From sequence record OZ196593.1: a stretch of 64,000 nucleotides of DNA, one strand, 5' to 3'. Both the position numbers and the translations under genes were made by a program. The notes below the pieces were generated by a model, which saw nothing but the letters and a program-made list of their open reading frames with translations, was not told where the DNA came from and did no database searches. This document shows positions 1 through 64,000 of the stretch, piece by piece. Position 1 is the first letter of the stretch. The number at the start of each line of letters is the position of its first letter.

Positions 1-1800
<1,800 letters not shown>

Positions 1801-1801
1801 T

Positions 1802-1809
1802 TATAAATA
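1802..1809 (+). promoter_or_regulatory. T4-type late promoter TATAAATA
   Basis: Exact T4 late -10 consensus upstream of gp18. Confidence 0.85.
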
Positions 1810-1846
1810 TCGTATGAACACATAACTTAAATGGTAAGGAAAAACA

Positions 1847-3862
1847 ATGACTCTTTTATCACCGGGTATCGAAAATAAAGAGATTAACCTTGCAAGTGCT
1901 ATTGGTCGTGCGGCTACGGGTCGTGCAGCAATGGTGGGGAAATTTGAGTGGGGTCCAGCTTATAAGATCACTCAAGTAACTTCAGAATCGGACTTGGTTA
2001 CTATTTTCGGTCGTCCAAACGACTATACCGCAGCATCATTCATGACTGCAAACAACTTTCTAAAGTATGGTAATGACTTGCGCTTAGTTCGTATCTGTGA
2101 CGAAGCAACGGCACAGAACGCAACAGCTCTTTACCATGCAATCGACTACACAATCGGCACGTCAAACGGCTGTGTTGTAGACGATGAAATTACAATCAAC
2201 TACTCTGGTGTAGGTGAGCTTACAGCTAAAGGTAAAGTTCTAGAAGTAGACGCTGCGAACAACAACGCTGCATCGAAAATCTGGCTACCGAGTGCTGAAA
2301 TCATCGCTGCTGCGAAAGCAGATGGCAACTACCCAAGTGTAGCAACGTTGACAATCACGCCAACGCAGGGTGATATCACAATCACAGACGTAAGTATTCT
2401 AGTCAATGGCTCAGTATACTTCCCGAACATCGACACTGCAACCGATGCACTGACAGCAATCGAAACAGAGGGTGGCGATCTTGAGTACGCAGATCTGATC
2501 GAGAAGCAAGGTTTCAGTCGTTTCGCTGCACGTTACGTTGGTGACTTCGGTGACGCGATTTCAGTTGAAGTGATCAACTACGCGGATTACACGACTGCAT
2601 TTGCATTCGCTGCTGATCATACGCTAGGTGACGTAGAACTACCAATCTACCCAGATGGTGGCACTCGCGATATCAACTTGACAAGCTACTTCGCATTTGG
2701 TCCCGCTAACAGCAACCAATACGCAGTTGTTGTGCGCGTATCTGGCGTTGTTGAAGAAGCGTTCATCGTTTCGACAAGTCGCTCAGACAAAGATGTAAAC
2801 GGTCAATCAATTTTCATCGACGAGTTCTTTGAAAATGGCGGTTCTCAGTACATCACTGCAATTGCAGATGGTTGGAACAGTGAGTCGGCAGCATACAACT
2901 TCGGTGGTGGCTACGACGCAAACGCAGGCGCAGATGACTGGATGTTCGGTCTAGATATGCTTGCAGACCCAGAAGTGCTTTACACGAACTTGGTAATCGC
3001 GGGTAACGCGGCTGCTGAAGAAGTGTCAATCGCATCAACAGTACAAAAATACGCTATCGACTCAGTTGGTAACGTACGTCAAGACTGTGTTGTTTTCGTT
3101 TCACCGCCTGCTGCACACGTTATCAACAAGCGTGCAGATGTTGCAGTAGCAAACATGCAAGGTTGGAGAACGGGTACTAACCCAACAAACGGTCAAGCAG
3201 TGGACGACAATCTGAACGTAAGCACAACTTACGCAGTGATTGATGGCAACTATAAGTATCAGTATGACAAGTATTCAGACCGCAACAGATGGGTGCCTCT
3301 AGCAGGTGATATCGCGGGCCTATGTGCTTACACTGATCAAGTTTCTCAACCTTGGATGTCGCCAGCGGGCTTCAATCGTGGTCAAATTAAGGGCGTGAAT
3401 CGTCTAGCACTTGATCTACGTCGTGCGCACCGTGATACGCTGTATCAACTGGGTATCAACCCTGTAGTGGGCTTTGCAGGTCAAGGCTTTGTGCTATACG
3501 GTGATAAGACTGCTACACAGCAATCAAGCGCATTCGACCGCATCAACGTGCGTCGCTTGTTCAACTTGTTGAAAAAAGCAATCTCAGACTCGGCTAAGTA
3601 CCGTCTGTTCGAATTGAATGACGAGTTTACTCGTACATCGTTCAAGTCAGAAATCGACGCATACTTGACGAACATTCAAGATCTTGGTGGCATCTACGAC
3701 TTCCGCGTAGTTTGTGATGAGACGAACAACCCAGGTTCAATTGTAGACCGCAACGAGTTTGTGGCGAGCATTTACGTGAAACCTGCGCGTTCAATCAACT
3801 TCATCACGCTTAACTTCGTTGCAACGTCTACGGACGCTGATTTCGACGAGATTATCGGCTAA
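1847..3862 (+). CDS. gp18: Tail sheath protein
   Basis: MTLLSPGIE start, GKFEWGPA, PWMSPAGFNRG, RINVRRLF; synteny. Confidence 0.97.
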   Translation: MTLLSPGIENKEINLASAIGRAATGRAAMVGKFEWGPAYKITQVTSESDLVTIFGRPNDYTAASFMTANNFLKYGNDLRLVRICDEATAQNATALYHAIDYTIGTSNGCVVDDEITINYSGVGELTAKGKVLEVDAANNNAASKIWLPSAEIIAAAKADGNYPSVATLTITPTQGDITITDVSILVNGSVYFPNIDTATDALTAIETEGGDLEYADLIEKQGFSRFAARYVGDFGDAISVEVINYADYTTAFAFAADHTLGDVELPIYPDGGTRDINLTSYFAFGPANSNQYAVVVRVSGVVEEAFIVSTSRSDKDVNGQSIFIDEFFENGGSQYITAIADGWNSESAAYNFGGGYDANAGADDWMFGLDMLADPEVLYTNLVIAGNAAAEEVSIASTVQKYAIDSVGNVRQDCVVFVSPPAAHVINKRADVAVANMQGWRTGTNPTNGQAVDDNLNVSTTYAVIDGNYKYQYDKYSDRNRWVPLAGDIAGLCAYTDQVSQPWMSPAGFNRGQIKGVNRLALDLRRAHRDTLYQLGINPVVGFAGQGFVLYGDKTATQQSSAFDRINVRRLFNLLKKAISDSAKYRLFELNDEFTRTSFKSEIDAYLTNIQDLGGIYDFRVVCDETNNPGSIVDRNEFVASIYVKPARSINFITLNFVATSTDADFDEIIG

Positions 3863-3892
3863 GAGCAATCACGAGGGGCGTTTTTTAGCCCC

Positions 3893-3900
3893 TCTAAATA
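3893..3900 (+). promoter_or_regulatory. Late promoter variant TCTAAATA
   Basis: One mismatch to TATAAATA; just upstream of gp19; overlaps 3' arm of hairpin 3873-3894. Confidence 0.6.
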
Positions 3901-3916
3901 ATAAGGTATAGAGAAA

Positions 3917-4417
3917 ATGGCACTTAATGTAGACAGCATTAAAAGAGCTTTCGGTAACGGTGATTTCGCTCGTCCAAACTTGTTCGAAGTTGAGATTCCG
4001 TATCTGGGACAGAACTTTAAATTCCAATGTCGCGCTTCAGCAATGCCACCGGGCAGTGTTGAGAAGCTAGAAGTTTCTTATCAAAATCGCAAGTACAACA
4101 TTGCAGGTGATCGAACGTTCGATGACTGGAATGTGACAGTGTACAACGATGAGACGCACGACATTCGCAAAGCTATTTTAGCATGGCAATCGCGTGCAGT
4201 TGGCTTAGGCAAAGATGTGACTGGTGAAACGCCAGACCAATACAAGCGTACTGGTACGATTACTCAACTTGATCGTAACGGCGAACCAACAACATCAGCT
4301 ACAGTATACGGGATTTTCCCGACTATGGTTGGCGAAGTTGCTCTTGATTGGGATTCAAACAATGAAATCCAAACGTTTGAAGTAACATTCAGCTTAGACT
4401 ACTTCACAGTAGAATAA
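3917..4417 (+). CDS. gp19: Tail tube protein
   Basis: DFARPNLFEV, AGDRTFDDW, VGEVALDWDSNNEIQTFEVTF. Confidence 0.96.
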   Translation: MALNVDSIKRAFGNGDFARPNLFEVEIPYLGQNFKFQCRASAMPPGSVEKLEVSYQNRKYNIAGDRTFDDWNVTVYNDETHDIRKAILAWQSRAVGLGKDVTGETPDQYKRTGTITQLDRNGEPTTSATVYGIFPTMVGEVALDWDSNNEIQTFEVTFSLDYFTVE

Positions 4418-4422
4418 TGATG

Positions 4423-4444
4423 AGGGGCGTACGCCCCTTTTATT
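4423..4444 (+). terminator. Intrinsic terminator after gp19
   Basis: AGGGGCGT/ACGCCCCT stem followed by TTTT. Confidence 0.65.
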
Positions 4445-4455
4445 GAGGTAAAATA

Positions 4456-6003
4456 ATGTTAGAATTTATGAAATTCTGGACGAAAGAAGAAGAACAAGAA
4501 GTATCTGACATTCAGAAGAATCCAGTTCGTTCGTTTTCAGCGCCAGATAACGTAGATGGTGCTAAAGATATTCATACTAACTTACTAGCGCCTCAGATGG
4601 GTAACCAGTTCATTCCGAGTGATATGAACCAAGAGGGCACAGTTCCGATTAAAGAACTGATCTCAGGCTACCGAGCATTAGCAGAATATCATGAAGTCGA
4701 TGATGCGATTCAAGAAATCGTCGATGAAGCTATCGTTTACGAAAACGATAAAGAAGTTGTGTGGTTGAACCTAGACAACACAGATTTTTCAGAAAATATC
4801 AAGACTCGAATCAACGAAGAATTCGACACTGTAGTTTCGTTGCTACACATGCGTAAACACGGTTATAAGTGGTTCCGCAAATGGTATGTCGATTCGCGCA
4901 TTTACTTTCACAAGATTCTTGATAAAGAAGACAATATCATTGAGCTGCGCCCATTAGACCCGATGAAAATGGAGCTAGTGCGTGAAGTTCAGAAAGAAAC
5001 AGTCGATGGCGTTGAAATCGTTAAAGGCACACTGGAATACTACGTGTACCGTCAAGCTGATTACAAGATGCCGAGTTGGATGGACACAAGTTCACGCTCA
5101 CAGACTGCATTCAGAATTCCAAAAGAAGCGATTGTTTTCGCTCATAGTGGTCTGATTCGTGGTTGTTCTGAGACTCAGACGATCATTGGGTATCTAGATC
5201 GCGCTATAAAGCCCGCTAACCAACTTAAAATGCTAGAAGATGCACTTGTTATCTATCGTCTAGCACGTGCCCCTGAACGTCGCGTATTCTACGTAGACGT
5301 AGGTAACTTGCCTACTCAGAAAGCACAGCAATATGTTAACGGCATCATGCAAAACGTCAAGAACCGTCTTGTATACGACACTAACACGGGTTCAGTGAAG
5401 AACACGACTAACGCTATGTCAATGCTTGAGGACTACTATCTACCGCGTAGAGAGGGTTCTAAAGGTACTGAAGTTAGTACGCTTCCCGGTGGTCAGTCAT
5501 TAGGCGATATTGAAGACGTAATGTACTTCAACCGTAAATTGTACAAAGCAATGCGAATTCCGACTTCACGCGCAGCGTCTGAAGATCAATCGGGTGGTAT
5601 TAACTTTGGTGGTGGTGCAGAAATTTCGCGTGATGAACTTAAATTCACGAAATTCGTTAAGCGTTTACAGACTCGTTTTGAAACTGTAATCACTGATCCG
5701 CTTAAACATCAGTTGATCGTTAATAACGTAATCACTGAAGAAGAGTGGGACGAAAATCATGAAAAGATTTATGTTGTATTCAACCAAGATTCGTACTTCG
5801 AAGAATCGAAAGAATTAGAGATTCTAAATAGTCGTATGATGGCTCTGAGAGAAGTCGCAGAATATGCGGGCAAATATTACAGTCATAAATACATTCAGAA
5901 AAACATTTTACGTTTGTCAGACGACCAAATCAATGCTATGCAAACTGAGATTGATGAGGAAGAGACGAACCCAAGATTCCAACCAGACGACCACGGCTTT
6001 TAG
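4456..6003 (+). CDS. gp20: Portal protein
   Basis: IKPANQLKMLEDALVIYRLARAPERRVFYVDVGNLP, MLEDYYLPRREG. Confidence 0.97.
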   Translation: MLEFMKFWTKEEEQEVSDIQKNPVRSFSAPDNVDGAKDIHTNLLAPQMGNQFIPSDMNQEGTVPIKELISGYRALAEYHEVDDAIQEIVDEAIVYENDKEVVWLNLDNTDFSENIKTRINEEFDTVVSLLHMRKHGYKWFRKWYVDSRIYFHKILDKEDNIIELRPLDPMKMELVREVQKETVDGVEIVKGTLEYYVYRQADYKMPSWMDTSSRSQTAFRIPKEAIVFAHSGLIRGCSETQTIIGYLDRAIKPANQLKMLEDALVIYRLARAPERRVFYVDVGNLPTQKAQQYVNGIMQNVKNRLVYDTNTGSVKNTTNAMSMLEDYYLPRREGSKGTEVSTLPGGQSLGDIEDVMYFNRKLYKAMRIPTSRAASEDQSGGINFGGGAEISRDELKFTKFVKRLQTRFETVITDPLKHQLIVNNVITEEEWDENHEKIYVVFNQDSYFEESKELEILNSRMMALREVAEYAGKYYSHKYIQKNILRLSDDQINAMQTEIDEEETNPRFQPDDHGF

Positions 6004-6017
6004 AGAGGTAACATAAC

Positions 6018-6185
6018 ATGAGCTTAGAAAATATGATCGCAGCATCGCGTGACGGTAAACTTGCAGATTTTGAACAACACTTCAAGCAAGAAATCGGAAA
6101 TCGCGTTGCGGCACGAATTGATGATATGAAGCAAGAACTAGGTCGCTCAATCCAAGTAGATGGGGAAGTTCCCAAGGAGAGCTAA
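6018..6185 (+). CDS. gp67: Prohead core protein (55 aa, not in ORF track)
   Basis: Translated by hand: MSLENMIAASRDGKLADFEQHFKQEIGNRVAARIDDMKQELGRSI...; GAGG SD; lies between gp20 and gp68. Confidence 0.8.
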   Translation: MSLENMIAASRDGKLADFEQHFKQEIGNRVAARIDDMKQELGRSIQVDGEVPKES

Positions 6186-6677
6186 ATGAAGTTCATTACA
6201 GAAGATGCGCAAGCGCAGATTGTTGATGACTTAGCTGAAGCAGTAATAGACGGCGTTATTGAACGTTCGTCTGTGCCCGCGACAATCAAAGCATTCAGTG
6301 AAGCTAATGACATTGCTATTCAAGACATTGATGAAATGGTCGAAGAAGTTGACGCAGTTATTGGTGTAGTTGAAGCTATTGAACGCGGTCTCACCGTTGA
6401 AGACGCGTGTGTTGAGCTGAAATTATCAGAAAAAATGGTTAAAAAGGTATCAGTTGCAGACCGCAAAGCGGGTGGTAGCTTGATTTCTAAAAAGAAAGAC
6501 CGAAAAACTCGTGCGCGAAAAGCTTCGCAAACTACGGGTCTAAGTAAGTCTAAGAGACAAAAGACAGCACGCAAAGCAGCGAAAACGCGCAAGCGCCAGA
6601 AAGGCACTAGCACAGATCGCAAAGCTAAAAAGACTCGTGCTAAGTCTATGAAGAAACGCAAACAAATGGGGCTTTGA
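6186..6677 (+). CDS. gp68: Prohead core protein
   Basis: Acidic N-half and very basic C-half (RKARKA..T..RKAKKTRAKSMKKRK); synteny. Confidence 0.85.
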   Translation: MKFITEDAQAQIVDDLAEAVIDGVIERSSVPATIKAFSEANDIAIQDIDEMVEEVDAVIGVVEAIERGLTVEDACVELKLSEKMVKKVSVADRKAGGSLISKKKDRKTRARKASQTTGLSKSKRQKTARKAAKTRKRQKGTSTDRKAKKTRAKSMKKRKQMGL

Positions 6678-6679
6678 TT

Positions 6680-7315
6680 ATGGAATTATTAATCGAAACT
6701 TGGGGTGTATCTAGCGGTCTCGCTGAATCCCTTGGTGAAAAGCCTCTTGTTGAAGCGAAGCTACCTGCGACGAAAGGTGGCGACTTGTACATCGAGGGCA
6801 TTTTCATGCAATCGAATGTCGTAAACCGTAACGGACGTCGATACCCGAAAAAAGTTATGGAAAATGCTGTATCTAAATACATGCAAGAACAAGTCAACAC
6901 GAATCAAGCGTTGGGCGAATTGAATCACCCTAGCCGTTCGAATGTCGATCCTGCTGAAGCTGCAATTAGAATTACTGAGTTGTGGTGGGATGGTGACAAC
7001 GTAATGGGTAAAGCTATCGTACTAAATACACCGAAGGGACAAATTGTTCGTGGTCTAATCGAAGGCGGTTGGGTACCGGGCGTGAGTTCAAGAGGTCTTG
7101 GTTCAGTTAAGCAAGTTGACGGCATTAACGAAGTGACAGACTTTCGTCTGACAGTTGGAGTTGATGTAGTATGGGGCCCTAGTGCACCAAGTGCTTACGT
7201 TAAACCAGTAACTGAGTCAAATGAAGCTGCTAAAGATGTAAAAACAGAAGAAATTACCGAAAGTAATGACGCTGAATTTGCGAAACTAGCGGAAACGTTA
7301 AAAACTCTCTTATAA
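6680..7315 (+). CDS. gp21: Prohead protease
   Basis: LYIEGIFMQ, NRNGRRYP, GELNHP, GVSSRGLGS. Confidence 0.96.
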   Translation: MELLIETWGVSSGLAESLGEKPLVEAKLPATKGGDLYIEGIFMQSNVVNRNGRRYPKKVMENAVSKYMQEQVNTNQALGELNHPSRSNVDPAEAAIRITELWWDGDNVMGKAIVLNTPKGQIVRGLIEGGWVPGVSSRGLGSVKQVDGINEVTDFRLTVGVDVVWGPSAPSAYVKPVTESNEAAKDVKTEEITESNDAEFAKLAETLKTLL

Positions 7316-7318
7316 ATA
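7311..7318 (+). promoter_or_regulatory. Late promoter TATAAATA
   Basis: Exact consensus upstream of gp22. Confidence 0.85.
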
Positions 7319-7347
7319 TTAAAAACATATTTAAGGAATTGAAGAAG

Positions 7348-8190
7348 ATGCAAATCAAAGAGCAACTACTTGAAGCGGTATCGCACGACGATACTAAAAT
7401 CACTACTGCTTTGGACGGCATTTTTGAATCAGTTGAACTTTCCGAAGATGTTCGTAATAAGTTCAGCACTGTTTTCGAAAGTGTTATCAAGACAAAAGCC
7501 GTTGAGCTTGCAGAAGCGCACATCGCTGAAGCTGCTACAAAAGCGGAAGCAGTTATCACAGCACACAAAGAAGAGCTAAACGAAGCCGCTGAAAAATACG
7601 GTGAACATTTAGCTGAATCAATGCAAAACAAACTTGATTCATACCTAGACCACGTTGTTGAAGCTTGGATGAGCGAAAACAAACTAGCGGTTGAAAATGG
7701 TCTGAAAGTATCAATGTTTGACGGTTTGATGGAAGGCATGAAAAATGTTTTCGTTGAAAACAACGTACACTGCCCAGACGAAAAGATCGATATGATTGAG
7801 TCTCTTGAAGAGAACATCACTGATCTTGAATCTCGTCTTGATGTAGTAGTAGTTGAGAACCGTAAGCACAAAGAATACGCTAACTACGTAGAGAAAAACA
7901 TCATCATTGAACGCGTAACAAAAGGCATGGCTGAATCTCAGAAAGAACAAGTTTCTGACCTAGCTGAGTCAATTCGCTTCGATGAGAACTTTGAAGACAA
8001 TCTAAATAGTGTTATCAAGTTCGCTTCTGGTATCAAACTTGCTGAAAAAGAAGATGAAGACGAAGCAGACAAACCAGCTCCGAAGAAAGACGAAGATGGT
8101 GAAGACGACGCTGAGAAGAAAGACGACGAAAAGAAAATCAAAGAATCTGTAACGCCATCAATGGCTGCATATTTGAAAGCTGTCTCGTAA
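7348..8190 (+). CDS. gp22: Major prohead scaffold
   Basis: LDSYLDHVVEAWMSENKLAVENGLK; position between gp21 and gp23. Confidence 0.93.
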   Translation: MQIKEQLLEAVSHDDTKITTALDGIFESVELSEDVRNKFSTVFESVIKTKAVELAEAHIAEAATKAEAVITAHKEELNEAAEKYGEHLAESMQNKLDSYLDHVVEAWMSENKLAVENGLKVSMFDGLMEGMKNVFVENNVHCPDEKIDMIESLEENITDLESRLDVVVVENRKHKEYANYVEKNIIIERVTKGMAESQKEQVSDLAESIRFDENFEDNLNSVIKFASGIKLAEKEDEDEADKPAPKKDEDGEDDAEKKDDEKKIKESVTPSMAAYLKAVS

Positions 8191-8226
8191 TATTCGATAA
8201 GCAAATAAAAACGTAAAATTACGTTA

Positions 8227-8234
8227 TATAAATA
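8227..8234 (+). promoter_or_regulatory. Late promoter TATAAATA
   Basis: Exact consensus upstream of gp23. Confidence 0.88.
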
Positions 8235-8273
8235 CTTTTGTAAATTTTAGAACATATTAAAGGAATCATTCAA

Positions 8274-9815
8274 ATGAACCTAACTGAAAAATGGAAAGAC
8301 TTGCTTGAGGCAGACGGCGCGGAAATGCCAGAGATTGCAACTGCAACTAAGCAAAAAATCATGTCGAAAATCTTTGAAAACCAAGATCGTGACATCAACC
8401 AAGATCCAATGTATCGTGATCCACAACTTGTAGAAGCTTTCAACGCTGGTCTTAACGAAGCAGTAGTAGATGGCGACCACGGTTCTGTAGCGAACATCGC
8501 AAGCGGTCAAACAACTGGTGCTGTAACAAACATCGGTCCTACTGTAATGGGTATGGTTCGTCGTGCAATCCCTCAACTTATCGCTTTCGATATTGCGGGT
8601 GTTCAACCGATGACTGGTCCAACTAGCCAAGTGTTCACACTTCGTTCAGTTTACGGTAAAGATCCTCTTACTGGTAAAGAAGCATTCCACCCTGTTCATC
8701 AGGCTGACAGCTCTTTCTCTGGTCAAGGTGCTGCATCAACAATCGCTGATCTTCCAACAGACGCGACAGTAGTTTCTACTCCGTACAAAGCGACTGTTAC
8801 AACAGATGGCGGTACTGACGACCTACGTCACTTCCTAGCTCTAACTACAGACGCTGTAGTAGCAAGCTCAGGTGTGATGACTGCTGCTGAATACCAAGCA
8901 CTTGTAATCGGTGGTAAACTGGTTGAAGTTGACGCTGGTATGGCAACAAGCCAAGCAGAACTACAAGAGAACTTCAACGGTTCAAGCGGTAACGAATGGA
9001 ACGAAATGTCATTCCGTATCGACAAGCAAGTTGTTGAAGCGAAATCTCGTCAATTGAAAGCTCAATACTCTATCGAGCTTGCTCAAGATTTACGTGCTGT
9101 ACACGGTCTTGATGCTGACGCTGAACTAAGCGGCATTCTTGCTAACGAAGTTATGGTTGAGCTTAACCGCGAAATCGTTAACCTAGTTAACTCTCAAGCG
9201 CAAATCGGTAAGTCTGGTTGGACTAAAGGTGCAGGCGCTGCGGGTGTATTCGATTTCAGCGATGCAACAGACGTTAAAGGCGCACGTTGGGCTGGTGAAG
9301 CTTACAAAGCTCTATTGATCCAAATCGAAAAAGAAGCAAACGAAATCGGTCGTCAAACTGGTCGTGGTAACGGTAACTTCATCATTGCATCACGCAACGT
9401 AGTTTCTGCACTTTCAATGACTGATACTCTAGTTGGCCCTGCTGCGCAAGGTCTACAAGATGGCTCTATGAATACTGAAACAAATCAAACTGTTTTCGCT
9501 GGTATTCTAGGCGGTCGCTTCAAAGTGTACATTGACCAGTACGCAGTGAATGACTACTTCACAGTAGGCTTCAAAGGCGGTACTGAAATGGACGCGGGTG
9601 TGTTCTACTCACCGTACGTACCTCTGACTCCACTACGTGGTTCAGACAGCAAAAACTTCCAACCTGTAATTGGTTTCAAAACTCGTTACGGCGTTCAAGT
9701 TAACCCGTTTGCTGATCCAGATGCGACAGTAGACAAAATTGGTTCAGGTGCTCCAGTAGCTGCATCAATGGGTAAAAACTCTTACTTCCGCCGTGTATTT
9801 GTATCCGGTCTGTAA
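8274..9815 (+). CDS. gp23: Major capsid protein
   Basis: VRRAIPQLIAFDIAGVQPMTGPT, EAKSRQLKAQYSIELAQDLRAVHGLDA, GFKTRYG. Confidence 0.98.
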   Translation: MNLTEKWKDLLEADGAEMPEIATATKQKIMSKIFENQDRDINQDPMYRDPQLVEAFNAGLNEAVVDGDHGSVANIASGQTTGAVTNIGPTVMGMVRRAIPQLIAFDIAGVQPMTGPTSQVFTLRSVYGKDPLTGKEAFHPVHQADSSFSGQGAASTIADLPTDATVVSTPYKATVTTDGGTDDLRHFLALTTDAVVASSGVMTAAEYQALVIGGKLVEVDAGMATSQAELQENFNGSSGNEWNEMSFRIDKQVVEAKSRQLKAQYSIELAQDLRAVHGLDADAELSGILANEVMVELNREIVNLVNSQAQIGKSGWTKGAGAAGVFDFSDATDVKGARWAGEAYKALLIQIEKEANEIGRQTGRGNGNFIIASRNVVSALSMTDTLVGPAAQGLQDGSMNTETNQTVFAGILGGRFKVYIDQYAVNDYFTVGFKGGTEMDAGVFYSPYVPLTPLRGSDSKNFQPVIGFKTRYGVQVNPFADPDATVDKIGSGAPVAASMGKNSYFRRVFVSGL

Positions 9816-9827
9816 GACTAAAGCTTT

Positions 9828-9854
9828 AAAAGGGACTCTTCGGAGTCCCTTTTT
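9828..9854. terminator. Bidirectional terminator between gp23 and cca
   Basis: AAAAGGGACTC-TTCG-GAGTCCCTTTTT. Confidence 0.9.
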
Positions 9855-9858
9855 GCGT

Positions 9859-10962
9859 TTATGCGCAATGCAAAATGTTTTCAGCAATCAACATGCGTTT
9901 CTCTAGTTGAGCAGCACCGTACTGCGGTCCCGGTTCAACGTCAACACGCACAATCATCGTTTTCGCGATGATCTCTCTCAGTGTGCTTTGTTTCGTCACG
10001 TCGTTCATTTGTGATAGCGCGACTTCAAACTCACGACCATTCTTATAAGCACCCAATTGCTGCAACGCAATGACTACAGACGAGTCGTAAACGTGTAATA
10101 CGTTCAACTGCATTAAGATTTCAGAAGTCTTCTGAAAACGCTTTGTAGCCCCGAATTTAGACGTGTAACGATTTCGATGATCGAACGCAGCCCATTTACC
10201 GATGAGTTGAGTCTCTTCGCCTTGAAACTTCATGTGATTGTAATGCTTCAATGACATTAACTCAGCCGCACGTGGTTGCGAACAGAACCCGATTTGACCT
10301 AAGAACGAAAAGTACATGTGAGCATTCTTCTCAGATAGTGCTTTCATCGTCTCTAACCACACGCGCTCATGCGGTAAGTGATCAAGCATACCGTCAGCAA
10401 TCATCTTCTTGCAAAGCTCAATCGTCTCTGGTGCTACTGTGAAGTCTAGATCGTAGTAACGAGCATAGAAACGAGCAACGCGCAGAACACGCAACGGATC
10501 TTCAGTGAATGCATCAGTTGTATGACGAAGCACGCGATCTTTCAGATCTTGCAGACCATTGAACGGATCGATGATATCGTCAGTAGAACCCCACGTAAAT
10601 AGTGAGTTCGGTCGTTCGTCTGGTATTGCCATTGCATTGATCGTCAAGTCGCGGCGACTCAAGTCATCTTCTAGTGAAACACCCTCAGTCGTGAATTCGA
10701 AATCAGTTGTTTTATTGCCAGTGCTGCGCTCAACGCGTGCAAGTGCGACTTCGTTGTTGTATTTGTCTAGCCAAACGGGGAAGTCTGCACCGATGGTATC
10801 GCCATACATCATGTTCATTTGTTCATGAGTCGCACCGACTACAACGTAATCGACATCTTTCGGTAACGAAGAGTAGCCATCTACTTGATACAATAGCGTA
10901 TCACGCACAGCTCCGCCCACGATATATTTTTTCATGTTAAATGTACTCGCAAATTGTGTCAT
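9859..10962 (-). CDS. cca: tRNA nucleotidyltransferase (CCA-adding enzyme family)
   Basis: VGGAVRD, DVDYVV, EDDLSRRDLTINAMA, DPFNGLQDL, FTEDPLRVLRVARF. Confidence 0.92.
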   Translation of the reverse strand: MTQFASTFNMKKYIVGGAVRDTLLYQVDGYSSLPKDVDYVVVGATHEQMNMMYGDTIGADFPVWLDKYNNEVALARVERSTGNKTTDFEFTTEGVSLEDDLSRRDLTINAMAIPDERPNSLFTWGSTDDIIDPFNGLQDLKDRVLRHTTDAFTEDPLRVLRVARFYARYYDLDFTVAPETIELCKKMIADGMLDHLPHERVWLETMKALSEKNAHMYFSFLGQIGFCSQPRAAELMSLKHYNHMKFQGEETQLIGKWAAFDHRNRYTSKFGATKRFQKTSEILMQLNVLHVYDSSVVIALQQLGAYKNGREFEVALSQMNDVTKQSTLREIIAKTMIVRVDVEPGPQYGAAQLEKRMLIAENILHCA

Positions 10963-10996
10963 TTTAGTAATCTCTGTGTAACATCGTTTTGACCAT

Positions 10997-11004
10997 TATA
11001 AATA
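10997..11004 (+). promoter_or_regulatory. Late promoter TATAAATA
   Basis: Exact consensus upstream of the 11030-14426 operon. Confidence 0.85.
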
Positions 11005-11029
11005 AAGATAATGAGTATGTCAAGAAGAA

Positions 11030-11344
11030 TTGAAAATGATTGAACTAAAGAAAGGTCGTAGTCTAGTTTCTCATGGGGTTGATCTGTCATCAGATGAAGA
11101 CACTATAATTCGAATCCCAACGAGCAACTTTGGATTGGATAGTTCGTATTTTGCGATTATCAATGATGACGCAGAAAGCGTTGATATTGCATTTGGCGGT
11201 GTTGATGATGAAACACCTCCTGTGTACCCAGACGACTATTTTACTATTCATACCAATGGTAACTATGAGATCCCATCAGCGGCATTTGCAATGAACATTA
11301 AAGTATGGTTGAGAGGAGGGGGTCGTGTAGTTCTCGTTTACTAG
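11030..11344 (+). CDS. Small late protein, predicted beta-rich, possibly structural
   Basis: First ORF after a late promoter; 104 aa acidic. Confidence 0.6.
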   Translation: MKMIELKKGRSLVSHGVDLSSDEDTIIRIPTSNFGLDSSYFAIINDDAESVDIAFGGVDDETPPVYPDDYFTIHTNGNYEIPSAAFAMNIKVWLRGGGRVVLVY

Positions 11345-11356
11345 GGAGAAACACGA

Positions 11357-11650
11357 ATGCCGATTTCACAAGGCGTAATCGATTTGTCGAGTTTAATTTC
11401 GGAAACTGAACTTGCAAGTATATTAGAAAGCCGATTTTCGCCAATAGAAAACCCACAATTTCGATGTCTAGAATTTCCACTGAATAACGTGGCTGAAATC
11501 ACGATTGAACATAATCGCGGTTACATCCCTGAATATCAGTTAAGAAATGAGCAAGGGAAGCTTGTTGAAGTTCCGGTAAATCACATCGACGAAAACACAC
11601 TTACAATATGCAGCGTAATACCAGTTACGGGAACGCTGTACATCTACTAA
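11357..11650 (+). CDS. Small late protein with TIxH(N/T)xG beta-domain
   Basis: C-half TIEHNRGYIPEYQL resembles C-terminus of 11668-13542; GGAG SD. Confidence 0.65.
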   Translation: MPISQGVIDLSSLISETELASILESRFSPIENPQFRCLEFPLNNVAEITIEHNRGYIPEYQLRNEQGKLVEVPVNHIDENTLTICSVIPVTGTLYIY

Positions 11651-11667
11651 GCTAGGAGAAACTCTAC

Positions 11668-13542
11668 ATGAGTAATTCAGACAAAACAGATCTAGTGTAT
11701 CGCCATTTAGACTTTAGCGGTGCATCGAAGATTTTCAACCTACCAAACGCTGATACGGCTGGCGCACCATTGCCGAAGTCTCAGATCGAAGCACTATTAG
11801 CAGATAAGCAAGATAATACGTCTGCGGGTTCTGGTATTTCATTTGACGGGACTGAGATTAACGTCGATCTTGCGACAGCGGGTTCAGACTTTTCAGGGTT
11901 CAGTCTAACAGAAACTGATCACACGTCACTAAACGGTACATACACGCGATTGAACTATCGCGCATATCTAGACTACTCAGGTACGAATCTAGATTTGACA
12001 TACGGTGGTGACTTCAACGTTTACTACAAAGACAATGGCGCAGGCGTATGGGCGATTGTTGCACGTCGTGAAATCGATGGTAGCGCAGGCACATCAGATA
12101 GCGGTACATGGATGGCAGCGTTGACTACAATCGACCCTACATCAATCACAACTGACGTGACATCGTTCATTCCTAACTACCAAGCGGTAGACTCGAATAC
12201 ATGTGCGAATGCTGACGTTCAAGATGAAGCGGGTTTTCGTTCACCGGCTGAAGGTTATGTTCTTGTAACTCTATCATACGGCACTGGTTCAACACCGGCT
12301 GGTCTGAAATTTGACAACAACAAGCTTGCTCTTGATTTTGCAAACGCAATTGCGGATGCAGCATCGACAAAAGTGTTCCCATCGTCAATCATCAAAACTT
12401 ACATTGATGAGCAAATCAGTGATGCGAAAGATCTAGCAAATCACCCGTTCTCGAACGCGATTGCTCAGATTGCAGGCAACCCGGTGAACGCGCAGTCAGC
12501 ATTCGAAAAACTTGCTGCTGAAAACAACACACAAGACACAACAATTTCTGGTATTCAGACTGTAAACACTACACAAACGTCTCAAATCACAGCGGTAGCT
12601 AGTGCAGTAGGCGTTGCACTAGGTTCATCAGACCTAGGTGATATGACATCGACGTGGATCACGGACAATTCAGATGTCAAGGCTGTGTTGAATGAAATCA
12701 CCGCAGAAATGGACTTGCGTGCTGTTTCTAGTCAAAATTTACTAGGTGTTTCACTTAGTGATGTGGGCATGGGTGATATGGTATCCCCGATATACACTGA
12801 CGATTCTAACGTAAAAACATTGCTTGAAGAAGCAGGTTCTGCTATCGAATCACTACAAGTTGGTGCAGGTGCGTTCTGGACTGCTGTAGATTATCACCAC
12901 CACGAAGATTCTCACGCACTTCCTGCGGGATTCGGTGATGGTTCGACTGACGTTGGTACGCTAGTAATCGACCCGACGGGTTCGAACTTGACAGTTGCAG
13001 AACTTGAAACGGGTGATCGTATTCTTGTAATCGGTGACGGCACAGATCCAATTACTGGTATCTACGTTGTAAACGCTGATAACTCGACTCAACGTGCAAC
13101 TGACGCGCAAGCAAGTGGTGATTTCACGACAAACAAAACAGTGAACATCATCAACGGTGGCTCACACGCAGGTGCGACTTACGCATATGTTGGTGCTTCT
13201 GATCCTACACTAGGCTCTGACGCTCTACCGTTCGAGTTCAAGCAAGGTACAAACGTCGGTGATACAACAATCACTGAAGCTAAACTTGCTATCGTTCTTG
13301 CTCAGAAAGTGAATGACAAGACTGACAAAGAGACTGCTACATTCGATATAAATACATCAGATGGAAACGGTGGCTTTACTGAAACAATTGCACATACGCT
13401 AGGCGAAGATTACATCGCTCAAGTGGCAGATGCTGCAACTGGTGAAGTACGCACCAATTTCGAAGTTGTTAAATCGGACAACCAAGTAGTGGTTAACTCA
13501 AACATTTCTGTTACTGGTTTGAAGATTGTAATTATTGGTTAA
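11668..13542 (+). CDS. Putative virion fibre / head decoration protein
   Basis: Late operon; LDFSGASKIFNLP start, tandem G-x-x-L-G-x-x-D-x-G-D-M repeats, GDRILV..GIYVV..RATDA module typical of phage fibres. Confidence 0.65.
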   Translation: MSNSDKTDLVYRHLDFSGASKIFNLPNADTAGAPLPKSQIEALLADKQDNTSAGSGISFDGTEINVDLATAGSDFSGFSLTETDHTSLNGTYTRLNYRAYLDYSGTNLDLTYGGDFNVYYKDNGAGVWAIVARREIDGSAGTSDSGTWMAALTTIDPTSITTDVTSFIPNYQAVDSNTCANADVQDEAGFRSPAEGYVLVTLSYGTGSTPAGLKFDNNKLALDFANAIADAASTKVFPSSIIKTYIDEQISDAKDLANHPFSNAIAQIAGNPVNAQSAFEKLAAENNTQDTTISGIQTVNTTQTSQITAVASAVGVALGSSDLGDMTSTWITDNSDVKAVLNEITAEMDLRAVSSQNLLGVSLSDVGMGDMVSPIYTDDSNVKTLLEEAGSAIESLQVGAGAFWTAVDYHHHEDSHALPAGFGDGSTDVGTLVIDPTGSNLTVAELETGDRILVIGDGTDPITGIYVVNADNSTQRATDAQASGDFTTNKTVNIINGGSHAGATYAYVGASDPTLGSDALPFEFKQGTNVGDTTITEAKLAIVLAQKVNDKTDKETATFDINTSDGNGGFTETIAHTLGEDYIAQVADAATGEVRTNFEVVKSDNQVVVNSNISVTGLKIVIIG

Positions 13543-13554
13543 TTATAAAGGGGG

Positions 13555-14082
13555 TTGGACGTGAGTCAACTTACTAAACATGCAGATACATTGACGAAAG
13601 GCGAGCTGGATGCATTCGCAAAAGAATACTACGGTCTAGATCTAGACCGTCGTAAATCAAAAGGCGCGATGACGAAAGCACTTGTCGAGCACGATCAGAC
13701 AAATGCGCCTGTTAAACCGTTACCTTGGGAAGAGCTTTTAGTTGAAACGCCAGCCGAAGAAACTGAAGTAACAGAAGAAGTGGCAGAAGCGAAAGCTCCT
13801 GCTGCTCCGATTGAAGCTGAACAAGAAACAAAAGTTGTTGAGACGAAAGTCGATGCATCATTTGTACCCGCACGCTTGCCATTCAAGCGCGACGGTGTAC
13901 CGTTCATGACTGCTTCAGCATCGGTAGTTGATTTTGTCGCTGAATTGAAAGCAGGCAAGGTTAGCTTAGAGCAATGTCCACGTAGCGATGAGAAAGCAGT
14001 TAAATCTATTCTGTTTTACATCGAACGTGACGGTAAGGTGCTTGTACGCGAAACGCGTAACAGTCGCTTTATCGAACTATAA
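13555..14082 (+). CDS. Inh-like prohead protease inhibitor paralogue
   Basis: C-terminal FYIERDGKVLVRETRNSRF resembles T4 Inh YYINRDGSVLIRETRNSSF. Confidence 0.75.
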   Translation: MDVSQLTKHADTLTKGELDAFAKEYYGLDLDRRKSKGAMTKALVEHDQTNAPVKPLPWEELLVETPAEETEVTEEVAEAKAPAAPIEAEQETKVVETKVDASFVPARLPFKRDGVPFMTASASVVDFVAELKAGKVSLEQCPRSDEKAVKSILFYIERDGKVLVRETRNSRFIEL

Positions 14083-14093
14083 GGGGTTTTAAC

Positions 14094-14426
14094 ATGACAG
14101 CACCAATTGGTGGTATCTACGGTATCTTAGATATCGACGTAACAGTATCTGACACGGTCGTTGCACAAGCAGATGCTGCAAAGTCAATCTATGATGATGT
14201 AGATGCGTCGAACTTTCATCATGGTGGTGAAAAGTACGTACTAATCGAACAAACACACGCAGAGCTTGATTCTCAGTTAGCGGACGGTCTTGTAGACTTG
14301 ACTGGCTTGACTCAAGAATCAATCGACGTAATCGCGAACGCGGTTGATGGCGAAACTACGCTATGTCGTGAAACTGCAAACAGCCGATTCTTCCGAATCA
14401 ACTGGACAGTTACAGTAACACCATAA
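14094..14426 (+). CDS. Short protein with Inh-like C-terminal motif
   Basis: DGETTLCRETANSRFFRI motif. Confidence 0.5.
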   Translation: MTAPIGGIYGILDIDVTVSDTVVAQADAAKSIYDDVDASNFHHGGEKYVLIEQTHAELDSQLADGLVDLTGLTQESIDVIANAVDGETTLCRETANSRFFRINWTVTVTP

Positions 14427-14428
14427 AC

Positions 14429-14456
14429 AAAAAGCCCGCTAAATGCGGGCTTTTTT
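14429..14456. terminator. Bidirectional terminator
   Basis: AAAAAGCCCGC-TAAAT-GCGGGCTTTTTT between convergent ORFs. Confidence 0.85.
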
Positions 14457-14472
14457 GTGTCTGTAAGCGATT

Positions 14473-15639
14473 CTAAGCAACGAATGCTACACGCTGTACC
14501 AATGTTTGTTTTTCACCCTTAAACTCTTCGTGAGTCTTTACAGTAGCTTTTACAGTGGCTTTCTCGCCCTCTGCTACGTACTCGTCTTCTTTGTTCTCAA
14601 GACGCTTAGAGCCAAACCATACAACTAAGTTGTTTTGCTCGTCGCGGAAGCGGTGAATGTACGTGTCGCCGTAGTAGCCGTCAAGTACGATTACTTTTTC
14701 AAGTGTTAGCGTGAATGTTTCGCGCTTCTTAACAGTACCGATGTACTCAGATTCGCCAAGCTCTTCAACTTTCTTCGCTTTAGCTTTCATGATTTCTTCT
14801 TTCTCTACGCCTTTGCTGTATGCAACAACTGACGCAGCTAAGAAACCCGCTTGCTTGTACTCGATGTAATCAGGCTTACATGAAGCGATAACGTTGCTCA
14901 TGAAGTCGTTAGTTGCTTCTTGCTCACCAACCCATTTGCGGATTGTTTCTGCACGCTCAGTCATCTTGTCGAAGTCAACTTTAGATAGAAGCTCATCGCG
15001 GTCATTGCGTGCTTCTTTCGTGTTTGCGTTAAGAAGACGCATTGCTTCAAACTTAGTCTCGCCACCTGCGATGTAACGACCGTCGCGCTCAACTACCATG
15101 CATACCCAAGTAAGAAGCTCGATTGTAGTGTAGCAAGGCTTCGCAGAACCGCCGCCAACGAATTCGTCACCGAAAGATTCAACTGCTTCGAAGAAAGAAG
15201 CTAGAGAGTTAACCGATTTAGTCGGGATGTAGTATTTCAAGCAAGAGCCGCCAACACGCATTTCAGTGTCTTCGTTTTTGATAACGTAAGTTACGTTACG
15301 AGCGCGGTTCGTGTTGCAGTGATCACACGTTGTATCACCAAGAAGATGACGGTGATTAGTCTCACCGTGAGAGCGAACAAGACCCGTTTCGTGGTCAAGT
15401 TGAGTTACGAAATCCCATCCGTTGAACTGTGGGTATTCGCCCGTGATAGTCACGTCGTTGTAGTACACTTTGTACCAACCGTTTACGCCTAGCACGTTTT
15501 CGTACGTCTCTTTACCAACTTCAAGAGTAAGCGCATCAACGCCAATTTTCTTAGCAATCTTGTTAGCAGCATCAACGCGTGCTGTAAGTTCAGTGATGTG
15601 ACGAGCGCGAATTCTGTAAGTTGAGTTGATAGCAGTCAT
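14473..15639 (-). CDS. Early hypothetical protein with CxxC cluster and C-terminal OB-like region
   Basis: CDHC...GGSC; own sigma70-type promoter and GAGAG leader. Confidence 0.75.
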   Translation of the reverse strand: MTAINSTYRIRARHITELTARVDAANKIAKKIGVDALTLEVGKETYENVLGVNGWYKVYYNDVTITGEYPQFNGWDFVTQLDHETGLVRSHGETNHRHLLGDTTCDHCNTNRARNVTYVIKNEDTEMRVGGSCLKYYIPTKSVNSLASFFEAVESFGDEFVGGGSAKPCYTTIELLTWVCMVVERDGRYIAGGETKFEAMRLLNANTKEARNDRDELLSKVDFDKMTERAETIRKWVGEQEATNDFMSNVIASCKPDYIEYKQAGFLAASVVAYSKGVEKEEIMKAKAKKVEELGESEYIGTVKKRETFTLTLEKVIVLDGYYGDTYIHRFRDEQNNLVVWFGSKRLENKEDEYVAEGEKATVKATVKTHEEFKGEKQTLVQRVAFVA

Positions 15640-15684
15640 AATGTTCTCTCTATGTAAATGGACGATTTGTTTCGTTGATAGAGA

Positions 15685-15713
15685 TATTACTGCTTTTTGG
15701 TGAAAGCGTCAAC
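15685..15713 (-). promoter_or_regulatory. Early sigma70-type promoter TTGACG-N17-TAATAT
   Basis: Read on minus strand upstream of 15639. Confidence 0.8.
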
Positions 15714-15749
15714 CGCAAACCTAAAAAAGCGCAAATTAATGCGCTTAGT

Positions 15750-16727
15750 TTATTTTTCTAGTTCGTAGAAGACTGTATCACCACTCGACATAGAAGTAAC
15801 TGAGAGATTGTAACCCTCTTGTGCTCCAAGCTTGCGCATGATTCTAGTGTATAGAGATTTACGCTTCTCATTACCATCGCCAGTAGCTGTAACAACTTTG
15901 CGGCAGTTGTATTGATGAGCAAACGTAATTGCTTCTTGTGCAACTGTAGCGAATACCGTAAATGCGTTTTCAGAATCAGTGATATCGTAAGTCCATTTGC
16001 CGTTCACAGACGCGTGGAAGTGAATCTCGACTGTATCAACCGTTATGTTATCTTCCCAACCAAAGTCAATATCGTCTGAGTCTTCGTGCTGAATACCATG
16101 AGGTACTAGAACGATTTGATACATTTGATTACCGACTTCAAACAACCCGAATATTGGCTTGCGGTCTTTCGTTGGCGTATTGCCTTTCGGGTATGTTACT
16201 TTAGCTGCTCGGTCAAGTGACTCAGTAAGATTGACAGATGAAAGCCAGTCTTGCCAGTTCTTACGACTACCGATTTTTGTAAATGGGATATCGTCGTGGT
16301 CGAGCCACTGAATCGAACGGTCGTATGATTGCGACACGTTAAATCCGTTGTAGTCGTCACCGACCCATAGCCATTTGTGATGCCAGATTTGATTGACTTG
16401 TCGTGGCTTCGCGACTTTGCGTTCTGCAACGTCAACGACAATCATCTTACCAGCCGCAGGTTCTTGTACGTGATCGAACTCAGTTGATTCGTAGAAAGCA
16501 ATCGTAGACTTCTTGTAATCGATTCTAACGACGTTCGGGCAGAAAGTCGGGTTCTCAATCGAAAGAAGCGTGCGTGCTTCTGCTACGCGCTCTTTGAACT
16601 CTTCAGGTACGTAATTGATGTGTAAGTATAATGCACCGCCGATATCTTTACCCACGCCCCATTTGCTTCGTTTAACTGCTGAACCTTTTCGCGTCTTCAG
16701 CGTTGCGCGTTCAAAGATTAGATTCAT
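15750..16727 (-). CDS. Two-module late protein; N-module resembles Dnd-associated putative methyltransferase accessory domain
   Basis: See findings; co-transcribed with 16727-17323 from TCTAAATA. Confidence 0.7.
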   Translation of the reverse strand: MNLIFERATLKTRKGSAVKRSKWGVGKDIGGALYLHINYVPEEFKERVAEARTLLSIENPTFCPNVVRIDYKKSTIAFYESTEFDHVQEPAAGKMIVVDVAERKVAKPRQVNQIWHHKWLWVGDDYNGFNVSQSYDRSIQWLDHDDIPFTKIGSRKNWQDWLSSVNLTESLDRAAKVTYPKGNTPTKDRKPIFGLFEVGNQMYQIVLVPHGIQHEDSDDIDFGWEDNITVDTVEIHFHASVNGKWTYDITDSENAFTVFATVAQEAITFAHQYNCRKVVTATGDGNEKRKSLYTRIMRKLGAQEGYNLSVTSMSSGDTVFYELEK

Positions 16728-17323
16728 TATCGTCTCGATTGGTCGTTTATAATGTGACGCATCAAGTTAACTGCGTAATCCGTTTGACCGGTCATAGCAG
16801 CCGATGCAGCTTTATCGACGTAGAACGTACTGTCTTCGATCATGTTCAGATGCTTATAGATCTCTCTGAAGTCGTGACGGTCGTATTCTTTATCAGACCA
16901 ACGTAAAGCACCTGCTTTTTTGTCGTCGTCGTGAACACGCTTGTACTCATCGATAACACGAATCATTTCCGAAGCTTGCTTCTTCATCATCATGTTGTCC
17001 ATCTTCAGACGTTTCGCAGCTTTTGCTACTTCGTCTTGAGGACGGTCGTGCTGTATAGCGTCCATTAGAATGTTCATGCTATGCAGAGTATCAATGCCCG
17101 CCTTTTCCATAGCTTGTTGTTGTCGCTGAAGCGTAGAATTGTGCTTGCCTAGCTCACCCGATGCTGTAGCACTCGCGATAAGACCAGAAAATACACTCCA
17201 CCAACCGCCTTTCTTCTGTATACGCTTCTTAACTTCACCTTTCGAACCGCTAGTAAAGTCTTTGAATTGCGCCCACTTACCAGAAAGTGTTGCTTTTTCA
17301 CGTTCAGTCAAAAATTCAATCAT
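16727..17323 (-). CDS. Late helical protein, candidate head-internal protein
   Basis: MIEFLTE N-terminus; TCTAAATA promoter and AAGGGG SD. Confidence 0.7.
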   Translation of the reverse strand: MIEFLTEREKATLSGKWAQFKDFTSGSKGEVKKRIQKKGGWWSVFSGLIASATASGELGKHNSTLQRQQQAMEKAGIDTLHSMNILMDAIQHDRPQDEVAKAAKRLKMDNMMMKKQASEMIRVIDEYKRVHDDDKKAGALRWSDKEYDRHDFREIYKHLNMIEDSTFYVDKAASAAMTGQTDYAVNLMRHIINDQSRR

Positions 17324-17349
17324 GATTTTAACCCCTTATTTGTTTCTTA

Positions 17350-17357
17350 TATTTAGA
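17350..17357 (-). promoter_or_regulatory. Late promoter variant TCTAAATA
   Basis: Minus strand, 27 nt upstream of 17323 start, just downstream of terminator. Confidence 0.65.
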
Positions 17358-17365
17358 CACAAACG

Positions 17366-17391
17366 AAAAAAGGTAGCCGAAGCTACCTTTT
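17366..17391. terminator. Intrinsic terminator
   Basis: AAAAAAGGTAGC-CGAA-GCTACCTTTT. Confidence 0.85.
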
Positions 17392-17404
17392 GGGATATCT
17401 GATA

Positions 17405-18034
17405 TTAACCGTAGATGTTTTTGATTACGTTGTCGAAGAACTCATGACGTTCATTAACTTTCGCAATGACGTAACGTGCATTCGAACGCAGTGCGTTTTC
17501 AACCGCCCATTTAGGTGACGATACACTAAAGCCCGATTTTGTGAAGATTTCAAGCAATTCTTCACGTCGAGAAGTCTTAGCAAGACTCATGATGTATCGA
17601 ACTTGTTTCTTAACTGGTAGTGCTTTGAACTCGTCGATAGCACACACGCCCATAGCTTGAACAGACTGACCTAGACCGTCGTTTAGAACTTCGGTTAGAA
17701 TCTTCTCAAGACCAAGAAGCGGCGAGCGTGTTAACGTGTAGCTGTCAACTTCGATAATTCGCTTCGCTTTCACGTTAGCAGTCAGTGTATATGTACGACG
17801 ACCGCTTGCAGTGTCTTGTGAAATACAAGCAAATTGCTCATTTCGCGCTAAAACACCATGCACTTTACGACGTAGAGTTTCGTCAAACTTACCGTCATTC
17901 AGTGAATACACGATATCGTAGATAGTCAGCTCACGAAGCTCAAGCAGCTCTTCGAGTGCGTTCTGGAATACGTTGCGACGCTTACATACGCCAGTTTCAG
18001 CTAGATCTTTACGCACTTCGATTACATTTTTCAT
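17405..18034 (-). CDS. Early hypothetical protein, possible winged-helix
   Basis: 209 aa ORF with GAGAG leader; helix pattern followed by GRRTYTL wing-like strand. Confidence 0.65.
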   Translation of the reverse strand: MKNVIEVRKDLAETGVCKRRNVFQNALEELLELRELTIYDIVYSLNDGKFDETLRRKVHGVLARNEQFACISQDTASGRRTYTLTANVKAKRIIEVDSYTLTRSPLLGLEKILTEVLNDGLGQSVQAMGVCAIDEFKALPVKKQVRYIMSLAKTSRREELLEIFTKSGFSVSSPKWAVENALRSNARYVIAKVNERHEFFDNVIKNIYG

Positions 18035-18057
18035 AATATATTTCTCTCTAAAATCAG

Positions 18058-18354
18058 TTATTGTACTTGTTTGTCACCTAGTCGCACTTCGACTGGTGAT
18101 TGAATTTCTTCAAATTCTGTGCCTGTGTAAGCAACATATGCTTCGTGGAAGCTATCTTCACCTGACTCAACGACAATATCAGTTTCATTATCGAACGTGT
18201 ACAACACATGATCATACAGTTCTGTACCTAAATTGTACATCGGTTCAGTTGTGAAAGGAACACCACAAGGAGTCGTCAACATCACTAGTTCTGTGTTGAC
18301 AGCGACGCGGTCGATATCAGGGAACTGATTGAATTGCTGTTCGAGTATGTTCAT
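18058..18354 (-). CDS. Early hypothetical protein
   Basis: 98 aa ORF directly after early promoter. Confidence 0.65.
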   Translation of the reverse strand: MNILEQQFNQFPDIDRVAVNTELVMLTTPCGVPFTTEPMYNLGTELYDHVLYTFDNETDIVVESGEDSFHEAYVAYTGTEFEEIQSPVEVRLGDKQVQ

Positions 18355-18386
18355 AGTGTTTCTCTCATTTGTTGTCTACGAGACGA

Positions 18387-18415
18387 ATAATACGGCTATT
18401 TTTCATAGCCGTCAA
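18387..18415 (-). promoter_or_regulatory. Early promoter TTGACG-N17-TATTAT
   Basis: Minus strand; contains CGGCTAT/ATAGCCG inverted repeat. Confidence 0.75.
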
Positions 18416-18418
18416 CCG

Positions 18419-18904
18419 TTATTTGCGCCATTTTGCAAGTTTTTCATCATATTCGCTGTGTTTCCACAAATCAAACACGATTGTCCCGCTCTGAAACCAC
18501 CACACAAGTGAGATTGTATCGTTAAGTTTCGGATCTTTCGGGTTCTTACCCACGTACAGTTCAGTGCTAGGGTGCGAGTGGTAAATCGCTTTCTTCACTT
18601 GAAACTTGTAACCACTCTCTGGCTTACCGATTTCTTTTGGCGGGTGTATGTTGCCTTTGTACGCGACTTCATACACTGTGTTCTTAAACACGATACGACT
18701 AGAGTCGATATTAAATAGCAAGTTTTGGTACTGCACTGCATTCGGGTGCAAACGCCATTTGTGTTTCGGTGTTGCGTTCAGTAGCTGATCAATCTCTGGC
18801 TCTTGTATCATCTTGCCTAGATTGTGATTGCCCCACTCTTCGTCAAGCGAGATAGCAAGGTCTACCGTGAACACTTCATTTTCGTATTCGCTAAATTTAA
18901 ACAT
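18419..18904 (-). CDS. Hypothetical protein
   Basis: 161 aa ORF immediately downstream of inh. Confidence 0.65.
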   Translation of the reverse strand: MFKFSEYENEVFTVDLAISLDEEWGNHNLGKMIQEPEIDQLLNATPKHKWRLHPNAVQYQNLLFNIDSSRIVFKNTVYEVAYKGNIHPPKEIGKPESGYKFQVKKAIYHSHPSTELYVGKNPKDPKLNDTISLVWWFQSGTIVFDLWKHSEYDEKLAKWRK

Positions 18905-18906
18905 GA

Positions 18907-19422
18907 CTACCCCAGAACTACGAATGAATTGGATAGATTGTCACGAACAAGCAGTTCGCCGCGCAGTGCAACCCAATATGCGATTGTCTGCAACTCGTGA
19001 GTATCGCGATTGCCGATTAAGTACGCGTGAATGTCATCGTGCTTAACAACTTGGAACAATTCACCCTCATGGCGATACGATGGCGTCCATTTCGGCTTGA
19101 ATTCGTCTTGGATTTGAATCGTGACTTCAATGTGTTCGACTGGATTGCTGATAACCACCTCTAGTTCAACGTCAGACCCTTCTACAGTCGTTTTAACGAT
19201 TGGCGCGTCTGATTCATCGACTAAATCACATGTCGTCTCTGAGCTGATTACAGACGTGTCTAGATAATCATCAGGAAAGCTAGTGATCTTATCGACGTTA
19301 GCCATGATCAATCGAATCGCTGCTGATTTGGTTAGCGTCTTGTCGTATTCGATATCAGTGTGTGCAAGCTGAAACTCGATGACTTCGCGCTTCGTCTTGC
19401 CTTTCAAGTATTCTTCGTTCAT
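18907..19422 (-). CDS. inh: Inhibitor of prohead protease (syntenic copy)
   Basis: IAYWVALRGELLVRDNLSNSFVVL motif; divergent from uvsW as in T4. Confidence 0.7.
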   Translation of the reverse strand: MNEEYLKGKTKREVIEFQLAHTDIEYDKTLTKSAAIRLIMANVDKITSFPDDYLDTSVISSETTCDLVDESDAPIVKTTVEGSDVELEVVISNPVEHIEVTIQIQDEFKPKWTPSYRHEGELFQVVKHDDIHAYLIGNRDTHELQTIAYWVALRGELLVRDNLSNSFVVLG

Positions 19423-19661
19423 TTTGTTGCCTCATCATATTCAACTGTAATCCAGTTGTTTGTATTACAGTCAAAGAATGTAATTTGTGTAGTGTCAGTA
19501 TAATTCTTTCGCATTTCTGCTTTATTTCTATCAAGACGCGGTAAATACTTCACGTCTAATGTCGCATTGTACTCGATTCCGTGTAGTGTGAACTTATGCA
19601 ATCCTTTTGCAAGTGCTTCGATTTTCTTGTCTCGCTTCGAGCGTAATTTCATTGATTTCAA
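19419..19661 (-). CDS. Small protein, possible DUF2693/WYL_2-like
   Basis: ATLDVKYLP...FFDCNTNNWITV resembles TLxxxxLP...WDLxxxxWRSF pattern. Confidence 0.5.
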   Translation of the reverse strand: MKSMKLRSKRDKKIEALAKGLHKFTLHGIEYNATLDVKYLPRLDRNKAEMRKNYTDTTQITFFDCNTNNWITVEYDEATK

Positions 19662-19666
19662 ACCTC

Positions 19667-19674
19667 TATAAATA
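19667..19674 (+). promoter_or_regulatory. Late promoter TATAAATA for uvsW
   Basis: Exact consensus; faces a minus-strand TCTAAATA at 19686-19693. Confidence 0.75.
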
Positions 19675-19717
19675 CAGTTATAACATATTTAGACGAAACT
19701 CGCATAGAGAGAAAATC

Positions 19718-21241
19718 ATGAGCGACATTAAAATTGAGTATTTCGACGAAAGTTATGTGCGAATCGTTGCCGAGCCGAGCATAATGCATGAAATGATAGA
19801 TTACTTTTCATTTCTAACCGACGGATACAAATTCAACCCTAAATTCAAAATGGGTATTTGGGATGGTAAAATTCGACTAATGACTTATCAAGGTCATTTG
19901 CCATACGGCTTAGTCGGACAAGCGCGTGCATTCGCATCTAACATGATGTACAGCATCGAATCAGATGAACGCCTTGAGCCAAAACAGAAGATTACACGTG
20001 AAGACTTCGACGCGTGGATTGCTTCACTAGACATTTACGCAGGTGACACGAAAATTGAACCATACTGGTATCAGTTAGACTCAGTTTTTCATGGCATCAA
20101 CAATCAGCACGCGTTGCTTAATCTTCCAACATCAGCGGGTAAATCATTGATTCAGTCTTTGATCACTCGATGGTTCTTAGAGAACATGGAAGAAGATCAG
20201 AAAGTTCTAGTTATCGTTCCGACGACTGCACTAGTTCAGCAAATGCGCGATGACTTCTTAGACTATCGATTGTTCTCTCACGAAGACATCTATCAGATTC
20301 GTGGTGGCGTTGATAGAGACGCGATTGGTAACGCAAGCATTGTTGTTTCAACGTGGCAATCGGCAGTTAAACAGCCTAAAGAATGGTTCGACCAATTCGG
20401 AATGCTGCTAGTCGATGAGTGTCACTTAGCAACGGGTAAATCGCTTGACGGCATAATCAAGAAGATGACTTACTGTACGTTCAAGCTAGGTCTTACTGGC
20501 TCGTTACGTGACGGTAAAGCAAACGTATTGCAGTACGTTGGTTCATTCGGTGACATCTTCAGACCAGTTTCTACAGCACAGCTAATGGAAGAGGGTCAAG
20601 TAACAGACTTGAAAATCAACTGTCTAATGCTTGAGTACCCACAGCCGCTGCGCGATGAAATGAAAGGTTGTTCGTATCAAGAAGAAATGAAATTCATTCT
20701 TGAGAACAAGCACCGAAATCGATACTTGATTAAGCTTGCTTACAATCTGAGTGCGAAGAAAGGCGAAAACACGCTGCTATTGTTCAAGAACATCAAGCAT
20801 GGTAAGTTGCTGTACGAAGCGTTGAAAACTATCTACGACCCAGAGAAAGTGTTTTACGTATCTGGTGAGACGAAGACAGATGACCGTACACACGTCAAGA
20901 AGATTGCTGAAGACATCGATGGTGCTATCATCGTCGCGTCATACGGCGTATTCTCGACTGGTATCTCAATCAAGAAACTGCACAACGTTATCTTTGCACA
21001 TCCAACGAAGTCAAAGATCATCAACTTGCAGTCAATCGGTCGTATTCTGCGTAAGCACGGTTCAAAAGTGACTGCGAAGCTGTTCGATATCATCGACAAC
21101 TTAGCTATCAAGCCGAAGCGCAAGAATGCGAAGAAGCCGTATACTCACGTTAACTATACCATGAAGCATGGGATGGCGAGAATCGAGCTGTACAATCAAG
21201 AAGAGTTCAGATACGCAGTGCGTAAAGTTGACTTAGAATAG
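19718..21241 (+). CDS. uvsW: UvsW SF2 helicase
   Basis: LPTSAGKS, VDECH, TGSLRDGK, QSIGRILRK; start placed at ATG 19718. Confidence 0.96.
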   Translation: MSDIKIEYFDESYVRIVAEPSIMHEMIDYFSFLTDGYKFNPKFKMGIWDGKIRLMTYQGHLPYGLVGQARAFASNMMYSIESDERLEPKQKITREDFDAWIASLDIYAGDTKIEPYWYQLDSVFHGINNQHALLNLPTSAGKSLIQSLITRWFLENMEEDQKVLVIVPTTALVQQMRDDFLDYRLFSHEDIYQIRGGVDRDAIGNASIVVSTWQSAVKQPKEWFDQFGMLLVDECHLATGKSLDGIIKKMTYCTFKLGLTGSLRDGKANVLQYVGSFGDIFRPVSTAQLMEEGQVTDLKINCLMLEYPQPLRDEMKGCSYQEEMKFILENKHRNRYLIKLAYNLSAKKGENTLLLFKNIKHGKLLYEALKTIYDPEKVFYVSGETKTDDRTHVKKIAEDIDGAIIVASYGVFSTGISIKKLHNVIFAHPTKSKIINLQSIGRILRKHGSKVTAKLFDIIDNLAIKPKRKNAKKPYTHVNYTMKHGMARIELYNQEEFRYAVRKVDLE

Positions 21242-21246
21242 ACCTC

Positions 21247-21274
21247 AAAAAGGGAGCATTTAGCTCCCTTTTTT
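21247..21274. terminator. Bidirectional terminator
   Basis: AAAAAGGGAGC-ATTTA-GCTCCCTTTTTT. Confidence 0.88.
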
Positions 21275-21275
21275 A

Positions 21276-21383
21276 TTAGTCGAATAAACCACCGAGAATC
21301 GCGAATAAAATTTCGAAAAAAATCTCAAATGGGTACCACAGCCATCCGAAGAAGCCGCGGTCTTTCTTATTGCGATTGCTCAT
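21276..21383 (-). CDS. 35-aa hydrophobic peptide (not in ORF track)
   Basis: MSNRNKKDRGFFGWLWYPFEIFFEILFAILGGLFD, translated by hand. Confidence 0.5.
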   Translation of the reverse strand: MSNRNKKDRGFFGWLWYPFEIFFEILFAILGGLFD

Positions 21384-21388
21384 ATCAT

Positions 21389-21559
21389 TTACCCGTTAAG
21401 TAATTGCGTTTCTTGCAATTGCTGTTCACCGTTAGACTCAGTAACCGCCATTTCAGATAAATGCTTTTGACATTGACCTGTATGAACTACACCCTGAGGT
21501 GTATTGATTGTTACGTCACCATCATTAATCGGTTGTTTGCACACTACACACTGTGTCAT
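21389..21559 (-). CDS. uvsY.-2: UvsY.-2 homologue (56 aa, not in ORF track)
   Basis: MTQCVVCKQPI...TPQGVVHTGQC...ESNGEQQLQETQLL resembles T4 UvsY.-2. Confidence 0.8.
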   Translation of the reverse strand: MTQCVVCKQPINDGDVTINTPQGVVHTGQCQKHLSEMAVTESNGEQQLQETQLLNG

Positions 21560-21725
21560 TGACAAGTTCCTGTTTAATCATTGGTTGAAAGAAGTGAGAC
21601 GGGTTGCTATACGCACTACCCGCTAATTCCCACTGGTCGTTAAGCAATGCAGACACTTTTTCATCGAGTGATTCGAGATTGTGGTGCATTACTGTTTTGT
21701 ATTTGTATTTAATGTCGAGAATCAT
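21525..21725 (-). CDS. Small hypothetical protein
   Basis: 66 aa ORF in uvsY operon. Confidence 0.55.
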   Translation of the reverse strand: MILDIKYKYKTVMHHNLESLDEKVSALLNDQWELAGSAYSNPSHFFQPMIKQELVNDTVCSVQTTD

Positions 21726-22139
21726 CTACATGCCTATTGCGTTTTTAAACATAGCAGAAGCACGACCCATATCAACCACTTTACCAGTAGCTTGCAGAGC
21801 TGTACGAAGTTGACCCATGAAGCGCATGTGATTTGCACCGTTATTGATAACAAATTCAGTCACGAAAGCTTCTAGTTCGTGTTCACCCATGCGTTCAGGT
21901 AGCAGCAACTCAAGTGTTTTGTTTTCAATCACAAGAATGTCAGCATGGTCGCCTTTGGCGTGCTCAAGTGCTAGTTTGTTGTTATCAAGCGCAGTCGAAA
22001 TCACTTTGATACATGCTTCGTCAGAATGATCTTGTTTACGGTCAAGTTCTGCGATAATCACAGCTAGGACAGATGCTACAGGTGCGATGCGTTTCTTACG
22101 TGCTTTAAGGCGACGTTCTTTAATTTTGTCAATAATCAT
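21726..22139 (-). CDS. GatB/YqeY-like protein
   Basis: IKERRLKARK..VLAVIIAE.., ELLLPERMGEHEL, MGQL, VDMGRAS pattern. Confidence 0.7.
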   Translation of the reverse strand: MIIDKIKERRLKARKKRIAPVASVLAVIIAELDRKQDHSDEACIKVISTALDNNKLALEHAKGDHADILVIENKTLELLLPERMGEHELEAFVTEFVINNGANHMRFMGQLRTALQATGKVVDMGRASAMFKNAIGM

Positions 22140-22549
22140 ACTATTCCACTCTCAATTTTTCTATTATCAATTACATGTTTAATCGTGAAGCCCATTTGAC
22201 TAATGCCTTTCAGTGCTTCTTCGATATACGATAACACATCTTTCATGTGTTGAAAAGTAGCAGTTGCAAGTTGTAGTAACTCATCACCCGCCAATGCGTA
22301 TTTCATTTCACTTTTCTCAACGATAAAGTCACAAACTTCATCATCATGCTTGCCGCTGTAATATAACCAACGGTCTTTGCGACACTTTTCCATTTTAAGT
22401 TCGGCTTTAAGCAGCATTTGGCGTGCGTCTGCGCGATACCCTAACCATTTAGAGTGCAACACGGGAATTCGTATTGCTGCTGATTCAAGCATGGTCGTGT
22501 CGATTTTCACGTCTTCGTGATACTCGGCTTTCAATTGTTTTAAGTTCAT
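22136..22549 (-). CDS. uvsY: Recombination mediator UvsY
   Basis: EDVKIDTTMLE...IPVLHSKWL...YYSG...GFTIKHVIDNRKIESG. Confidence 0.92.
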   Translation of the reverse strand: MNLKQLKAEYHEDVKIDTTMLESAAIRIPVLHSKWLGYRADARQMLLKAELKMEKCRKDRWLYYSGKHDDEVCDFIVEKSEMKYALAGDELLQLATATFQHMKDVLSYIEEALKGISQMGFTIKHVIDNRKIESGIV

Positions 22550-22567
22550 ATGTCCCTCGCTTCGATC

Positions 22568-22598
22568 ATTATATATACGCATCGGGTTTTGTTAAACA
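22568..22598 (-). promoter_or_regulatory. TGTTTAAC-N17-TATAAT promoter (uvsY)
   Basis: Motif recurs four times at fixed spacing. Confidence 0.75.
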
Positions 22599-22670
22599 CG
22601 AATACCCCGAATATTCCTAAGAACTCTAATATCACTAAGATGAGACGGTTTTTTTCCGCTTCGCGCCTAC

Positions 22671-22692
22671 AAAAAAAGCCCCGAAGGGCTTT
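22671..22692 (-). terminator. Terminator after gp35
   Basis: AAAGCCC-TTCG-GGGCTTTTTTT on minus strand. Confidence 0.85.
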
Positions 22693-22694
22693 AA

Positions 22695-25367
22695 TCATTT
22701 AAGTGCTACGTCAACTGCTCGTACATTGTTTTCAAAGAAGCTTGCTACTTTGACTTCAGATGCGATTGGCATACACCATTGTGTTGTGCTAGGACTCGCT
22801 GACCCTTCATCGCGACAACGAAGCATCAATATTGATGAATCACTTTTCCACTGGAAGAACTTTCTCATCGACGAGTTGTAAACACCGACGCCTTTAGAAA
22901 CCAATTTATCTGGTACATCTTCAGGGTTGACAACGCCAAAGTAGTTTCTGAATTTATCAGCAAATTCTTCGACTTGTTGTTGTGTCCAGTGATGTGGTAG
23001 TATGAATGAATCATACAAAACCCAATCATCGTTGATGTCATCCCATTGACCGTTATCTAACGCGATGTAAGTTGATGTCTCAGTTCCCGTGTAGTCAATA
23101 AGCGTATCTTGTATCCCGCTTGTGTTTCTCACACGTGCGCTGAAGTAGATATGACCGGCATCTTTACCAGATGCTTGAGCCCACATTGACACGTAATACG
23201 GTCTAGTCGGATCGATTGTCACGTAATCAAACTCAATTACGTCTTGAGTTCCCGATGACACTGTGATCATCTTCGATCTGTCAGATAACGTATGACCGCC
23301 CCATTGAACATCGCCTGCTTCTTTGATTGGCATTTCATATTCGTCATACAGATTTGAGTCTGAACGATAAGCTGAAATCCAACTATCTTGATCCATCGGA
23401 TCACCTGCAATAGGCGAATGTGCGAATCGAGAAGCAGCTAGACCGTTCAGTGACGATTGAACTGGTGCATCAAAATTAGGTGTTTCGAATCCCGCTTTAT
23501 ACACTTGAATGTAATCAACGTGGTCGTCAGATTCGATATCAGTCCATATTCCGATTGTGTGTGCGCCCGCTGGAACTTGAACATAAAATTCATGCGTTTC
23601 ATACATACCACCACCGAGTAATGGGCCGTTTTGTCGTCCGACTTCAGTATTCGTTGAGTTGTAAAATCGCAGATTGAACGTTGCTGCCGCGTCGTCATTG
23701 TCTTGTTTAGCACGGAATTTGTATATCAGATATTGCCCCTCAACAACGCCATGATCGCCTAACACGAATCGAGTGTCCGCAATCTTGTTCGTTGTCTCTA
23801 CAATAGGGCTACCGAATCCATTCACGCCAATTGTCAATCGAGATTCAAAGTTCACATCGATTTCAGCATCGCCATCACTCGGGTGGTCGAAAATGCATCG
23901 GTCTGAAATGAAACCAAGTTGAGCACTACCAAAACCCGTATAGCTGTAGCTATACTTGTCAAAGTAACTCGCACCGCGCCATTCTACCGGATTAAAGCGA
24001 CTCAGAGCAGCGTCAACGTCTGCATTTGAATAACATGACCCATTAGACACTAAAGCGAAATACTCGTCTGTGAGCGCGTTCATCGCGTTTATGAAGTTGC
24101 CGCGTTCAGCCGTGTTGTTCAAGCGATACGAGTTGTTGATTGCAGGTTCGCCTTCTGCGGTAAACGTAAACAAGTGCATTTTGCCTGTTTCTTTCGCTTC
24201 TGGGGCGAGTAAGTGCGATTCATTGATCACGCCTTCTGCAATTTCAGAACTGCCGTCAGCGACACCACGAGCATATAAACGAAGTGTGTTCGATGCACCC
24301 TCATTTAAGTGACGCGTTTCAAGACAGTTTTCCGCGATGCGAATGCCGACGGGTGCGTATACCCACAGCTCAGTGATGTTAACGTCAACACCGGGACCGG
24401 GTTGACCACTGCCGTTTGCTCGTTGAGCGCCAATAACAAACCACCAACTAGTTGAATCGACTGATCCATCACCGATTGATTGCGTGCCTGTGTTGTATTC
24501 AAGACCGCCCCATGTGCCGTATGTTGAATCTTCGCGAATTGCTTCGTAATCACGCACGCCGCCTGTATCAGCATCATAATCACCAGGGTAGTTCTTGATG
24601 ATCGGTCTGTCAGTGATGATCGGGTTCGCAATATACTGTTTGCCAGTTGGAGTTGGAGCACCAGAGCCGTATGTCAAGTACCAAAACATATTCCCTGAAT
24701 TCAGTGTATTTGGCATAGTGATACGATAGTATCTACGAACCCAACGCATTCCGTCTACTATGATGTCATTACCTGACGTTTCGAACGCATCACCATCAGT
24801 CGCAGGGGTTGAAATACCTGTTCCTGACCCGTCATACCAACGAGCATGAAACAGAGGAACACCGAGATCGTGATCGCTTTCATTCTCATACGCAACCCAA
24901 CACGACAATGTATACGTCGTATTTGGTCGTAAACGAGATTGCGGCGTGTCAAAACGATATTGATTCGTCGCGCCCGTACTACTGCGTTGTAGAATGTAAT
25001 TCGATGAACCGGGATTCGCCATTTCGACGATATCCCATGTTCCGACTATGTTGCCAACGTTCTCTGGTTGAGAGCCGTTAGCAAAGTTAGTGCCGCGCAG
25101 AAATTGACCAACGTCATGCGCAGCAAAGTTATTAGATTGACGCCAGATGTTCGTGACGTTTCTCTCAGGGTAGTGTAATTTGAACTGAAAACGTCCATCT
25201 TCACGACGAAAGTCATCAAGCCCATTTAGCGCACTGAATTTAGCTTCAATGTCGGGATCAGTCCCGACACTACGCGATTCAGCGTCTGAAGTAAACCAGA
25301 CGCCTCCAGTTGAATCATGGCGAAAAATCAGAAGATAATCGCCATCACGTTTAAGTCTTTCGTACAT
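22695..25367 (-). CDS. gp35: Long tail fibre hinge connector with N-terminal extension
   Basis: Follows gp34; GKMHLFTF..GNFINAMNALTDEYFALVSNG resembles T4 gp35 GLHLRVF..FVSFMNSLTNNRIVAILTSG. Confidence 0.7.
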   Translation of the reverse strand: MYERLKRDGDYLLIFRHDSTGGVWFTSDAESRSVGTDPDIEAKFSALNGLDDFRREDGRFQFKLHYPERNVTNIWRQSNNFAAHDVGQFLRGTNFANGSQPENVGNIVGTWDIVEMANPGSSNYILQRSSTGATNQYRFDTPQSRLRPNTTYTLSCWVAYENESDHDLGVPLFHARWYDGSGTGISTPATDGDAFETSGNDIIVDGMRWVRRYYRITMPNTLNSGNMFWYLTYGSGAPTPTGKQYIANPIITDRPIIKNYPGDYDADTGGVRDYEAIREDSTYGTWGGLEYNTGTQSIGDGSVDSTSWWFVIGAQRANGSGQPGPGVDVNITELWVYAPVGIRIAENCLETRHLNEGASNTLRLYARGVADGSSEIAEGVINESHLLAPEAKETGKMHLFTFTAEGEPAINNSYRLNNTAERGNFINAMNALTDEYFALVSNGSCYSNADVDAALSRFNPVEWRGASYFDKYSYSYTGFGSAQLGFISDRCIFDHPSDGDAEIDVNFESRLTIGVNGFGSPIVETTNKIADTRFVLGDHGVVEGQYLIYKFRAKQDNDDAAATFNLRFYNSTNTEVGRQNGPLLGGGMYETHEFYVQVPAGAHTIGIWTDIESDDHVDYIQVYKAGFETPNFDAPVQSSLNGLAASRFAHSPIAGDPMDQDSWISAYRSDSNLYDEYEMPIKEAGDVQWGGHTLSDRSKMITVSSGTQDVIEFDYVTIDPTRPYYVSMWAQASGKDAGHIYFSARVRNTSGIQDTLIDYTGTETSTYIALDNGQWDDINDDWVLYDSFILPHHWTQQQVEEFADKFRNYFGVVNPEDVPDKLVSKGVGVYNSSMRKFFQWKSDSSILMLRCRDEGSASPSTTQWCMPIASEVKVASFFENNVRAVDVALK

Positions 25368-25375
25368 AAGTCACC

Positions 25376-28300
25376 TTAAATTGCGTGACCGAAAGTAAAT
25401 TCCATCACGCCTTGATTAGTCGTTGACATTCTAACAGAGCCAACTTGAATGTAGTCTCTGTATTTAACACTCTCACCAGTACCGCCATCAGGCGTGAACA
25501 AGTCGATTCGTTCAGATAGAGTTTTACCTGCACCTGCTGACAACGCAGTATGTTCCGCTGAAGTTGAGCTTGGGTCTGAAGTACGCACGTCGCTTGTTAC
25601 TTGTACGATACCTTTGTTTGTGCGACTTGCTTTATTCAAGCGGTCGTTGCTCACAGTACCAGACGTGATGTTCTCACCCGAGTGTGCGTGACTGTTGTTG
25701 TTCACTTGCACGCTTGCTGTAACATTGCTGCTACCGTCGAAGCTAACTGAACCAGTCAAATCACCGCTGAACGTAACCGTACGAGCAGTTTCCCACTTCG
25801 CAGCCGTCGCAGCCATGTTGTCAATGCCCAAGTATTTCGTACGTAGTGTACCAGTACCCGGTGAACGACCATTTGCAGAGCTTTCGTTCTCAGTAATTGA
25901 TGAACCGAACATACCTGCACCGTCAACTTCAAGACCACCGTACACGTTAGTGTAGCCGTTTCGTGCTACTTTAAACTGCCAGTTGTTTTCAACATCAGTA
26001 AAACCGATATCACCTGACTGATAGTAAATCTCACGTGTGCTGTTGCTGTCCGTTGTATCTTTGAACTCAATACGCGGGTTAGCACCTTGAATCTTGATTT
26101 CATTATCAGTGAACGTGTAAACACCGCCGATTGTGTCGTCAGTATCTGAGCGTGCAAATTGCGTGCTGTTCAAGCCGTCTAGCAATTCTGAATCATCAGC
26201 TTTTGCGTTCAATGGCAAGTAGTTTTGCAATGCATAGTGCAAGCCGTATGGGCTTACTGCATATTGATGACGATCATATGCTGTGTACGCTTGTGATGAA
26301 CCGTTAGTGCTATCACCGACGAACGTTTCACTTGCAGTCGCGCTTCGAGTTGTACCGTAGCGTGATTCACTTGAGCGTGAGTTTGCCGCAGTGCGTGTCC
26401 AGTAAGTCAAGTCACTTGGCGTTAACACGATTTCATTTGACGCTGAACCGCTAGCCACTTCAGTTGAAGTTGCAAGGCGAACGATACCAGCCAAAGATTC
26501 AGTCGCACGACGCGAGTTCAGTTTCTTCGGTGTTAGCATTACAGTATCAAGTGGACTCGACTGGCTATCAGCTTCAGCTTGCGTTGCAACTTGCAGCGTA
26601 CCGCGTTGTGTTTCAGTCGCAGATGCGATTGAGAACGTTACATCGTCCCAAATTGTACCCGTATGCGATAAACCGTCTGTTCCTGCTGTAACGAAGTGAT
26701 CACGGTCAAGCCATGTCTTCAGTTTAAGAGGGACGATCATTCGTGTACTATCAGTACCAGTATCAACTTCAGTCTGAGTTGCGATTTCAGCAACACCGCG
26801 ACGCGATTCTGTAGCAGTACGGTCGTTTAGTGTGCTTGGCGTAATGAATACGCGATCCCATGCTTCGCCTGAACCCGATGTCGCTCTAGCTTCAGCTAGT
26901 GTAGCAACGCGAGAGATACCACGAATTGTTGAACTTGCTGTCCACGCTGCTAATTTCTTAGGCGTGATGATAGCGTCATCAACTTGAGAGTCGTTAATAC
27001 GAAGCTCAGTGCTCTTAGCAACCCATAGTGTACCCGGTTGATCTTCAGTCGCACGATACTCATCAAGCATTTTCGCTGTTACGAAACGAAGATGATCAGT
27101 TTTATCGTAAACTGTGTTGTCAGTGCCATTTAATGTACGGTCTGAACGCATGTTTGCAGTCGAATCGACTGTACCATCAGCATTGATGTTGTCAGACGCT
27201 TTTACAAGTTTACCAACACCCGTTAGATCTTCTTCAGCTTGAGCAGCGTGGAATTTACGTGGCGTGATTACCTGTGTGTCGTTAGACGTACTACGAGTTT
27301 CGCTTTGCGTTGCGATTTCAACAACACCGCGACGATTTTCAAGAGCTGTACGCGCATTGAATGAGCGAGGCGTAATGAAAATATCATGACGGAACGCTGA
27401 ATCAGCATAGCGGCTTGATTCTGCACCACCGACGATAACACGCGACATTTCAAGTGCTTCATCAGTTGTCAATAGAGCTACACGAGCGATACCGACTTGA
27501 TCTTCTGCTGCACGACGAGCGTCTAGCGTTTCAACTGTGATCACGTGATCTTTCAGTGGGTTTTGATTCGCCCATGAATCGCCAGTATCTTCAGCGTGCG
27601 CGTAGTCGATGCCATGTGCAAGTGCTTCAGTTGGTGATGCTAGTTTAGCAAGACCCGGACGCTTACGGTGATTCTCATCAACGATATCGACACGAGACGA
27701 GATATCAGCAAAATCCCACACTTTGCGAGTTGCATCGTAGAACAAGATGAATGAGTAACCGCGATCTTCGTCATTGATAGTAAAGCTATCATTGAACGTA
27801 TCTACAGTCGCTGCGAATTCACTGTACTTAACCATTCTGTATTCGTCAAGCGAACGAACGATTTTGTATTCGTTTGCACCATGACCGACATCATCATCAC
27901 CGAACTGAGGGTGAACTTGAACAGTTACTTCTTTACCCGGTGTTTTAACGTTTGACAACTCAATCCAGTCACCATCAACTGGCGATTGTGGAAGTGTGAT
28001 TGTCATCGCTGCAACGGCATCATTGATGTTCACTTCGTAGCGACGATTCACAATCAATTGAGCTGTGCTAGATTCACCTAGATGCTGCCACGGTTGACCT
28101 TCGTGAGAGATCACGATTACCCATGTGTTGTTATCACCACCGACGTACATCAATTCAGCATGACCGATATTGTCTAGCGTGATTGTTTCAGCACCTACAC
28201 CGCTAATTGGGTGAATGATTTGCTGATCATCAAGCGTCGGGTGAATACCGATTTGAATTCGAGTTTGTGTGATGTTCGTTGAAACGTCGCGCAGACGCAC

Positions 28301-29047
28301 TACATCGCCCGGTACTGCGTGCAGTGGCAATGAGATAGCGATTGTTTTATCAGCCGCTTGAATCGCGATTGTTTCTTCACACGTAGCAACATAACCACCA
28401 TTTGCAAGGTGACCTGATTGCTGGGTCGGGTGAGCTGCGTCAATGTAAGTGTAGTACGGGTCTTGGTCGATTTGATACGTCCATGCAATACCGTTATACA
28501 CGAAATAAACTGTGCTAGACGGGCGATTCATCAACATTGTTTCGTCAGATGTTAGCGCGCCACCGATGCCGTATGATTGAATTGTCAATCCGCCAGCCGC
28601 GGCTACGGTAGTTGGGTACGCTGAAAGTACGCCTTTGCCGTCTTTAATTGTTACTGTATCGCCTGTTAGAGGCGTTTCAGGTAGTGTGATTGTAATCGAC
28701 GAACTTGCCGTCAAGAACAAGAAGTCACCTACGTTAGCACCGATAGACGAATCTACATCTTCCCACTCTGGGTCATTACGCATTTTTTTCCATTTAAGTG
28801 AATTAAACGGTTCTGCGGTAGTGATCGGGATTACGTTTTTGTATAGACGTTGATTGAACTCAACGATGAAATCTTCGTTATAGCGATCACGTGCTGGGTC
28901 ATATTCTTGAACTGTGTTTTCGTCGATGAAGTAACCTAAGTTAAGACCATCTAAGATTTCACCGATACGTGGATTCGCTACGTTTACAACGTTGCTACCA
29001 CTCGCATCAAGACCTGACGCACGAAATGCTTTGCGGAATTCTGACAT
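25376..29047 (-). CDS. gp34: Long tail fibre proximal subunit
   Basis: FRASGLDASGSNVVNVA start; repeated RRGVxEIATQxE/ITPxKL units; divergent from rnh as in T4. Confidence 0.92.
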   Translation of the reverse strand: MSEFRKAFRASGLDASGSNVVNVANPRIGEILDGLNLGYFIDENTVQEYDPARDRYNEDFIVEFNQRLYKNVIPITTAEPFNSLKWKKMRNDPEWEDVDSSIGANVGDFLFLTASSSITITLPETPLTGDTVTIKDGKGVLSAYPTTVAAAGGLTIQSYGIGGALTSDETMLMNRPSSTVYFVYNGIAWTYQIDQDPYYTYIDAAHPTQQSGHLANGGYVATCEETIAIQAADKTIAISLPLHAVPGDVVRLRDVSTNITQTRIQIGIHPTLDDQQIIHPISGVGAETITLDNIGHAELMYVGGDNNTWVIVISHEGQPWQHLGESSTAQLIVNRRYEVNINDAVAAMTITLPQSPVDGDWIELSNVKTPGKEVTVQVHPQFGDDDVGHGANEYKIVRSLDEYRMVKYSEFAATVDTFNDSFTINDEDRGYSFILFYDATRKVWDFADISSRVDIVDENHRKRPGLAKLASPTEALAHGIDYAHAEDTGDSWANQNPLKDHVITVETLDARRAAEDQVGIARVALLTTDEALEMSRVIVGGAESSRYADSAFRHDIFITPRSFNARTALENRRGVVEIATQSETRSTSNDTQVITPRKFHAAQAEEDLTGVGKLVKASDNINADGTVDSTANMRSDRTLNGTDNTVYDKTDHLRFVTAKMLDEYRATEDQPGTLWVAKSTELRINDSQVDDAIITPKKLAAWTASSTIRGISRVATLAEARATSGSGEAWDRVFITPSTLNDRTATESRRGVAEIATQTEVDTGTDSTRMIVPLKLKTWLDRDHFVTAGTDGLSHTGTIWDDVTFSIASATETQRGTLQVATQAEADSQSSPLDTVMLTPKKLNSRRATESLAGIVRLATSTEVASGSASNEIVLTPSDLTYWTRTAANSRSSESRYGTTRSATASETFVGDSTNGSSQAYTAYDRHQYAVSPYGLHYALQNYLPLNAKADDSELLDGLNSTQFARSDTDDTIGGVYTFTDNEIKIQGANPRIEFKDTTDSNSTREIYYQSGDIGFTDVENNWQFKVARNGYTNVYGGLEVDGAGMFGSSITENESSANGRSPGTGTLRTKYLGIDNMAATAAKWETARTVTFSGDLTGSVSFDGSSNVTASVQVNNNSHAHSGENITSGTVSNDRLNKASRTNKGIVQVTSDVRTSDPSSTSAEHTALSAGAGKTLSERIDLFTPDGGTGESVKYRDYIQVGSVRMSTTNQGVMEFTFGHAI

Positions 29048-29087
29048 TTCATTGCTCCTTTGTTTAGATATGCAATTCTTTATAGTA

Positions 29088-29095
29088 TATTTAGA
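29088..29095 (-). promoter_or_regulatory. Late promoter variant TCTAAATA (gp34)
   Basis: Minus strand upstream of gp34. Confidence 0.65.
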
Positions 29096-29125
29096 CTCAC
29101 GATATACACATAGGAACAAACACAC

Positions 29126-30058
29126 ATGAGTTTAGAAGGGTTTTTTAAACGAAAGACTAAAACATTTGACGGCGAGCCCGAGGGCGTCAACTTAGTTGAC
29201 TTCAGTCAAATTGTCTTGAGTTCAATCATGGCTACATATAAGCCGACTGATTTACTGACGACTGACTTAATTCGTCACATCGTTCTTAACACGCTGCGCA
29301 GCAACGTACTAAAGAACAAAATCAAATATCCGCGCATTATTCTTTGTATAGATAATGGTCATGGCGGTTACTGGCGCAAGAAGAAAGCTTGGTATTACAA
29401 GTTCAAACGTAGTTCGCAGCGTGACGAGTCGGGTTGGGATTTCGATATGATCTTTAATTCGATGGCTATCATCAAAGAAGAGATTCGTCAGAACATGCCT
29501 TACTATGTTCTTGACATCGAAGGCGTTGAAGCCGATGACCATATCGGTGTTTTGACGAAATACTACGTGAACAAAAACGTTCCAGTATTGATTACGTCTT
29601 CAGATGGTGACTTTACGCAGTTGCACACGAGCAAGCTTGTTCGTCAGTGGTCACCGATTCAGAAGAAGTGGGTAAAACCGAAGCATGGTTCGCCAGAAAT
29701 GGACATCATGTACAAGTGCATCAAGGGCGATAAGAAAGATGGCATCGCGCCTATGAAAGTGCCGAACGATCACTATACACACGGTGATGGTCGTCGCGCT
29801 CCACCGATTCGTGCAGAAGAGCTTCGAACGTTGATGACTTCTACTAAAGAAGAGCTGAAAACGTTACTTACCGATGAGCAATGGGTACGTTATGAAGAGA
29901 ACAGAGAAATGCTTGATTTCGAGTTTATCCCGCAAGATATACATGATAGCATCATTACTCAATTCGAAGAACAACGCCCTGCTCCGCGCAGTAAGTTGAT
30001 GATGTATTTTGCATCGAAAAAGCTAGATAAACTCTTGGAAAATATGAGCGAATTCTAG
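29126..30058 (+). CDS. rnh: RNase H / 5'-3' exonuclease
   Basis: LVDFSQI, EADDHIG, SSDGDFTQL, KGDKKDG. Confidence 0.95.
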   Translation: MSLEGFFKRKTKTFDGEPEGVNLVDFSQIVLSSIMATYKPTDLLTTDLIRHIVLNTLRSNVLKNKIKYPRIILCIDNGHGGYWRKKKAWYYKFKRSSQRDESGWDFDMIFNSMAIIKEEIRQNMPYYVLDIEGVEADDHIGVLTKYYVNKNVPVLITSSDGDFTQLHTSKLVRQWSPIQKKWVKPKHGSPEMDIMYKCIKGDKKDGIAPMKVPNDHYTHGDGRRAPPIRAEELRTLMTSTKEELKTLLTDEQWVRYEENREMLDFEFIPQDIHDSIITQFEEQRPAPRSKLMMYFASKKLDKLLENMSEF

Positions 30059-30068
30059 TTCAAAAACT

Positions 30069-30098
30069 TGTTTAACACGCTTCATGCTGCTGTATAAT
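30069..30098 (+). promoter_or_regulatory. TGTTTAAC-N16-TATAAT promoter (dsbA)
   Basis: Recurrent motif. Confidence 0.75.
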
Positions 30099-30144
30099 TA
30101 GCAGCATGAACACAAACACTGACTAAAACATAATTGAGGCATCA

Positions 30145-30417
30145 ATGGAAAACATCGAATACGAAACAATCTCTACTCCGCAAGACAAGCAAGAAGTTAT
30201 CAACATGATCAAAGAAGCTGCTGCGTCACTTTTACGCGCAGACTCTGAAGCTGATCTTCGTAAAGATATTGCAGCACGTGCGAAAGAAGAGTTCCAAATT
30301 CCTGCTGCTGAGTTTAACAAACTGACGCGTTGGTATCATAAACAAAACCGTGCTGAAGAGCAAGCGAAGCACGAGAAAGTTGACACACTATACGAGAAGC
30401 TATTTGACGATGAATAA
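30145..30417 (+). CDS. dsbA: dsDNA-binding protein
   Basis: MIKEAA...KDIAARAKEEF...FNKL..WYHKQ; synteny rnh-dsbA-33. Confidence 0.85.
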   Translation: MENIEYETISTPQDKQEVINMIKEAAASLLRADSEADLRKDIAARAKEEFQIPAAEFNKLTRWYHKQNRAEEQAKHEKVDTLYEKLFDDE

Positions 30418-30703
30418 AGATGACTATGTTCTCAAAGAAGAGCTTGGAAATCTAGTTCCGCCTATCAAAGGCAGCTTGAGACAGCAAATATCTCTTGAAA
30501 TCGAAGAGATCTACAATAGCTGTCCTGCTACAACTTACCTAGAAGCGTGCTTGTTTTTCATTGAGCGATACGATTACGACATTAGTCGATTCCCGTATCT
30601 GATCAATCAGACGCTGAAAGACAAAATTGAGACTGAGGCGATAAATGAAAAGACTATTAGAAGTCGATTTGGTTCTGCCTCGGACTTGGGTAAATGGGTT
30701 TAG
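30410..30703 (+). CDS. gp33: Late transcription co-activator
   Basis: SLEIEEI..TYLEAC...LKDKIETEAINEKTIR; synteny. Confidence 0.85.
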   Translation: MNKDDYVLKEELGNLVPPIKGSLRQQISLEIEEIYNSCPATTYLEACLFFIERYDYDISRFPYLINQTLKDKIETEAINEKTIRSRFGSASDLGKWV

Positions 30704-31295
30704 CATATTTCGAGTCTATTGCGCGGTAAAAGCGCATATGGGTGGGAAGTACGATATTTCCAAGTACAAACTCGGTATGAAAACACCGCAGTCTGCGTTT
30801 GAAAAGCGTTCAGACAAGGTGTTTTTCGAGCGACTAGCCAAGCGGCTAACACTGAATGATTGCTATCAGTTACTGGTGAGTAACTTGGCAGCTAATCCAA
30901 ACGCGATTTCATATGAGATTGCGGGTGCTGACGCGCATGAATTCTGGTTGAAACATACCGGATTTATGGAAATTTACAGTCAGCATTACAAAAATGAGCT
31001 ACTTACGATTTTTACTCTTATAAATAAAGAGCAAAAGAAATTCAAAGACTTGTTTAGAGGTGAGGGGCATCCAGTTATAATGCAACTCGTGTTACGAAAT
31101 ACAATCTCAATCGAGACGTTCGTAATTCTGAATAGACTTTTGAATTTTGTCCCTGTAATCGACAAAGATTACGGTGACGACATTTTTTGGCACGAGTTTA
31201 AGACGAGAGCTTTAGCATACGATAAGTTGCTGAAAATCGACGAAAAACTTGCAAAAGAAATGTTTATTCAAGTAAAAAATCAAAGTAAAATATAA
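30645..31295 (+). CDS. gp59: Helicase loader
   Basis: VKAHMGGKYDISKY, ISIETFVILN; synteny 33-59-32. Confidence 0.9.
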   Translation: MKRLLEVDLVLPRTWVNGFSIFRVYCAVKAHMGGKYDISKYKLGMKTPQSAFEKRSDKVFFERLAKRLTLNDCYQLLVSNLAANPNAISYEIAGADAHEFWLKHTGFMEIYSQHYKNELLTIFTLINKEQKKFKDLFRGEGHPVIMQLVLRNTISIETFVILNRLLNFVPVIDKDYGDDIFWHEFKTRALAYDKLLKIDEKLAKEMFIQVKNQSKI

Positions 31296-31348
31296 AACAC
31301 ACTATACGATACTATATCAAACAATAAAATACAATAAGGTAATACAAC

Positions 31349-32257
31349 ATGACTATGTTTAAGCGCAAATCACCAGCAAAACTTCAAGAAAAACTTGAGC
31401 AAATGAGCACCAAAAAGTCTTACGACAACGCTGACGAGTGGAAACTTTCTACTGATAAGCTTGGTAACGGCTCTGCTGTGATTCGCTTCCTTCCTGCTAA
31501 AGGCGAAGACGACCTACCATTCGTAAAAATCTTCACTCACGGTTTCAAAGAAAACGGCAACTGGTTCATCGAAGCTTGTCCAAGCACTATCGATCTTCCA
31601 TGTCCATGCTGTGCAGCTAACGGCGAGCTTTGGAAAACTGAGAACGAAGACAATCAAAACATTGCACGTAAGCGCAAGCGTACTCTTTCTTACTGGGCAA
31701 ACGTATACATCATCAAAGATGAAGCGAACCCAGAAAACGAAGGCAAGACATTCAAATACCGCTTCGGTAAGAAAATTCTTGACAAGATCACTCAAGCAGC
31801 TCAAGCAGACGACGACCTAGGTGTACCTGGTATGGACGTAACTTGTGTGTTTGACGGTGCTAACTTCTCTCTAAAAGCGAAGAAAGTATCTGGTTTCCCT
31901 AACTACGACGACTCTAAATTTGGTCCAAGCACTGAGCTTTGCGGCGGTGACGAAACTAAACTTGGCGAAATCTGGGAAGCGATGCACGATCTAAACGCTA
32001 TCATCGCTCCATCAGCGTTCAAATCTGAAGCTGATTTGCAAAAACGCTTCTTACAAGTGACTGGTGCTCAGACTCCAAAAGCGTCTGCTGCTCAAAATCT
32101 TGAAGCGCAAATCAACACTTCAGCGCCTGCTCAAGCTAACGCTCAAAAGCCGGCAACTCAATCTGCTCCAGCGAAAGTTGAAGTTGACGAGCCGCTGAAA
32201 GACTCAAGCGACGACGAACTAGACGCATTACTTGCGGATCTAGAACTAGACGGCTAG
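31349..32257 (+). CDS. gp32: Single-stranded DNA-binding protein
   Basis: MFKRKSP, GNGSAVIRFLP, HGFK..WFIEACP...CPCC, acidic tail. Confidence 0.97.
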   Translation: MTMFKRKSPAKLQEKLEQMSTKKSYDNADEWKLSTDKLGNGSAVIRFLPAKGEDDLPFVKIFTHGFKENGNWFIEACPSTIDLPCPCCAANGELWKTENEDNQNIARKRKRTLSYWANVYIIKDEANPENEGKTFKYRFGKKILDKITQAAQADDDLGVPGMDVTCVFDGANFSLKAKKVSGFPNYDDSKFGPSTELCGGDETKLGEIWEAMHDLNAIIAPSAFKSEADLQKRFLQVTGAQTPKASAAQNLEAQINTSAPAQANAQKPATQSAPAKVEVDEPLKDSSDDELDALLADLELDG

Positions 32258-32267
32258 AACGAATGAG

Positions 32268-32285
32268 AGGGGCTTTCGAGCCCCT
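32268..32285 (+). terminator. UUCG hairpin after gp32
   Basis: AGGGGCT-TTCG-AGCCCCT; weak U tract. Confidence 0.55.
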
Positions 32286-32304
32286 TGGTTCTCTAGGAGA
32301 GTCT

Positions 32305-32844
32305 ATGAAAGTTCAAATCGTTTTTGCTCACGCTATGAGTAAATCGCAACACGCTCCATTCGGCAACAAAAACTCACTCCCATGGAAACACAACAAAGAA
32401 GATCTATCTTTCTTCAAACGAATCACCGCTAATAGCGTTCTTGTAATGGGTTCTAACACGTTTGAATCTTTACCCGGTAAACTAGTCGGACGTCCGCATA
32501 TAGTGCGCTCACGCTCTAATACAGCTACAGCACGCAATGGTGAACGCGCAGACTTTTATACTTCAATGCATTTTACAGATCTTATCGAAGATTTGACGAA
32601 TGAATACGGTGAAGACTACGACACAATAAGCGTAATTGGTGGGCCAGAGGTTATATTTTCAGCACTGCGATATGCAGACTGCATATATAAAACTACGATA
32701 GCTGAAAAAATCGAAGCGTACGACGTTACGATTGATTTGACTAAAGTATTTTGCTCTTTTCCACAATCGGAAAAACTAGAAATAACAGAGTGCGAAAACG
32801 GCTCGGTTATTTTCATTGAGAAGTTAACAAAAGGTGATATATGA
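32305..32844 (+). CDS. frd: Dihydrofolate reductase
   Basis: LPWKHNKEDLSFFK, VMGSNTFESLP, VIGGPEV. Confidence 0.9.
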   Translation: MKVQIVFAHAMSKSQHAPFGNKNSLPWKHNKEDLSFFKRITANSVLVMGSNTFESLPGKLVGRPHIVRSRSNTATARNGERADFYTSMHFTDLIEDLTNEYGEDYDTISVIGGPEVIFSALRYADCIYKTTIAEKIEAYDVTIDLTKVFCSFPQSEKLEITECENGSVIFIEKLTKGDI

Positions 32845-33578
32845 TTTTTAAAAGTAATGTTGGTTGGTTTGCAGGCGCGGGTTCTGTTCGTCACGATTTT
32901 TACATCAACGGGCCAATCGAAGAGCCAAATGATTACGAAGAAATGCTTCAGATTCTGCATACAGCTTCTGAAACAGACGCAATCTATTTGCACTTGAACA
33001 CACCCGGTGGTAACTTCGCGGCAGCATGTCAAATCTGTGATGCGATTATGCAATCAAAAGCAGGTGCAGTAATTGCATGTGCTGAAGGGGATGTTTGCAG
33101 TGCAGGCACAATGATTTTCCTAGCTTGTAATGGCTGGCACGTGAGTCCGTTTAGTACGTTCATGTTCCATACTTCAAGCGGCGGTCAAATCGGTAAAATG
33201 CCTGACACGTTGAAGCAAGCGAAAGCGCACGAAGAACACTTGAATCGCGTAGCAGGTTTGCTATACGACCCGTTCTTCAGCGAAGACGAAATCGATCAAA
33301 TCATCAACTACAACCAAGACGTTTGGTTGACGCCTGAAGAAGTAACTGAGCGTCTAACTGAAATGTCGAAGCGTTTCGAAGCTGAACTAAAAGAAGCTGA
33401 AGAACAAATTGCAGGTGATTTGGAATCTCAACTTGAAGAACAGATCGCAGAACGAGTAGAAGCGGGCGTGAAAGCTGCGCTAGAAGCTCTGAAGCCAGTC
33501 GAAGTTCAAGAAGCTGTTGAAGCTATTGAGCCAGAAGAAGTTCCGTACGAACCTCGCGAAGTGGCAGAAGACGAGTAA
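32841..33578 (+). CDS. ClpP-family serine protease-like protein
   Basis: LHLNTPGG, VCSAGTMIFL (Ser), FMFH (His); acidic C-terminal tail. Confidence 0.8.
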   Translation: MIFKSNVGWFAGAGSVRHDFYINGPIEEPNDYEEMLQILHTASETDAIYLHLNTPGGNFAAACQICDAIMQSKAGAVIACAEGDVCSAGTMIFLACNGWHVSPFSTFMFHTSSGGQIGKMPDTLKQAKAHEEHLNRVAGLLYDPFFSEDEIDQIINYNQDVWLTPEEVTERLTEMSKRFEAELKEAEEQIAGDLESQLEEQIAERVEAGVKAALEALKPVEVQEAVEAIEPEEVPYEPREVAEDE

Positions 33579-33637
33579 TCAAATTGAGAATAAGGGGTGG
33601 CTTTTGTCGCTCCTTTTGTTTTTAGAAAAGGTAAAAT

Positions 33638-34738
33638 ATGTCAGATTTAATGAAATCGATGAAGAAATCAAGCACTTCTGGTTACGCTCACGTACTGTCT
33701 GAGAGTAACTTCATGTTTGAAAAAGATCACACTCGAACGTACGTTCCTGCGATTAACATCGCGTTTAGTGGCGAAGTAGATGGTGGCTTAACGTCGGGGC
33801 TTACAGTTCTTGCGGGTCCGTCAAAGCACTTCAAATCGAATCTAGGTCTAGTTGGCGTTGCCGCATACTTGAAGAAGTACCCCGACGCAATTTGTGTGTT
33901 CATCGACACTGAATTCGGTATCACACCTGCTTACTTGAAATCTCAAGGCGTTGACCCTGAGCGTGTGCTACACATTCAATGTGAGTCAGTTGAGCGAATG
34001 AAGTTCGAAATGGCGAATCAGCTTAAAGATCTTGCTGAACGTAAACGTGCGATGAAAAAAGGCGATGAGCCAGACCGTGTTGTGTTCTTCATTGACTCGG
34101 TTGGTAACGTAGCATCAGCGAAAGAAATCGAAGACGCGCAGAACGAATCTAGCAAAGCAGATATGACGCGTGCAAAACAACTTAAATCACTGTTCCGTAT
34201 TGTAACACCGTACTTCACGATGCTTGACATTCCGTGTATTGCGATTAACCATACGTATCAGACTCAAGAAATGTACGCTAAAACTGTCATGAGTGGCGGT
34301 ACGGGTATCATGTACTCTGCTGATACAGTAATCATCTTGGGTAAACAGCAAGAAAAAGACGGCAAAGAAATTGTCGGCTATCACTTCATCATGAATATCG
34401 AGAAGTCTCGATTCGTTAAAGAAAAGATGAAAATTCCGTTGACAGTAACGTACGAAGATGGCATCGACCCGTTCAGTGGTCTACTAGATATCGCGTTGCA
34501 GACTGGACACGTTGTCAAACCGTCAAACGGTTGGTATCAGCGTTCATTTGTCGATTTGGAAACAGGCGAGCAAACGGTAGAAGAAAAGAAATATCGTGCT
34601 AAAGAGACGCAAGCAGCGTCATTCTGGAAGCCTATCATCAATGACGAGTCATTCAAAGATGGCGTTAAGCGTCTTTACTGTCTTGGTCAAATGAACGAAG
34701 ACGATATCATGGAAGAAGTGGAAAGCTTGTTCGAATAA
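33638..34738 (+). CDS. uvsX: RecA-like recombinase
   Basis: AGPSKHFKS, FFIDSVGN, MSGGTGIMYSAD, NIEKSRFVKEK. Confidence 0.97.
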   Translation: MSDLMKSMKKSSTSGYAHVLSESNFMFEKDHTRTYVPAINIAFSGEVDGGLTSGLTVLAGPSKHFKSNLGLVGVAAYLKKYPDAICVFIDTEFGITPAYLKSQGVDPERVLHIQCESVERMKFEMANQLKDLAERKRAMKKGDEPDRVVFFIDSVGNVASAKEIEDAQNESSKADMTRAKQLKSLFRIVTPYFTMLDIPCIAINHTYQTQEMYAKTVMSGGTGIMYSADTVIILGKQQEKDGKEIVGYHFIMNIEKSRFVKEKMKIPLTVTYEDGIDPFSGLLDIALQTGHVVKPSNGWYQRSFVDLETGEQTVEEKKYRAKETQAASFWKPIINDESFKDGVKRLYCLGQMNEDDIMEEVESLFE

Positions 34739-34743
34739 TCAAG

Positions 34744-34767
34744 AAGCCGCTTTTAGCGGCTTTTTTT
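34744..34767 (+). terminator. Terminator after uvsX
   Basis: AAGCCGC-TTTTA-GCGGCTTTTTTT. Confidence 0.85.
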
Positions 34768-34780
34768 ATAGGTAAAATAT

Positions 34781-35080
34781 ATGACTCCGAATGAAGTAAG
34801 CGAAATTCTGACTGGAATTAACGAACACGTTAAATTTAGTATCTTAATTGATGATGTTGAAGTTTATGTGACAGGGATTATCGTTGATAATAGCGGTAGA
34901 CTTAAAGTTGAGTTTGTTACTCAACACCCCGAGCGTGAAGACGAAGTTCGTCCACACGTAGAGGCATGTATTATGAAACTTATTAGTGAAGAACAGAAAA
35001 AAAGTGAGGCGACGCAATGCAAATCGAACAGTCGATTTTCTCGAATCTTATCGAAAATCAAGAATATTATGCAACGGTAA
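34781..35080 (+). CDS. gp40: Head vertex assembly chaperone
   Basis: Between uvsX and 41; VYVTG...LKVEF...PHVEACI. Confidence 0.7.
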   Translation: MTPNEVSEILTGINEHVKFSILIDDVEVYVTGIIVDNSGRLKVEFVTQHPEREDEVRPHVEACIMKLISEEQKKSEATQCKSNSRFSRILSKIKNIMQR

Positions 35081-36420
35081 TACCGCATCTTAAAAAAGAG
35101 TATTTCCCGTCAGTAGCATATCAGCATGTATTCTCGATGATTAAGAATCACGGTGACGAGTATAAGCGACGTGCAACGCTCGAAGTATTAAAGGTTGGTC
35201 TAGAATCACTAAACGGTATCAGTGAATACGATTACGCTGAGATTCAGCAAATTATCTCGAATCTTGAACCACATCCGACGCACGACTTGCGCTGGTTAGT
35301 AGACGAAACAGAAAAATACTGCATTGAGCAAAGCACGTTCAATGCATTAAGTGAAGCACTTGCAATTCAAGAAAACGCAGCAAAACCATTTGATCAGCAA
35401 AACAAGAAAATGAAAACAATCGGGGCGATTCCCGATATGATGCGCGAAGCATTATCAGTCTGTTTTGATACATCAGTGGGTCATGATTACTTTGCTGATT
35501 GGGAACCGCGCTACAAATCATACATTGAGAAAGCAGCAAAGCTCCCGTTCAAGCTAAACATCTTGAACAAAATTACACAAGGTGGCATCGAGCGAAGCAC
35601 GTTGAATCTTCTTCTAGCGGGTTCTAACGTCGGTAAATCACTTGCACTATGTCACTTAGCAACTGAATACTTACTACAAGGCTACAACGTTCTGTACATC
35701 AGTATGGAAATGAGTGAAGCGGCAGTGTCTAAACGTATCGATGCGAACTTGATGGACGTCAGTATGGACGACTTCGACACGATTACCGAAAAGACATACG
35801 GCAATAAGATTCAGAATCTTGAGAAGAAAACTCAAGGCAAGTTATTCATTAAACAGTTCCCGACTGCGGGTGCGAACGTTACTCACTTCAACACATTGAT
35901 GAATGAGCTTCGTACGAAGAAAGACGTTGTTCCCGACATTGTTATTATCGATTATCTTGGTATCTGTGCGTCGTCACGTGTAGCAAGCTCAGAAAACACA
36001 TACGTTCACGTTAAAGCAATCGCTGAAGAGATTCGTGGTTTTGCTGTTGAGCACAACGTCGGTGTATGGTCTGCTGCTCAGACAACGCGTTCAGCATGGG
36101 ATGCGTCTGATATGGGAATGGGAGACATTGCAGAATCTGCGGGTCTAGCTCACACGGCTGACTTGATTCTCGGTGTCATGGAAACTGAAGAAACGGTTGC
36201 ACTCGGACAGCAACGTGTCAAACAAATCAAGTCACGTTATGCAGATCGGAATCAAGATCAAACGTTCATGATTGCAGTTAACAAAGGCAAACAAAGATGG
36301 GGTGATGTAGATGGAACAGCAAATTACGCTGCGCCTGCGTCGATACAAGCGAAATCGGCGTCTCCTTTTAACCAGAAAAAAGAGCAAACGTCTGAGAAGA
36401 CAGAGGCGGTAAATTGGTAG
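35017..36420 (+). CDS. gp41: Replicative DNA helicase
   Basis: AGSNVGKS, ISMEMSE, IIDYLGIC, WSAAQTTR, IKSRY. Confidence 0.97.
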   Translation: MQIEQSIFSNLIENQEYYATVIPHLKKEYFPSVAYQHVFSMIKNHGDEYKRRATLEVLKVGLESLNGISEYDYAEIQQIISNLEPHPTHDLRWLVDETEKYCIEQSTFNALSEALAIQENAAKPFDQQNKKMKTIGAIPDMMREALSVCFDTSVGHDYFADWEPRYKSYIEKAAKLPFKLNILNKITQGGIERSTLNLLLAGSNVGKSLALCHLATEYLLQGYNVLYISMEMSEAAVSKRIDANLMDVSMDDFDTITEKTYGNKIQNLEKKTQGKLFIKQFPTAGANVTHFNTLMNELRTKKDVVPDIVIIDYLGICASSRVASSENTYVHVKAIAEEIRGFAVEHNVGVWSAAQTTRSAWDASDMGMGDIAESAGLAHTADLILGVMETEETVALGQQRVKQIKSRYADRNQDQTFMIAVNKGKQRWGDVDGTANYAAPASIQAKSASPFNQKKEQTSEKTEAVNW

Positions 36421-36659
36421 AGATTATAGGCTCTAAGTATTGTCTAGCGTGCGTGAAGATTTGCGAACGTCTAGACAAACGTGGCGTCGAGTATACATTT
36501 CTCGACGCGTTCAAACCCACCGAGCGATATCGCGTCTTGCAGAAGATTGGTGAAGATGATGGCTACATTCACCATCCGATTGGGTTTATTAATGGTGAGT
36601 GTATTGGTAGCGGTATGAGTATTCTTAATCATATCGACAAGTTTTTAGAAGAGGAATAG
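36414..36659 (+). CDS. Glutaredoxin-like protein
   Basis: YCLAC CxxC, PIGFINGECIG; next to nrdD. Confidence 0.8.
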   Translation: MVEIIGSKYCLACVKICERLDKRGVEYTFLDAFKPTERYRVLQKIGEDDGYIHHPIGFINGECIGSGMSILNHIDKFLEEE

Positions 36660-38492
36660 ATGAAAGACGAAATTTTAGATATTGTTAGTGGTTCTGGTAA
36701 CAACAAAGAAAACGCAAACAAAGATTCAAAAGTAATCCCGACAATGCGTGACTTGGTAGCAGGTACAGTATCGAAACAATATGCACTTGAAGACATATTG
36801 CCGAAAGAGATTGCCGACGCTCATATCAGCGGTGACATTCACTTTCACGATTTAGATTACAGTCCGCTGTTCCCGCAATTCAACTGCATGATCATCGATA
36901 TCAAAGGCATGTTTGAACATGGTTTTAAAATGGGTAACGCTGAAATCACAGAGCCGAATAGCATTTCGACTGCTGCGACTATCGTAACTCAGATTATTCA
37001 ACAAGTGTCTAGTCACATCTATGGCGGTAACACGATTAACCGCATTGATGAAGTGCTTGCACCGTATGTTCGCAAATCGTACTACAAATGGCTTGAAATC
37101 GGTCGCGAAGAACATCCCGACTCTGATTCGAAAGCTGCTATCTTCGCCCGTAAGCGCGTAGAGAAAGAAACGTACGACGCGTTCCAGACGTTTGAGTATC
37201 AAGTTAACACTATGCAGACATCGAATGGTCAAACGCCATTCACGACTATCAACTTCGGTCTTGGTACATCTTGGGAAGAGAAGCTAATTCAAAAAAGCAT
37301 TCTTCAGAATCGTATTGATGGTCTAGGTAAGACGCGCAAGACTGCGATTTTCCCTAAGCTTGTGTTCACGCTGCGCGATGGTGTCAATCTGAAACAAGGT
37401 GACCCGTGTTACGGCATCAAGAAGCTTGCTCTTGAATGTGCGAGTAAACGCATGTATCCCGACGTTCTGAACTACGACCGATTAGTCGAAACGACTGGTG
37501 GCTTTAAAGCACCAATGGGTTGTCGCTCGTTCTTAGGCGAATACGAAGAAAACGGTGAAGTGATTCACGATGGTCGAAACAATCTTGGCGTTGTGTCAGT
37601 GAACGTTCCGCGTATCGCGATTGAAGCAAGTGGCGACTTGGAAAGATTCTTTGAAATCTTACATGACCGCTGCACGATTGCGTTTGATGCTCTAATGCTG
37701 CGTATAAAGCGTTTTGACGACGTTAAAGCGTCAGTTGCACCGATTCTATACACAGAAGGCGCAATGGGCGTACGATTGAATCCAGACGACAATGTAAGCG
37801 AAGTGTTCAAGAACGGTCGAGCAAGTATCTCACTTGGTTACATCGGGTTGCACGAAGCTGTTACGCTATTGTCTCATGACAAAGAATCACATACGTTCAA
37901 TTCGCATCACAAACAGTTCTTAGCTGAGAAGATCGTCGAGACGTTGCGCCAGTACACTGATATGTGGAAAGAAGCAACTGGTTACGGTTTCAGCTTGTAT
38001 AGCACACCGAGCGAATCGCTTTGTGATCGTTTCTGTCGTCTCGATCAAGAGAAATACGGTGTTATTCAAGGCATCAATGACAAAGACTACTACACGAACT
38101 CGTTCCACTTAGATGTGTTCAAGAAAGTGAATCCGTTTGAGAAGATTGACTTTGAATCGCGATACCCTCAACACGCAAGTGGCGGTTTCATCGTTTACGC
38201 TGAGTTCCCGAACATGCGTGACAACTTGAAAGGTCTTGAGCGCGTATGGGATTACTCGTACACTCGCGTGCCGTACTTCGGTACTAACACGCCAATCGAT
38301 CAGTGTACGTGTGGTTGGTCTGGTGAAGCACATGCAGATTCGGATGGGTTCAGTTGTCCTACGTGTGGCGAACGCGACCCTGAGAAACTTCACGTGACTC
38401 GTCGAGTCTGTGGCTATCTCGGTAACCCGGGTGCTCGTGGTTGGAATCACGGCAAGACAGTTGAAATGAAAAATCGAGTTAAACACCAATAA
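36660..38492 (+). CDS. nrdD: Anaerobic (class III) ribonucleotide reductase
   Basis: HFHDLDY, MGCRSFL, TPSESLC, RVCGYLG glycyl-radical motif. Confidence 0.97.
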   Translation: MKDEILDIVSGSGNNKENANKDSKVIPTMRDLVAGTVSKQYALEDILPKEIADAHISGDIHFHDLDYSPLFPQFNCMIIDIKGMFEHGFKMGNAEITEPNSISTAATIVTQIIQQVSSHIYGGNTINRIDEVLAPYVRKSYYKWLEIGREEHPDSDSKAAIFARKRVEKETYDAFQTFEYQVNTMQTSNGQTPFTTINFGLGTSWEEKLIQKSILQNRIDGLGKTRKTAIFPKLVFTLRDGVNLKQGDPCYGIKKLALECASKRMYPDVLNYDRLVETTGGFKAPMGCRSFLGEYEENGEVIHDGRNNLGVVSVNVPRIAIEASGDLERFFEILHDRCTIAFDALMLRIKRFDDVKASVAPILYTEGAMGVRLNPDDNVSEVFKNGRASISLGYIGLHEAVTLLSHDKESHTFNSHHKQFLAEKIVETLRQYTDMWKEATGYGFSLYSTPSESLCDRFCRLDQEKYGVIQGINDKDYYTNSFHLDVFKKVNPFEKIDFESRYPQHASGGFIVYAEFPNMRDNLKGLERVWDYSYTRVPYFGTNTPIDQCTCGWSGEAHADSDGFSCPTCGERDPEKLHVTRRVCGYLGNPGARGWNHGKTVEMKNRVKHQ

Positions 38493-38493
38493 G

Positions 38494-38518
38494 AAAAGCG
38501 CCTTCGGGCGCTTTTTTC
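38494..38518 (+). terminator. Terminator after nrdD
   Basis: AAAAGCGCC-TTCG-GGCGCTTTTTT. Confidence 0.9.
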
Positions 38519-38537
38519 GTTTTTATTGAAAAAGTGG

Positions 38538-38566
38538 TTGCACTGAAAATCAAATGAGCCTAATAT
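38538..38566 (+). promoter_or_regulatory. Early promoter TTGCAC-N17-TAATAT
   Basis: A-rich upstream; shares AAAGTGGTTGCA...GCCTAATAT with 62961 promoter. Confidence 0.8.
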
Positions 38567-38611
38567 TACTTCATCGCAACGACGCGACCACTTACAAAGA
38601 GAGATTACATT

Positions 38612-39019
38612 ATGCTATACATTAACTTGACTACTTGCTCTGTACTAACTTCTGAAGAAGCTCACAACGACCGTATGCAAGGTCACGATGTTCAATCTCG
38701 TTGGGATTGGTCAACACTTGCGCAAGTAACTGACGTTTGTAACATGCTTGATCAAGAGAAGTACATGGTTGTTGAAACAAACGCACTGCCGAAGTACGAT
38801 ATCATTGAGAAGCCGCGAGTTGGTGACGATGTTAGCTACTCATTCAACGGTGATTCTCGCCCTGACGGTCAAATCAAAAGCATTTCAAAAACAATGAAGA
38901 TGATTACTACTACGACTGGTAACAAATACTATCGTCGCGGTCAGTCTGCAACGTGGAAACGTAGCGGTACGTGGACTCTAGTTGGCGGTCATCACAACAA
39001 AACAAACATGGAGTTTTAA
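38612..39019 (+). CDS. Early hypothetical protein
   Basis: 135 aa ORF after early promoter and GAGAG leader. Confidence 0.7.
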   Translation: MLYINLTTCSVLTSEEAHNDRMQGHDVQSRWDWSTLAQVTDVCNMLDQEKYMVVETNALPKYDIIEKPRVGDDVSYSFNGDSRPDGQIKSISKTMKMITTTTGNKYYRRGQSATWKRSGTWTLVGGHHNKTNMEF

Positions 39020-39020
39020 T

Positions 39021-39293
39021 ATGGTTCGTGTATTTCTTCCTGTGGCGGTAGTGTTACTATCGTCGCTGTTCTATCTCGCTCTTGATGGCGAATCTAGAAA
39101 ACATTCTGAAGCGTTTGAATTTGACGCGATGCAAATCGAACACCCAACGAAAGCATATGTGTACGATAAAGTATGCATGGACGGAATCGAATATTACAGA
39201 ATGGGGCGCGGTGCTGCGCCTGTTGTAGACAAAGAAACACTAACATTTAAACGATGCTCGGAGACTAATGATGTACTTTCCCAAACGAATTAA
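39021..39293 (+). CDS. Small secreted or membrane-anchored protein
   Basis: Hydrophobic N-terminus MVRVFLPVAVVLLSSLFYLAL. Confidence 0.6.
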   Translation: MVRVFLPVAVVLLSSLFYLALDGESRKHSEAFEFDAMQIEHPTKAYVYDKVCMDGIEYYRMGRGAAPVVDKETLTFKRCSETNDVLSQTN

Positions 39294-39855
39294 AACACCA
39301 ACTACGAAGAACGTTCCGCTTAAAGTCGGCACTAAGCTGTCAGTGGATTGGAAGTATGTGAACTCGCTAGTGCAAAACGATGTTAATCTTGAACTCATCT
39401 ATGAGTCTGACACGCAATACATCTTCTTAGATCTAGATAGCAACCTCGGCGCGACATTCTCGATGTCAAGAATCACCGGTGATGTTCATCGTACATCAGA
39501 CCGACGTGCGATATTCAACACATTTCAAACTGACACGGGCGAACCTATTGTAGTTGAACGCGGTCAGCTTTGCGTGGCTGTTGATTGTGTATCTGAAGAG
39601 AAAATGCAATACACGCCAATCAAGCGCGGTGATACGCTGAGAACGCATCACTATGGCTCGCTTGAGCGTTCGACTGCTGTCGTGTTATTCGTAACGCCTG
39701 AGTTCATCACTGTAGAAAGCAATAATGCACCGTTTACGTTCAGTCGAAGCGAAATCATTCGACGCGAATATTCGTACATCGCATCTAATCGCGGCTGTAA
39801 GATCGATACTGAAATCTTCTGTGGTATCCCTGAAAAGGATTCGATTGCACAATGA
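39268..39855 (+). CDS. Hypothetical protein
   Basis: 195 aa ORF overlapping neighbours. Confidence 0.6.
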   Translation: MMYFPKRIKTPTTKNVPLKVGTKLSVDWKYVNSLVQNDVNLELIYESDTQYIFLDLDSNLGATFSMSRITGDVHRTSDRRAIFNTFQTDTGEPIVVERGQLCVAVDCVSEEKMQYTPIKRGDTLRTHHYGSLERSTAVVLFVTPEFITVESNNAPFTFSRSEIIRREYSYIASNRGCKIDTEIFCGIPEKDSIAQ

Positions 39856-40319
39856 AGTATCAAGCCATAAACGAGTTTGACTTTGCAAACGGCGAGGGTG
39901 TTCGATTGAGCATCTTCGTTTCTGGTTGTATTCATCGCTGCGCGGGCTGCTACAACGAATCGACGTGGGATGTGAACGATGGTATCGAATTCACTGACGA
40001 AACGTTTAGAAGCGTTCTGAGCGCGTTAGAACATCACGACGGTCTGAGTCTATCGGGCGGTGATCCGCTTCATGAAGACAATCGCAAAGTGATACTTGAT
40101 ATCTGCCGAGCTGCAAAAGAGCTGTATCCCGGGAAAGACATTTGGCTATGGAGCGGCTACAAATATAATTCTGTTTATCATCTTGAAATTATGAATTATA
40201 TTGATGTCTTCATAGACGGGAAATATAAACGTCATCAGCCGACTACTAAAGCGTGGCGCGGGTCTGATAATCAAATCATGTACGTTCGCGTAGATGATAA
40301 ACTAATCAATAAGGGATAA
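39852..40319 (+). CDS. nrdG: Anaerobic RNR activase (radical SAM)
   Basis: ANGEGVR..FVSGCIHRCAGC, SGGDPL, RGSDNQ. Confidence 0.95.
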   Translation: MKYQAINEFDFANGEGVRLSIFVSGCIHRCAGCYNESTWDVNDGIEFTDETFRSVLSALEHHDGLSLSGGDPLHEDNRKVILDICRAAKELYPGKDIWLWSGYKYNSVYHLEIMNYIDVFIDGKYKRHQPTTKAWRGSDNQIMYVRVDDKLINKG

Positions 40320-40320
40320 T

Positions 40321-40845
40321 ATGAGTTGCGTTTGGATTACAAGTGACCTGCATATTGGTCACAAAAACATCGGGAAGTTTCGCGACGGTATCGAAGATAC
40401 TCAAGCAAACACCGATTGGATTGTTGACTTCTGGCTGAAGAACGTGCGCAAGCGCGATACAGTAATCATGCTAGGGGATACTGCGTTCACAGAAGAAGCA
40501 ATCGGCATTTTAGCGGGCTTACCGGGTCGCAAAGTGCAATACGGTGGGAATCACGATGATTTACCCGTCACAAGCTACATGCGTGCGTTTGACGTGATTC
40601 GTGGCTGTGAGAAGTTCAAGAAACTTGGTTGGCTAAGTCATTTCCCACTTCACCCCGACGAGCTGCGCGGTCATTTCAGCATTCACGGTCACGTGCATTA
40701 TCAAACGATTGATGATTATCGTTACGTCAACGTGTGCTGCGACAACTTACAGCGCAATATTGGTCAGCCGATGATTCGTTTGACTGATCTTCGTCAATTG
40801 CTCGACAAACGTCGTGAATCAAAAGAGGTCTCTTACGACTTCTAA
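40321..40845 (+). CDS. Calcineurin-like metallophosphoesterase
   Basis: SDLHIGH, LGD, GNHD, SHFP, HGHVH. Confidence 0.9.
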   Translation: MSCVWITSDLHIGHKNIGKFRDGIEDTQANTDWIVDFWLKNVRKRDTVIMLGDTAFTEEAIGILAGLPGRKVQYGGNHDDLPVTSYMRAFDVIRGCEKFKKLGWLSHFPLHPDELRGHFSIHGHVHYQTIDDYRYVNVCCDNLQRNIGQPMIRLTDLRQLLDKRRESKEVSYDF

Positions 40846-40868
40846 TCCGTAGTCTATCTGCATGAACA

Positions 40869-40876
40869 TCTAAATA
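40869..40876 (+). promoter_or_regulatory. Late promoter variant TCTAAATA
   Basis: Upstream of 40909. Confidence 0.55.
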
Positions 40877-40908
40877 CAGGCATGTATTAAAAATGGTGTT
40901 CATGCACT

Positions 40909-41754
40909 ATGATAGATGTTTTATTGAGATATAACGTCAAGATACTCAATAGTCGAAAGCTTGTTATCTACACAGATGAGAATCGCTTGAAGCTAATTGT
41001 GGACTTGGCTAAAGAACTCGATGGCGAATACGTTAAGTGTGACCCGGGCAGTTCAATTGGTTGTATACAGATGGATAAATGCAGAATATACGTCAAACCA
41101 ATATCTAATCCTGGCATCGAGAATGAACGCAATTTCTATACTATTGTAAAGCAACACATTGATTCTGGCTGCAAGCGAATTAAGATTGGTCGACGCGTGA
41201 TCACGAATGTACTGTCAATTGAAATGACGGGGCACGACACGAAGAACAACAAAAAAGCCGATATGGTGATTCATACCAGTAGCGGTGAAGTTCCGATCTC
41301 TATCAAAAAATCAAATGCTGAACGTTGGGCAAGCACTGACGTTATTCATGGCGTTGAAGCACGCAAGCTACTAGATCAAATGGTTCACGATGACACAGTA
41401 AAACTTTCGGATTATTCGGACTGTGGCAAAGTCAAGCGATTAAGTCAACCGATTGCTCGTCGTCTCAAAGAGACTGAGATCAATCAAGTAGTATTCGGCT
41501 CTGATATCTTGAACAATGGCGTGGTTATCGTCAATAGCTTTACATTAGATGATTTTGTTTTCAATAACGATACACTACATATTAGCGGTGAAGTGCTTTA
41601 TTCGTCTGCTGACGTTAAAGACACGATTTACCACCCGTATATGATGATTAGAAATGACGCTTGTCGCCGTAGTAAGGCATTGCCTTATGGTGTACGAGTT
41701 GAAGTTGTATTCGAGTCACGAATTACGAAAAACACGATTGTTTACGAGGAGTAA
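40909..41754 (+). CDS. Putative PD-(D/E)xK nuclease-fold protein
   Basis: E...KADM...PISIKK pattern. Confidence 0.5.
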   Translation: MIDVLLRYNVKILNSRKLVIYTDENRLKLIVDLAKELDGEYVKCDPGSSIGCIQMDKCRIYVKPISNPGIENERNFYTIVKQHIDSGCKRIKIGRRVITNVLSIEMTGHDTKNNKKADMVIHTSSGEVPISIKKSNAERWASTDVIHGVEARKLLDQMVHDDTVKLSDYSDCGKVKRLSQPIARRLKETEINQVVFGSDILNNGVVIVNSFTLDDFVFNNDTLHISGEVLYSSADVKDTIYHPYMMIRNDACRRSKALPYGVRVEVVFESRITKNTIVYEE

Positions 41755-41757
41755 CCA

Positions 41758-42579
41758 TTGAACATTAAAGATAGAATAGAAGAGCTAATCGGCTCGGTTC
41801 ACAACTGCACTACCAAAGATGGTGTATGTGAAATCGAAAAGCTGTACGCTCAGAAGAAAAAAGAACTAGGTGCGAACATTACTCCTATGATGGACATCCG
41901 CGTGCGCGATGCAATTCGTGGTAAATGTGACATGTTCGACGCTGAAGCTGCTGAACGCGACGAAGCAAAGCAAGTGAAGGAAACTGAAGCTGCGGCTGCT
42001 GCTATTGCGGGTAAATTCGACGAGGGTTTGCATCACACGACCGAGAAAGAGTTTTTCTTGCACGAGACTGTGATTGATGAATCAGCGATTGATGCAATGT
42101 GTATCATGGACGTTGACGGCAGTATCCCAACGAACGGTCACAAAGAGCTGAGTAAATCGCTTGCTGAAGCGTGTGAGCACGTTAACGCTCAAGGTCGAAT
42201 CTTTGTACCAGAAGAAGCAAACAAGCTGTTGAGCATCAACGAGCGCGTTGAAATCATAGAATCGTTCTCTGACGTTGACGTTGTTCCGAAAGGCGTGATG
42301 TTTGCTGAAGTTGAGCAGTTGATCGAGCGCGACATTACTCGCGTGTTTGCATTCGTTGAATCTGACAAAGTAGCTGAATATCGTCGCCTCGGTAAACACT
42401 TCTTGCGTTCTGGCGGTCATCGTTTTGAGATCGTTGAAATCAAGAACAAAGTACCATCGAACATCGTTGAGAATTTGATTCGCGATGACAGTCTAGAAGA
42501 GTTTTTCGAGCAGATGCCGATGCCAATGAACGAAGCCGAGAAGATCTTTGATCGTCAGCTTGAACGTCTATTGGGGTAA
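41758..42579 (+). CDS. Putative HIGH-superfamily nucleotidyltransferase-like protein (divergent)
   Basis: IPTNGHKEL, LSINERV, FVESDKVAEY. Confidence 0.45.
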   Translation: MNIKDRIEELIGSVHNCTTKDGVCEIEKLYAQKKKELGANITPMMDIRVRDAIRGKCDMFDAEAAERDEAKQVKETEAAAAAIAGKFDEGLHHTTEKEFFLHETVIDESAIDAMCIMDVDGSIPTNGHKELSKSLAEACEHVNAQGRIFVPEEANKLLSINERVEIIESFSDVDVVPKGVMFAEVEQLIERDITRVFAFVESDKVAEYRRLGKHFLRSGGHRFEIVEIKNKVPSNIVENLIRDDSLEEFFEQMPMPMNEAEKIFDRQLERLLG

Positions 42580-42582
42580 TCT

Positions 42583-43068
42583 ATGGCAAATACTGCTAAA
42601 CGAGGCGCAGACGGCTTTTATGCACTGCGTCTGTCTACTCTGTTGCACATGCCGTTTCAGAAATGGGATGCATATAAGCGCGGTATCATCGATAAAGATG
42701 GTAAAAAGCTGCGTGACGCTGAATCAAGCGAGAAAGGTTCGTGGACGTTGTTTCACGTGACCGTAGCTAACATCAAGAAAATGGTGAACATGCTACCGGG
42801 TGGGCGTACTGCATTAGATTACGGCGCGTCGTATCTGTTGATGATTGAGATCAAAGATCACTACAATTTAAGTGACGAGTTCATCAATGAACTGCGTTCG
42901 CTCGAAGAAGAAATGGTCGCAGGTGATGCGGGTGACGGAAGTGGCTCGGCAGAGTCAATTGCAACTGGTGAAACTACTGGTGCAATAACTAACGCAGGTG
43001 CGGGAGCAACTGCAAAGCCGAAGAAGAAAAAGAAGAAAAAGCTGAAGAAATTCAGACATTTCGACTAA
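42583..43068 (+). CDS. gp61.1-like conserved protein
   Basis: EEMVAGDAG...IATGETTGAITN and Lys-rich tail; directly upstream of primase. Confidence 0.6.
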   Translation: MANTAKRGADGFYALRLSTLLHMPFQKWDAYKRGIIDKDGKKLRDAESSEKGSWTLFHVTVANIKKMVNMLPGGRTALDYGASYLLMIEIKDHYNLSDEFINELRSLEEEMVAGDAGDGSGSAESIATGETTGAITNAGAGATAKPKKKKKKKLKKFRHFD

Positions 43069-43070
43069 AA

Positions 43071-43093
43071 TAGGGGCGTTTTCGCCCCTTTTT
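43071..43093 (+). terminator. Terminator
   Basis: AGGGGCG-TTTT-CGCCCCTTTTT. Confidence 0.8.
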
Positions 43094-43095
43094 AA

Positions 43096-43126
43096 TGTTT
43101 AACGTTCGTGAAACTCGTGTGATAAT
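43096..43126 (+). promoter_or_regulatory. TGTTTAAC-N17-GATAAT promoter (primase)
   Basis: Recurrent motif. Confidence 0.7.
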
Positions 43127-43145
43127 GTTCACAAGAGGATATATT

Positions 43146-44213
43146 ATGCAAATACTGATTGATATACAATACGCAAAAATGCTACAGCACCGATTGTTAT
43201 TACCAAAAGTACATAGTAATCGTCCCTTCAAAATAAATGCTCGTTGTCCCGTATGCGGTGACTCGAAAAAGAACAAATACAAGACTCGTTTTTGGATCAA
43301 TGAAGTGAAGACAAAAGCAGGTGAAGTTCATCTTCGCTGTAGTTGTTGGAACTGTGATTTGAATGTGTCGTTGTTTCAGTTTCTGAAAGATCACGAGCCG
43401 TCATTATTCTCGCAATATCGTGTTGATCTGTTCAAAGAGAGGAATTCCCGTGAAAGAAAGGAAAGACCGCCTGAACCTGTTAAAGAGAATGCAGCAAATG
43501 CAGCGCCTGTTGTCGTTGAGAAAGAGCAAGAAGAGCAGCTTTTCCACAACATCACCGCGCTAAAAGAAGGTCATGTGTTGCACAAGTATCTTGACTCGCG
43601 CAAAATCCCACATGACAAATGGCATTTACTCGGCTTTACTCGTGGCTGGTCACAGATGGCGAAGACATTACGCCCCGATTTATATGAGGGCGAGATTCGT
43701 CAAGATCACCCGCGTCTCGTGATTCCGATATACAACAAAGATGGGTTGGTGGCAGTGCAAGGTCGTGCTTTGACTAACAAGCACGCGCAGCGTTACATGA
43801 CCATCAAAATCGACGACGATTTCAACAAAATCTACGGTACTGAGCGAATCAATGAAGACGACGACGTTATTTTCGTTGAGGGCCCAATTGATAGTTTATT
43901 CCTATACAATTGTTGTGCTATCGTAGGTGGACAAGTAAGTCCGCAGAACGCACCATACGCGGGTCATCGCATATGGGCACTTGATAATGAACCGCGACAT
44001 CCCGATGTAGTGAAGCGTATGCAGTCACTTATCAAAGCAGGTGAGCGTGTAGTTATCTGGGATAAACTCCCGCCTGTAATTGCAGGCAAGAAAGATATTA
44101 ACGACTTCGTGAAAGCGGGCGTTAATGCTGAGTTCATTCAGCAATACATTTATGACAACGCAGTAAGCGGCTTGATCGCTACTAATAGATTAAACAGATG
44201 GAAGAAAATTTAA
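43146..44213 (+). CDS. gp61: DNA primase
   Basis: RCPVCGDS...CWNC zinc ribbon, EGPIDSLF, DNEPR, KDIND. Confidence 0.96.
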   Translation: MQILIDIQYAKMLQHRLLLPKVHSNRPFKINARCPVCGDSKKNKYKTRFWINEVKTKAGEVHLRCSCWNCDLNVSLFQFLKDHEPSLFSQYRVDLFKERNSRERKERPPEPVKENAANAAPVVVEKEQEEQLFHNITALKEGHVLHKYLDSRKIPHDKWHLLGFTRGWSQMAKTLRPDLYEGEIRQDHPRLVIPIYNKDGLVAVQGRALTNKHAQRYMTIKIDDDFNKIYGTERINEDDDVIFVEGPIDSLFLYNCCAIVGGQVSPQNAPYAGHRIWALDNEPRHPDVVKRMQSLIKAGERVVIWDKLPPVIAGKKDINDFVKAGVNAEFIQQYIYDNAVSGLIATNRLNRWKKI

Positions 44214-44710
44214 TGAAGATTGTATACCTACCGCACTACAAAGCAAACGAAGAACTTGGTCTTGAGGCAATCGAGCCGCTTAAAGTAACAGACCCAGACA
44301 ATGCAGGTGTCGATATGCGTGCAGCAATCACAGACCGTATTGAGCTTGCTCCGGGTGAAGACGCAGTTATCCCGACTGGCGTTAAGATTCACATTGGTTC
44401 ACATCATCTTCATTCGTCATTCACAGATGCGGGTGTTTATGGTATGGCAGCACCGCGTTCAGGAATGGGCTTCAAATACTACGTTCGACTAGCAAACACG
44501 CTTGGCATCATCGACGCGAACTATCAAGGCGAGATTATGATCAAGATGCGTAACGAGGGTGACCATACAGTTACAATCGAGCGCGGTGACCGTTTCTGTC
44601 AGCTTATCTTCCAACTGTACGTAAAAGGCGTTGAGTTTGAAGCTGTTGACGAGTTCGACGAAGAAACTGAACGTGGTGATGGTGGTTTTGGTAAAAGTGG
44701 GGTGAAATAA
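44213..44710 (+). CDS. dut: Trimeric dUTPase
   Basis: AGVDM, PRSGMG, GIIDANYQGE, RGDGGFGKSG. Confidence 0.95.
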   Translation: MKIVYLPHYKANEELGLEAIEPLKVTDPDNAGVDMRAAITDRIELAPGEDAVIPTGVKIHIGSHHLHSSFTDAGVYGMAAPRSGMGFKYYVRLANTLGIIDANYQGEIMIKMRNEGDHTVTIERGDRFCQLIFQLYVKGVEFEAVDEFDEETERGDGGFGKSGVK

Positions 44711-44952
44711 TGGACGAAGCAGAAATTCTAGAAAGCTTTGAAGTGTACGATCTGATTGAGCTAATCACTGACCCAGATCTCGAAGAAGCATTGCGACTTG
44801 ATATCGCTCGTGAGGGTGAGCACAAGACAAAAATGGTCAACAATCGAAAATGGACTCTTGGTCAGATCTCTGATCAAGATAAGAAAATCGAGCGTAAACT
44901 TGCAGTGTTACATAAAATCTTAGACGTGAAAAAGGTGGTCGACGGTGAGTAA
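44710..44952 (+). CDS. Hypothetical protein
   Basis: 80 aa ORF coupled to dut. Confidence 0.6.
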   Translation: MDEAEILESFEVYDLIELITDPDLEEALRLDIAREGEHKTKMVNNRKWTLGQISDQDKKIERKLAVLHKILDVKKVVDGE

Positions 44953-45637
44953 TGACAAACCAGTATACGACGTGCTGATAGATTATGAGGGATTCGACAC
45001 GACTCCCGAAGCAGCGGTCATCGAATTGGGTGCAGTTGTGTTTGAACACGACTTCACTAAAGTGCCAGACTACAATGAACTTGTGAAGAACTCGTTCCGT
45101 TGTAAGTTTGAAATCAAATCTCAGAAAGGCAAGCGCAGCATCAACAAAGCTACGGTTCAGTGGTGGTCTGAGCAGACGAAAGAAGCTAAAGAGATTCTAA
45201 TCCCTAGCATTCACGACGTTAGCGTAGAAGAGGGTCACAAGCTGTTCATCGAGTGGATTGAAAATGAAACGAAGTACGATGGTCGTTCTCATTTCTACTG
45301 TCGCGGTAATAACTACGATATTCCGCTAATGGCTGACTGTTTCCGCTATTCAGGTCTTCGACACGCAATCATCGACCGTTTCTGGAAGTTCCGTGACGTT
45401 CGTACGCGTATCGAAGCACTAATGCTGCAACGTGATATGTGTAAAGTGCCGATTAAGCGCGATGCAATGCCTGGGTTCATTCACCACAATGGCGTACACG
45501 ATTGCGCGAAAGACGTGATGATGCTAATCATGGCAGCACGTTATGCACTTGACCTTGAAGAACTTCCAGAGAAAATGGAATGTCACGAAGTGTCAGTTAA
45601 TTTCACCGACGAAGAAAAAGAGGAACTTGGTCTATGA
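44945..45637 (+). CDS. dexA: Exonuclease A (DnaQ-like)
   Basis: LIDYE, KFEIKSQKGKR..TVQWW, CRGNNYDIP, HDCAKD. Confidence 0.9.
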   Translation: MSNDKPVYDVLIDYEGFDTTPEAAVIELGAVVFEHDFTKVPDYNELVKNSFRCKFEIKSQKGKRSINKATVQWWSEQTKEAKEILIPSIHDVSVEEGHKLFIEWIENETKYDGRSHFYCRGNNYDIPLMADCFRYSGLRHAIIDRFWKFRDVRTRIEALMLQRDMCKVPIKRDAMPGFIHHNGVHDCAKDVMMLIMAARYALDLEELPEKMECHEVSVNFTDEEKEELGL

Positions 45638-45795
45638 TCATCGCTGTACATTTGCTTTCACAAGCAAAGCCAGTAACACACGAGCACGTTAAGAACGCGT
45701 ATACGAAAGACGGCTTGTATTGTGTGATGCTGAAAAGCGGTACGATTTATAAGTACCCGCTAGTGAATATTTTCCGAATCACAGAAAATATGTAA
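45634..45795 (+). CDS. 53-aa hypothetical protein (not in ORF track)
   Basis: MIIAVHLLSQAKPVTHEHVKNAYTKDGLYCV..., ATGA-coupled to dexA. Confidence 0.55.
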   Translation: MIIAVHLLSQAKPVTHEHVKNAYTKDGLYCVMLKSGTIYKYPLVNIFRITENM

Positions 45796-45801
45796 AAACG
45801 G

Positions 45802-45830
45802 TTGCGTTGTTTGTTTCACTCGATTATATT
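45802..45830 (+). promoter_or_regulatory. Early promoter TTGCGT-N17-TATATT
   Basis: Upstream of 45866 with AAAGAGAACATTATG leader. Confidence 0.7.
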
Positions 45831-45865
45831 AGTGTCTCAAACAACGCAACTACAAAGAGAACATT

Positions 45866-46390
45866 ATGAAGCACACATTTACATTCAATAATATTTGGTT
45901 TAACGTAACAATCGAGAATCGCAAAGTGACTGCTTTTGAAGAGCACGATCACTATGCAGGTGGTATGTTACTAATTCCGAAAGATGTAGTTCCTGAGCAT
46001 TGGGTGTACGCTAATATTGCGAATCGCATTGCAGAGCCGAATGCGCTCATATCAGTGCAACGCTTTTTAACGCTGCACACTGACAACGGTTGGCGCCCGA
46101 AAACTGAGTATCGTCCATTAGTGAATGAATATGAGGGTCAAGCGTACTCTTTATTCATTGCAGGTACTACGGTCATTGTGCGTGCTCGTGCTGTGATGTG
46201 TGAGCCGTCAGTTAATGAATTTTTTGAAGATGATTTGTGTGATCTGAATCGCGAAGGCACTGCGTTACAGTTAATTTTGATGCACAATCAAGGTATCATT
46301 GATGTCGAAGTTCTATCTGAAGAGAAGACTTTCAACGATATCATGAATGAAGTTTTACCATATGTGCCAGAGGAACCGCACGATGTCTAG
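45866..46390 (+). CDS. Early hypothetical protein
   Basis: 174 aa ORF. Confidence 0.65.
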   Translation: MKHTFTFNNIWFNVTIENRKVTAFEEHDHYAGGMLLIPKDVVPEHWVYANIANRIAEPNALISVQRFLTLHTDNGWRPKTEYRPLVNEYEGQAYSLFIAGTTVIVRARAVMCEPSVNEFFEDDLCDLNREGTALQLILMHNQGIIDVEVLSEEKTFNDIMNEVLPYVPEEPHDV

Positions 46391-46619
46391 AATTAGACTA
46401 GGCGACTTCATCACATTAGTTGAGAAAATCGACGATGACGAATTTTTCGGTCAGCTTATCGAGATCTTCGTCTGTGAATGGGGTGGTTATTTTATGCGCC
46501 TTGTTGATGATTGCGGCAATGATGTCACGGTTCACAGCGGTAATGTGAAGACAATCAACGGGGTTTATGTGAGCAATTTATCATACGACAAGTATGGTCT
46601 GAAAATAGAGGTATTATAG
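46383..46619 (+). CDS. Small hypothetical protein
   Basis: Start at ATG 46383 after GAGG SD. Confidence 0.55.
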   Translation: MSRIRLGDFITLVEKIDDDEFFGQLIEIFVCEWGGYFMRLVDDCGNDVTVHSGNVKTINGVYVSNLSYDKYGLKIEVL

Positions 46620-47065
46620 TGAAGGGATATTGTTTCGTAAATCGCTACTGCAAGGGAATTCAAGCGGGAATTCAAGGTGCTCATGCACTGCTACGACTGT
46701 CCGGTTCAGAAAATCGAGAAGAATTCGATAAGTGGTTGCAAAAGTATGAAACTATCTGTATTCTGTCTGCTGCTAGTTCTACTCACTTAGCTGAAATCTC
46801 AGTTGAGCTTGAAGATATGGACAATGCAGTCGAAGACATTGCAGTTTTCAAAGAAGAAGGGCTGAACGACGCGATCACTGCTGTTGCTTTCATCGGTACT
46901 GAACTGTTAATTCAAGTTCAAGCTGAAATGAAAGAATGGCGCGACCTGCGCAAAATCGGTGAGGGTCCAAATCGTCGCATATTTGATTCTGACATGCACT
47001 ACAAATATGGTCAGACTTACCAACTTGCAAAATTTTTAGAAGGATTCAGATCTCATGACGGCTAA
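46619..47065 (+). CDS. Putative PTH2-fold (peptidyl-tRNA hydrolase II-like) protein
   Basis: GIQAGIQGAHA, W...ETICIL, F.EEGLNDAITAV. Confidence 0.45.
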   Translation: MKGYCFVNRYCKGIQAGIQGAHALLRLSGSENREEFDKWLQKYETICILSAASSTHLAEISVELEDMDNAVEDIAVFKEEGLNDAITAVAFIGTELLIQVQAEMKEWRDLRKIGEGPNRRIFDSDMHYKYGQTYQLAKFLEGFRSHDG

Positions 47066-47282
47066 TCTAACACTAACTACTGCTACACGTTTCAACGATA
47101 TTATGTCACGTAATGACGTTGATGTTAAATGCACAGTAATCGGTTCTGAGTACATCACATCGGTGTATAAAGATGGCGCGATTCTTGCCGAGCGCATTAT
47201 TGAAATGAAATCGGCTGAACACTTCGAAGTCACGCTCCCTGAGCCTGTACGCGAAGCACGTAAAACAAGCAAACTACCGTAA
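47055..47282 (+). CDS. Small hypothetical protein
   Basis: 75 aa ORF. Confidence 0.55.
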   Translation: MTANLTLTTATRFNDIMSRNDVDVKCTVIGSEYITSVYKDGAILAERIIEMKSAEHFEVTLPEPVREARKTSKLP

Positions 47283-47292
47283 GGGGTGTGAC

Positions 47293-47490
47293 ATGAAACG
47301 CAATAAAGGGTTTACTCTCATTGAAATTATCGTTCTCGTTATCATCATCGGCATTGCATCAAGCATCGGTCTAGGATTGATATCTGGTGATCAAGCGACG
47401 TTGTACCCGAATCAAGCTGATACGATCATCGAGATCAATGGTCAAACCATGCAATGCACCCCTATTATCAATCTCGACGACGATTTCTAG
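47293..47490 (+). CDS. Type IV prepilin-like peptide
   Basis: MKRNKG/FTLIE class III signal followed by a hydrophobic helix. Confidence 0.8.
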   Translation: MKRNKGFTLIEIIVLVIIIGIASSIGLGLISGDQATLYPNQADTIIEINGQTMQCTPIINLDDDF

Positions 47491-47498
47491 GGAAATTA

Positions 47499-48398
47499 AT
47501 GGAAAATTACTTAAATTTGTGTCAAGACATTCTTGACAATGGTGACGAACTAGAGAATCGCACGGGCACGAAAACGCTCAGTGTGATTTCTCGTGAGCTT
47601 CGATGGGACTTGAGTAAAGGTTTCCCTTTGCTGACAACTAAGAAAATGGCAACTAAAGCTATTATCGGTGAGTTGTTGTGGTTCTTGAGAGGATCAGGTT
47701 CAATTGCTGAACTACGCAAATACACGAATCTGACCGACGAACAGTTCTGTATCTGGCAGCAAAATCTAGATGAGCTGAACGAACGTGCGAAGAAAGCAGG
47801 TATTGTGCGTAACGAAGACGATCTTGGCTACGTTTACGGTAAAGTTTGGCGAAAACGCTTGTCTGTGAATGCAGATAAAGAAGTCGTTGAGTTCGACCAG
47901 ATTCATCAACTACTGTGTGATATCGCAGACGTTAAAGCTGATCCAACGAAGTCTGCACAGCGTCGTATGCTAGTAGAAGCATGGGACCCGCACTTCCATA
48001 CTGAAGAGAATTCGCTTGATGTTGCACTGCCACCGTGTCATTACGGCTTTCAAGTGTTCGTACGCAACGGCAGAATCTCTCTAAAGTGGAATCAGCGTTC
48101 AGTTGATACATTCTTGGGCTTGCCGTTCAACATCGCGTCATACGCGCTTCTAGTGCATATTCTAGCGCAGTTGACTGGTCTTAAAGTCGGTGAGTTGATT
48201 TTCAGTGGCGGTGATGTGCATCTTTACGAAGATCACGTGCTGCAAGTTCTGAAACAGCTACGACGTGAGCCACGCACGCTACCGCAAATTCAGTTACCTG
48301 AGTTTGACACGCTTAATCAGTTGTTGACAAAGACCGCGAAAGACTTTGTTATCTACGACTACAACCCATACCCCGCATTGAAAGGTAAGATGTCATGA
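47499..48398 (+). CDS. td: Thymidylate synthase
   Basis: NRTGTKT, FPLLTTKK, ALPPCH, QRSVDTFLGLPFNIASY. Confidence 0.97.
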   Translation: MENYLNLCQDILDNGDELENRTGTKTLSVISRELRWDLSKGFPLLTTKKMATKAIIGELLWFLRGSGSIAELRKYTNLTDEQFCIWQQNLDELNERAKKAGIVRNEDDLGYVYGKVWRKRLSVNADKEVVEFDQIHQLLCDIADVKADPTKSAQRRMLVEAWDPHFHTEENSLDVALPPCHYGFQVFVRNGRISLKWNQRSVDTFLGLPFNIASYALLVHILAQLTGLKVGELIFSGGDVHLYEDHVLQVLKQLRREPRTLPQIQLPEFDTLNQLLTKTAKDFVIYDYNPYPALKGKMS

Positions 48399-48685
48399 GT
48401 TTAGCAGTATATGCAGAAGTAGACACGAACGACGGTGACTACGTTGGTGATTTGAAAGCTCTCACGTCAGAAGAAGTTGAGAGACTTGAAGAACTCGTTC
48501 ATCGCTCAGGCGATAGTCTAGCAAGTTGGACAGAGGGCGAATGTCAAACGCGCTCGAATCATCTAGTATACCCGTGCTTCGACGACGAAGAGCTTGCATT
48601 CATTAGTGAATGTCTTCCGAATCCAGAATACGGCTTTCATACAGTCGAAACAATCAAAATCGTCAACATTCTAAACACGCTATAA
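48395..48685 (+). CDS. Hypothetical protein
   Basis: 96 aa ORF coupled to td. Confidence 0.6.
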   Translation: MSLAVYAEVDTNDGDYVGDLKALTSEEVERLEELVHRSGDSLASWTEGECQTRSNHLVYPCFDDEELAFISECLPNPEYGFHTVETIKIVNILNTL

Positions 48686-48707
48686 GCGTAAACATGAGAA
48701 ACACATT

Positions 48708-48911
48708 ATGAAAAGCACAGTTAATTACTTCGATCTTAAAGTCGGCACTGAAGTTCTAGTCATCAATCGCGTTGACGAGTATGACGGTGAGAAACTACCA
48801 CTTGCATATAGCGAGTGCGTAGCGAAAGACGACTATCGCATTCAGAACGGTGAGCCGCTAACAAACGGTAAGATTCACTACATGTACGACTTTGAACTGA
48901 GTGGTGAATAG
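48708..48911 (+). CDS. Hypothetical protein
   Basis: 67 aa ORF with GAGAAACACATTATG leader. Confidence 0.55.
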   Translation: MKSTVNYFDLKVGTEVLVINRVDEYDGEKLPLAYSECVAKDDYRIQNGEPLTNGKIHYMYDFELSGE

Positions 48912-49115
48912 ATGACCGGTAAGTTCTTCGATGCACTTGTCGTTGGTATCTTGCTAATTGTCGCGCTAACTGCACTCAGTGGGTTGCTCGGCATTGGTCT
49001 AATCGCGTTTGGTATCTTTCTAGTGTCAATTGGCTGGATGTATACGGGTGCCTTTCTGTCAATCGTGGGAGTTTTCTTACTTCTATTGATGGTGCTATTA
49101 CGGCAAGATCTGTAA
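48912..49115 (+). CDS. Small membrane protein
   Basis: Almost entirely hydrophobic, 2 predicted TM helices. Confidence 0.6.
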   Translation: MTGKFFDALVVGILLIVALTALSGLLGIGLIAFGIFLVSIGWMYTGAFLSIVGVFLLLLMVLLRQDL

Positions 49116-49133
49116 AAACGAAAATAATTGAAA

Positions 49134-49170
49134 AAAAGGGTTGCTTCGGCAGCCCTTTTCGCGTTATATT
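49134..49170 (+). promoter_or_regulatory. Terminator hairpin with embedded early promoter
   Basis: AAAAGGGTTGC-TTCG-GCAGCCCTTTT; TTGCTT 49141, TATATT 49165. Confidence 0.7.
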
Positions 49171-49213
49171 AGCTCTATCGCAACGACGCGACCAAAAACA
49201 AAGAGAGAACATT

Positions 49214-49540
49214 ATGACTGACCTAACTAAATTCGACATCACATTCGCAACTCTTAAAGTAGTTTACTCTGACGTTGACCACCAGAAAGTAGCAATGCGC
49301 CTTGAAGATGGTACTATCTTAATGCACGACACGCTGTTCACTGACCTAAAAGGTACTTACTGCGTTACTAGCACTCTTCCAAGCACTAAGCGCGAAATGA
49401 AGTGCCAGTGGGCAGGTCACGAATCAGCTAAACTAATCGACGCTATCAACGCTCAAGGTACTGTAAATCTACACTACTGGAATCAAGCTGACGAAGCAGA
49501 TTACGAGCTTTTCCAACTAATCCCAGCATTCGAGGGTTAA
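49214..49540 (+). CDS. Early hypothetical protein
   Basis: 108 aa ORF with conserved leader. Confidence 0.7.
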   Translation: MTDLTKFDITFATLKVVYSDVDHQKVAMRLEDGTILMHDTLFTDLKGTYCVTSTLPSTKREMKCQWAGHESAKLIDAINAQGTVNLHYWNQADEADYELFQLIPAFEG

Positions 49541-49542
49541 TC

Positions 49543-49935
49543 ATGAGCGTAATCTTCTGGGAAATGAAAATCGAGAAACTGGCGCACATGGTGCGTCAAG
49601 TTCGAAATCTTGGCGAGTTCGCTTCGATGTCAAACGGTACGATGTCTCTCAGCACGTCTCTAACGCGTTCTACGCTCAATCGCGAAGTTAAGCATGAATG
49701 TGCTGACTACAACGACAAAGACGCTGACACTGACTTACAGCTCGATCAGCTAGTGTATTTGGGTCTGCGTGAGCGTGCTTACGAATACAAATGTACTTTG
49801 ATGCGTCGCAACAACGAAATTTCACTTGACGATAAGCGTAAACTATGCGATTTTATTCGTTCAGCGTTTGACATCAAAGCGCACACCGACGAAGAATGGT
49901 CTGACGTACTACAACAATTCAATATCGAGGAATAA
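49543..49935 (+). CDS. Hypothetical protein
   Basis: 130 aa ORF. Confidence 0.65.
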   Translation: MSVIFWEMKIEKLAHMVRQVRNLGEFASMSNGTMSLSTSLTRSTLNREVKHECADYNDKDADTDLQLDQLVYLGLRERAYEYKCTLMRRNNEISLDDKRKLCDFIRSAFDIKAHTDEEWSDVLQQFNIEE

Positions 49936-49938
49936 ATT

Positions 49939-50655
49939 ATGTCTAGCTTCAACACCAAAAAAGCAGAATGTGAAAAACGCGGTATCGCTTTCAACTTCAC
50001 GAAAGATCAGTGGAACGAGCTGCAAGCTATGAAGAGTGGCGGCAAATGTGCTTACACTGGTCAGGGTTTTCAAACGAAAGGTAAACTTCTAGCGACTGTT
50101 GAACGCATCGACGAGAACAAGCCGTACGAGCCAACGAACTGTGTTCTAGTAACTTCACATGCAAATGGTGTGAAATCTCGTTACATTGAACAGAAGCAAT
50201 CACAAGCGTCAATCACACCAGAAGACAAACACACGCTTAAAACGATTAAGAACGCTCTTTCCGATACAAAAGGCATGGAGACGAAGCTGCAAACTTATTT
50301 GAATGCGTACTCTGGCGATGTTACTGCGACTGACAGTGGTCTGTGTGACTTAGACGTTACTGAGCTTTACGTGGACTATGCACGCAAAGCAATGCGTACG
50401 GGTAAAGGGTTTGACATCACCATCAACGATTTCAAGCGCACATTGTCACGCAAACGTTGTGAAGTGAGCAAGATCTTGCTACCGAACATGAAACAACGTG
50501 TGATTCGTGTAATCGATGAAGACAAACCAGTGTCGAGAGACAATATCCAAGTAACATCACAGCAAGTAAGCGACATCATCGATTCAATCTTGGCATTGAA
50601 CATGACTACTGCGCAGAAGAAAGCAATGATCGCAAACATGGGAGAAGCGAAATGA
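49939..50655 (+). CDS. srd: Srd-like protein
   Basis: KRGIAFNF..KCAYTG..TVERIDENKPYEPTNCVLV resembles T4 Srd KDFNL..VCAYSG..SLERFDNNVGYIKGNVIAV. Confidence 0.7.
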   Translation: MSSFNTKKAECEKRGIAFNFTKDQWNELQAMKSGGKCAYTGQGFQTKGKLLATVERIDENKPYEPTNCVLVTSHANGVKSRYIEQKQSQASITPEDKHTLKTIKNALSDTKGMETKLQTYLNAYSGDVTATDSGLCDLDVTELYVDYARKAMRTGKGFDITINDFKRTLSRKRCEVSKILLPNMKQRVIRVIDEDKPVSRDNIQVTSQQVSDIIDSILALNMTTAQKKAMIANMGEAK

Positions 50656-50909
50656 GCACATTGTTAAACATGGGAAAAGGCGTTTACACTGTAGTAAACG
50701 TCAGCGGTATCCCGCTCGTTATTGACCACGAAATCGAGTATGTGACTGTTGATAAGAATGGTGAAGTGCATGGTTGGTCAGAAGCGCGTCCGTATTACGA
50801 CGAAGACGACCAAACTTGGTCGACGTTCGAGCTGTATGGCGACAAATGGCATTTAGCTACAATCACTGACCCACAAGACTGTGGTGAACTAATCGAGGTG
50901 TACCCGTGA
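50652..50909 (+). CDS. Hypothetical protein
   Basis: 85 aa ORF. Confidence 0.6.
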   Translation: MSTLLNMGKGVYTVVNVSGIPLVIDHEIEYVTVDKNGEVHGWSEARPYYDEDDQTWSTFELYGDKWHLATITDPQDCGELIEVYP

Positions 50910-51262
50910 CCCCAACTAAGCAAGAAATTTTAGAACTGATTCAGCGTGAATATACGAGTCGTGACGAATACGACCCGAAATTCACAATGGGTTTCTTTGT
51001 AATTCCGATGATTCGCATCAAAGCCGACATGAAGAATTGCATAGCAGCGATGACAGCACAAGTGCTCGAAACGGTGCAGCAAATGACTGGCATGACACCC
51101 GAAGAGACTGCATACTGGTTTTATAACCACGCAGAAACGAAGCAGTTCGCGGGTGAGACTCATGACACAGTTGATGGTGATATGGTTGCATATTACTTTG
51201 GTGTGCATGTTCCTTATAACTTGCACAAAGACTACGACCCAAAATTCGAGACGATTCACTAA
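50906..51262 (+). CDS. Hypothetical protein (paralogue of next)
   Basis: 118 aa ORF. Confidence 0.6.
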   Translation: MTPTKQEILELIQREYTSRDEYDPKFTMGFFVIPMIRIKADMKNCIAAMTAQVLETVQQMTGMTPEETAYWFYNHAETKQFAGETHDTVDGDMVAYYFGVHVPYNLHKDYDPKFETIH

Positions 51263-51615
51263 TGAATATGCAATTACACATGCAGCGCCTAGCGCGTGAA
51301 TATCGCAATAGCGACAAGAACATCCCTGGTATGCATCTTGATATCTTCGCGATTCCAGACGATGATGGTGGTATCGACCACACTTACGTTCAGCGTGTCA
51401 TTGATCTTGTTGTTGAAGAGATCATGAAGTACACTGGTTGGAATCGAACTGAAGCACGTGAATGGTTTCGCGATTCAGATATCGACACATGGTTCGGTGA
51501 ATCGTTTGAATTCGATTATGAGTTGCAGCACACGTTTTATGTGCGCTACGATTTGCCATCTAAACTTAAAGAATACCAACAAGGTATGAAAACAACAATG
51601 GAAGTAAAATATTGA
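51262..51615 (+). CDS. Hypothetical protein (paralogue of previous)
   Basis: 117 aa ORF. Confidence 0.6.
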   Translation: MNMQLHMQRLAREYRNSDKNIPGMHLDIFAIPDDDGGIDHTYVQRVIDLVVEEIMKYTGWNRTEAREWFRDSDIDTWFGESFEFDYELQHTFYVRYDLPSKLKEYQQGMKTTMEVKY

Positions 51616-52385
51616 GAATTTTTATCTTTAGCGGTGCGGGGCTTGATGCTGAATCTGGCATTAGCACGTTCCGAGACGCAAACGGGTTGTGGGAAAATCA
51701 CGACATCATGGAAGTTTGCAACATTCGCACATTCGCGAACAACTACGATACGACGCATCGTTTCTACAATCAGCGACGCGTAGATCTAGCGAACGTTGAG
51801 CCGAATTCTGCTCACTTCAAGATCGCAGAGCTATGCAAGAAATTCGACGTGGACAACTACACTGCGAACGTATCTGACTTGCTTGAGCGTGCGGGCTGTG
51901 AAGACGTGAAGCACATTCATGGGTTCTTACCCGAAATCGTGCTTGATTACGGCAGTCCAGAGCCAGAGATCGTGAATATCGGTTATACTGAGCATAAACT
52001 ACGCAAAGGTCGCAAAGACAAGCCGAACGTTGTTTTCTTTGGCGAAGGCGCACCTATGTATACTCAGTTCTGGGGCGACATTGACACGCTATTGCCAACT
52101 GACATCGTGATCATTGTCGGTAGTACGCTTGAGATCAACCCGATTCATTGGGATATTCCCTCGACTGGTGCGAAATTCATCTTAATCAACCCAACTGGTA
52201 TAGATACTGAAAAGCACACTGCACTAAACGAAGCGATTCGTATGTGTGACGTGTTCATTCAGAAACCTGCCACAGAGGCGTTCGATGAAATTGACCAACA
52301 TATTAATGAGCATATTGATCTTCATTACCCAGATGGTTTACCTGATCGTTTTATCCGTGATCGTAGTGGGTACTTCGACTACTAG
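51612..52385 (+). CDS. sir2: Sir2/CobB-family NAD-dependent deacylase
   Basis: FSGAGLDAESGISTFRDANGLW, TANVSDLLERAG, HIHG, KPNVVFFGE, VGSTL. Confidence 0.92.
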   Translation: MRIFIFSGAGLDAESGISTFRDANGLWENHDIMEVCNIRTFANNYDTTHRFYNQRRVDLANVEPNSAHFKIAELCKKFDVDNYTANVSDLLERAGCEDVKHIHGFLPEIVLDYGSPEPEIVNIGYTEHKLRKGRKDKPNVVFFGEGAPMYTQFWGDIDTLLPTDIVIIVGSTLEINPIHWDIPSTGAKFILINPTGIDTEKHTALNEAIRMCDVFIQKPATEAFDEIDQHINEHIDLHYPDGLPDRFIRDRSGYFDY

Positions 52386-52508
52386 TGCTTTCTTACTGAT
52401 AAGTGCATTTTTACTGTTTCTAGATAAGATGTATATTATGTCGCTACTGTGTTGTATAGTAGCGGCATTGTTATTGATAATCTATGTGAAAATTAGTGAG
52501 GTAAATTA

Positions 52509-54341
52509 ATGGATTTGACTAAATTCGGCGCATCGGAAGAACCTGAAGCAAAAGACAACTTTCAGATTGTAACTGATAAAGAACACGTACTCATGCGACC
52601 GGGCATGTATGTGGGTTCAGTTGATAAAGAAGCGCACAGTCGATTCGTGTCTGGTGAATATCGCTCGATTGAATACGTACCTGGGTTGGTGAAAATCATC
52701 AACGAAGTAATCGATAACTGTATCGATGAAGCGATTCGTACCGAGTTCAAGTTCGCGAATCTCGTTGAAGTTAAAATCGATGGCAATCGCGTAATCGTTG
52801 CTGATAACGGTCGCGGTATTCCGCAACATGAAGTCACAGACCCGCATGGCAAAAAGCTGCTTCAACCAGAAGCTGCATGGACACGCACAAAAGCAGGTAG
52901 TAACTTCTCAGATGATCGTACGACTGTGGGTATGAATGGCGTTGGTGCTGCACTGACAAACTTCTTCAGTCATTCGTTCAAAGGCGTTACATGTGACGGT
53001 AAGAACACAGTACACGTGACTTGCTCAAACAACGCTGACCGAATCTTTGTTCGCAAAGTGAAAGGCGGCAAGCAAGGTACTTCTGTTGAGTTCATCCCCG
53101 ACTTCAATCGATTCGGTGTGTTTGGCATTTCACCAGAAGATGTGTCAATCATCAAAGACCGTATTGAATCGCTGTCAGTCGCGTATCCGGAGATCACGTT
53201 CAAGTTCAACGGCAAGAAACTGAGTCCGACACTGAAACAATATGCAAAGCAGTTCAATACTGAAGTTGCGTTCGAGTTTGAAGATGTCGCGTGCTTCATT
53301 GCGAAGTCACCGGCTGAAGAGTTCAAGCAGAACAGTTTCGTGAATGGTGTTCAGACAGTAAATGGCGGTACACACGTTGATTACTTTATGAACAAGCTTG
53401 CAGACGAAATCATTCCGATGGTTAAGCGCAAGCACAAAGTCGCTGTTCCGAAGCCGCAACTGAAGAACGGCTTGACGTGTGGCTTGTTCATTCGTGGGTT
53501 TGTTGACCCGAAGTTCGATAGTCAGACTAAAGAGCGTCTAACGTCAGCACAGAGCGCAGTGTCACCGTACTTGAAAGATCTTGACTACGATAAGATTGCC
53601 AAGAAAGTGTTAGCTGATGACGATATCGTATTGCCGATTATCGAAGCACTGATCGCGAAGCAGAACGCAGCGGAAGCGCGTGAATTAGCAAAGCAGCAAA
53701 AGAAAGCAGCTAATGCGAAAGTAGCTGATCACATCAAAGCATCCCAACCCGGTGGAACGTTGTTCTTGACGGAAGGTAAGTCAGCGATTGGTTATCTACT
53801 GAAAGTACGTGATAGCAAGCTTCACGGTGGTATGCCGTTACGCGGTAAGGTACTGAGCACGTGGGGCAAGAAGCCCGCAGCAATCATGGCTAACAAAGAG
53901 CTACGCGATATCATGAATGTGTTGAACATCCGTCTAGGCGATGATAACATACGTGATATGTACTACAAAGATATCGGTATTCTAGTTGATGCTGATGTCG
54001 ATGGTAAAGGCAGTATCTTCCCGTTGCTACTTGCATTCTTCTATCAGTGGCCCGAGCTGTATAAGCAGCGTCGAATCAAATTCGTTCGTACGCCAGTGGT
54101 AATTGCTGCAAAAGGCAAAGAAGTTAAGTGGTTCTACACGATTGACGACTATCGTCGTGCTAAATTGACGAAAACATGGAAGATTCGATACATCAAAGGG
54201 CTTGGTTCACTCACTGAGAAAGAATACAAGCGCGTAATCAATGAACCAGTGTATGACGAAATCGTAATCGATGACCCTAGTTGCTTCGAATTGCTGTTCG
54301 GTGATGACACTGATAAACGTAAGGAATGGATGACTGGATGA
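52509..54341 (+). CDS. gp39: DNA topoisomerase II large subunit (fused 39+60)
   Basis: RPGMYVGS, DNGRGIP, GMNGVGA, TEGKSA, PLRGKVL, DADVDG, YIKGLGS in one ORF. Confidence 0.96.
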   Translation: MDLTKFGASEEPEAKDNFQIVTDKEHVLMRPGMYVGSVDKEAHSRFVSGEYRSIEYVPGLVKIINEVIDNCIDEAIRTEFKFANLVEVKIDGNRVIVADNGRGIPQHEVTDPHGKKLLQPEAAWTRTKAGSNFSDDRTTVGMNGVGAALTNFFSHSFKGVTCDGKNTVHVTCSNNADRIFVRKVKGGKQGTSVEFIPDFNRFGVFGISPEDVSIIKDRIESLSVAYPEITFKFNGKKLSPTLKQYAKQFNTEVAFEFEDVACFIAKSPAEEFKQNSFVNGVQTVNGGTHVDYFMNKLADEIIPMVKRKHKVAVPKPQLKNGLTCGLFIRGFVDPKFDSQTKERLTSAQSAVSPYLKDLDYDKIAKKVLADDDIVLPIIEALIAKQNAAEARELAKQQKKAANAKVADHIKASQPGGTLFLTEGKSAIGYLLKVRDSKLHGGMPLRGKVLSTWGKKPAAIMANKELRDIMNVLNIRLGDDNIRDMYYKDIGILVDADVDGKGSIFPLLLAFFYQWPELYKQRRIKFVRTPVVIAAKGKEVKWFYTIDDYRRAKLTKTWKIRYIKGLGSLTEKEYKRVINEPVYDEIVIDDPSCFELLFGDDTDKRKEWMTG

Positions 54342-54568
54342 TTTCAGCAAAAGAAGCAAAAGCTAGATTGAAGACTGAACCTCAAGCTGTCACGGCAGCT
54401 TTAGAGGAGCTTGATTTAGCTGTTCAAATCGCGTCAGCAACGAAGACACGCGTTGACTATCGTACTGACAAACTAACTGAATCAGAGCGCGGGATTCTTC
54501 GTAACAAGCTTATCAGCTTAGGTTACGATGCGTTCATCGCTGGTGAAAAGCTAGAGGTAATGTGGTAA
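54338..54568 (+). CDS. Small hypothetical protein (paralogue family)
   Basis: MISAKEAKAR...LGYDA...LEVMW. Confidence 0.6.
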   Translation: MISAKEAKARLKTEPQAVTAALEELDLAVQIASATKTRVDYRTDKLTESERGILRNKLISLGYDAFIAGEKLEVMW

Positions 54569-54777
54569 TGAGAGAAGTCTTAGATAGCTATACCAAGGTG
54601 TGTGCTGATTATCGCATCGACCTGAACGAAATTTCTGTATCACAATCCGATTACTATATCGTGCAACTGTATGCGATTCTAGTTACACTCGGGTTCGCAG
54701 TCGAGACAATCATTTTCTGGTTGTTCGTTGCAATCGTGTATGCACCAATCGCGCTAATTGGCGGGTGGGTTAAATAA
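54562..54777 (+). CDS. Small membrane protein
   Basis: Hydrophobic C-half. Confidence 0.55.
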   Translation: MVMREVLDSYTKVCADYRIDLNEISVSQSDYYIVQLYAILVTLGFAVETIIFWLFVAIVYAPIALIGGWVK

Positions 54778-54786
54778 GAGACGGAG

Positions 54787-55065
54787 GTGGCAATTATGCT
54801 CAAGTCTTTTATAGAACACGATAGATTCACAGAAATGACGTACCAAGAGTTGCGTGATCTCACGATCAATGAGATTCACGCACTCGTTCGAAAGCTGAAG
54901 AAACAGCTTCCGAAGAAGTACAAAGATATTATCGACGAAATCGAAGTCGATATGTATGAAGATCTTATCGCGGAAATCGCTTATAACGGTGGTTTGCGAG
55001 GTAAGAAATTCACAAACATGGCAATTCCTAAGAAAATCTTAGACAGGTATGCCGATTATTACTAA
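54787..55065 (+). CDS. Hypothetical protein
   Basis: 92 aa ORF; ATG alternative at 54796. Confidence 0.6.
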   Translation: MAIMLKSFIEHDRFTEMTYQELRDLTINEIHALVRKLKKQLPKKYKDIIDEIEVDMYEDLIAEIAYNGGLRGKKFTNMAIPKKILDRYADYY

Positions 55066-55079
55066 GTGAGAACCATATT

Positions 55080-55484
55080 ATGTATGATGCTGCATCAATG
55101 AGAGCACGTTTTCAACCAAAAGAAGACAAGACGATAACCGAAGCACGTGAACTGTTGCAAAGCCACTTGTACGATACGATGCAATTGGTCGAATCAGTAA
55201 GTCATGACTCGCTTGAACTCAAATACGCGCTCCCTGCGTTTCTGTACGAGGCGTATTCAGAAGAGTTGCGCAATCTTGGTTACAACGTGTATGTGATCAA
55301 AGATACGATTGTGACCAACCCGCATCCGATTGATTTTCGAGCACCTGCTTTCCCTCGTCCGGGTTTTATCGACGTGCGATGTGTAGACGAAAAAGAAGCG
55401 ATGACTCACGTTAACACGATCATGAAGCTACATGGTATCAAACAGACAATTGCTTTAGAAATCAACTGGAGACGCAAATCATGA
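55080..55484 (+). CDS. Hypothetical protein (paralogue family)
   Basis: MYDAASMRAR...LGYNV...LEINW. Confidence 0.6.
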   Translation: MYDAASMRARFQPKEDKTITEARELLQSHLYDTMQLVESVSHDSLELKYALPAFLYEAYSEELRNLGYNVYVIKDTIVTNPHPIDFRAPAFPRPGFIDVRCVDEKEAMTHVNTIMKLHGIKQTIALEINWRRKS

Positions 55485-55741
55485 TTGATGCAGCAAAAGC
55501 ACGCGCAGACGCAATTCGCGCCCTAGAGAAACAGATTGATGCTGAAGATCTAGACTGGATCGACGACGAAATTCGAGCAGCATCGAAAGCAGGGCGCTTT
55601 TTCATAAACGTACACCTAGCTGATCAGCTACCAAACACTTCAGGCAATCGTCATTTGCGAAATCTGCTTGAGTATTTGAAGCTGAAAGGTTACAACGCGT
55701 ATTACGTCGGTACTAACTTGGAGATTAAATGGCAGATTTAA
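55481..55741 (+). CDS. Hypothetical protein (paralogue family)
   Basis: MIDAAKARA...KGYNA...LEIKW. Confidence 0.6.
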   Translation: MIDAAKARADAIRALEKQIDAEDLDWIDDEIRAASKAGRFFINVHLADQLPNTSGNRHLRNLLEYLKLKGYNAYYVGTNLEIKWQI

Positions 55742-56457
55742 AGGTTTACTATTGTAGCGACGTTCACAATGACTATCACACTGAGAACGCGCTAGAACGC
55801 ATCACGGGCGACAAAACGGCTGTACTGGTAGTAGCGGGCGACATTAACAGCAAAGGGCGTACAGTGCGCGATTTAGAAGCTGTAGCCGACCGTTGGCGTG
55901 CAGTCATCGCAGTACCTGGCAATCACGACTGGTGGGGTTTAGCTCTTCATGAGCGACATAAATTCGATTCAGAGGTTGACAATGTACACGTATTGCTTGA
56001 AAATACAGTTCAGATAGACGACGTTACATTCTGTGGCACTACACTATGGCACGCTATTCCAGATTGGTTTGCGGGTCAGAAGTGGAAAGACACTATGAAT
56101 GACCGCAAGAAGATTCGTGGTCGCAATTATTCGCGCCTTTACGGTGAAGAAATTCACTCAACGCATCTTGATTGTGTCAAGTTCATAACAGATTGTACGA
56201 AAATATCAGGTAAGAAAGTGCTGATCACGCATCACGCGATGTCGCCTCAGTCAATTTCAACCGAGTATGCGGGTTCGTCTACTAATATTTTTTACTACAC
56301 GCCATTAGAGCATTTGTTGAAGCATTTCAACTACCACATTCATGGTCATATACATCAAGAAAAAGATTATATGGTTGGTTTGTGTAACGTTGTATGTAAT
56401 CCGCGAGCCTATGGTACTGAAAATGATGAATACGGAATAAGGATTCTGGACATATGA
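55729..56457 (+). CDS. Calcineurin-like metallophosphoesterase
   Basis: SDVH, AGDI, PGNHD, ITHH, HGHIH, CNPRAY. Confidence 0.9.
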   Translation: MADLKVYYCSDVHNDYHTENALERITGDKTAVLVVAGDINSKGRTVRDLEAVADRWRAVIAVPGNHDWWGLALHERHKFDSEVDNVHVLLENTVQIDDVTFCGTTLWHAIPDWFAGQKWKDTMNDRKKIRGRNYSRLYGEEIHSTHLDCVKFITDCTKISGKKVLITHHAMSPQSISTEYAGSSTNIFYYTPLEHLLKHFNYHIHGHIHQEKDYMVGLCNVVCNPRAYGTENDEYGIRILDI

Positions 56458-56663
56458 TGATTTTACTTTACATCCTATTGGGCTTTCTACTAACTGCACT
56501 CGTTGGTGACACTGTGCGCAGTCGTTACGTACTACAAGCAGAAACGATGGGCAAGACGCCACTACCGATGAATTTCTTCATCATCACGTGTGTTTTGATT
56601 CTGCCGATCTGTCTATTGCTGCTTGGCATCAAGAAAGTGCTACAATTCTTCAAATTTATGTAG
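56454..56663 (+). CDS. Small membrane protein
   Basis: Two hydrophobic segments. Confidence 0.55.
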   Translation: MMILLYILLGFLLTALVGDTVRSRYVLQAETMGKTPLPMNFFIITCVLILPICLLLLGIKKVLQFFKFM

Positions 56664-56705
56664 TTTAAATACGTGCGTCTAATAATAAAACTTAAAAGGT
56701 AAAAT

Positions 56706-56951
56706 ATGACGCACGATTTTAATATGCTCCTTGAGCAGTACAACCTAGCAAACTTTGAATGCGATGGTGACTTCGAGGACTATTACTGGTCAGTAGCCGA
56801 ATGGATCGGTCAAACGATTTTCAGTCACGGTACGCTTCGAAAAACTGACTTTCTTGAACTATTGTGTGATTTGCTTGAAATCACTGAAGATGAAATCAAC
56901 GTCGATGAAGTCGATGATTTCTTGAACGAAGTATATGAACTAAACGAATAG
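56706..56951 (+). CDS. Acidic hypothetical protein
   Basis: 81 aa ORF with AAGGT SD. Confidence 0.6.
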   Translation: MTHDFNMLLEQYNLANFECDGDFEDYYWSVAEWIGQTIFSHGTLRKTDFLELLCDLLEITEDEINVDEVDDFLNEVYELNE

Positions 56952-57018
56952 GTGACATATGAAAAAGTATCATCGTAAGGAGCTATTTCACTGAGTAATT
57001 TAACTTGGAGAAATAGCA

Positions 57019-57531
57019 ATGACAGAAACAAAACTGTACAAAGGCGTTAAGAAGAAAGATTTGCCAGTATTCACTCAAGCAACGAATGGGTACAAGCACA
57101 TCTACAAGCTTGACGATGCACGATGGGTTCCAGAATGGGCGCGAACTTATGTTCAATATCGCCAATGGTACGACTGGTGCAATATCGGGGTTGGCTTTTA
57201 CATTTCAAAAGAAGCAAACTCACGCCTTAATCTAATGCGCAACTCTGAATATCTAGCGCGTTACAAAGGTGCATACGTGTACCGTTACACTCCGCTACCA
57301 AACGGTGGTGGTTGGAAAAACTCGATTCATTCAGTGCGTGCAAAAGGCGCAATGACTGAACACAAGCATGACGAAATGTGCAAAGCTGAACTTGAGGCTG
57401 AATACGGTCGCATTGTTCGACACAAACGCGCATACGTTACCAAAATGAATGCAACTGACTGGGATCATCCCTACGGTTACAATTCACAACGTGGCTGGAA
57501 GCGTTCTAAAAAACGCAAACAGTGGATGTAA
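57019..57531 (+). CDS. Hypothetical protein
   Basis: 170 aa, basic; ends RGWKRSKKRKQWM. Confidence 0.65.
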   Translation: MTETKLYKGVKKKDLPVFTQATNGYKHIYKLDDARWVPEWARTYVQYRQWYDWCNIGVGFYISKEANSRLNLMRNSEYLARYKGAYVYRYTPLPNGGGWKNSIHSVRAKGAMTEHKHDEMCKAELEAEYGRIVRHKRAYVTKMNATDWDHPYGYNSQRGWKRSKKRKQWM

Positions 57532-57533
57532 TA

Positions 57534-57568
57534 AAAGGGTTGCATTGTGCAGCCCTTTTTAGTATCAT
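57534..57568 (+). promoter_or_regulatory. Terminator hairpin with embedded promoter
   Basis: AAAAGGGTTGCA-TTG-TGCAGCCCTTTTT; TTGCAT-N17-TATCAT. Confidence 0.7.
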
Positions 57569-57592
57569 GAGCATTCAATTCAAGGAGTGCTT

Positions 57593-57805
57593 ATGTCTAT
57601 TTTATTAACTGCGCTTGGCGCAACTCTGGGTGTTATCGTGATTGTGTTATCTGCATACCCGTTATGTCGAACACTCGACAACATTTTTGAAGATCGTTTT
57701 AGTAGTGATGCAGCGGCAATGACATGCTTTGTGCTTGCACTTTCTATTTTCATCTTCGCCTTTATGCTAGTCGTTTTGGCTGGTGCAGAATACTTTCCAT
57801 TGTGA
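57593..57805 (+). CDS. Small membrane protein
   Basis: Two hydrophobic helices. Confidence 0.55.
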   Translation: MSILLTALGATLGVIVIVLSAYPLCRTLDNIFEDRFSSDAAAMTCFVLALSIFIFAFMLVVLAGAEYFPL

Positions 57806-57813
57806 GGAATACT

Positions 57814-58395
57814 ATGAAAAAGACAATTATTTTTGATGTAGATGGCGTACTAATCGATTGGGCAAGCCAACTACCGTTATTCTGCAAGCGATGCGGTATC
57901 GACCCCGTGCTTGCACTGAAACACTTCACAGCTAAAGAGCACGTTGACGTTCGCGACCTATTCGGTATCGAGCAGAAATACATCGCGTTCGAGCTGCTAG
58001 ACAAATACAATCTAGAGCACGGTAAGTACATGACTGCTTTCCCAGATGCTGTAGACCACATTCACAAGCTTGCGAAAGAGTACAACTTGATTGCACTGAC
58101 GAAGTTCGGTGATACAACTGAGCACTGGTTAACTCGCAAGTTCAATCTTGAGACGTTCTTCCCTGGGTTGTTCAGTGAGCTGATCACAATTCGCGGTGAC
58201 GAATCGAAGATTGGTTACGTTGCTGCAATTCAAGCAGAACATGACGTGGTAGCATTCGTCGATGACCAACTTGAGAACATCGAAGCAATCAAACGAGCAA
58301 ATGGTGTGCTGACCGTCCATATGAATCGATACGATGAACGTGCAGACGTTAAACACATGAGCGATATGATGTCTTTCATTGAAAACAATGTTTAA
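57814..58395 (+). CDS. HAD-family protein, T4 gp30.2-like
   Basis: FDVDGVLIDWASQLP, FVDDQ; resembles T4 30.2 TDIDGVCLSWQSGLP. Confidence 0.8.
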   Translation: MKKTIIFDVDGVLIDWASQLPLFCKRCGIDPVLALKHFTAKEHVDVRDLFGIEQKYIAFELLDKYNLEHGKYMTAFPDAVDHIHKLAKEYNLIALTKFGDTTEHWLTRKFNLETFFPGLFSELITIRGDESKIGYVAAIQAEHDVVAFVDDQLENIEAIKRANGVLTVHMNRYDERADVKHMSDMMSFIENNV

Positions 58396-58419
58396 CACAT
58401 AGCGATTCGATTATATAAT
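58389..58419 (+). promoter_or_regulatory. TGTTTAAC-N17-TATAAT promoter (ligase operon)
   Basis: Recurrent motif. Confidence 0.7.
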
Positions 58420-58453
58420 AAGCTCCTAACGGGGCTTTTTTTATGGGTGAAAA

Positions 58454-58753
58454 ATGATAAAACGAGCATATATTATTCACGCTGACAGCGCGATTGCTAA
58501 ACGAGCAGTTGTGTTAGATCGACGTGAGTCAAAGGGTAAGCCGAGATTCTCCAAGAAAGGGGAATGGGAAGCTGAAATGCTTACTGACTGGCAAGAATGG
58601 AACAAAGAAGCATGTGACTACATTGTTCACATCTATGGCGATTTAATCGCAGGTAAACCATTCAACGTCACGATTGTAAACGGCAACGTATATTTCGAGG
58701 AAAATGATGTTTGCTATACTAATGAAAAGCAACCACGAGGTGGCGATTATTGA
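58454..58753 (+). CDS. Hypothetical protein
   Basis: 99 aa ORF. Confidence 0.6.
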   Translation: MIKRAYIIHADSAIAKRAVVLDRRESKGKPRFSKKGEWEAEMLTDWQEWNKEACDYIVHIYGDLIAGKPFNVTIVNGNVYFEENDVCYTNEKQPRGGDY

Positions 58754-58928
58754 TCTCGGAGACGTTACAATGCCCGCATTGTACGTCAAAGAAGAAGACG
58801 CCAACAAGGTTTTGTACAAGAACGACTTGAACACGCACTGCTATGTAGCACCTGTTCGAGCTGATTTTTTTATTTTGGGAAATACTAATGATTCTGCAAA
58901 TTCTACACCAACTAGCGGCAACGACTAA
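58704..58928 (+). CDS. Hypothetical protein
   Basis: 74 aa ORF overlapping both neighbours; GAGG SD. Confidence 0.45.
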   Translation: MMFAILMKSNHEVAIIDLGDVTMPALYVKEEDANKVLYKNDLNTHCYVAPVRADFFILGNTNDSANSTPTSGND

Positions 58929-60222
58929 ACGAACTGAGAAAGAGAAAATCCTCAAAGGCGAAGTAGACAACGAGTTGCTTAAACGCGTATTCGAACTCGC
59001 GTACTCACCGAATGTTCTGTTCAACATGAAGAAAGTGCCTGAAGTGATGCGTCAAGGCGTTGAGCCAGAAGAATTCGAGCCACTCAACATCGCGTTAGAA
59101 CGCGTGTATCAAGCACTAGCAGTCGAACAGCTTCGCGGTAAAGCAGCACACACGTTCGTTGAACACGTGCTTTACGAACTGAATGAAGACGATGCAGACG
59201 TACTACGTCGCGTTATCTTGAAAGATCTACGCACTGGCTGTACGGGTGGTACTGCGAATAAGGTATGGAAGAAGCTGATTCCAGAGCAACCGCAAATGCT
59301 TGCATCGCCATACAAAGAAAAGCTAGTCGATGCCATTCTGAAGAACATGGCGTATGCAGAGCTTAAAGCAGATGGCGCACGTTGTTTCGCTCACGTCGAT
59401 GCAGATAACAACGTAACGTTTACGTCACGCAACGGCAAACAGTACACGGGCTTGCTGAAGATTGAGCGTGCGATTCAAAGCATGGAATCACAGCGTTTTG
59501 TAATCGATGGTGAACTTGTATACGCACCGAACGGTCTAGACGCAGTTGAAGATCGCTCAACGGGTAACGGCATTGTCAACAAAGCAAGCAAAGGCACGAT
59601 TTCACTTGCAGAACAAGCAGACATTGTTTTCCAAGTATGGGACATCATCCCTGAAGACGTGTATTTCGGTGTTTCAGATGAATTGAACATGCCGTATCGT
59701 TTACGTAAGCAAGTTCTTGCAGATCGTGCGATGGGTGTCGAGGGCATTGAGCCGATTCCGTGGGATACTGTTCACACGAAAGAAGAAGCAAGCGCGATCT
59801 ACAATCGCTATGTAGCGATGGATCTTGAAGGCATCATTCTGAAAAACCCTGAAGCACTGTGGGAAAACAAGCGAAGCAAATCGCTAGTCAAGTACAAAGA
59901 AGTGCATGATGGTGATTTAGAAGTCATCGAAGTGATTGAAGGCGACAAGAAGAACAAAGGCAAGATGGGTGCATTATTGCTACGTTCAGCATGTGGTCGT
60001 TTGATTACGAAAGTTGGTAGTGGCTTTAGTGACAAGCAGCGCGAAGATATATGGGAGCGTCGTGACGAAGTTATCGGTATGATTGTTGAGATCAACTATA
60101 ACGCGATTACGAAAGCACGCAACAAAGAGACATGGTCGTGTTTCTTACCAATCTTTGTGCAGTTCCGCGACGATAAAGACGTGGCAAACACGCTAGAAGA
60201 AATGAGCGGCTTCAAAGGCTAA
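58888..60222 (+). CDS. gp30: ATP-dependent DNA ligase
   Basis: ELKADGARC, IDGEL, EGIILK, RSKSLVKYK, VGSGF, FLPIF..FRDDK. Confidence 0.96.
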   Translation: MILQILHQLAATTKRTEKEKILKGEVDNELLKRVFELAYSPNVLFNMKKVPEVMRQGVEPEEFEPLNIALERVYQALAVEQLRGKAAHTFVEHVLYELNEDDADVLRRVILKDLRTGCTGGTANKVWKKLIPEQPQMLASPYKEKLVDAILKNMAYAELKADGARCFAHVDADNNVTFTSRNGKQYTGLLKIERAIQSMESQRFVIDGELVYAPNGLDAVEDRSTGNGIVNKASKGTISLAEQADIVFQVWDIIPEDVYFGVSDELNMPYRLRKQVLADRAMGVEGIEPIPWDTVHTKEEASAIYNRYVAMDLEGIILKNPEALWENKRSKSLVKYKEVHDGDLEVIEVIEGDKKNKGKMGALLLRSACGRLITKVGSGFSDKQREDIWERRDEVIGMIVEINYNAITKARNKETWSCFLPIFVQFRDDKDVANTLEEMSGFKG

Positions 60223-60225
60223 ACA

Positions 60226-60263
60226 AAAGGGTTGACTTCGGTCAGCCCTTTTTCATATAAATA
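60226..60263 (+). promoter_or_regulatory. Terminator hairpin with embedded TTGACT followed by late promoter TATAAATA
   Basis: AAAAGGGTTGAC-TTCG-GTCAGCCCTTTTT; TATAAATA 60256-60263. Confidence 0.75.
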
Positions 60264-60285
60264 CTTTCATTTAGAGAGAACGAAC

Positions 60286-61146
60286 ATGATTATTTTCGAG
60301 GCATTTTCGCGCCCTGTGCCTTATAAATGGGTCAGACCGAGCGAAATTGAATTCACAGTAAACGGTACGAAGTATCGAGCAACGTACAATATCACGTACA
60401 GAGACGGCAGCTCACAAATGTACATCGACTTCCAATGGAATGACGGTGGGCAATGGTCGTACAAGCTGAAGAAGGGCGGAGACCCGAAAGACGCAATGGC
60501 TGTATTTGCGACTGTACTCGCAGCGGGTGAAGAGAAAGCAAATCAAGAGAAGCCGGATTTCATTACGTTTAGCGCGTTCTCAGATGAAGATGATGCAGAC
60601 GCACACAAACGATTCAGACTGTACAAACGCATGGCTGATCGCTACGCTAAACAACTTGGCTACACGATGCATGTTGACGGTCGCAATTTCATCTTGAAGA
60701 ACAACAACCCATCGACGGTGAGACGTATACCGAATGACGGCATCATGATTGATGACGAACTGACGTACGTTGAAATGCCACGCACGAACGAATTCACATG
60801 GGCTACAATGTTCGAGTGTACTCGTCCGGGTGATTTTGAAATGGTGCGTTTTAAGAATGGCTTTGCTACAATCAAGCGTCAGACTGAAGATAAAGTCGAG
60901 ATCATGGTTAAAGCAGGTGGTCAAACGTATGACAATTTAGATTCACCAGAAGTGTGGGACAAGTTGAACGGTGAGTTGTTTGTTACAGCGTCATGGCGCC
61001 CAGATGAACCACAACCGATGTCAGAGAAAGCATCATTGCTTGAGAATGGTTGGATGATTTTGACTGAGACATCTACAGTGTACAAAGTAGAAAATGTTGC
61101 AGACTTCGAAGCGATTTGGGGTTACAAATTAGAGTCTATTAGATAG
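60286..61146 (+). CDS. Late protein, candidate head-internal protein
   Basis: MIIFE start after late promoter; N-domain shared with 15750-16727 C-module. Confidence 0.7.
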   Translation: MIIFEAFSRPVPYKWVRPSEIEFTVNGTKYRATYNITYRDGSSQMYIDFQWNDGGQWSYKLKKGGDPKDAMAVFATVLAAGEEKANQEKPDFITFSAFSDEDDADAHKRFRLYKRMADRYAKQLGYTMHVDGRNFILKNNNPSTVRRIPNDGIMIDDELTYVEMPRTNEFTWATMFECTRPGDFEMVRFKNGFATIKRQTEDKVEIMVKAGGQTYDNLDSPEVWDKLNGELFVTASWRPDEPQPMSEKASLLENGWMILTETSTVYKVENVADFEAIWGYKLESIR

Positions 61147-61147
61147 T

Positions 61148-61176
61148 AAAAAGGGAGCCGATTGGCTCCCTTTTTT
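61148..61176. terminator. Bidirectional terminator
   Basis: AAAAGGGAGCC-GATT-GGCTCCCTTTTTT. Confidence 0.88.
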
Positions 61177-62869
61177 ATTGTGCTGCAATTGATTTGCTGA
61201 ATTTCTCACGCGTCGTCGCGGGTAGTTCAGGGTTATCAGTGCCAAGAAGTAGAATCGCGATGTCTTCAAGTTCAGCCATGCGTTCTTGCTTCATGTGAAC
61301 ACCAATAACGCTTTCATTGTAAGCGCCTTTGTCGCGCACTGAAAGACGAATGACAGCATGTGAGCCTACGTGATCCATAGTCACAACGTCAGCGTCAAAC
61401 ACAGTGTTGCGGTTAATCATGAACTCGTTTTCACCTTGTTGACCGTTTCTGCCAGGGATGTAAACTGGAAGACCGTCACTTTCGATGATGAATACGACTT
61501 TCATATTCATAGTACCGAATCCAAGCGTATCAAGCATTTCTTGTTTGCTTGAGTCACGTGATGTCATCACATCAAGCACATTAGCTTCAGCGAATTCAAC
61601 GGCAATCATCGGGTCAGTCGATGCGCTCATATAAGCAGTCGATGCAAACAAACCAGTCTTCAGAATGCTTCTAACGACGTTAGACGTACATTCCATGCCA
61701 CGATATAGCAGAGGAGTAGGTTGAATATTATGACCCATAACACCAGCCTCTTCGAATGCAGAGTCGATATCACTGATAATCTTAGCTGTTTTCTCTGTGC
61801 CTTTACCCGTCAATAGATGCTGATTCACGTTCCAGTATTGTGCGCCAGTATAACGAGCAATAGAGCCTTGAACTTCAGGCGAAACGCCAGACCATGTTGG
61901 GTCTTGTTGAAGCTGAACTGCTAGTGTGTTGTACTGAGTTTCGAATTCACGCGACTTCACGGAAAGCATGTTTCTGACAATCTCGTTAACAGTTCCTTGA
62001 TCTTGATGCTTAGTGTTGCGCATAGCAGGTGCAATACGACTAGCAATAGTTTGCAAGTCAATTGGGATATCTAATGTACCAAGCGCGATACGAGCAACGT
62101 CAGCCACTTCAGGCACACTATGATTCGCAGCGCCTTGCAAGCGTTCACGATATACACCGCGAGTTGCAGGGGTTAGAGCAGGCATCACCATTGGCGTGTT
62201 CGGAACACGTTTCGCTGGTTTGTCTTCGATCCATTCAGCTTTCACTTCGTCGTGAAACTCTTCAAATCCTGGTACCATATCAGCCGTAACGATAATCGAG
62301 CGTGCAGTCGCGATGTCTGGTTCTTTAGACATTTGAGCAGCTAGAATATTGATAGTCTTTTCTTCAGACTCAAGTAGCTTATCGGTATTGTATCCCGGTT
62401 TGTTGATAACGAAGAAGCTGAAATCTTCAGCCATTTCATGATCGCCAACGTTTAGAATCTTAGTTGTTTCACAGCCGTAGCGTAGTTTCTTGAATAGCGT
62501 TTTGATACGCATATCGAACATCTTGCCACTGCCTTTCTTTTGTACGCGCATTGATACAGCGTTTGCACGAACTTTCAGCATGAATTCTTGAACAAGTTTA
62601 ACCAACGTTTCTTGGAACTTTTGTTGATCACCCATATCACGAATAGTTAATCCGCCTTTTTTACCGCGCATTGCAGTAACAGTACAGAACCAAGCGCGTT
62701 TAGTACGGTCGCCTAGCCCCGATTTTGTTTTACTTGTAAACGTGACAACGACATCTTTGGTCTCACCAGCCATATCGATGACAAAGTAACGATTGACTTT
62801 GGTCGAGCGAGCCGGGTAGTAGTTATAAGTTGAAGTTGCTGTCTCATTTAATTCTTGAAATCCAATCAT
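61175..62869 (-). CDS. alt: Alt-like ADP-ribosyltransferase
   Basis: R-S-E motifs LYRG, YMSAS, GENE; YTG..YWNVN; N-terminus resembles T4 Alt; CATAAATA at 62902-62909. Confidence 0.82.
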   Translation of the reverse strand: MIGFQELNETATSTYNYYPARSTKVNRYFVIDMAGETKDVVVTFTSKTKSGLGDRTKRAWFCTVTAMRGKKGGLTIRDMGDQQKFQETLVKLVQEFMLKVRANAVSMRVQKKGSGKMFDMRIKTLFKKLRYGCETTKILNVGDHEMAEDFSFFVINKPGYNTDKLLESEEKTINILAAQMSKEPDIATARSIIVTADMVPGFEEFHDEVKAEWIEDKPAKRVPNTPMVMPALTPATRGVYRERLQGAANHSVPEVADVARIALGTLDIPIDLQTIASRIAPAMRNTKHQDQGTVNEIVRNMLSVKSREFETQYNTLAVQLQQDPTWSGVSPEVQGSIARYTGAQYWNVNQHLLTGKGTEKTAKIISDIDSAFEEAGVMGHNIQPTPLLYRGMECTSNVVRSILKTGLFASTAYMSASTDPMIAVEFAEANVLDVMTSRDSSKQEMLDTLGFGTMNMKVVFIIESDGLPVYIPGRNGQQGENEFMINRNTVFDADVVTMDHVGSHAVIRLSVRDKGAYNESVIGVHMKQERMAELEDIAILLLGTDNPELPATTREKFSKSIAAQ

Positions 62870-62960
62870 TTTTTAGACTCGCCTTATTGAAAATATACCT
62901 GTATTTATGAGAGTGCATTAACACCCATCTAGAACTATTTAAACTTTTTTACGAAAGTGG

Positions 62961-62989
62961 TTGCATCGAATTCAAAATACGCCTAATAT
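62961..62989 (+). promoter_or_regulatory. Early promoter TTGCAT-N17-TAATAT
   Basis: Near-copy of 38538 promoter. Confidence 0.8.
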
Positions 62990-63032
62990 CTCTACATCGA
63001 AACGAAACACACTAATCACAAGAGAGAAAATT

Positions 63033-63551
63033 ATGACTAAACTTAACGCTCAGACTGCTACTAACGCTCAAATCGCTGAATTCTACGGTATGACTCTTGA
63101 TCCGTCGGGTATGCCTTACGCACTTGACGCGAAATCACGTCGTCATTACATCACTGATTTGCGTTCAAAGTTTCGTAAAGAAGCAGCTAAGAAGACTTCA
63201 CGCAAAGTAGCTACTGCGACTCGTAAAATTGAATTACCAAGCGCAGAAGAGCATTTAGCGATGCTGAACACTGATTTCACTGAACATCAATGGTTCATTC
63301 GCGAATCTCAGCCGGGTCTTGATATCTCAGAACTTGGTTTACGCTTCTACTTCATCGGTGGTGCTAACATTCATCAACTGAACATTCGCACAAAACACTT
63401 CTCAAACAAAGAGTTAGAGAATTTCTATGCGAACAAGAAGATTCTGAAAGGTCACAAGGGTACTGGTTCAGTCACAATTGGCTCTCTTTCATACGAAGAA
63501 GTTGTTCAAATCGCACAAGATATGATTGAAAAGTCAGAAAGTGTGATTTAA
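63033..63551 (+). CDS. Early hypothetical protein
   Basis: Start at ATG 63033 after GAGAG leader; basic linker. Confidence 0.7.
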   Translation: MTKLNAQTATNAQIAEFYGMTLDPSGMPYALDAKSRRHYITDLRSKFRKEAAKKTSRKVATATRKIELPSAEEHLAMLNTDFTEHQWFIRESQPGLDISELGLRFYFIGGANIHQLNIRTKHFSNKELENFYANKKILKGHKGTGSVTIGSLSYEEVVQIAQDMIEKSESVI

Positions 63552-63576
63552 GTCACGAAAAAGAAGTGTTCGGGTA

Positions 63577-63605
63577 TTGACAGTAACATCGAAATACCCG
63601 ATAAT
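63577..63605 (+). promoter_or_regulatory. Promoter TTGACA-N17-GATAAT flanked by inverted repeat
   Basis: TCGGGTATT...AATACCCGA overlaps both boxes. Confidence 0.75.
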
Positions 63606-63650
63606 AAACACATCAAGACGACATAGACAACTACTTAAAGAGAGAACATT

Positions 63651-64000
63651 ATGACTATCACTAAAATTCAAATCGAAACTATCGCACAAGACTTAATGAG
63701 CGGCAACAACGCAATGGGACGCGACCTTATTTCTGAAGGTTGGACATTCGGTTGGTCAACTCGTAAAGCTGCACTTGGTGATTGTTCTTACCGTGACCGT
63801 CATCTTCGTCTTTCTTCAGTGTTTCTAAATGCACGTACGCTAGATGAGCAAATCAACACAATCACACACGAAATGGCTCACGCTATCGCATGGACTGATT
63901 TCAACGAGCGTGGTCACGGTGCAACTTGGAAACGTGTTCATCGTCAACTAGGTGGTACTGCGGAACGTTGTTCTTCAGTTTCTAACCCTGACGCTCTTCC
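63651..64000 (+). CDS. SprT-like zinc metalloprotease (truncated by window end)
   Basis: LGDC, TITHEMAHA (HExxH), GHGATWK. Confidence 0.85.
   Translation, partial: MTITKIQIETIAQDLMSGNNAMGRDLISEGWTFGWSTRKAALGDCSYRDRHLRLSSVFLNARTLDEQINTITHEMAHAIAWTDFNERGHGATWKRVHRQLGGTAERCSSVSNPDAL

What the first reader, a model, noticed from the sequence alone, without database searches (positions are those of the whole stretch)
16218..16727. Late phage protein module resembling the accessory domain of the DNA-phosphorothioation-associated putative methyltransferase
Seen: aa 22-165 of the 15750-16727 ORF read GVGKDIGGALYLH...PNVVR...IAFYESTEFDHVQEPAAGKMIVVDV...NQIWHHKWLWVGDDY...KIGSRKNWQDWL. From memory, these motifs have the same order and spacing as the non-catalytic region of the Dnd-cluster putative methyltransferase family (TIGR04096-type: GKxLPxALYVH...LVK...ISYLxYPDFDxDPHPAL...VDL...NPPILHRKExFVxxDY...IGTRxxWxxxL). 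There is no SAM-binding DYGCG motif in this ORF. The gene is late-expressed (TCTAAATA) and the module is bounded by gp21-cleavage-like sites (LIFE at the start, NLTE|S at aa 167-170). Inference: a capsid-packaged, injected stand-alone domain that mimics or interferes with host phosphorothioate (Dnd/Ssp) defence. This would be an undescribed anti-defence system.
Basis: partly seen in the sequence, partly recalled or inferred. Interest (0 to 1): 0.82.

Follow-up and report, generated by a model that had tools for sequence, protein, structure and literature searches.

The report
Virion-packaged partner domain of a methyltransferase
The stretch encodes a very conserved, uncharacterised protein domain that nearly always works next to one particular methyltransferase; in this Vibrio phage the two halves are separate genes, and both proteins were detected in particles of a sister phage, so they are probably injected together with the DNA.

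Summary
The sequence observation holds. Residues 1-170 of the minus-strand ORF 15750-16727 (Vibrio phage K566, VPHK566_0017; orthologue KVP40.0371) match the C-terminal third of TIGR04096. The match is weak (E 9e-4) but collinear, and relatives match it at E 4e-10.

The domain ("X") is not a Dnd-specific accessory part. It is a large family with no Pfam model (838 clusters at 50% identity) and no fold match in the PDB. Its polar residues are almost invariant, including HHKW.

X sits directly beside one Methyltransf_23-like methyltransferase (MT):
- in 32 of 34 giant polyvalent proteins;
- in many 340-500 aa fusions, in either order;
- as a neighbouring gene in Planctomycetota.

A natural X-MT fusion matches that MT end to end (E 5e-83).

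Published virion mass spectrometry of the sister phage 6E351A detected the X protein, its operon partner and the MT.

My best reading is a split, head-packaged, injected two-part modifying enzyme, probably acting on DNA. A decoy is unlikely. An anti-defence role is plausible but untested, and nothing ties it specifically to phosphorothioate defence. Interest is moderate to high.

The parts
15750..16727 (-). Whole gene VPHK566_0017, 325 aa (X domain plus C-terminal domain). Orthologue of KVP40.0371; PHROG 16075.
16218..16727 (-). X domain, aa 1-170 (family core about aa 8-165). This is the finding's stretch. It is 74-78% identical across KVP40, nt-1 and F86. The AF2 model has pLDDT 95, with no PDB fold match.
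16710..16727 (-). N-terminal leader MNLIFE (aa 1-6) with I-x-E. It is absent from most non-T4 relatives, whose match starts at about aa 8. Candidate capsid-targeting and processing leader (inferred).
16371..16382 (-). Codons of the H116-H117-K118-W119 motif, 99-100% conserved over 158 diverse domains.
16221..16232 (-). N166-L167-T168-E169 at the domain boundary. The stand-alone X proteins of phages D479 and 1.081.O end 1-3 residues after this motif.
15750..16217 (-). C-terminal domain, aa 171-325. It evolves fast (45% identity to KVP40, 27% to nt-1). It resembles DUF6934 weakly and PHROG 6387; paralogues in K566 have orthologues found in virions.
16727..17323 (-). Upstream gene VPHK566_0018 (198 aa, PHROG 16422), overlapping the target by TAATG. 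The pair is adjacent in all six schizoT4 relatives examined. Its orthologue gave 21 and 34 counts in particles. Its N-terminus carries L5-T-E7.
17350..17357 (-). Late-promoter-like TCTAAATA, 27 nt before the ATG of VPHK566_0018. Conserved in position in KVP40, nt-1, 1.081.O, F86 and VS1.
17368..17391 (-). Terminator-like hairpin just upstream of the promoter-like element; it marks the start of the two-gene unit.
15727..15746 (-). Terminator-like hairpin 4 nt after the stop codon of the target; it marks the end of the two-gene unit.
60286..61146 (+). Paralogue carrying the same kind of domain as the target's C-terminal half (PHROG 6387). Its N-terminus is MIIFE. Its orthologue VP6E351A_0094 was detected in particles.

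Best explanation
Shown:
- The stretch encodes domain X, one half of a conserved two-part module. The other half is a Methyltransf_23-like class I SAM methyltransferase (MT).
- TIGR04096 is one fused MT-X branch of this module.
- In K566 and all its schizoT4 Vibrio-phage relatives the module is split. X is the N-terminal domain of VPHK566_0017. MT is VPHK566_0100, at record positions 67816-68466, outside the window.
- Both proteins, and the operon partner 0018, were detected in particles of the sister phage.

Inferred:
- The proteins are made late and loaded into the prohead. A short N-terminal I/L-x-E leader would direct loading and be trimmed by the gp21-type protease. For 0017, the C-terminal PHROG-6387-type domain may also help.
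- They are ejected with the DNA and act together as a modifying enzyme at the start of infection.
- The likeliest target is DNA. X would supply substrate binding or a second catalytic step through its basic N-terminal hairpin and its invariant K/H/D/E/HHK/S residues.
- The purpose would be to protect incoming DNA from restriction-type defences, as proposed for methylase modules of polyvalent proteins.
For: Family and fold:
- 838 representative clusters at E<=1e-3, found both as stand-alone proteins of about 160 aa and inside proteins of 3000-4800 aa.
- No Pfam model covers the domain: 98 members were scanned.
- The AF2 model has pLDDT 95. Nothing in the PDB matches (best E 0.1, TM 0.27). The only hit in BFVD is a homologue inside a giant viral protein.
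- Near-invariant polar residues over 158 domains. The segment aa 8-30 is basic, median +4.

Pairing with MT:
- MT lies directly beside X, in either order, in 32 of 34 representatives longer than 1000 aa and in 22 of 47 of 301-1000 aa.
- In Planctomycetota, an MT domain lies in the same ORF or within about 1.5 kb of X in 30 of 56 loci.
- In IMG/VR, 31 of 80 loci have the two fused and 8 have them adjacent.
- The giant proteins carry LPD3, LPD38, DarA_C and SNF2 domains, so they are polyvalent proteins (PMC5512222).

The K566 partner:
- VPHK566_0100 matches the dyad MT profile at E 6e-20, and it is the only such gene in the genome.
- Its relatives carry PF13489. LDYGAG is invariant. The model has a class I methyltransferase fold.
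- The natural fusion P0025 matches the 0100 family end to end, E 5e-83.
- X and MT occur in the same Vibrio phages: 51 and 49 records.

Packaging and timing:
- Particle mass spectrometry of 6E351A: 0018 (the X protein) 9/14 counts, 0019 21/34, 0103 (MT) 31/79.
- A conserved late-type promoter.
- N-terminal [LI]xE leaders are shared with scaffold, protease and capsid proteins. The targeting-leader concept comes from PMC9026906.

DNA as target:
- Bacterial neighbours of X and MT are DNA-directed: SF2 helicase/PLD, HNH, UvrD plus PD-(D/E)xK, DndB and PAPS reductase.
Against: - No activity, substrate or ligand is known for X or for this MT clade.
- The MT's nearest solved structures are small-molecule methyltransferases, with TM only 0.4-0.5, so DNA as substrate is not indicated by the fold.
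- The particle preparation was PEG-precipitated. Its 94 identified proteins include dUTPase, thymidylate synthase and DNA ligase, so low counts may be carry-over.
- Processing at the Glu sites is unverified. [LI]xE within the first 10 residues occurs in 16% of K566 ORFs.
- In 39 of 80 viral loci no MT lies within 10 kb. Whole-genome co-occurrence was checked only for K566 (whole genome), the schizoT4 phage records and one 317-kb contig.
- No PADLOC family matches, and the authors' table lists no defence or anti-defence HMM hit.
Confidence: 0.5

Rival explanations
1. One reading: a packaged stand-alone copy of the accessory domain of the Dnd-associated methyltransferase. It would act without enzymatic partners, as a mimic or competitor that blocks host phosphorothioate-dependent restriction (DndFGH, SspE).
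For: - Homology to the C-terminal part of TIGR04096.
- Presence in particles.
- Dnd_ABCDEFGH is among the systems listed for susceptible V. crassostreae strains.
- DndB and PAPS-reductase genes lie near X-MT in a few bacterial loci.
Against: - The phage keeps the cognate MT, it co-occurs with X in the same phages, and it is also found in particles.
- X is paired with MT almost everywhere.
- The invariant polar residues fit a constant ligand or chemistry rather than mimicry.
- dnd-type neighbours were seen in only 3-6 of 56 loci.
Confidence: 0.08
2. X and MT modify phage DNA, or a nucleotide precursor, in the cytoplasm before packaging. Their presence in particle preparations would be carry-over or passive trapping, not delivery.
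For: - The particle preparation contains cytoplasmic enzymes.
- These phages hypermodify their DNA: dPreQ1 replaces 15% of dG (PMC12028318).
- One X-bearing phage-like contig carries queuosine-type genes nearby.
Against: - MT abundance of 55 is comparable with the tail tube protein at 47/58 counts.
- All three proteins carry N-terminal [LI]xE leaders like the head-core proteins.
- X-MT is a standard constituent of polyvalent proteins, which are predicted to be injected.
- The only modified base the paper reports is dPreQ1; whether other modified nucleosides were searched for was not checked here.
Confidence: 0.2
3. The injected X-MT pair methylates a host protein or RNA rather than DNA, analogous to the packaged Alt ADP-ribosyltransferase that acts on host RNA polymerase.
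For: - The MT fold is closest to small-molecule and non-DNA methyltransferases.
- Polyvalent proteins hold many protein-modifying domains (PMC5512222; ART-PolyVal sits next to X-MT in P0038).
- An Alt-like protein is abundant in the same particles.
Against: - Bacterial neighbours of X-MT are DNA-directed nucleases and helicases.
- X has a consistently basic hairpin.
Confidence: 0.15
4. X is a non-enzymatic internal head protein (DNA-condensing or scaffolding-like). Its occurrence in polyvalent proteins would only reflect a packaging role.
For: - It lies in the head-gene neighbourhood between two inh-like genes.
- It is present in particles.
- It has a basic segment.
Against: - Chromosomal copies in Planctomycetota sit next to MT and defence-type genes, with no phage structural genes recognised among the neighbours scanned.
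- The extreme conservation of polar residues is atypical for fast-evolving internal proteins.
Confidence: 0.07

Closest known systems
TIGR04096 (dnd_rel_methyl, DNA phosphorothioation-associated putative methyltransferase; function untested)
   Same: Its C-terminal region (profile positions about 318-465) is homologous to X. Its N-terminal half is the same kind of methyltransferase as the K566 partner; family members hit both halves.
   Different: The K566 protein scores 18 bits against a cut-off of 150, has no methyltransferase domain in the same polypeptide, carries an unrelated C-terminal domain, and is not next to dnd genes.
Polyvalent proteins of phages and conjugative elements, including the DarB-type methylase-helicase dyad (Iyer et al. 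2017, PMC5512222)
   Same: X-MT is embedded in giant proteins with LPD3, LPD38, DarA_C and SNF2 domains. The concept of effectors delivered with the DNA, some of them methylases proposed to protect it, fits the particle data.
   Different: - Here the module is split into small separate proteins in a T4-like phage.
- The methyltransferase is Methyltransf_23-like, not the EcoKI/TaqI-like adenine methylase with LPD36.
- X matches none of the LPD families present in Pfam. I could not check whether it equals an LPD that never became a Pfam family.
T4 internal head proteins and Alt (capsid-targeting leader, gp21 processing, ejection; PMC9026906)
   Same: Late expression signal, head-gene neighbourhood, N-terminal I/L-x-E leader, detection in particles, and a possible role against host restriction.
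   Different: There is no sequence relationship. The leader would be 6 rather than 10 residues. Cleavage and ejection are unverified.
DUF6934 (PF22028) / PHROG 6387
   Same: The C-terminal domain (aa 171-325) resembles them weakly (E 1e-3 and 6e-8). K566 has three further paralogues.
   Different: The match is below Pfam's cut-off (19.6 against 27 bits), and the function of those families is unknown.

Membership tests
TIGR04096 dnd_rel_methyl | Whole-protein score at or above the curated cut-off (150 bits) | tested here: not met
   15.6 bits for the full protein and 18.1 bits for aa 1-170.
TIGR04096 dnd_rel_methyl | N-terminal SAM methyltransferase domain in the same polypeptide | tested here: not met
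   No D-x-G-x-G motif and no methyltransferase family hit. The MT profile hits only VPHK566_0100 elsewhere in the genome.
TIGR04096 dnd_rel_methyl | C-terminal domain homologous to profile positions about 320-465 | tested here: met
   E 9e-4, collinear over aa 24-164. Family members reach E 4.4e-10 and 1.3e-5.
TIGR04096 dnd_rel_methyl | Genomic association with dnd genes | tested here: not met
   The annotated phage neighbourhood has no dnd genes. In bacterial relatives, DndB appears in 3 and PAPS reductase in 6 of 56 loci.
X-domain family (uncurated; partner of a Methyltransf_23-like methyltransferase) | Conserved core with G-K, Y..H, F-D...E-P, H-H-K-W, Y.G-F, S..W | tested here: met
   All are present in the window protein. 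Each is 92-100% conserved over 158 domains; the family profile gives E 1e-102.
X-domain family (uncurated; partner of a Methyltransf_23-like methyltransferase) | Cognate methyltransferase fused, adjacent, or in the same genome | tested here: met
   VPHK566_0100 is 51 kb away. The fusion P0025 links the two families. Both occur in the same set of phages.
Polyvalent proteins (Iyer et al. 2017) | Several domains of disparate activity in one large polypeptide delivered with the DNA | tested here: inconclusive
   The K566 protein has only two domains and 325 aa. Its X domain is shared with genuine polyvalent proteins, and it was detected in particles.
T4-type leader-bearing packaged head proteins | N-terminal leader ending in I/L-x-E that is removed by the prohead protease | not testable with these tools
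   The motif I4-F5-E6 is present and conserved. Cleavage needs peptide-level data.
T4-type leader-bearing packaged head proteins | Presence in mature particles | tested here: met
   Published counts of 9 and 14 for the 6E351A orthologue (the representative of that phage group, MYOV011v1_p0185, is 99% identical over aa 1-170). Caveat: the preparation was PEG-precipitated.
DUF6934 (PF22028) | Score at or above the gathering cut-off (27 bits) | tested here: not met
   17.6 and 19.6 bits on aa 251-317.

The most novel reading that the evidence does not exclude
X is a new catalytic fold that, together with its dedicated SAM methyltransferase, installs or edits a so far undescribed nucleic-acid modification. 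One possibility is a modification on or next to the backbone, which would explain the occasional link to DndB/DndC-type genes. Phages and conjugative elements would inject this two-part enzyme to disarm modification-sensing restriction at the moment of entry. In cells the same pair would be the 'self-marking' arm of an undescribed defence system, common in Planctomycetota.
Probability: 0.12. Interest if true: 0.9.

Novelty: new variant of a known kind. Interest (0 to 1): 0.62.

Why it matters
- X is a widespread domain (838 clusters at 50% identity) with a confident predicted fold that matches nothing solved. It has no Pfam entry, almost invariant putative active-site residues, and a near-obligate partnership with one methyltransferase clade.
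- It occurs in injected-type giant proteins, in bacterial defence-island-like neighbourhoods, and, split in two, in a well-studied group of T4-like Vibrio phages for which particle proteomics already exists. That makes an otherwise anonymous module approachable.
- If the pair is a delivered DNA-modifying enzyme, it adds a new class to the packaged counter-restriction proteins. It would also give a function to TIGR04096 and to a recurrent block of polyvalent proteins.

Tried and rejected
Searches that led nowhere:
- Pfam on the target and on 98 family members: no family for X.
- PADLOC: no hit for the target, its neighbours or the fused relatives.
- PDB by sequence, single protein and profile: nothing.
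- Foldseek of the X model against the PDB: nothing below E 0.1.
- The first word-indexed protein search found only close phage orthologues.
- NCBIfam and Pfam gave nothing for VPHK566_0100 itself. Its identity as a methyltransferase rests on my own iterated profile, its relatives' PF13489 hits, the LDYGAG motif and the predicted fold.
- VPHK566_0018 has no relatives next to X outside the schizoT4 phages.
- Literature searches for TIGR04096, the family name, KVP40.0371 and KVP40.0066 found no functional study.

Limits:
- I did not read how many host strains carry Dnd (one search fetched the wrong part of the table).

The leader comparison rests on PMC9026906 and on the window's own sequences.

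Full report
**What is there.** The window is bases 1-64000 of Vibrio phage K566 (OZ196521.1), a 255-kb KVP40-like schizoT4 phage isolated on Vibrio crassostreae. The finding covers aa 1-170 of a 325-aa minus-strand ORF, 15750..16727 (VPHK566_0017, 'hypothetical protein'; orthologue KVP40.0371; PHROG 16075, unknown function). All quoted motifs are present. The ORF has no D-x-G-x-G motif.

**The resemblance is real.** NCBIfam hmmscan returns TIGR04096 as the only hit. Residues 24-164 align collinearly with profile positions 322-465 of 478. E is 9e-4 and 18 bits for the domain alone, far below the family cut-off of 150. Relatives of the domain hit the same part of TIGR04096 more strongly: P0154 at E 4.4e-10 and P0089 at 1.3e-5. 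One relative, P0079, also hits the N-terminal methyltransferase part.

**The protein is modular.**
- The N-terminal domain is 74-78% identical between K566, KVP40, nt-1 and F86.
- The C-terminal 155 residues are only 45% identical to KVP40 and 27% to nt-1.
- In phages D479 and 1.081.O the N-terminal domain is a stand-alone protein of 170-175 aa that ends 1-3 residues after the L-x-E motif at the boundary.

**What the domain is.** I call it X.
- An exhaustive profile search found 838 representative clusters at E<=1e-3 and 539 at E<=1e-10. They include stand-alone proteins of about 160 aa and internal domains of proteins of 3000-4800 aa.
- One such giant protein (P0031) carries LPD3, LPD38, DarA_C, an SNF2-type helicase and methyltransferase domains. 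These giants are therefore polyvalent proteins in the sense of Iyer et al. 2017 (PMC5512222).
- No Pfam family covers X: 98 members were scanned and gave only noise.
- Over 158 diverse domains these residues are 92-100% conserved: G26, K27, Y34, H36, Y39, F84, D85, E89, P90, H116, H117, K118, W119, V122, Y126, F129, S138 and W141.
- The segment aa 8-30 is basic in 89% of members.
- An AlphaFold2 model built on a 98-sequence alignment is confident (pLDDT 95, pTM 0.89). It has no match among solved structures (best E 0.1, TM 0.27). In the viral predicted-structure library it matches only a homologue inside a giant protein.
- This pattern points to an enzyme or a binder of one constant ligand, not to a passive accessory part.

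**The key association.** With a profile iterated locally from the region next to X in a bacterial fusion, I found one kind of Methyltransf_23-like class I methyltransferase (MT) directly beside X, on either side.
- It is there in 32 of 34 representatives longer than 1000 aa and in 22 of 47 of 301-1000 aa. Pfam confirms PF13489 in several of these.
- A scan of bacterial genomes returned 56 loci, nearly all Planctomycetota; the search pattern is narrow, so this is biased. In 30 of them an MT domain lies in the same ORF or within about 1.5 kb of X, often as a divergently transcribed neighbouring gene.
- In 80 IMG/VR loci, X is fused to MT in 31, adjacent in 8, 2-10 kb away in 2, and without MT within 10 kb in 39.
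- TIGR04096 is thus one fused MT-X branch of a much larger dyad.

**The phage has the other half.**
- A six-frame search of the whole K566 genome with the MT profile gives a single hit at E 6e-20: VPHK566_0100, record 67816-68466, 216 aa, just outside the window.
- It is KVP40.0066. Many of its relatives carry PF13489.
- Its alignment shows an invariant L-D-Y-G-A-G SAM-binding motif.
- Its AlphaFold2 model (pLDDT 91) matches class I SAM methyltransferases, with 227 PDB hits at E<=1e-3.
- A natural 387-aa fusion, P0025, joins X to a methyltransferase that matches the VPHK566_0100 family end to end (E 5e-83).
- In the phage collection, X occurs in 51 records and this MT in 49. All are Vibrio schizoT4-type phages.
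- A 317-kb IMG/VR contig also carries both, 46 kb apart.

**Expression and packaging.**
- The target overlaps the stop codon of VPHK566_0018 (TAATG).
- That gene is preceded by TCTAAATA, 27 nt before its ATG, with terminator-like hairpins before the promoter-like element and after the target.
- The octamer lies at the same offset from the ATG (-33/-34 in my script's numbering) in K566, KVP40, nt-1, 1.081.O and F86, and is also present upstream of the VS1 gene, where I set the start only approximately. It also precedes structural genes in the window. CTAAATA is the reported late consensus of the schizoT-even phage Aeh1 (PMC1524935).
- Particle mass spectrometry of the sister phage 6E351A has been published (PMC12028318). 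It lists VP6E351A_0018 (the X protein, 325 aa) with 9 and 14 counts, VP6E351A_0019 with 21 and 34, and VP6E351A_0103 (the MT) with 31 and 79. The authors put the X protein under 'Defense?', with no HMM hit behind it.
- Caveat: the particles were PEG-precipitated, and the 94 identified proteins include cytoplasmic enzymes.
- The target, 0018 and 0100 all carry an [LI]-x-E near the N-terminus (E6, E7 and E11), as do the scaffold, protease and capsid proteins. Only 6.5% of K566 ORFs have such a motif starting within the first five residues, and 16% within ten. This fits the T4 concept of a short capsid-targeting leader removed by the prohead protease (PMC9026906), but it is post hoc and unverified.
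- The target's C-terminal domain belongs to a paralogous set (PHROG 6387, weakly DUF6934). Two orthologues from that set are also found in particles, at abundance 38.5 and 44.

**Context in bacteria.** Near X-MT in Planctomycetota lie SF2 helicase/PLD genes (13 loci), kinase-Macro (8), PAPS reductase (6), HNH (5), UvrD plus PD-(D/E)xK (4) and DndB (3). One locus has PAPS reductase, DndB, MT and X in a row. This looks like defence islands and DNA-directed systems. It gives some substance to the 'Dnd-associated' name, but the link is a minority one.

**Interpretation.**
- Shown: the homology, the family, the MT partnership, the split arrangement in K566, and detection of all parts in particle preparations.
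- Inferred: late synthesis, leader-dependent loading, ejection, joint action on DNA at entry, and a counter-restriction purpose.
- The decoy model loses its premise because the methyltransferase is present.

**Novelty.**
- Packaged counter-defence proteins and polyvalent proteins are known.
- What appears undescribed is the X family, its fold, its dyad with this MT clade, and the split, particle-borne form in T4-like phages.
- I could not exclude that X is one of the LPDs of Iyer et al. that never entered Pfam.

Noticed in passing
window 60286-61146 (+): A 286-aa protein of PHROG 6387 shares the target's C-terminal domain type (pairwise E 1.6e-5) and starts MIIFE, much like the target's MNLIFE. 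Its 6E351A orthologue is in particles (16 and 61 counts). In 6E351A its orthologue lies next to an Alt-like ADP-ribosyltransferase gene (122 and 233 counts).
   Followed up: partly
window 6186-9815 (+) and 18058-18354 (-): Scaffold, protease, second scaffold and major capsid proteins, and the small ORF 0020, all have [LI]-x-E starting at residue 3 or 4. Eight of the 24 K566 ORFs with such a motif in the first five residues lie between 6 and 19 kb.
   Followed up: partly
window 13561-14082 (+) and 18907-19422 (-): Two genes annotated as prohead protease inhibitor (inh-like) bracket the minus-strand cluster that holds the target. KVP40 and nt-1 have the same arrangement.
   Followed up: no
record OZ196521.1 66373-67809 (outside the window; L064:2373-3809): The 478-aa gene just upstream of the MT partner, downstream of the late sigma factor gene, is also marked 'Defense?' by the authors (orthologue VP6E351A_0102). 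It has no Pfam or NCBIfam hit and no particle abundance listed.
   Followed up: partly
L008-L063 (bacterial genome contigs): Chromosomal X genes found with the HHKW pattern are almost all in Planctomycetota. They are often divergently paired with the MT and sit near helicase or nuclease, HNH, DndB and PAPS-reductase genes. A subset are proteins of about 700 aa with an HNH-associated repeat, an MT-like region and a C-terminal X.
   Followed up: partly
L073 (213-kb metagenomic contig, X at 10001-10513): A stand-alone X gene lies 6-10 kb from a queuosine-type gene set (QueF, QueC, PTPS, radical SAM, GTP cyclohydrolase I). K566-type phages also carry a 7-deazaguanine pathway. The link may be coincidental.
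   Followed up: no
window 14473-15639 (-): VPHK566_0016 (388 aa, PHROG 2319) lies just downstream of the target on the same strand, after a terminator-like hairpin. Its C-terminal 100 residues match several other PHROGs of unknown function. No particle abundance is listed for its orthologue.
   Followed up: no

What the first reader, a model, noticed from the sequence alone, without database searches (positions are those of the whole stretch)
22568..58419. Distinct promoter class TGTTTAAC-N16/17-(T/G)ATAAT in front of replication and recombination genes
Seen: the exact 8-mer TGTTTAAC lies 16-17 nt upstream of a -10 hexamer at four sites: uvsY (22568-22598, minus), dsbA-33-59-32 (30069-30098), primase-dut-dexA (43096-43126) and the ligase operon (58389-58419). 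Small early genes instead use TTG(A/C)xx-N17-TAATAT/TATATT. Known: these gene groups are largely middle-mode (MotA/AsiA-dependent) in T4, and no MotA box is evident here. The motif also resembles the T4 early -35 GTTTAC. Inference: a separate, possibly activator-dependent middle transcription class.
Basis: partly seen in the sequence, partly recalled or inferred. Interest (0 to 1): 0.65.

Follow-up and report, generated by a model that had tools for sequence, protein, structure and literature searches.

The report
T4-early-type promoter family in a vibriophage
The four TGTTTAAC sites are real, conserved promoters, but they are the best-matching members of a family of about 35-40 host-type (sigma-70) promoters that look like phage T4's early promoters, not T4's activator-dependent middle promoters.

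Summary
The window is the first 64 kb of a KVP40-like Vibrio phage (K566/K567 type).

TGTTTAAC-N16/17-(T/G)ATAAT occurs four times, against 0 in shuffles. Each site lies in an intergenic gap before uvsY, dsbA-33-59-32, gene 61-dut-dexA or the ligase operon.

- **Not a closed class.** The conserved core is GTTTA placed 19 nt before a TAnnnT hexamer. There are 33 such sites at that spacing and about 2 at any other. The count at spacings 18 and 19 together is 38, against 3.4 +/- 2.1 in shuffles. The family consensus is TGTTTAA(a/c), so the four sites are its perfect-consensus tip.
- **Other members.** They precede rnh, 32, 43, nrdA, tk, phoH, gene 1, the tRNA cluster and the asiA operon.
- **Conservation.** KVP40 and phage 1.081.O keep GTTTA and the -10 at all four places, but not the full 8-mer.
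- **Resemblance to T4.** Sequence and geometry equal T4 early promoters (GTTTAC-N18-TATAAT). The same scan recovers those in T4 and also recovers mapped T4 MotA promoters. No MotA geometry, MotA domain or sigma region 4 is found in this phage. AsiA is present.
It is the published PeSL promoter-terminator cassette and precedes ORFans.

Two promoter families and their split by gene type are supported. A middle or activator-dependent mode is neither supported nor excluded.

The parts
22568..22598 (-). uvsY promoter: TGTTTAAC, 17-nt spacer, TATAAT; predicted start near 22561
   Evidence: GTTTA and the -10 are conserved in KVP40 and 1.081.O. The generic sigma-70 scan gives 11/12 as TTAACA-16-TATAAT.
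30069..30098 (+). dsbA-33-59-32 promoter: TGTTTAAC, 16-nt spacer, TATAAT; predicted start near 30105
43096..43126 (+). gene 61-dut-dexA promoter: TGTTTAAC, 17-nt spacer, GATAAT preceded by TGT (extended -10); predicted start near 43133
58389..58419 (+). Ligase-operon promoter: TGTTTAAC, 17-nt spacer, TATAAT; predicted start near 58426
   Evidence: The generic sigma-70 scan gives 11/12.
29062..29091 (+). Further family member before rnh (GTTTAG-N18-TATATT)
   Evidence: Nearly identical in 1.081.O; the KVP40 record starts too close to it for comparison.
31262..31291 (+). Further family member before gene 32 (GTTTAT-N18-TAAAAT)
   Evidence: Conserved in KVP40 and 1.081.O.
22675..22692 (-). Intrinsic terminator ending the tail-fibre transcript, upstream of the uvsY promoter
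   Evidence: Fold energy -12.0 kcal/mol, z -3.6.
22599..22664 (-). Upstream module between the terminator and the uvsY -35: a small inverted repeat, an invariant 14-mer (22635-22648), then TTAG/TTCG every 9 nt
   Evidence: Five copies in this genome, four in KVP40 and six in 1.081.O; none for the reversed control pattern.
43072..43089 (+). Intrinsic terminator. Five T's follow the stem and the -35 box starts 6 nt after it
   Evidence: Fold energy -14.3 kcal/mol.
58420..58437 (+). Intrinsic terminator starting 1 nt after the -10 of the ligase-operon promoter
   Evidence: Fold energy -9.1 kcal/mol. Conserved in three lineages.
30081..30110 (+). 12-bp inverted repeat whose loop is exactly the dsbA -10 hexamer
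   Evidence: Fold energy -18.5 kcal/mol, z -6.65. The arms are kept in KVP40 and 1.081.O, with one change on both sides.
62960..62989 (+). Example of the other family (GGTTGCA-N17-TAATAT), before alc. Others end at 38566, 45830, 49170 and 57568
   Evidence: The type is described as PeSL in PMC4122927.
63033..63551 (+). Alc homologue
   Evidence: Pfam ALC, E = 3.5e-23. The model's C-terminal domain aligns weakly to the T4 MotA C-terminal domain, Z 6.9.
61175..62869 (-). Alt-like RNA polymerase ADP-ribosyltransferase gene, by annotation only
   Evidence: Record annotation; not tested here.

Best explanation
The four sites are the perfect-consensus members of a genome-wide family of about 35-40 promoters with the form T(-37)GTTTAA(-31), an 18-nt gap, then TAtAAT.

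Inferred mechanism: the host's sigma-70 RNA polymerase reads them directly. Sigma region 4 contacts the GTTTA box, which in one register is a TTGACA variant (TTAACA), and region 2 contacts the -10. This is the schizo-T4 version of the T4 early promoter (GTTTAC at -36 to -31).

These promoters are the resident promoters of conserved prereplicative operons: replication, recombination, nucleotide metabolism, tRNAs and asiA. Each usually sits just after a terminator, so that each operon is insulated and restarted.

A second family, GGTTG(A/C) boxes that are often built into a terminator hairpin, is the mobile PeSL cassette that comes with ORFans.

Shown here: the existence, geometry, conservation, gene association and T4 likeness of the family. 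Inferred: direct recognition by the host polymerase and prereplicative timing.
For: - **Spacing.** GTTTA is followed by TAnnnT (at most 1 mismatch to TATAAT) 33 times at spacing 19, against about 2 at each other spacing from 8 to 32. The count at spacings 18 and 19 together is 38, against 3.4 +/- 2.1 (maximum 10) in 100 shuffles.
- **Unbiased scan.** A pentamer-and-offset scan upstream of -10-like hexamers ranks GTTTA at offset 19 first and GGTTG/GTTGC next.
- **Placement.** 27 of 38 sites have a co-oriented ORF start from 66 nt upstream to 160 nt downstream of the -10. The background rate is 17.6%, binomial p = 6e-13.
- **Consensus.** The frequency matrix gives T at -37 in 27 of 33 sites and A at -31 in 17 of 33, so the consensus is TGTTTAA(a/c).
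- **Conservation.** GTTTA and the -10 are identical in KVP40 and 1.081.O at all four sites, while the spacers diverge. The gene 32 and rnh sites are also conserved.
- **T4 control.** The same scan on T4 bases 1-20000 gives GTTTA at 19 and TTTAC at 18 as the top signals. It finds six GTTTAC-N18 sites, five of them just upstream of early genes: rIIA.1, motB, srd, modB and mrh.2. This matches the published T4 early -35, GTTTAC at -36 to -31 (PMC1524935).
- **Generic scan.** It scores the uvsY and ligase sites 11/12, the best in their regions.
- **No phage reader.** The phage has no sigma region 4 domain. Only gp55 weakly hits region 2.
Against: - There is no transcript data of any kind; no RNA run was listed.
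- The phage has AsiA (Pfam E = 4.8e-36). In T4, AsiA blocks use of the -35, and the family lacks a consistent TGn extended -10. Some way of keeping replication genes on after AsiA appears is still unexplained.
- The invariant G at -36 and the T at -37 lie outside the canonical sigma-70 hexamer.
- The two families differ at several linked positions. That is what separately regulated classes would also show.
Confidence: 0.68

Rival explanations
1. The GTTTA family is a true middle class. After AsiA remodels sigma-70 region 4, an unidentified phage DNA-binding protein (a functional analogue of MotA) binds TGTTTAA at about -34 and recruits the polymerase. This is sigma appropriation with a different box.
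For: - AsiA is present without MotA.
- The literature notes that KVP40 AsiA co-activates with T4 MotA in vitro, and that KVP40 may have a functional MotA analogue (PMC2988021).
- The family is enriched before genes that are middle-mode in T4.
- G at -36 and T at -37 are conserved outside the sigma-70 hexamer.
- The C-terminal domain of the Alc homologue aligns to the T4 MotA C-terminal domain at ranks 2-3 of 48,161 chains (Z 6.9, 97-105 residues aligned).
Against: - The box lies at -37 to -30, about 4 bp upstream of a MotA box, and coincides exactly with the T4 early -35. That element needs no activator (PMC2988021).
- Two sites are 11/12 sigma-70 matches.
- A family member heads the operon that contains asiA, and several precede tRNA genes.
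- Z 6.9 is within the range that the tool itself calls a common arrangement. It would be a property of the whole Alc family, not of this phage.
- Foldseek placed MotA only at rank 36, E = 0.25.
- The 243-aa protein next to asiA gave no usable model (pLDDT 37).
Confidence: 0.12
2. Host sigma-70 polymerase reads both families without a DNA-binding activator, but they differ in timing or strength. The difference would come from their response to polymerase modification, either Alt-type ADP-ribosylation of the alpha subunit or AsiA. The GTTTA family would then persist into the replication period while PeSL promoters fade, or the reverse.
For: - An Alt-like gene is annotated at 61175-62869 and AsiA is present.
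- PMC1524935 links the T at -33 of T4 early promoters to the ADP-ribosylated alpha subunit.
- The families differ at -37, at -33 and in the -10.
Against: - It rests only on analogy with T4.
- The T4 review states that no single promoter position explains the Alt effect (PMC2988021).
- The linked differences could simply reflect the common descent of PeSL cassettes.
Confidence: 0.17
3. The four matches are chance similarities without promoter function.
For: The 8-mer alone is only about twofold enriched. Generic promoter scans find no more hits than shuffles do.
Against: - The composite pattern gives 4 matches against 0 in shuffles.
- There is a sharp spike at one spacing.
- The sites are placed before co-oriented genes.
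- The two boxes are conserved while the spacers diverge.
Confidence: 0.02

Closest known systems
Phage T4 early promoters (GTTTAC at -36 to -31, about 18 nt, TATAAT; read by host sigma-70 polymerase)
   Same: Same core (GTTTA), same distance to the -10 and same position before prereplicative genes. The same scan finds both. PMC1524935 reports that predicted early promoters of RB69, RB49, RB43, 44RR and Aeh1 also resemble GTTTAC.
   Different: - Position -31 is mostly A, not C, and T at -37 is strongly preferred.
- There is no consistent TGn and only a weak A/T-rich upstream region.
- In this phage the family coexists with a second, GGTTG-type family.
T4 MotA/AsiA-dependent middle promoters (MotA box TGCTTtA centred at -30, 12 +/- 1 bp from the -10)
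   Same: A good -10; placement before replication and recombination genes; asiA is present in the genome; TGTTTAA loosely resembles TGCTTTA.
   Different: - The box sits about 4 bp further upstream.
- TGCTT shows no spacing spike in this phage, KVP40 or 1.081.O, whereas in T4 the same test recovers the mapped starts P56/69 (16813), PrIIB1 (377) and PrIIB2 (122).
- No MotA domain is encoded.
PeSL promoter-terminator cassettes of KVP40 and nt-1 (TTGYVH-N17-TAWWAT with an A3-4G3-loop-C3T3-4 stem; Comeau, Arbiol and Krisch 2014, PMC4122927)
   Same: It has the same consensus and the same stem, and it precedes small ORFans.
   Different: The four sites of the finding have no stem-loop between the boxes, a different -35 and a different -10, and they precede conserved genes.

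Membership tests
T4-type early promoter | GTTTAC-like box at -36 to -31 | tested here: met
   GTTTA is invariant at the four sites in three lineages. It is the top-ranked pentamer genome-wide. Position -31 is A in 17 of 33 sites rather than C.
T4-type early promoter | Fixed distance (18 nt after the hexamer) to a TAtAAT -10 | tested here: met
   33 sites at that spacing, against about 2 elsewhere. The geometry is identical in the T4 control.
T4-type early promoter | TGn extended -10 and an A/T-rich UP element (the 'uber' promoter of PMC2988021) | tested here: inconclusive
   Only the gene 61 site has TGn. The matrix shows no strong TG at -15/-14 and only mild A/T richness from -40 to -55.
T4-type early promoter | Co-oriented placement before prereplicative genes | tested here: met
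   27 of 38 sites, p = 6e-13. Downstream genes include rnh, 32, 43, 61, nrdA, tk, gene 1, tRNAs and the asiA operon.
T4-type early promoter | Use by unmodified host polymerase immediately after infection | not testable with these tools
   No RNA run was listed.
MotA-dependent middle promoter | MotA box TGCTTtA 12 +/- 1 bp from the -10 | tested here: not met
   No TGCTT spike at spacings 13-15 (counts 2, 0, 0). The T4 positive control works.
MotA-dependent middle promoter | motA gene in the genome | tested here: not met
   Pfam MotA_activ and MotCF: no six-frame match at E <= 10 in the 255-kb record.
MotA-dependent middle promoter | asiA gene in the genome | tested here: met
   PF09010, E = 4.8e-36, at 195298-195591 of the K566 record.
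PeSL cassette | G3-loop-C3 stem-loop joined to a TTGYVH -35 and a TAWWAT -10 | tested here: not met
   Absent from the four sites and from all 27 stricter GTTTA-family sites. Present in 11 of 26 GTTG-family sites.

The most novel reading that the evidence does not exclude
KVP40-like phages keep AsiA because they do practise sigma appropriation. On this reading the TGTTTAA box is the target of a non-homologous MotA analogue, possibly a protein with a MotA-like double-wing domain such as the Alc homologue. That would make the GTTTA family a second, independently evolved middle-promoter system.
Probability: 0.1. Interest if true: 0.75.

Novelty: new member of a known kind. Interest (0 to 1): 0.3.

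Why it matters
From my memory of its abstract, the KVP40 genome paper reported no recognisable early or middle transcription signals; that paper was not held in the library. Later work described only the PeSL promoters (PMC4122927).

A defined, conserved GTTTA-N18-TAnAAT family gives schizo-T4 vibriophages a usable promoter map. It shows that the T4 early -35 signature is ancestral across distant T4 relatives. It also corrects two gene calls.

The question left open by Hinton's review is why these phages have AsiA without MotA (PMC2988021). There are now two sequence-defined promoter sets whose response to AsiA can be compared directly. The finding itself is incremental.

Tried and rejected
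1. **RNA evidence.** One search for sequencing runs with window 29000-38000 listed none.
2. **Candidate MotA analogue by position.** The 243-aa protein just upstream of asiA (K566 194565-195296) occupies roughly the place of motA in T4.
   - It has no Pfam family, only a PHROG of unknown function.
   - It has no PDB sequence match.
   - Only seven close homologues were found.
   - The AlphaFold model had pLDDT 37, and the ESM Atlas gave nothing above 0.84. This lead went nowhere.
3. **Alc homologue as a MotA-like protein.**
   - The model is good (pLDDT 82).
   - Foldseek gave no match at E <= 0.001. The top hits were type III chaperone/YbjN folds, and MotA came at rank 36.
   - VIA-align gave the MotA C-terminal domain Z 6.9 at ranks 2-3, within the range the tool calls non-decisive. 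I treat this only as a lead.
4. **Annotated T4 promoters as a training set.** The T4 record carries no promoter features. I used spacing scans and the start sites printed in PMC2988021 instead.
5. **KVP40 genome paper.** PMC180978 is not held.
6. **Transcriptome of a KVP40-like phage.** Two literature searches found none.
7. **Whole genome of the window.** None is held. I rebuilt it from the public K566 record. That record differs from the window at 7 bases between about 58.2 and 58.45 kb, none of them inside the promoter.
Full report
**Identity of the DNA**

The window matches Vibrio phage K566 and K567 at 100% over a 6-kb probe, starting at base 1 of those records. It differs from K566 at 7 of 64,000 bases.

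These are KVP40-like (Schizotequatrovirus) T4 relatives of about 255 kb. No whole genome is held for the window. I therefore fetched the K566 record in six pieces, substituted the window for its first 64 kb, and used that as the genome.

- rnh, dsbA, 33, 59 and 32
- 61, dut and dexA
- gene 30 (ligase)
- uvsY

**The observation**

The composite pattern has four matches, against none in 100 shuffles. These are the only strict matches in the whole genome.

Each lies in a gap, co-oriented with the next gene. Three are next to an intrinsic terminator:
- Upstream of the uvsY promoter, at 22675-22692.
- Just before the gene 61 -35 box, at 43072-43089. Five T's follow the stem and the box starts 6 nt after it.
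- Starting 1 nt after the -10 of the ligase-operon promoter, at 58420-58437.

**What the motif belongs to**

An unbiased scan counted every pentamer at every offset upstream of -10-like hexamers in non-coding, gene-proximal positions. It ranked GTTTA at offset 19 first and GGTTG/GTTGC second.

GTTTA followed by TAnnnT occurs 33 times at spacing 19, against about 2 at each other spacing from 8 to 32. Spacings 18 and 19 together give 38, against 3.4 +/- 2.1 in shuffles. Of these 38 sites, 27 have a co-oriented ORF start close downstream, against a background of 17.6%.

The frequency matrix gives T at -37 (27 of 33), GTTTA, A at -31 (17 of 33) and A or C at -30.

Other members precede these genes:
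- rnh (29091) and gene 32 (31291)
- the nrdH-24-55 operon (64615) and gene 43 (77901)
- two GTP cyclohydrolase genes and queC
- tk (135768) and nrdA (181048)
- phoH (193395)
- the operon that contains asiA (194512)
- the tRNA cluster (217078-217451, minus strand)
- gene 1 (222776, minus strand)

The full 8-mer in the same geometry, with a weaker -10, also precedes tk, tRNA genes and wac.

**Conservation**

At all four sites, KVP40 (about 82% identical) and phage 1.081.O (about 78%) keep GTTTA and the -10 hexamer at the same distance, while the spacers diverge. The flanking letters of the 8-mer vary: TGTTTACA, TGTTTAGA, TGTTTATC and AGTTTAAT in KVP40. The gene 32 and rnh sites and the PeSL-type sites are also positionally conserved.

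**Comparison with T4, run with the same scripts**

On T4 bases 1-20000, GTTTA at 19 and TTTAC at 18 are the top signals. Six GTTTAC-N18-TAnnAT sites appear, five of them just before early genes: rIIA.1, motB, srd, modB and mrh.2. This agrees with the published early -35, GTTTAC at -36 to -31 (PMC1524935).

In T4 the MotA core TGCTT spikes at spacings 13-14. Predicted starts at 16813, 377 and 123 match the mapped middle promoters P56/69 (16813), PrIIB1 (377) and PrIIB2 (122) of PMC2988021. The test therefore has a working positive control.

In K566, KVP40 and 1.081.O, TGCTT shows no spike at those spacings.

Protein domains in the K566 record:
- The Pfam MotA domains are absent at E <= 10.
- AsiA is present.
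- No sigma region 4 domain is encoded. Only gp55 weakly matches region 2.

A -35 box can therefore be read only by the host sigma factor or by an unknown DNA-binding protein.

A generic sigma-70 scan reads TGTTTAACA as TTAACA with a 16-nt spacer. It scores the uvsY and ligase sites 11 of 12, the best in their regions.

**The second family**

It recurs at many places.

This is the PeSL promoter-terminator cassette published for KVP40 and nt-1, with promoter consensus TTGYVH-N17-TAWWAT and stem A3-4G3-loop-C3T3-4 (PMC4122927).

The two families differ at linked positions, -37 and the -10 hexamer. They also differ in what follows them: annotated genes in 16 of 24 GTTTA sites against 1 of 19 PeSL-type sites, p = 4e-5. 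The labels are mine, taken from the record annotation. The one annotated gene behind a PeSL-type promoter is alc (62989).

**Interpretation**

- The step to a middle, activator-dependent class is not supported. The box has the sequence and position of an element that in T4 needs no activator, two sites are near-perfect sigma-70 promoters, and a member drives the asiA operon.
- That step is not excluded either. AsiA without MotA remains unexplained (PMC2988021), and the family lacks a consistent extended -10 that would make it independent of the -35.
- I looked for a candidate activator. The protein next to asiA gave nothing.
- The C-terminal domain of the Alc homologue aligns to the MotA double-wing domain at Z 6.9. 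The tool itself rates that level as non-decisive.

**Earlier notes of this scan**

- One note (s1-157961) had already described, on other DNA of this phage group, the module of hairpin plus 9-nt repeats that I met upstream of uvsY. I confirmed its copy numbers but not its proposed role as an origin.
- Another note (s1-161664) had called the 172-aa protein an Alc homologue with a loose MotA-like C-terminal domain. My Pfam result and fold search agree.

Noticed in passing
window 30081-30110: A 12-bp inverted repeat flanks the dsbA -10 so that TATAAT is exactly the loop (-18.5 kcal/mol, z -6.65). The arms are kept in KVP40 and 1.081.O, with one change on both sides (CATG..CATG against CGTG..CACG). 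It could be an operator over the -10, or a hairpin in read-through RNA from rnh. It has no T-run.
   Followed up: partly
window 58414-58442: The terminator hairpin and its run of seven T's begin 1 nt after the -10 of the ligase-operon promoter, in all three lineages. Transcripts from upstream should stop here. Transcripts from this promoter would start at the 3' end of the left arm and so escape termination. This is a compact insulator-restart arrangement.
   Followed up: partly
window 22599-22664 (-) and 64513-64590 (+); K566 108930, 158420, 222887: A module of about 100 nt: a small inverted repeat (CGGAA..TTCCG), an invariant 14-mer CCGTCTCATCTTAG, then five to seven units with TTAG/TTCG every 9 nt. 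It is always co-oriented with the next gene and usually lies between a terminator and a promoter. The genes are uvsY, nrdH-24-55, gene 1, a lipoprotein gene and one ORFan. T4's oriF is at the uvsY promoter (from my own knowledge).
   Followed up: partly
window 43095-43146 and 22546-22698: Two likely gene-call errors in the public K566 record. The primase CDS is drawn from 43095, inside the promoter; the KVP40 gene 61 start corresponds to 43147, which has a GAGG ribosome-binding site. The 50-aa 'hypothetical protein' at 22546-22698 covers the uvsY promoter and the repeat module and is not annotated in KVP40.
   Followed up: partly
window 63033-63551: An Alc homologue sits in a phage that, from my memory of the KVP40 paper, does not modify cytosine. 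The genome does carry queC, queE-like and GTP cyclohydrolase genes, which would fit a 7-deazaguanine DNA modification, so Alc may tell host DNA from phage DNA by another mark. Its C-terminal domain model aligns weakly with the MotA double-wing domain (Z 6.9).
   Followed up: partly
K566 record 195599-195892: The gene just after asiA matches the Thoeris anti-defence Tad2-like domain (PF11195, E = 1.7e-25).
   Followed up: no
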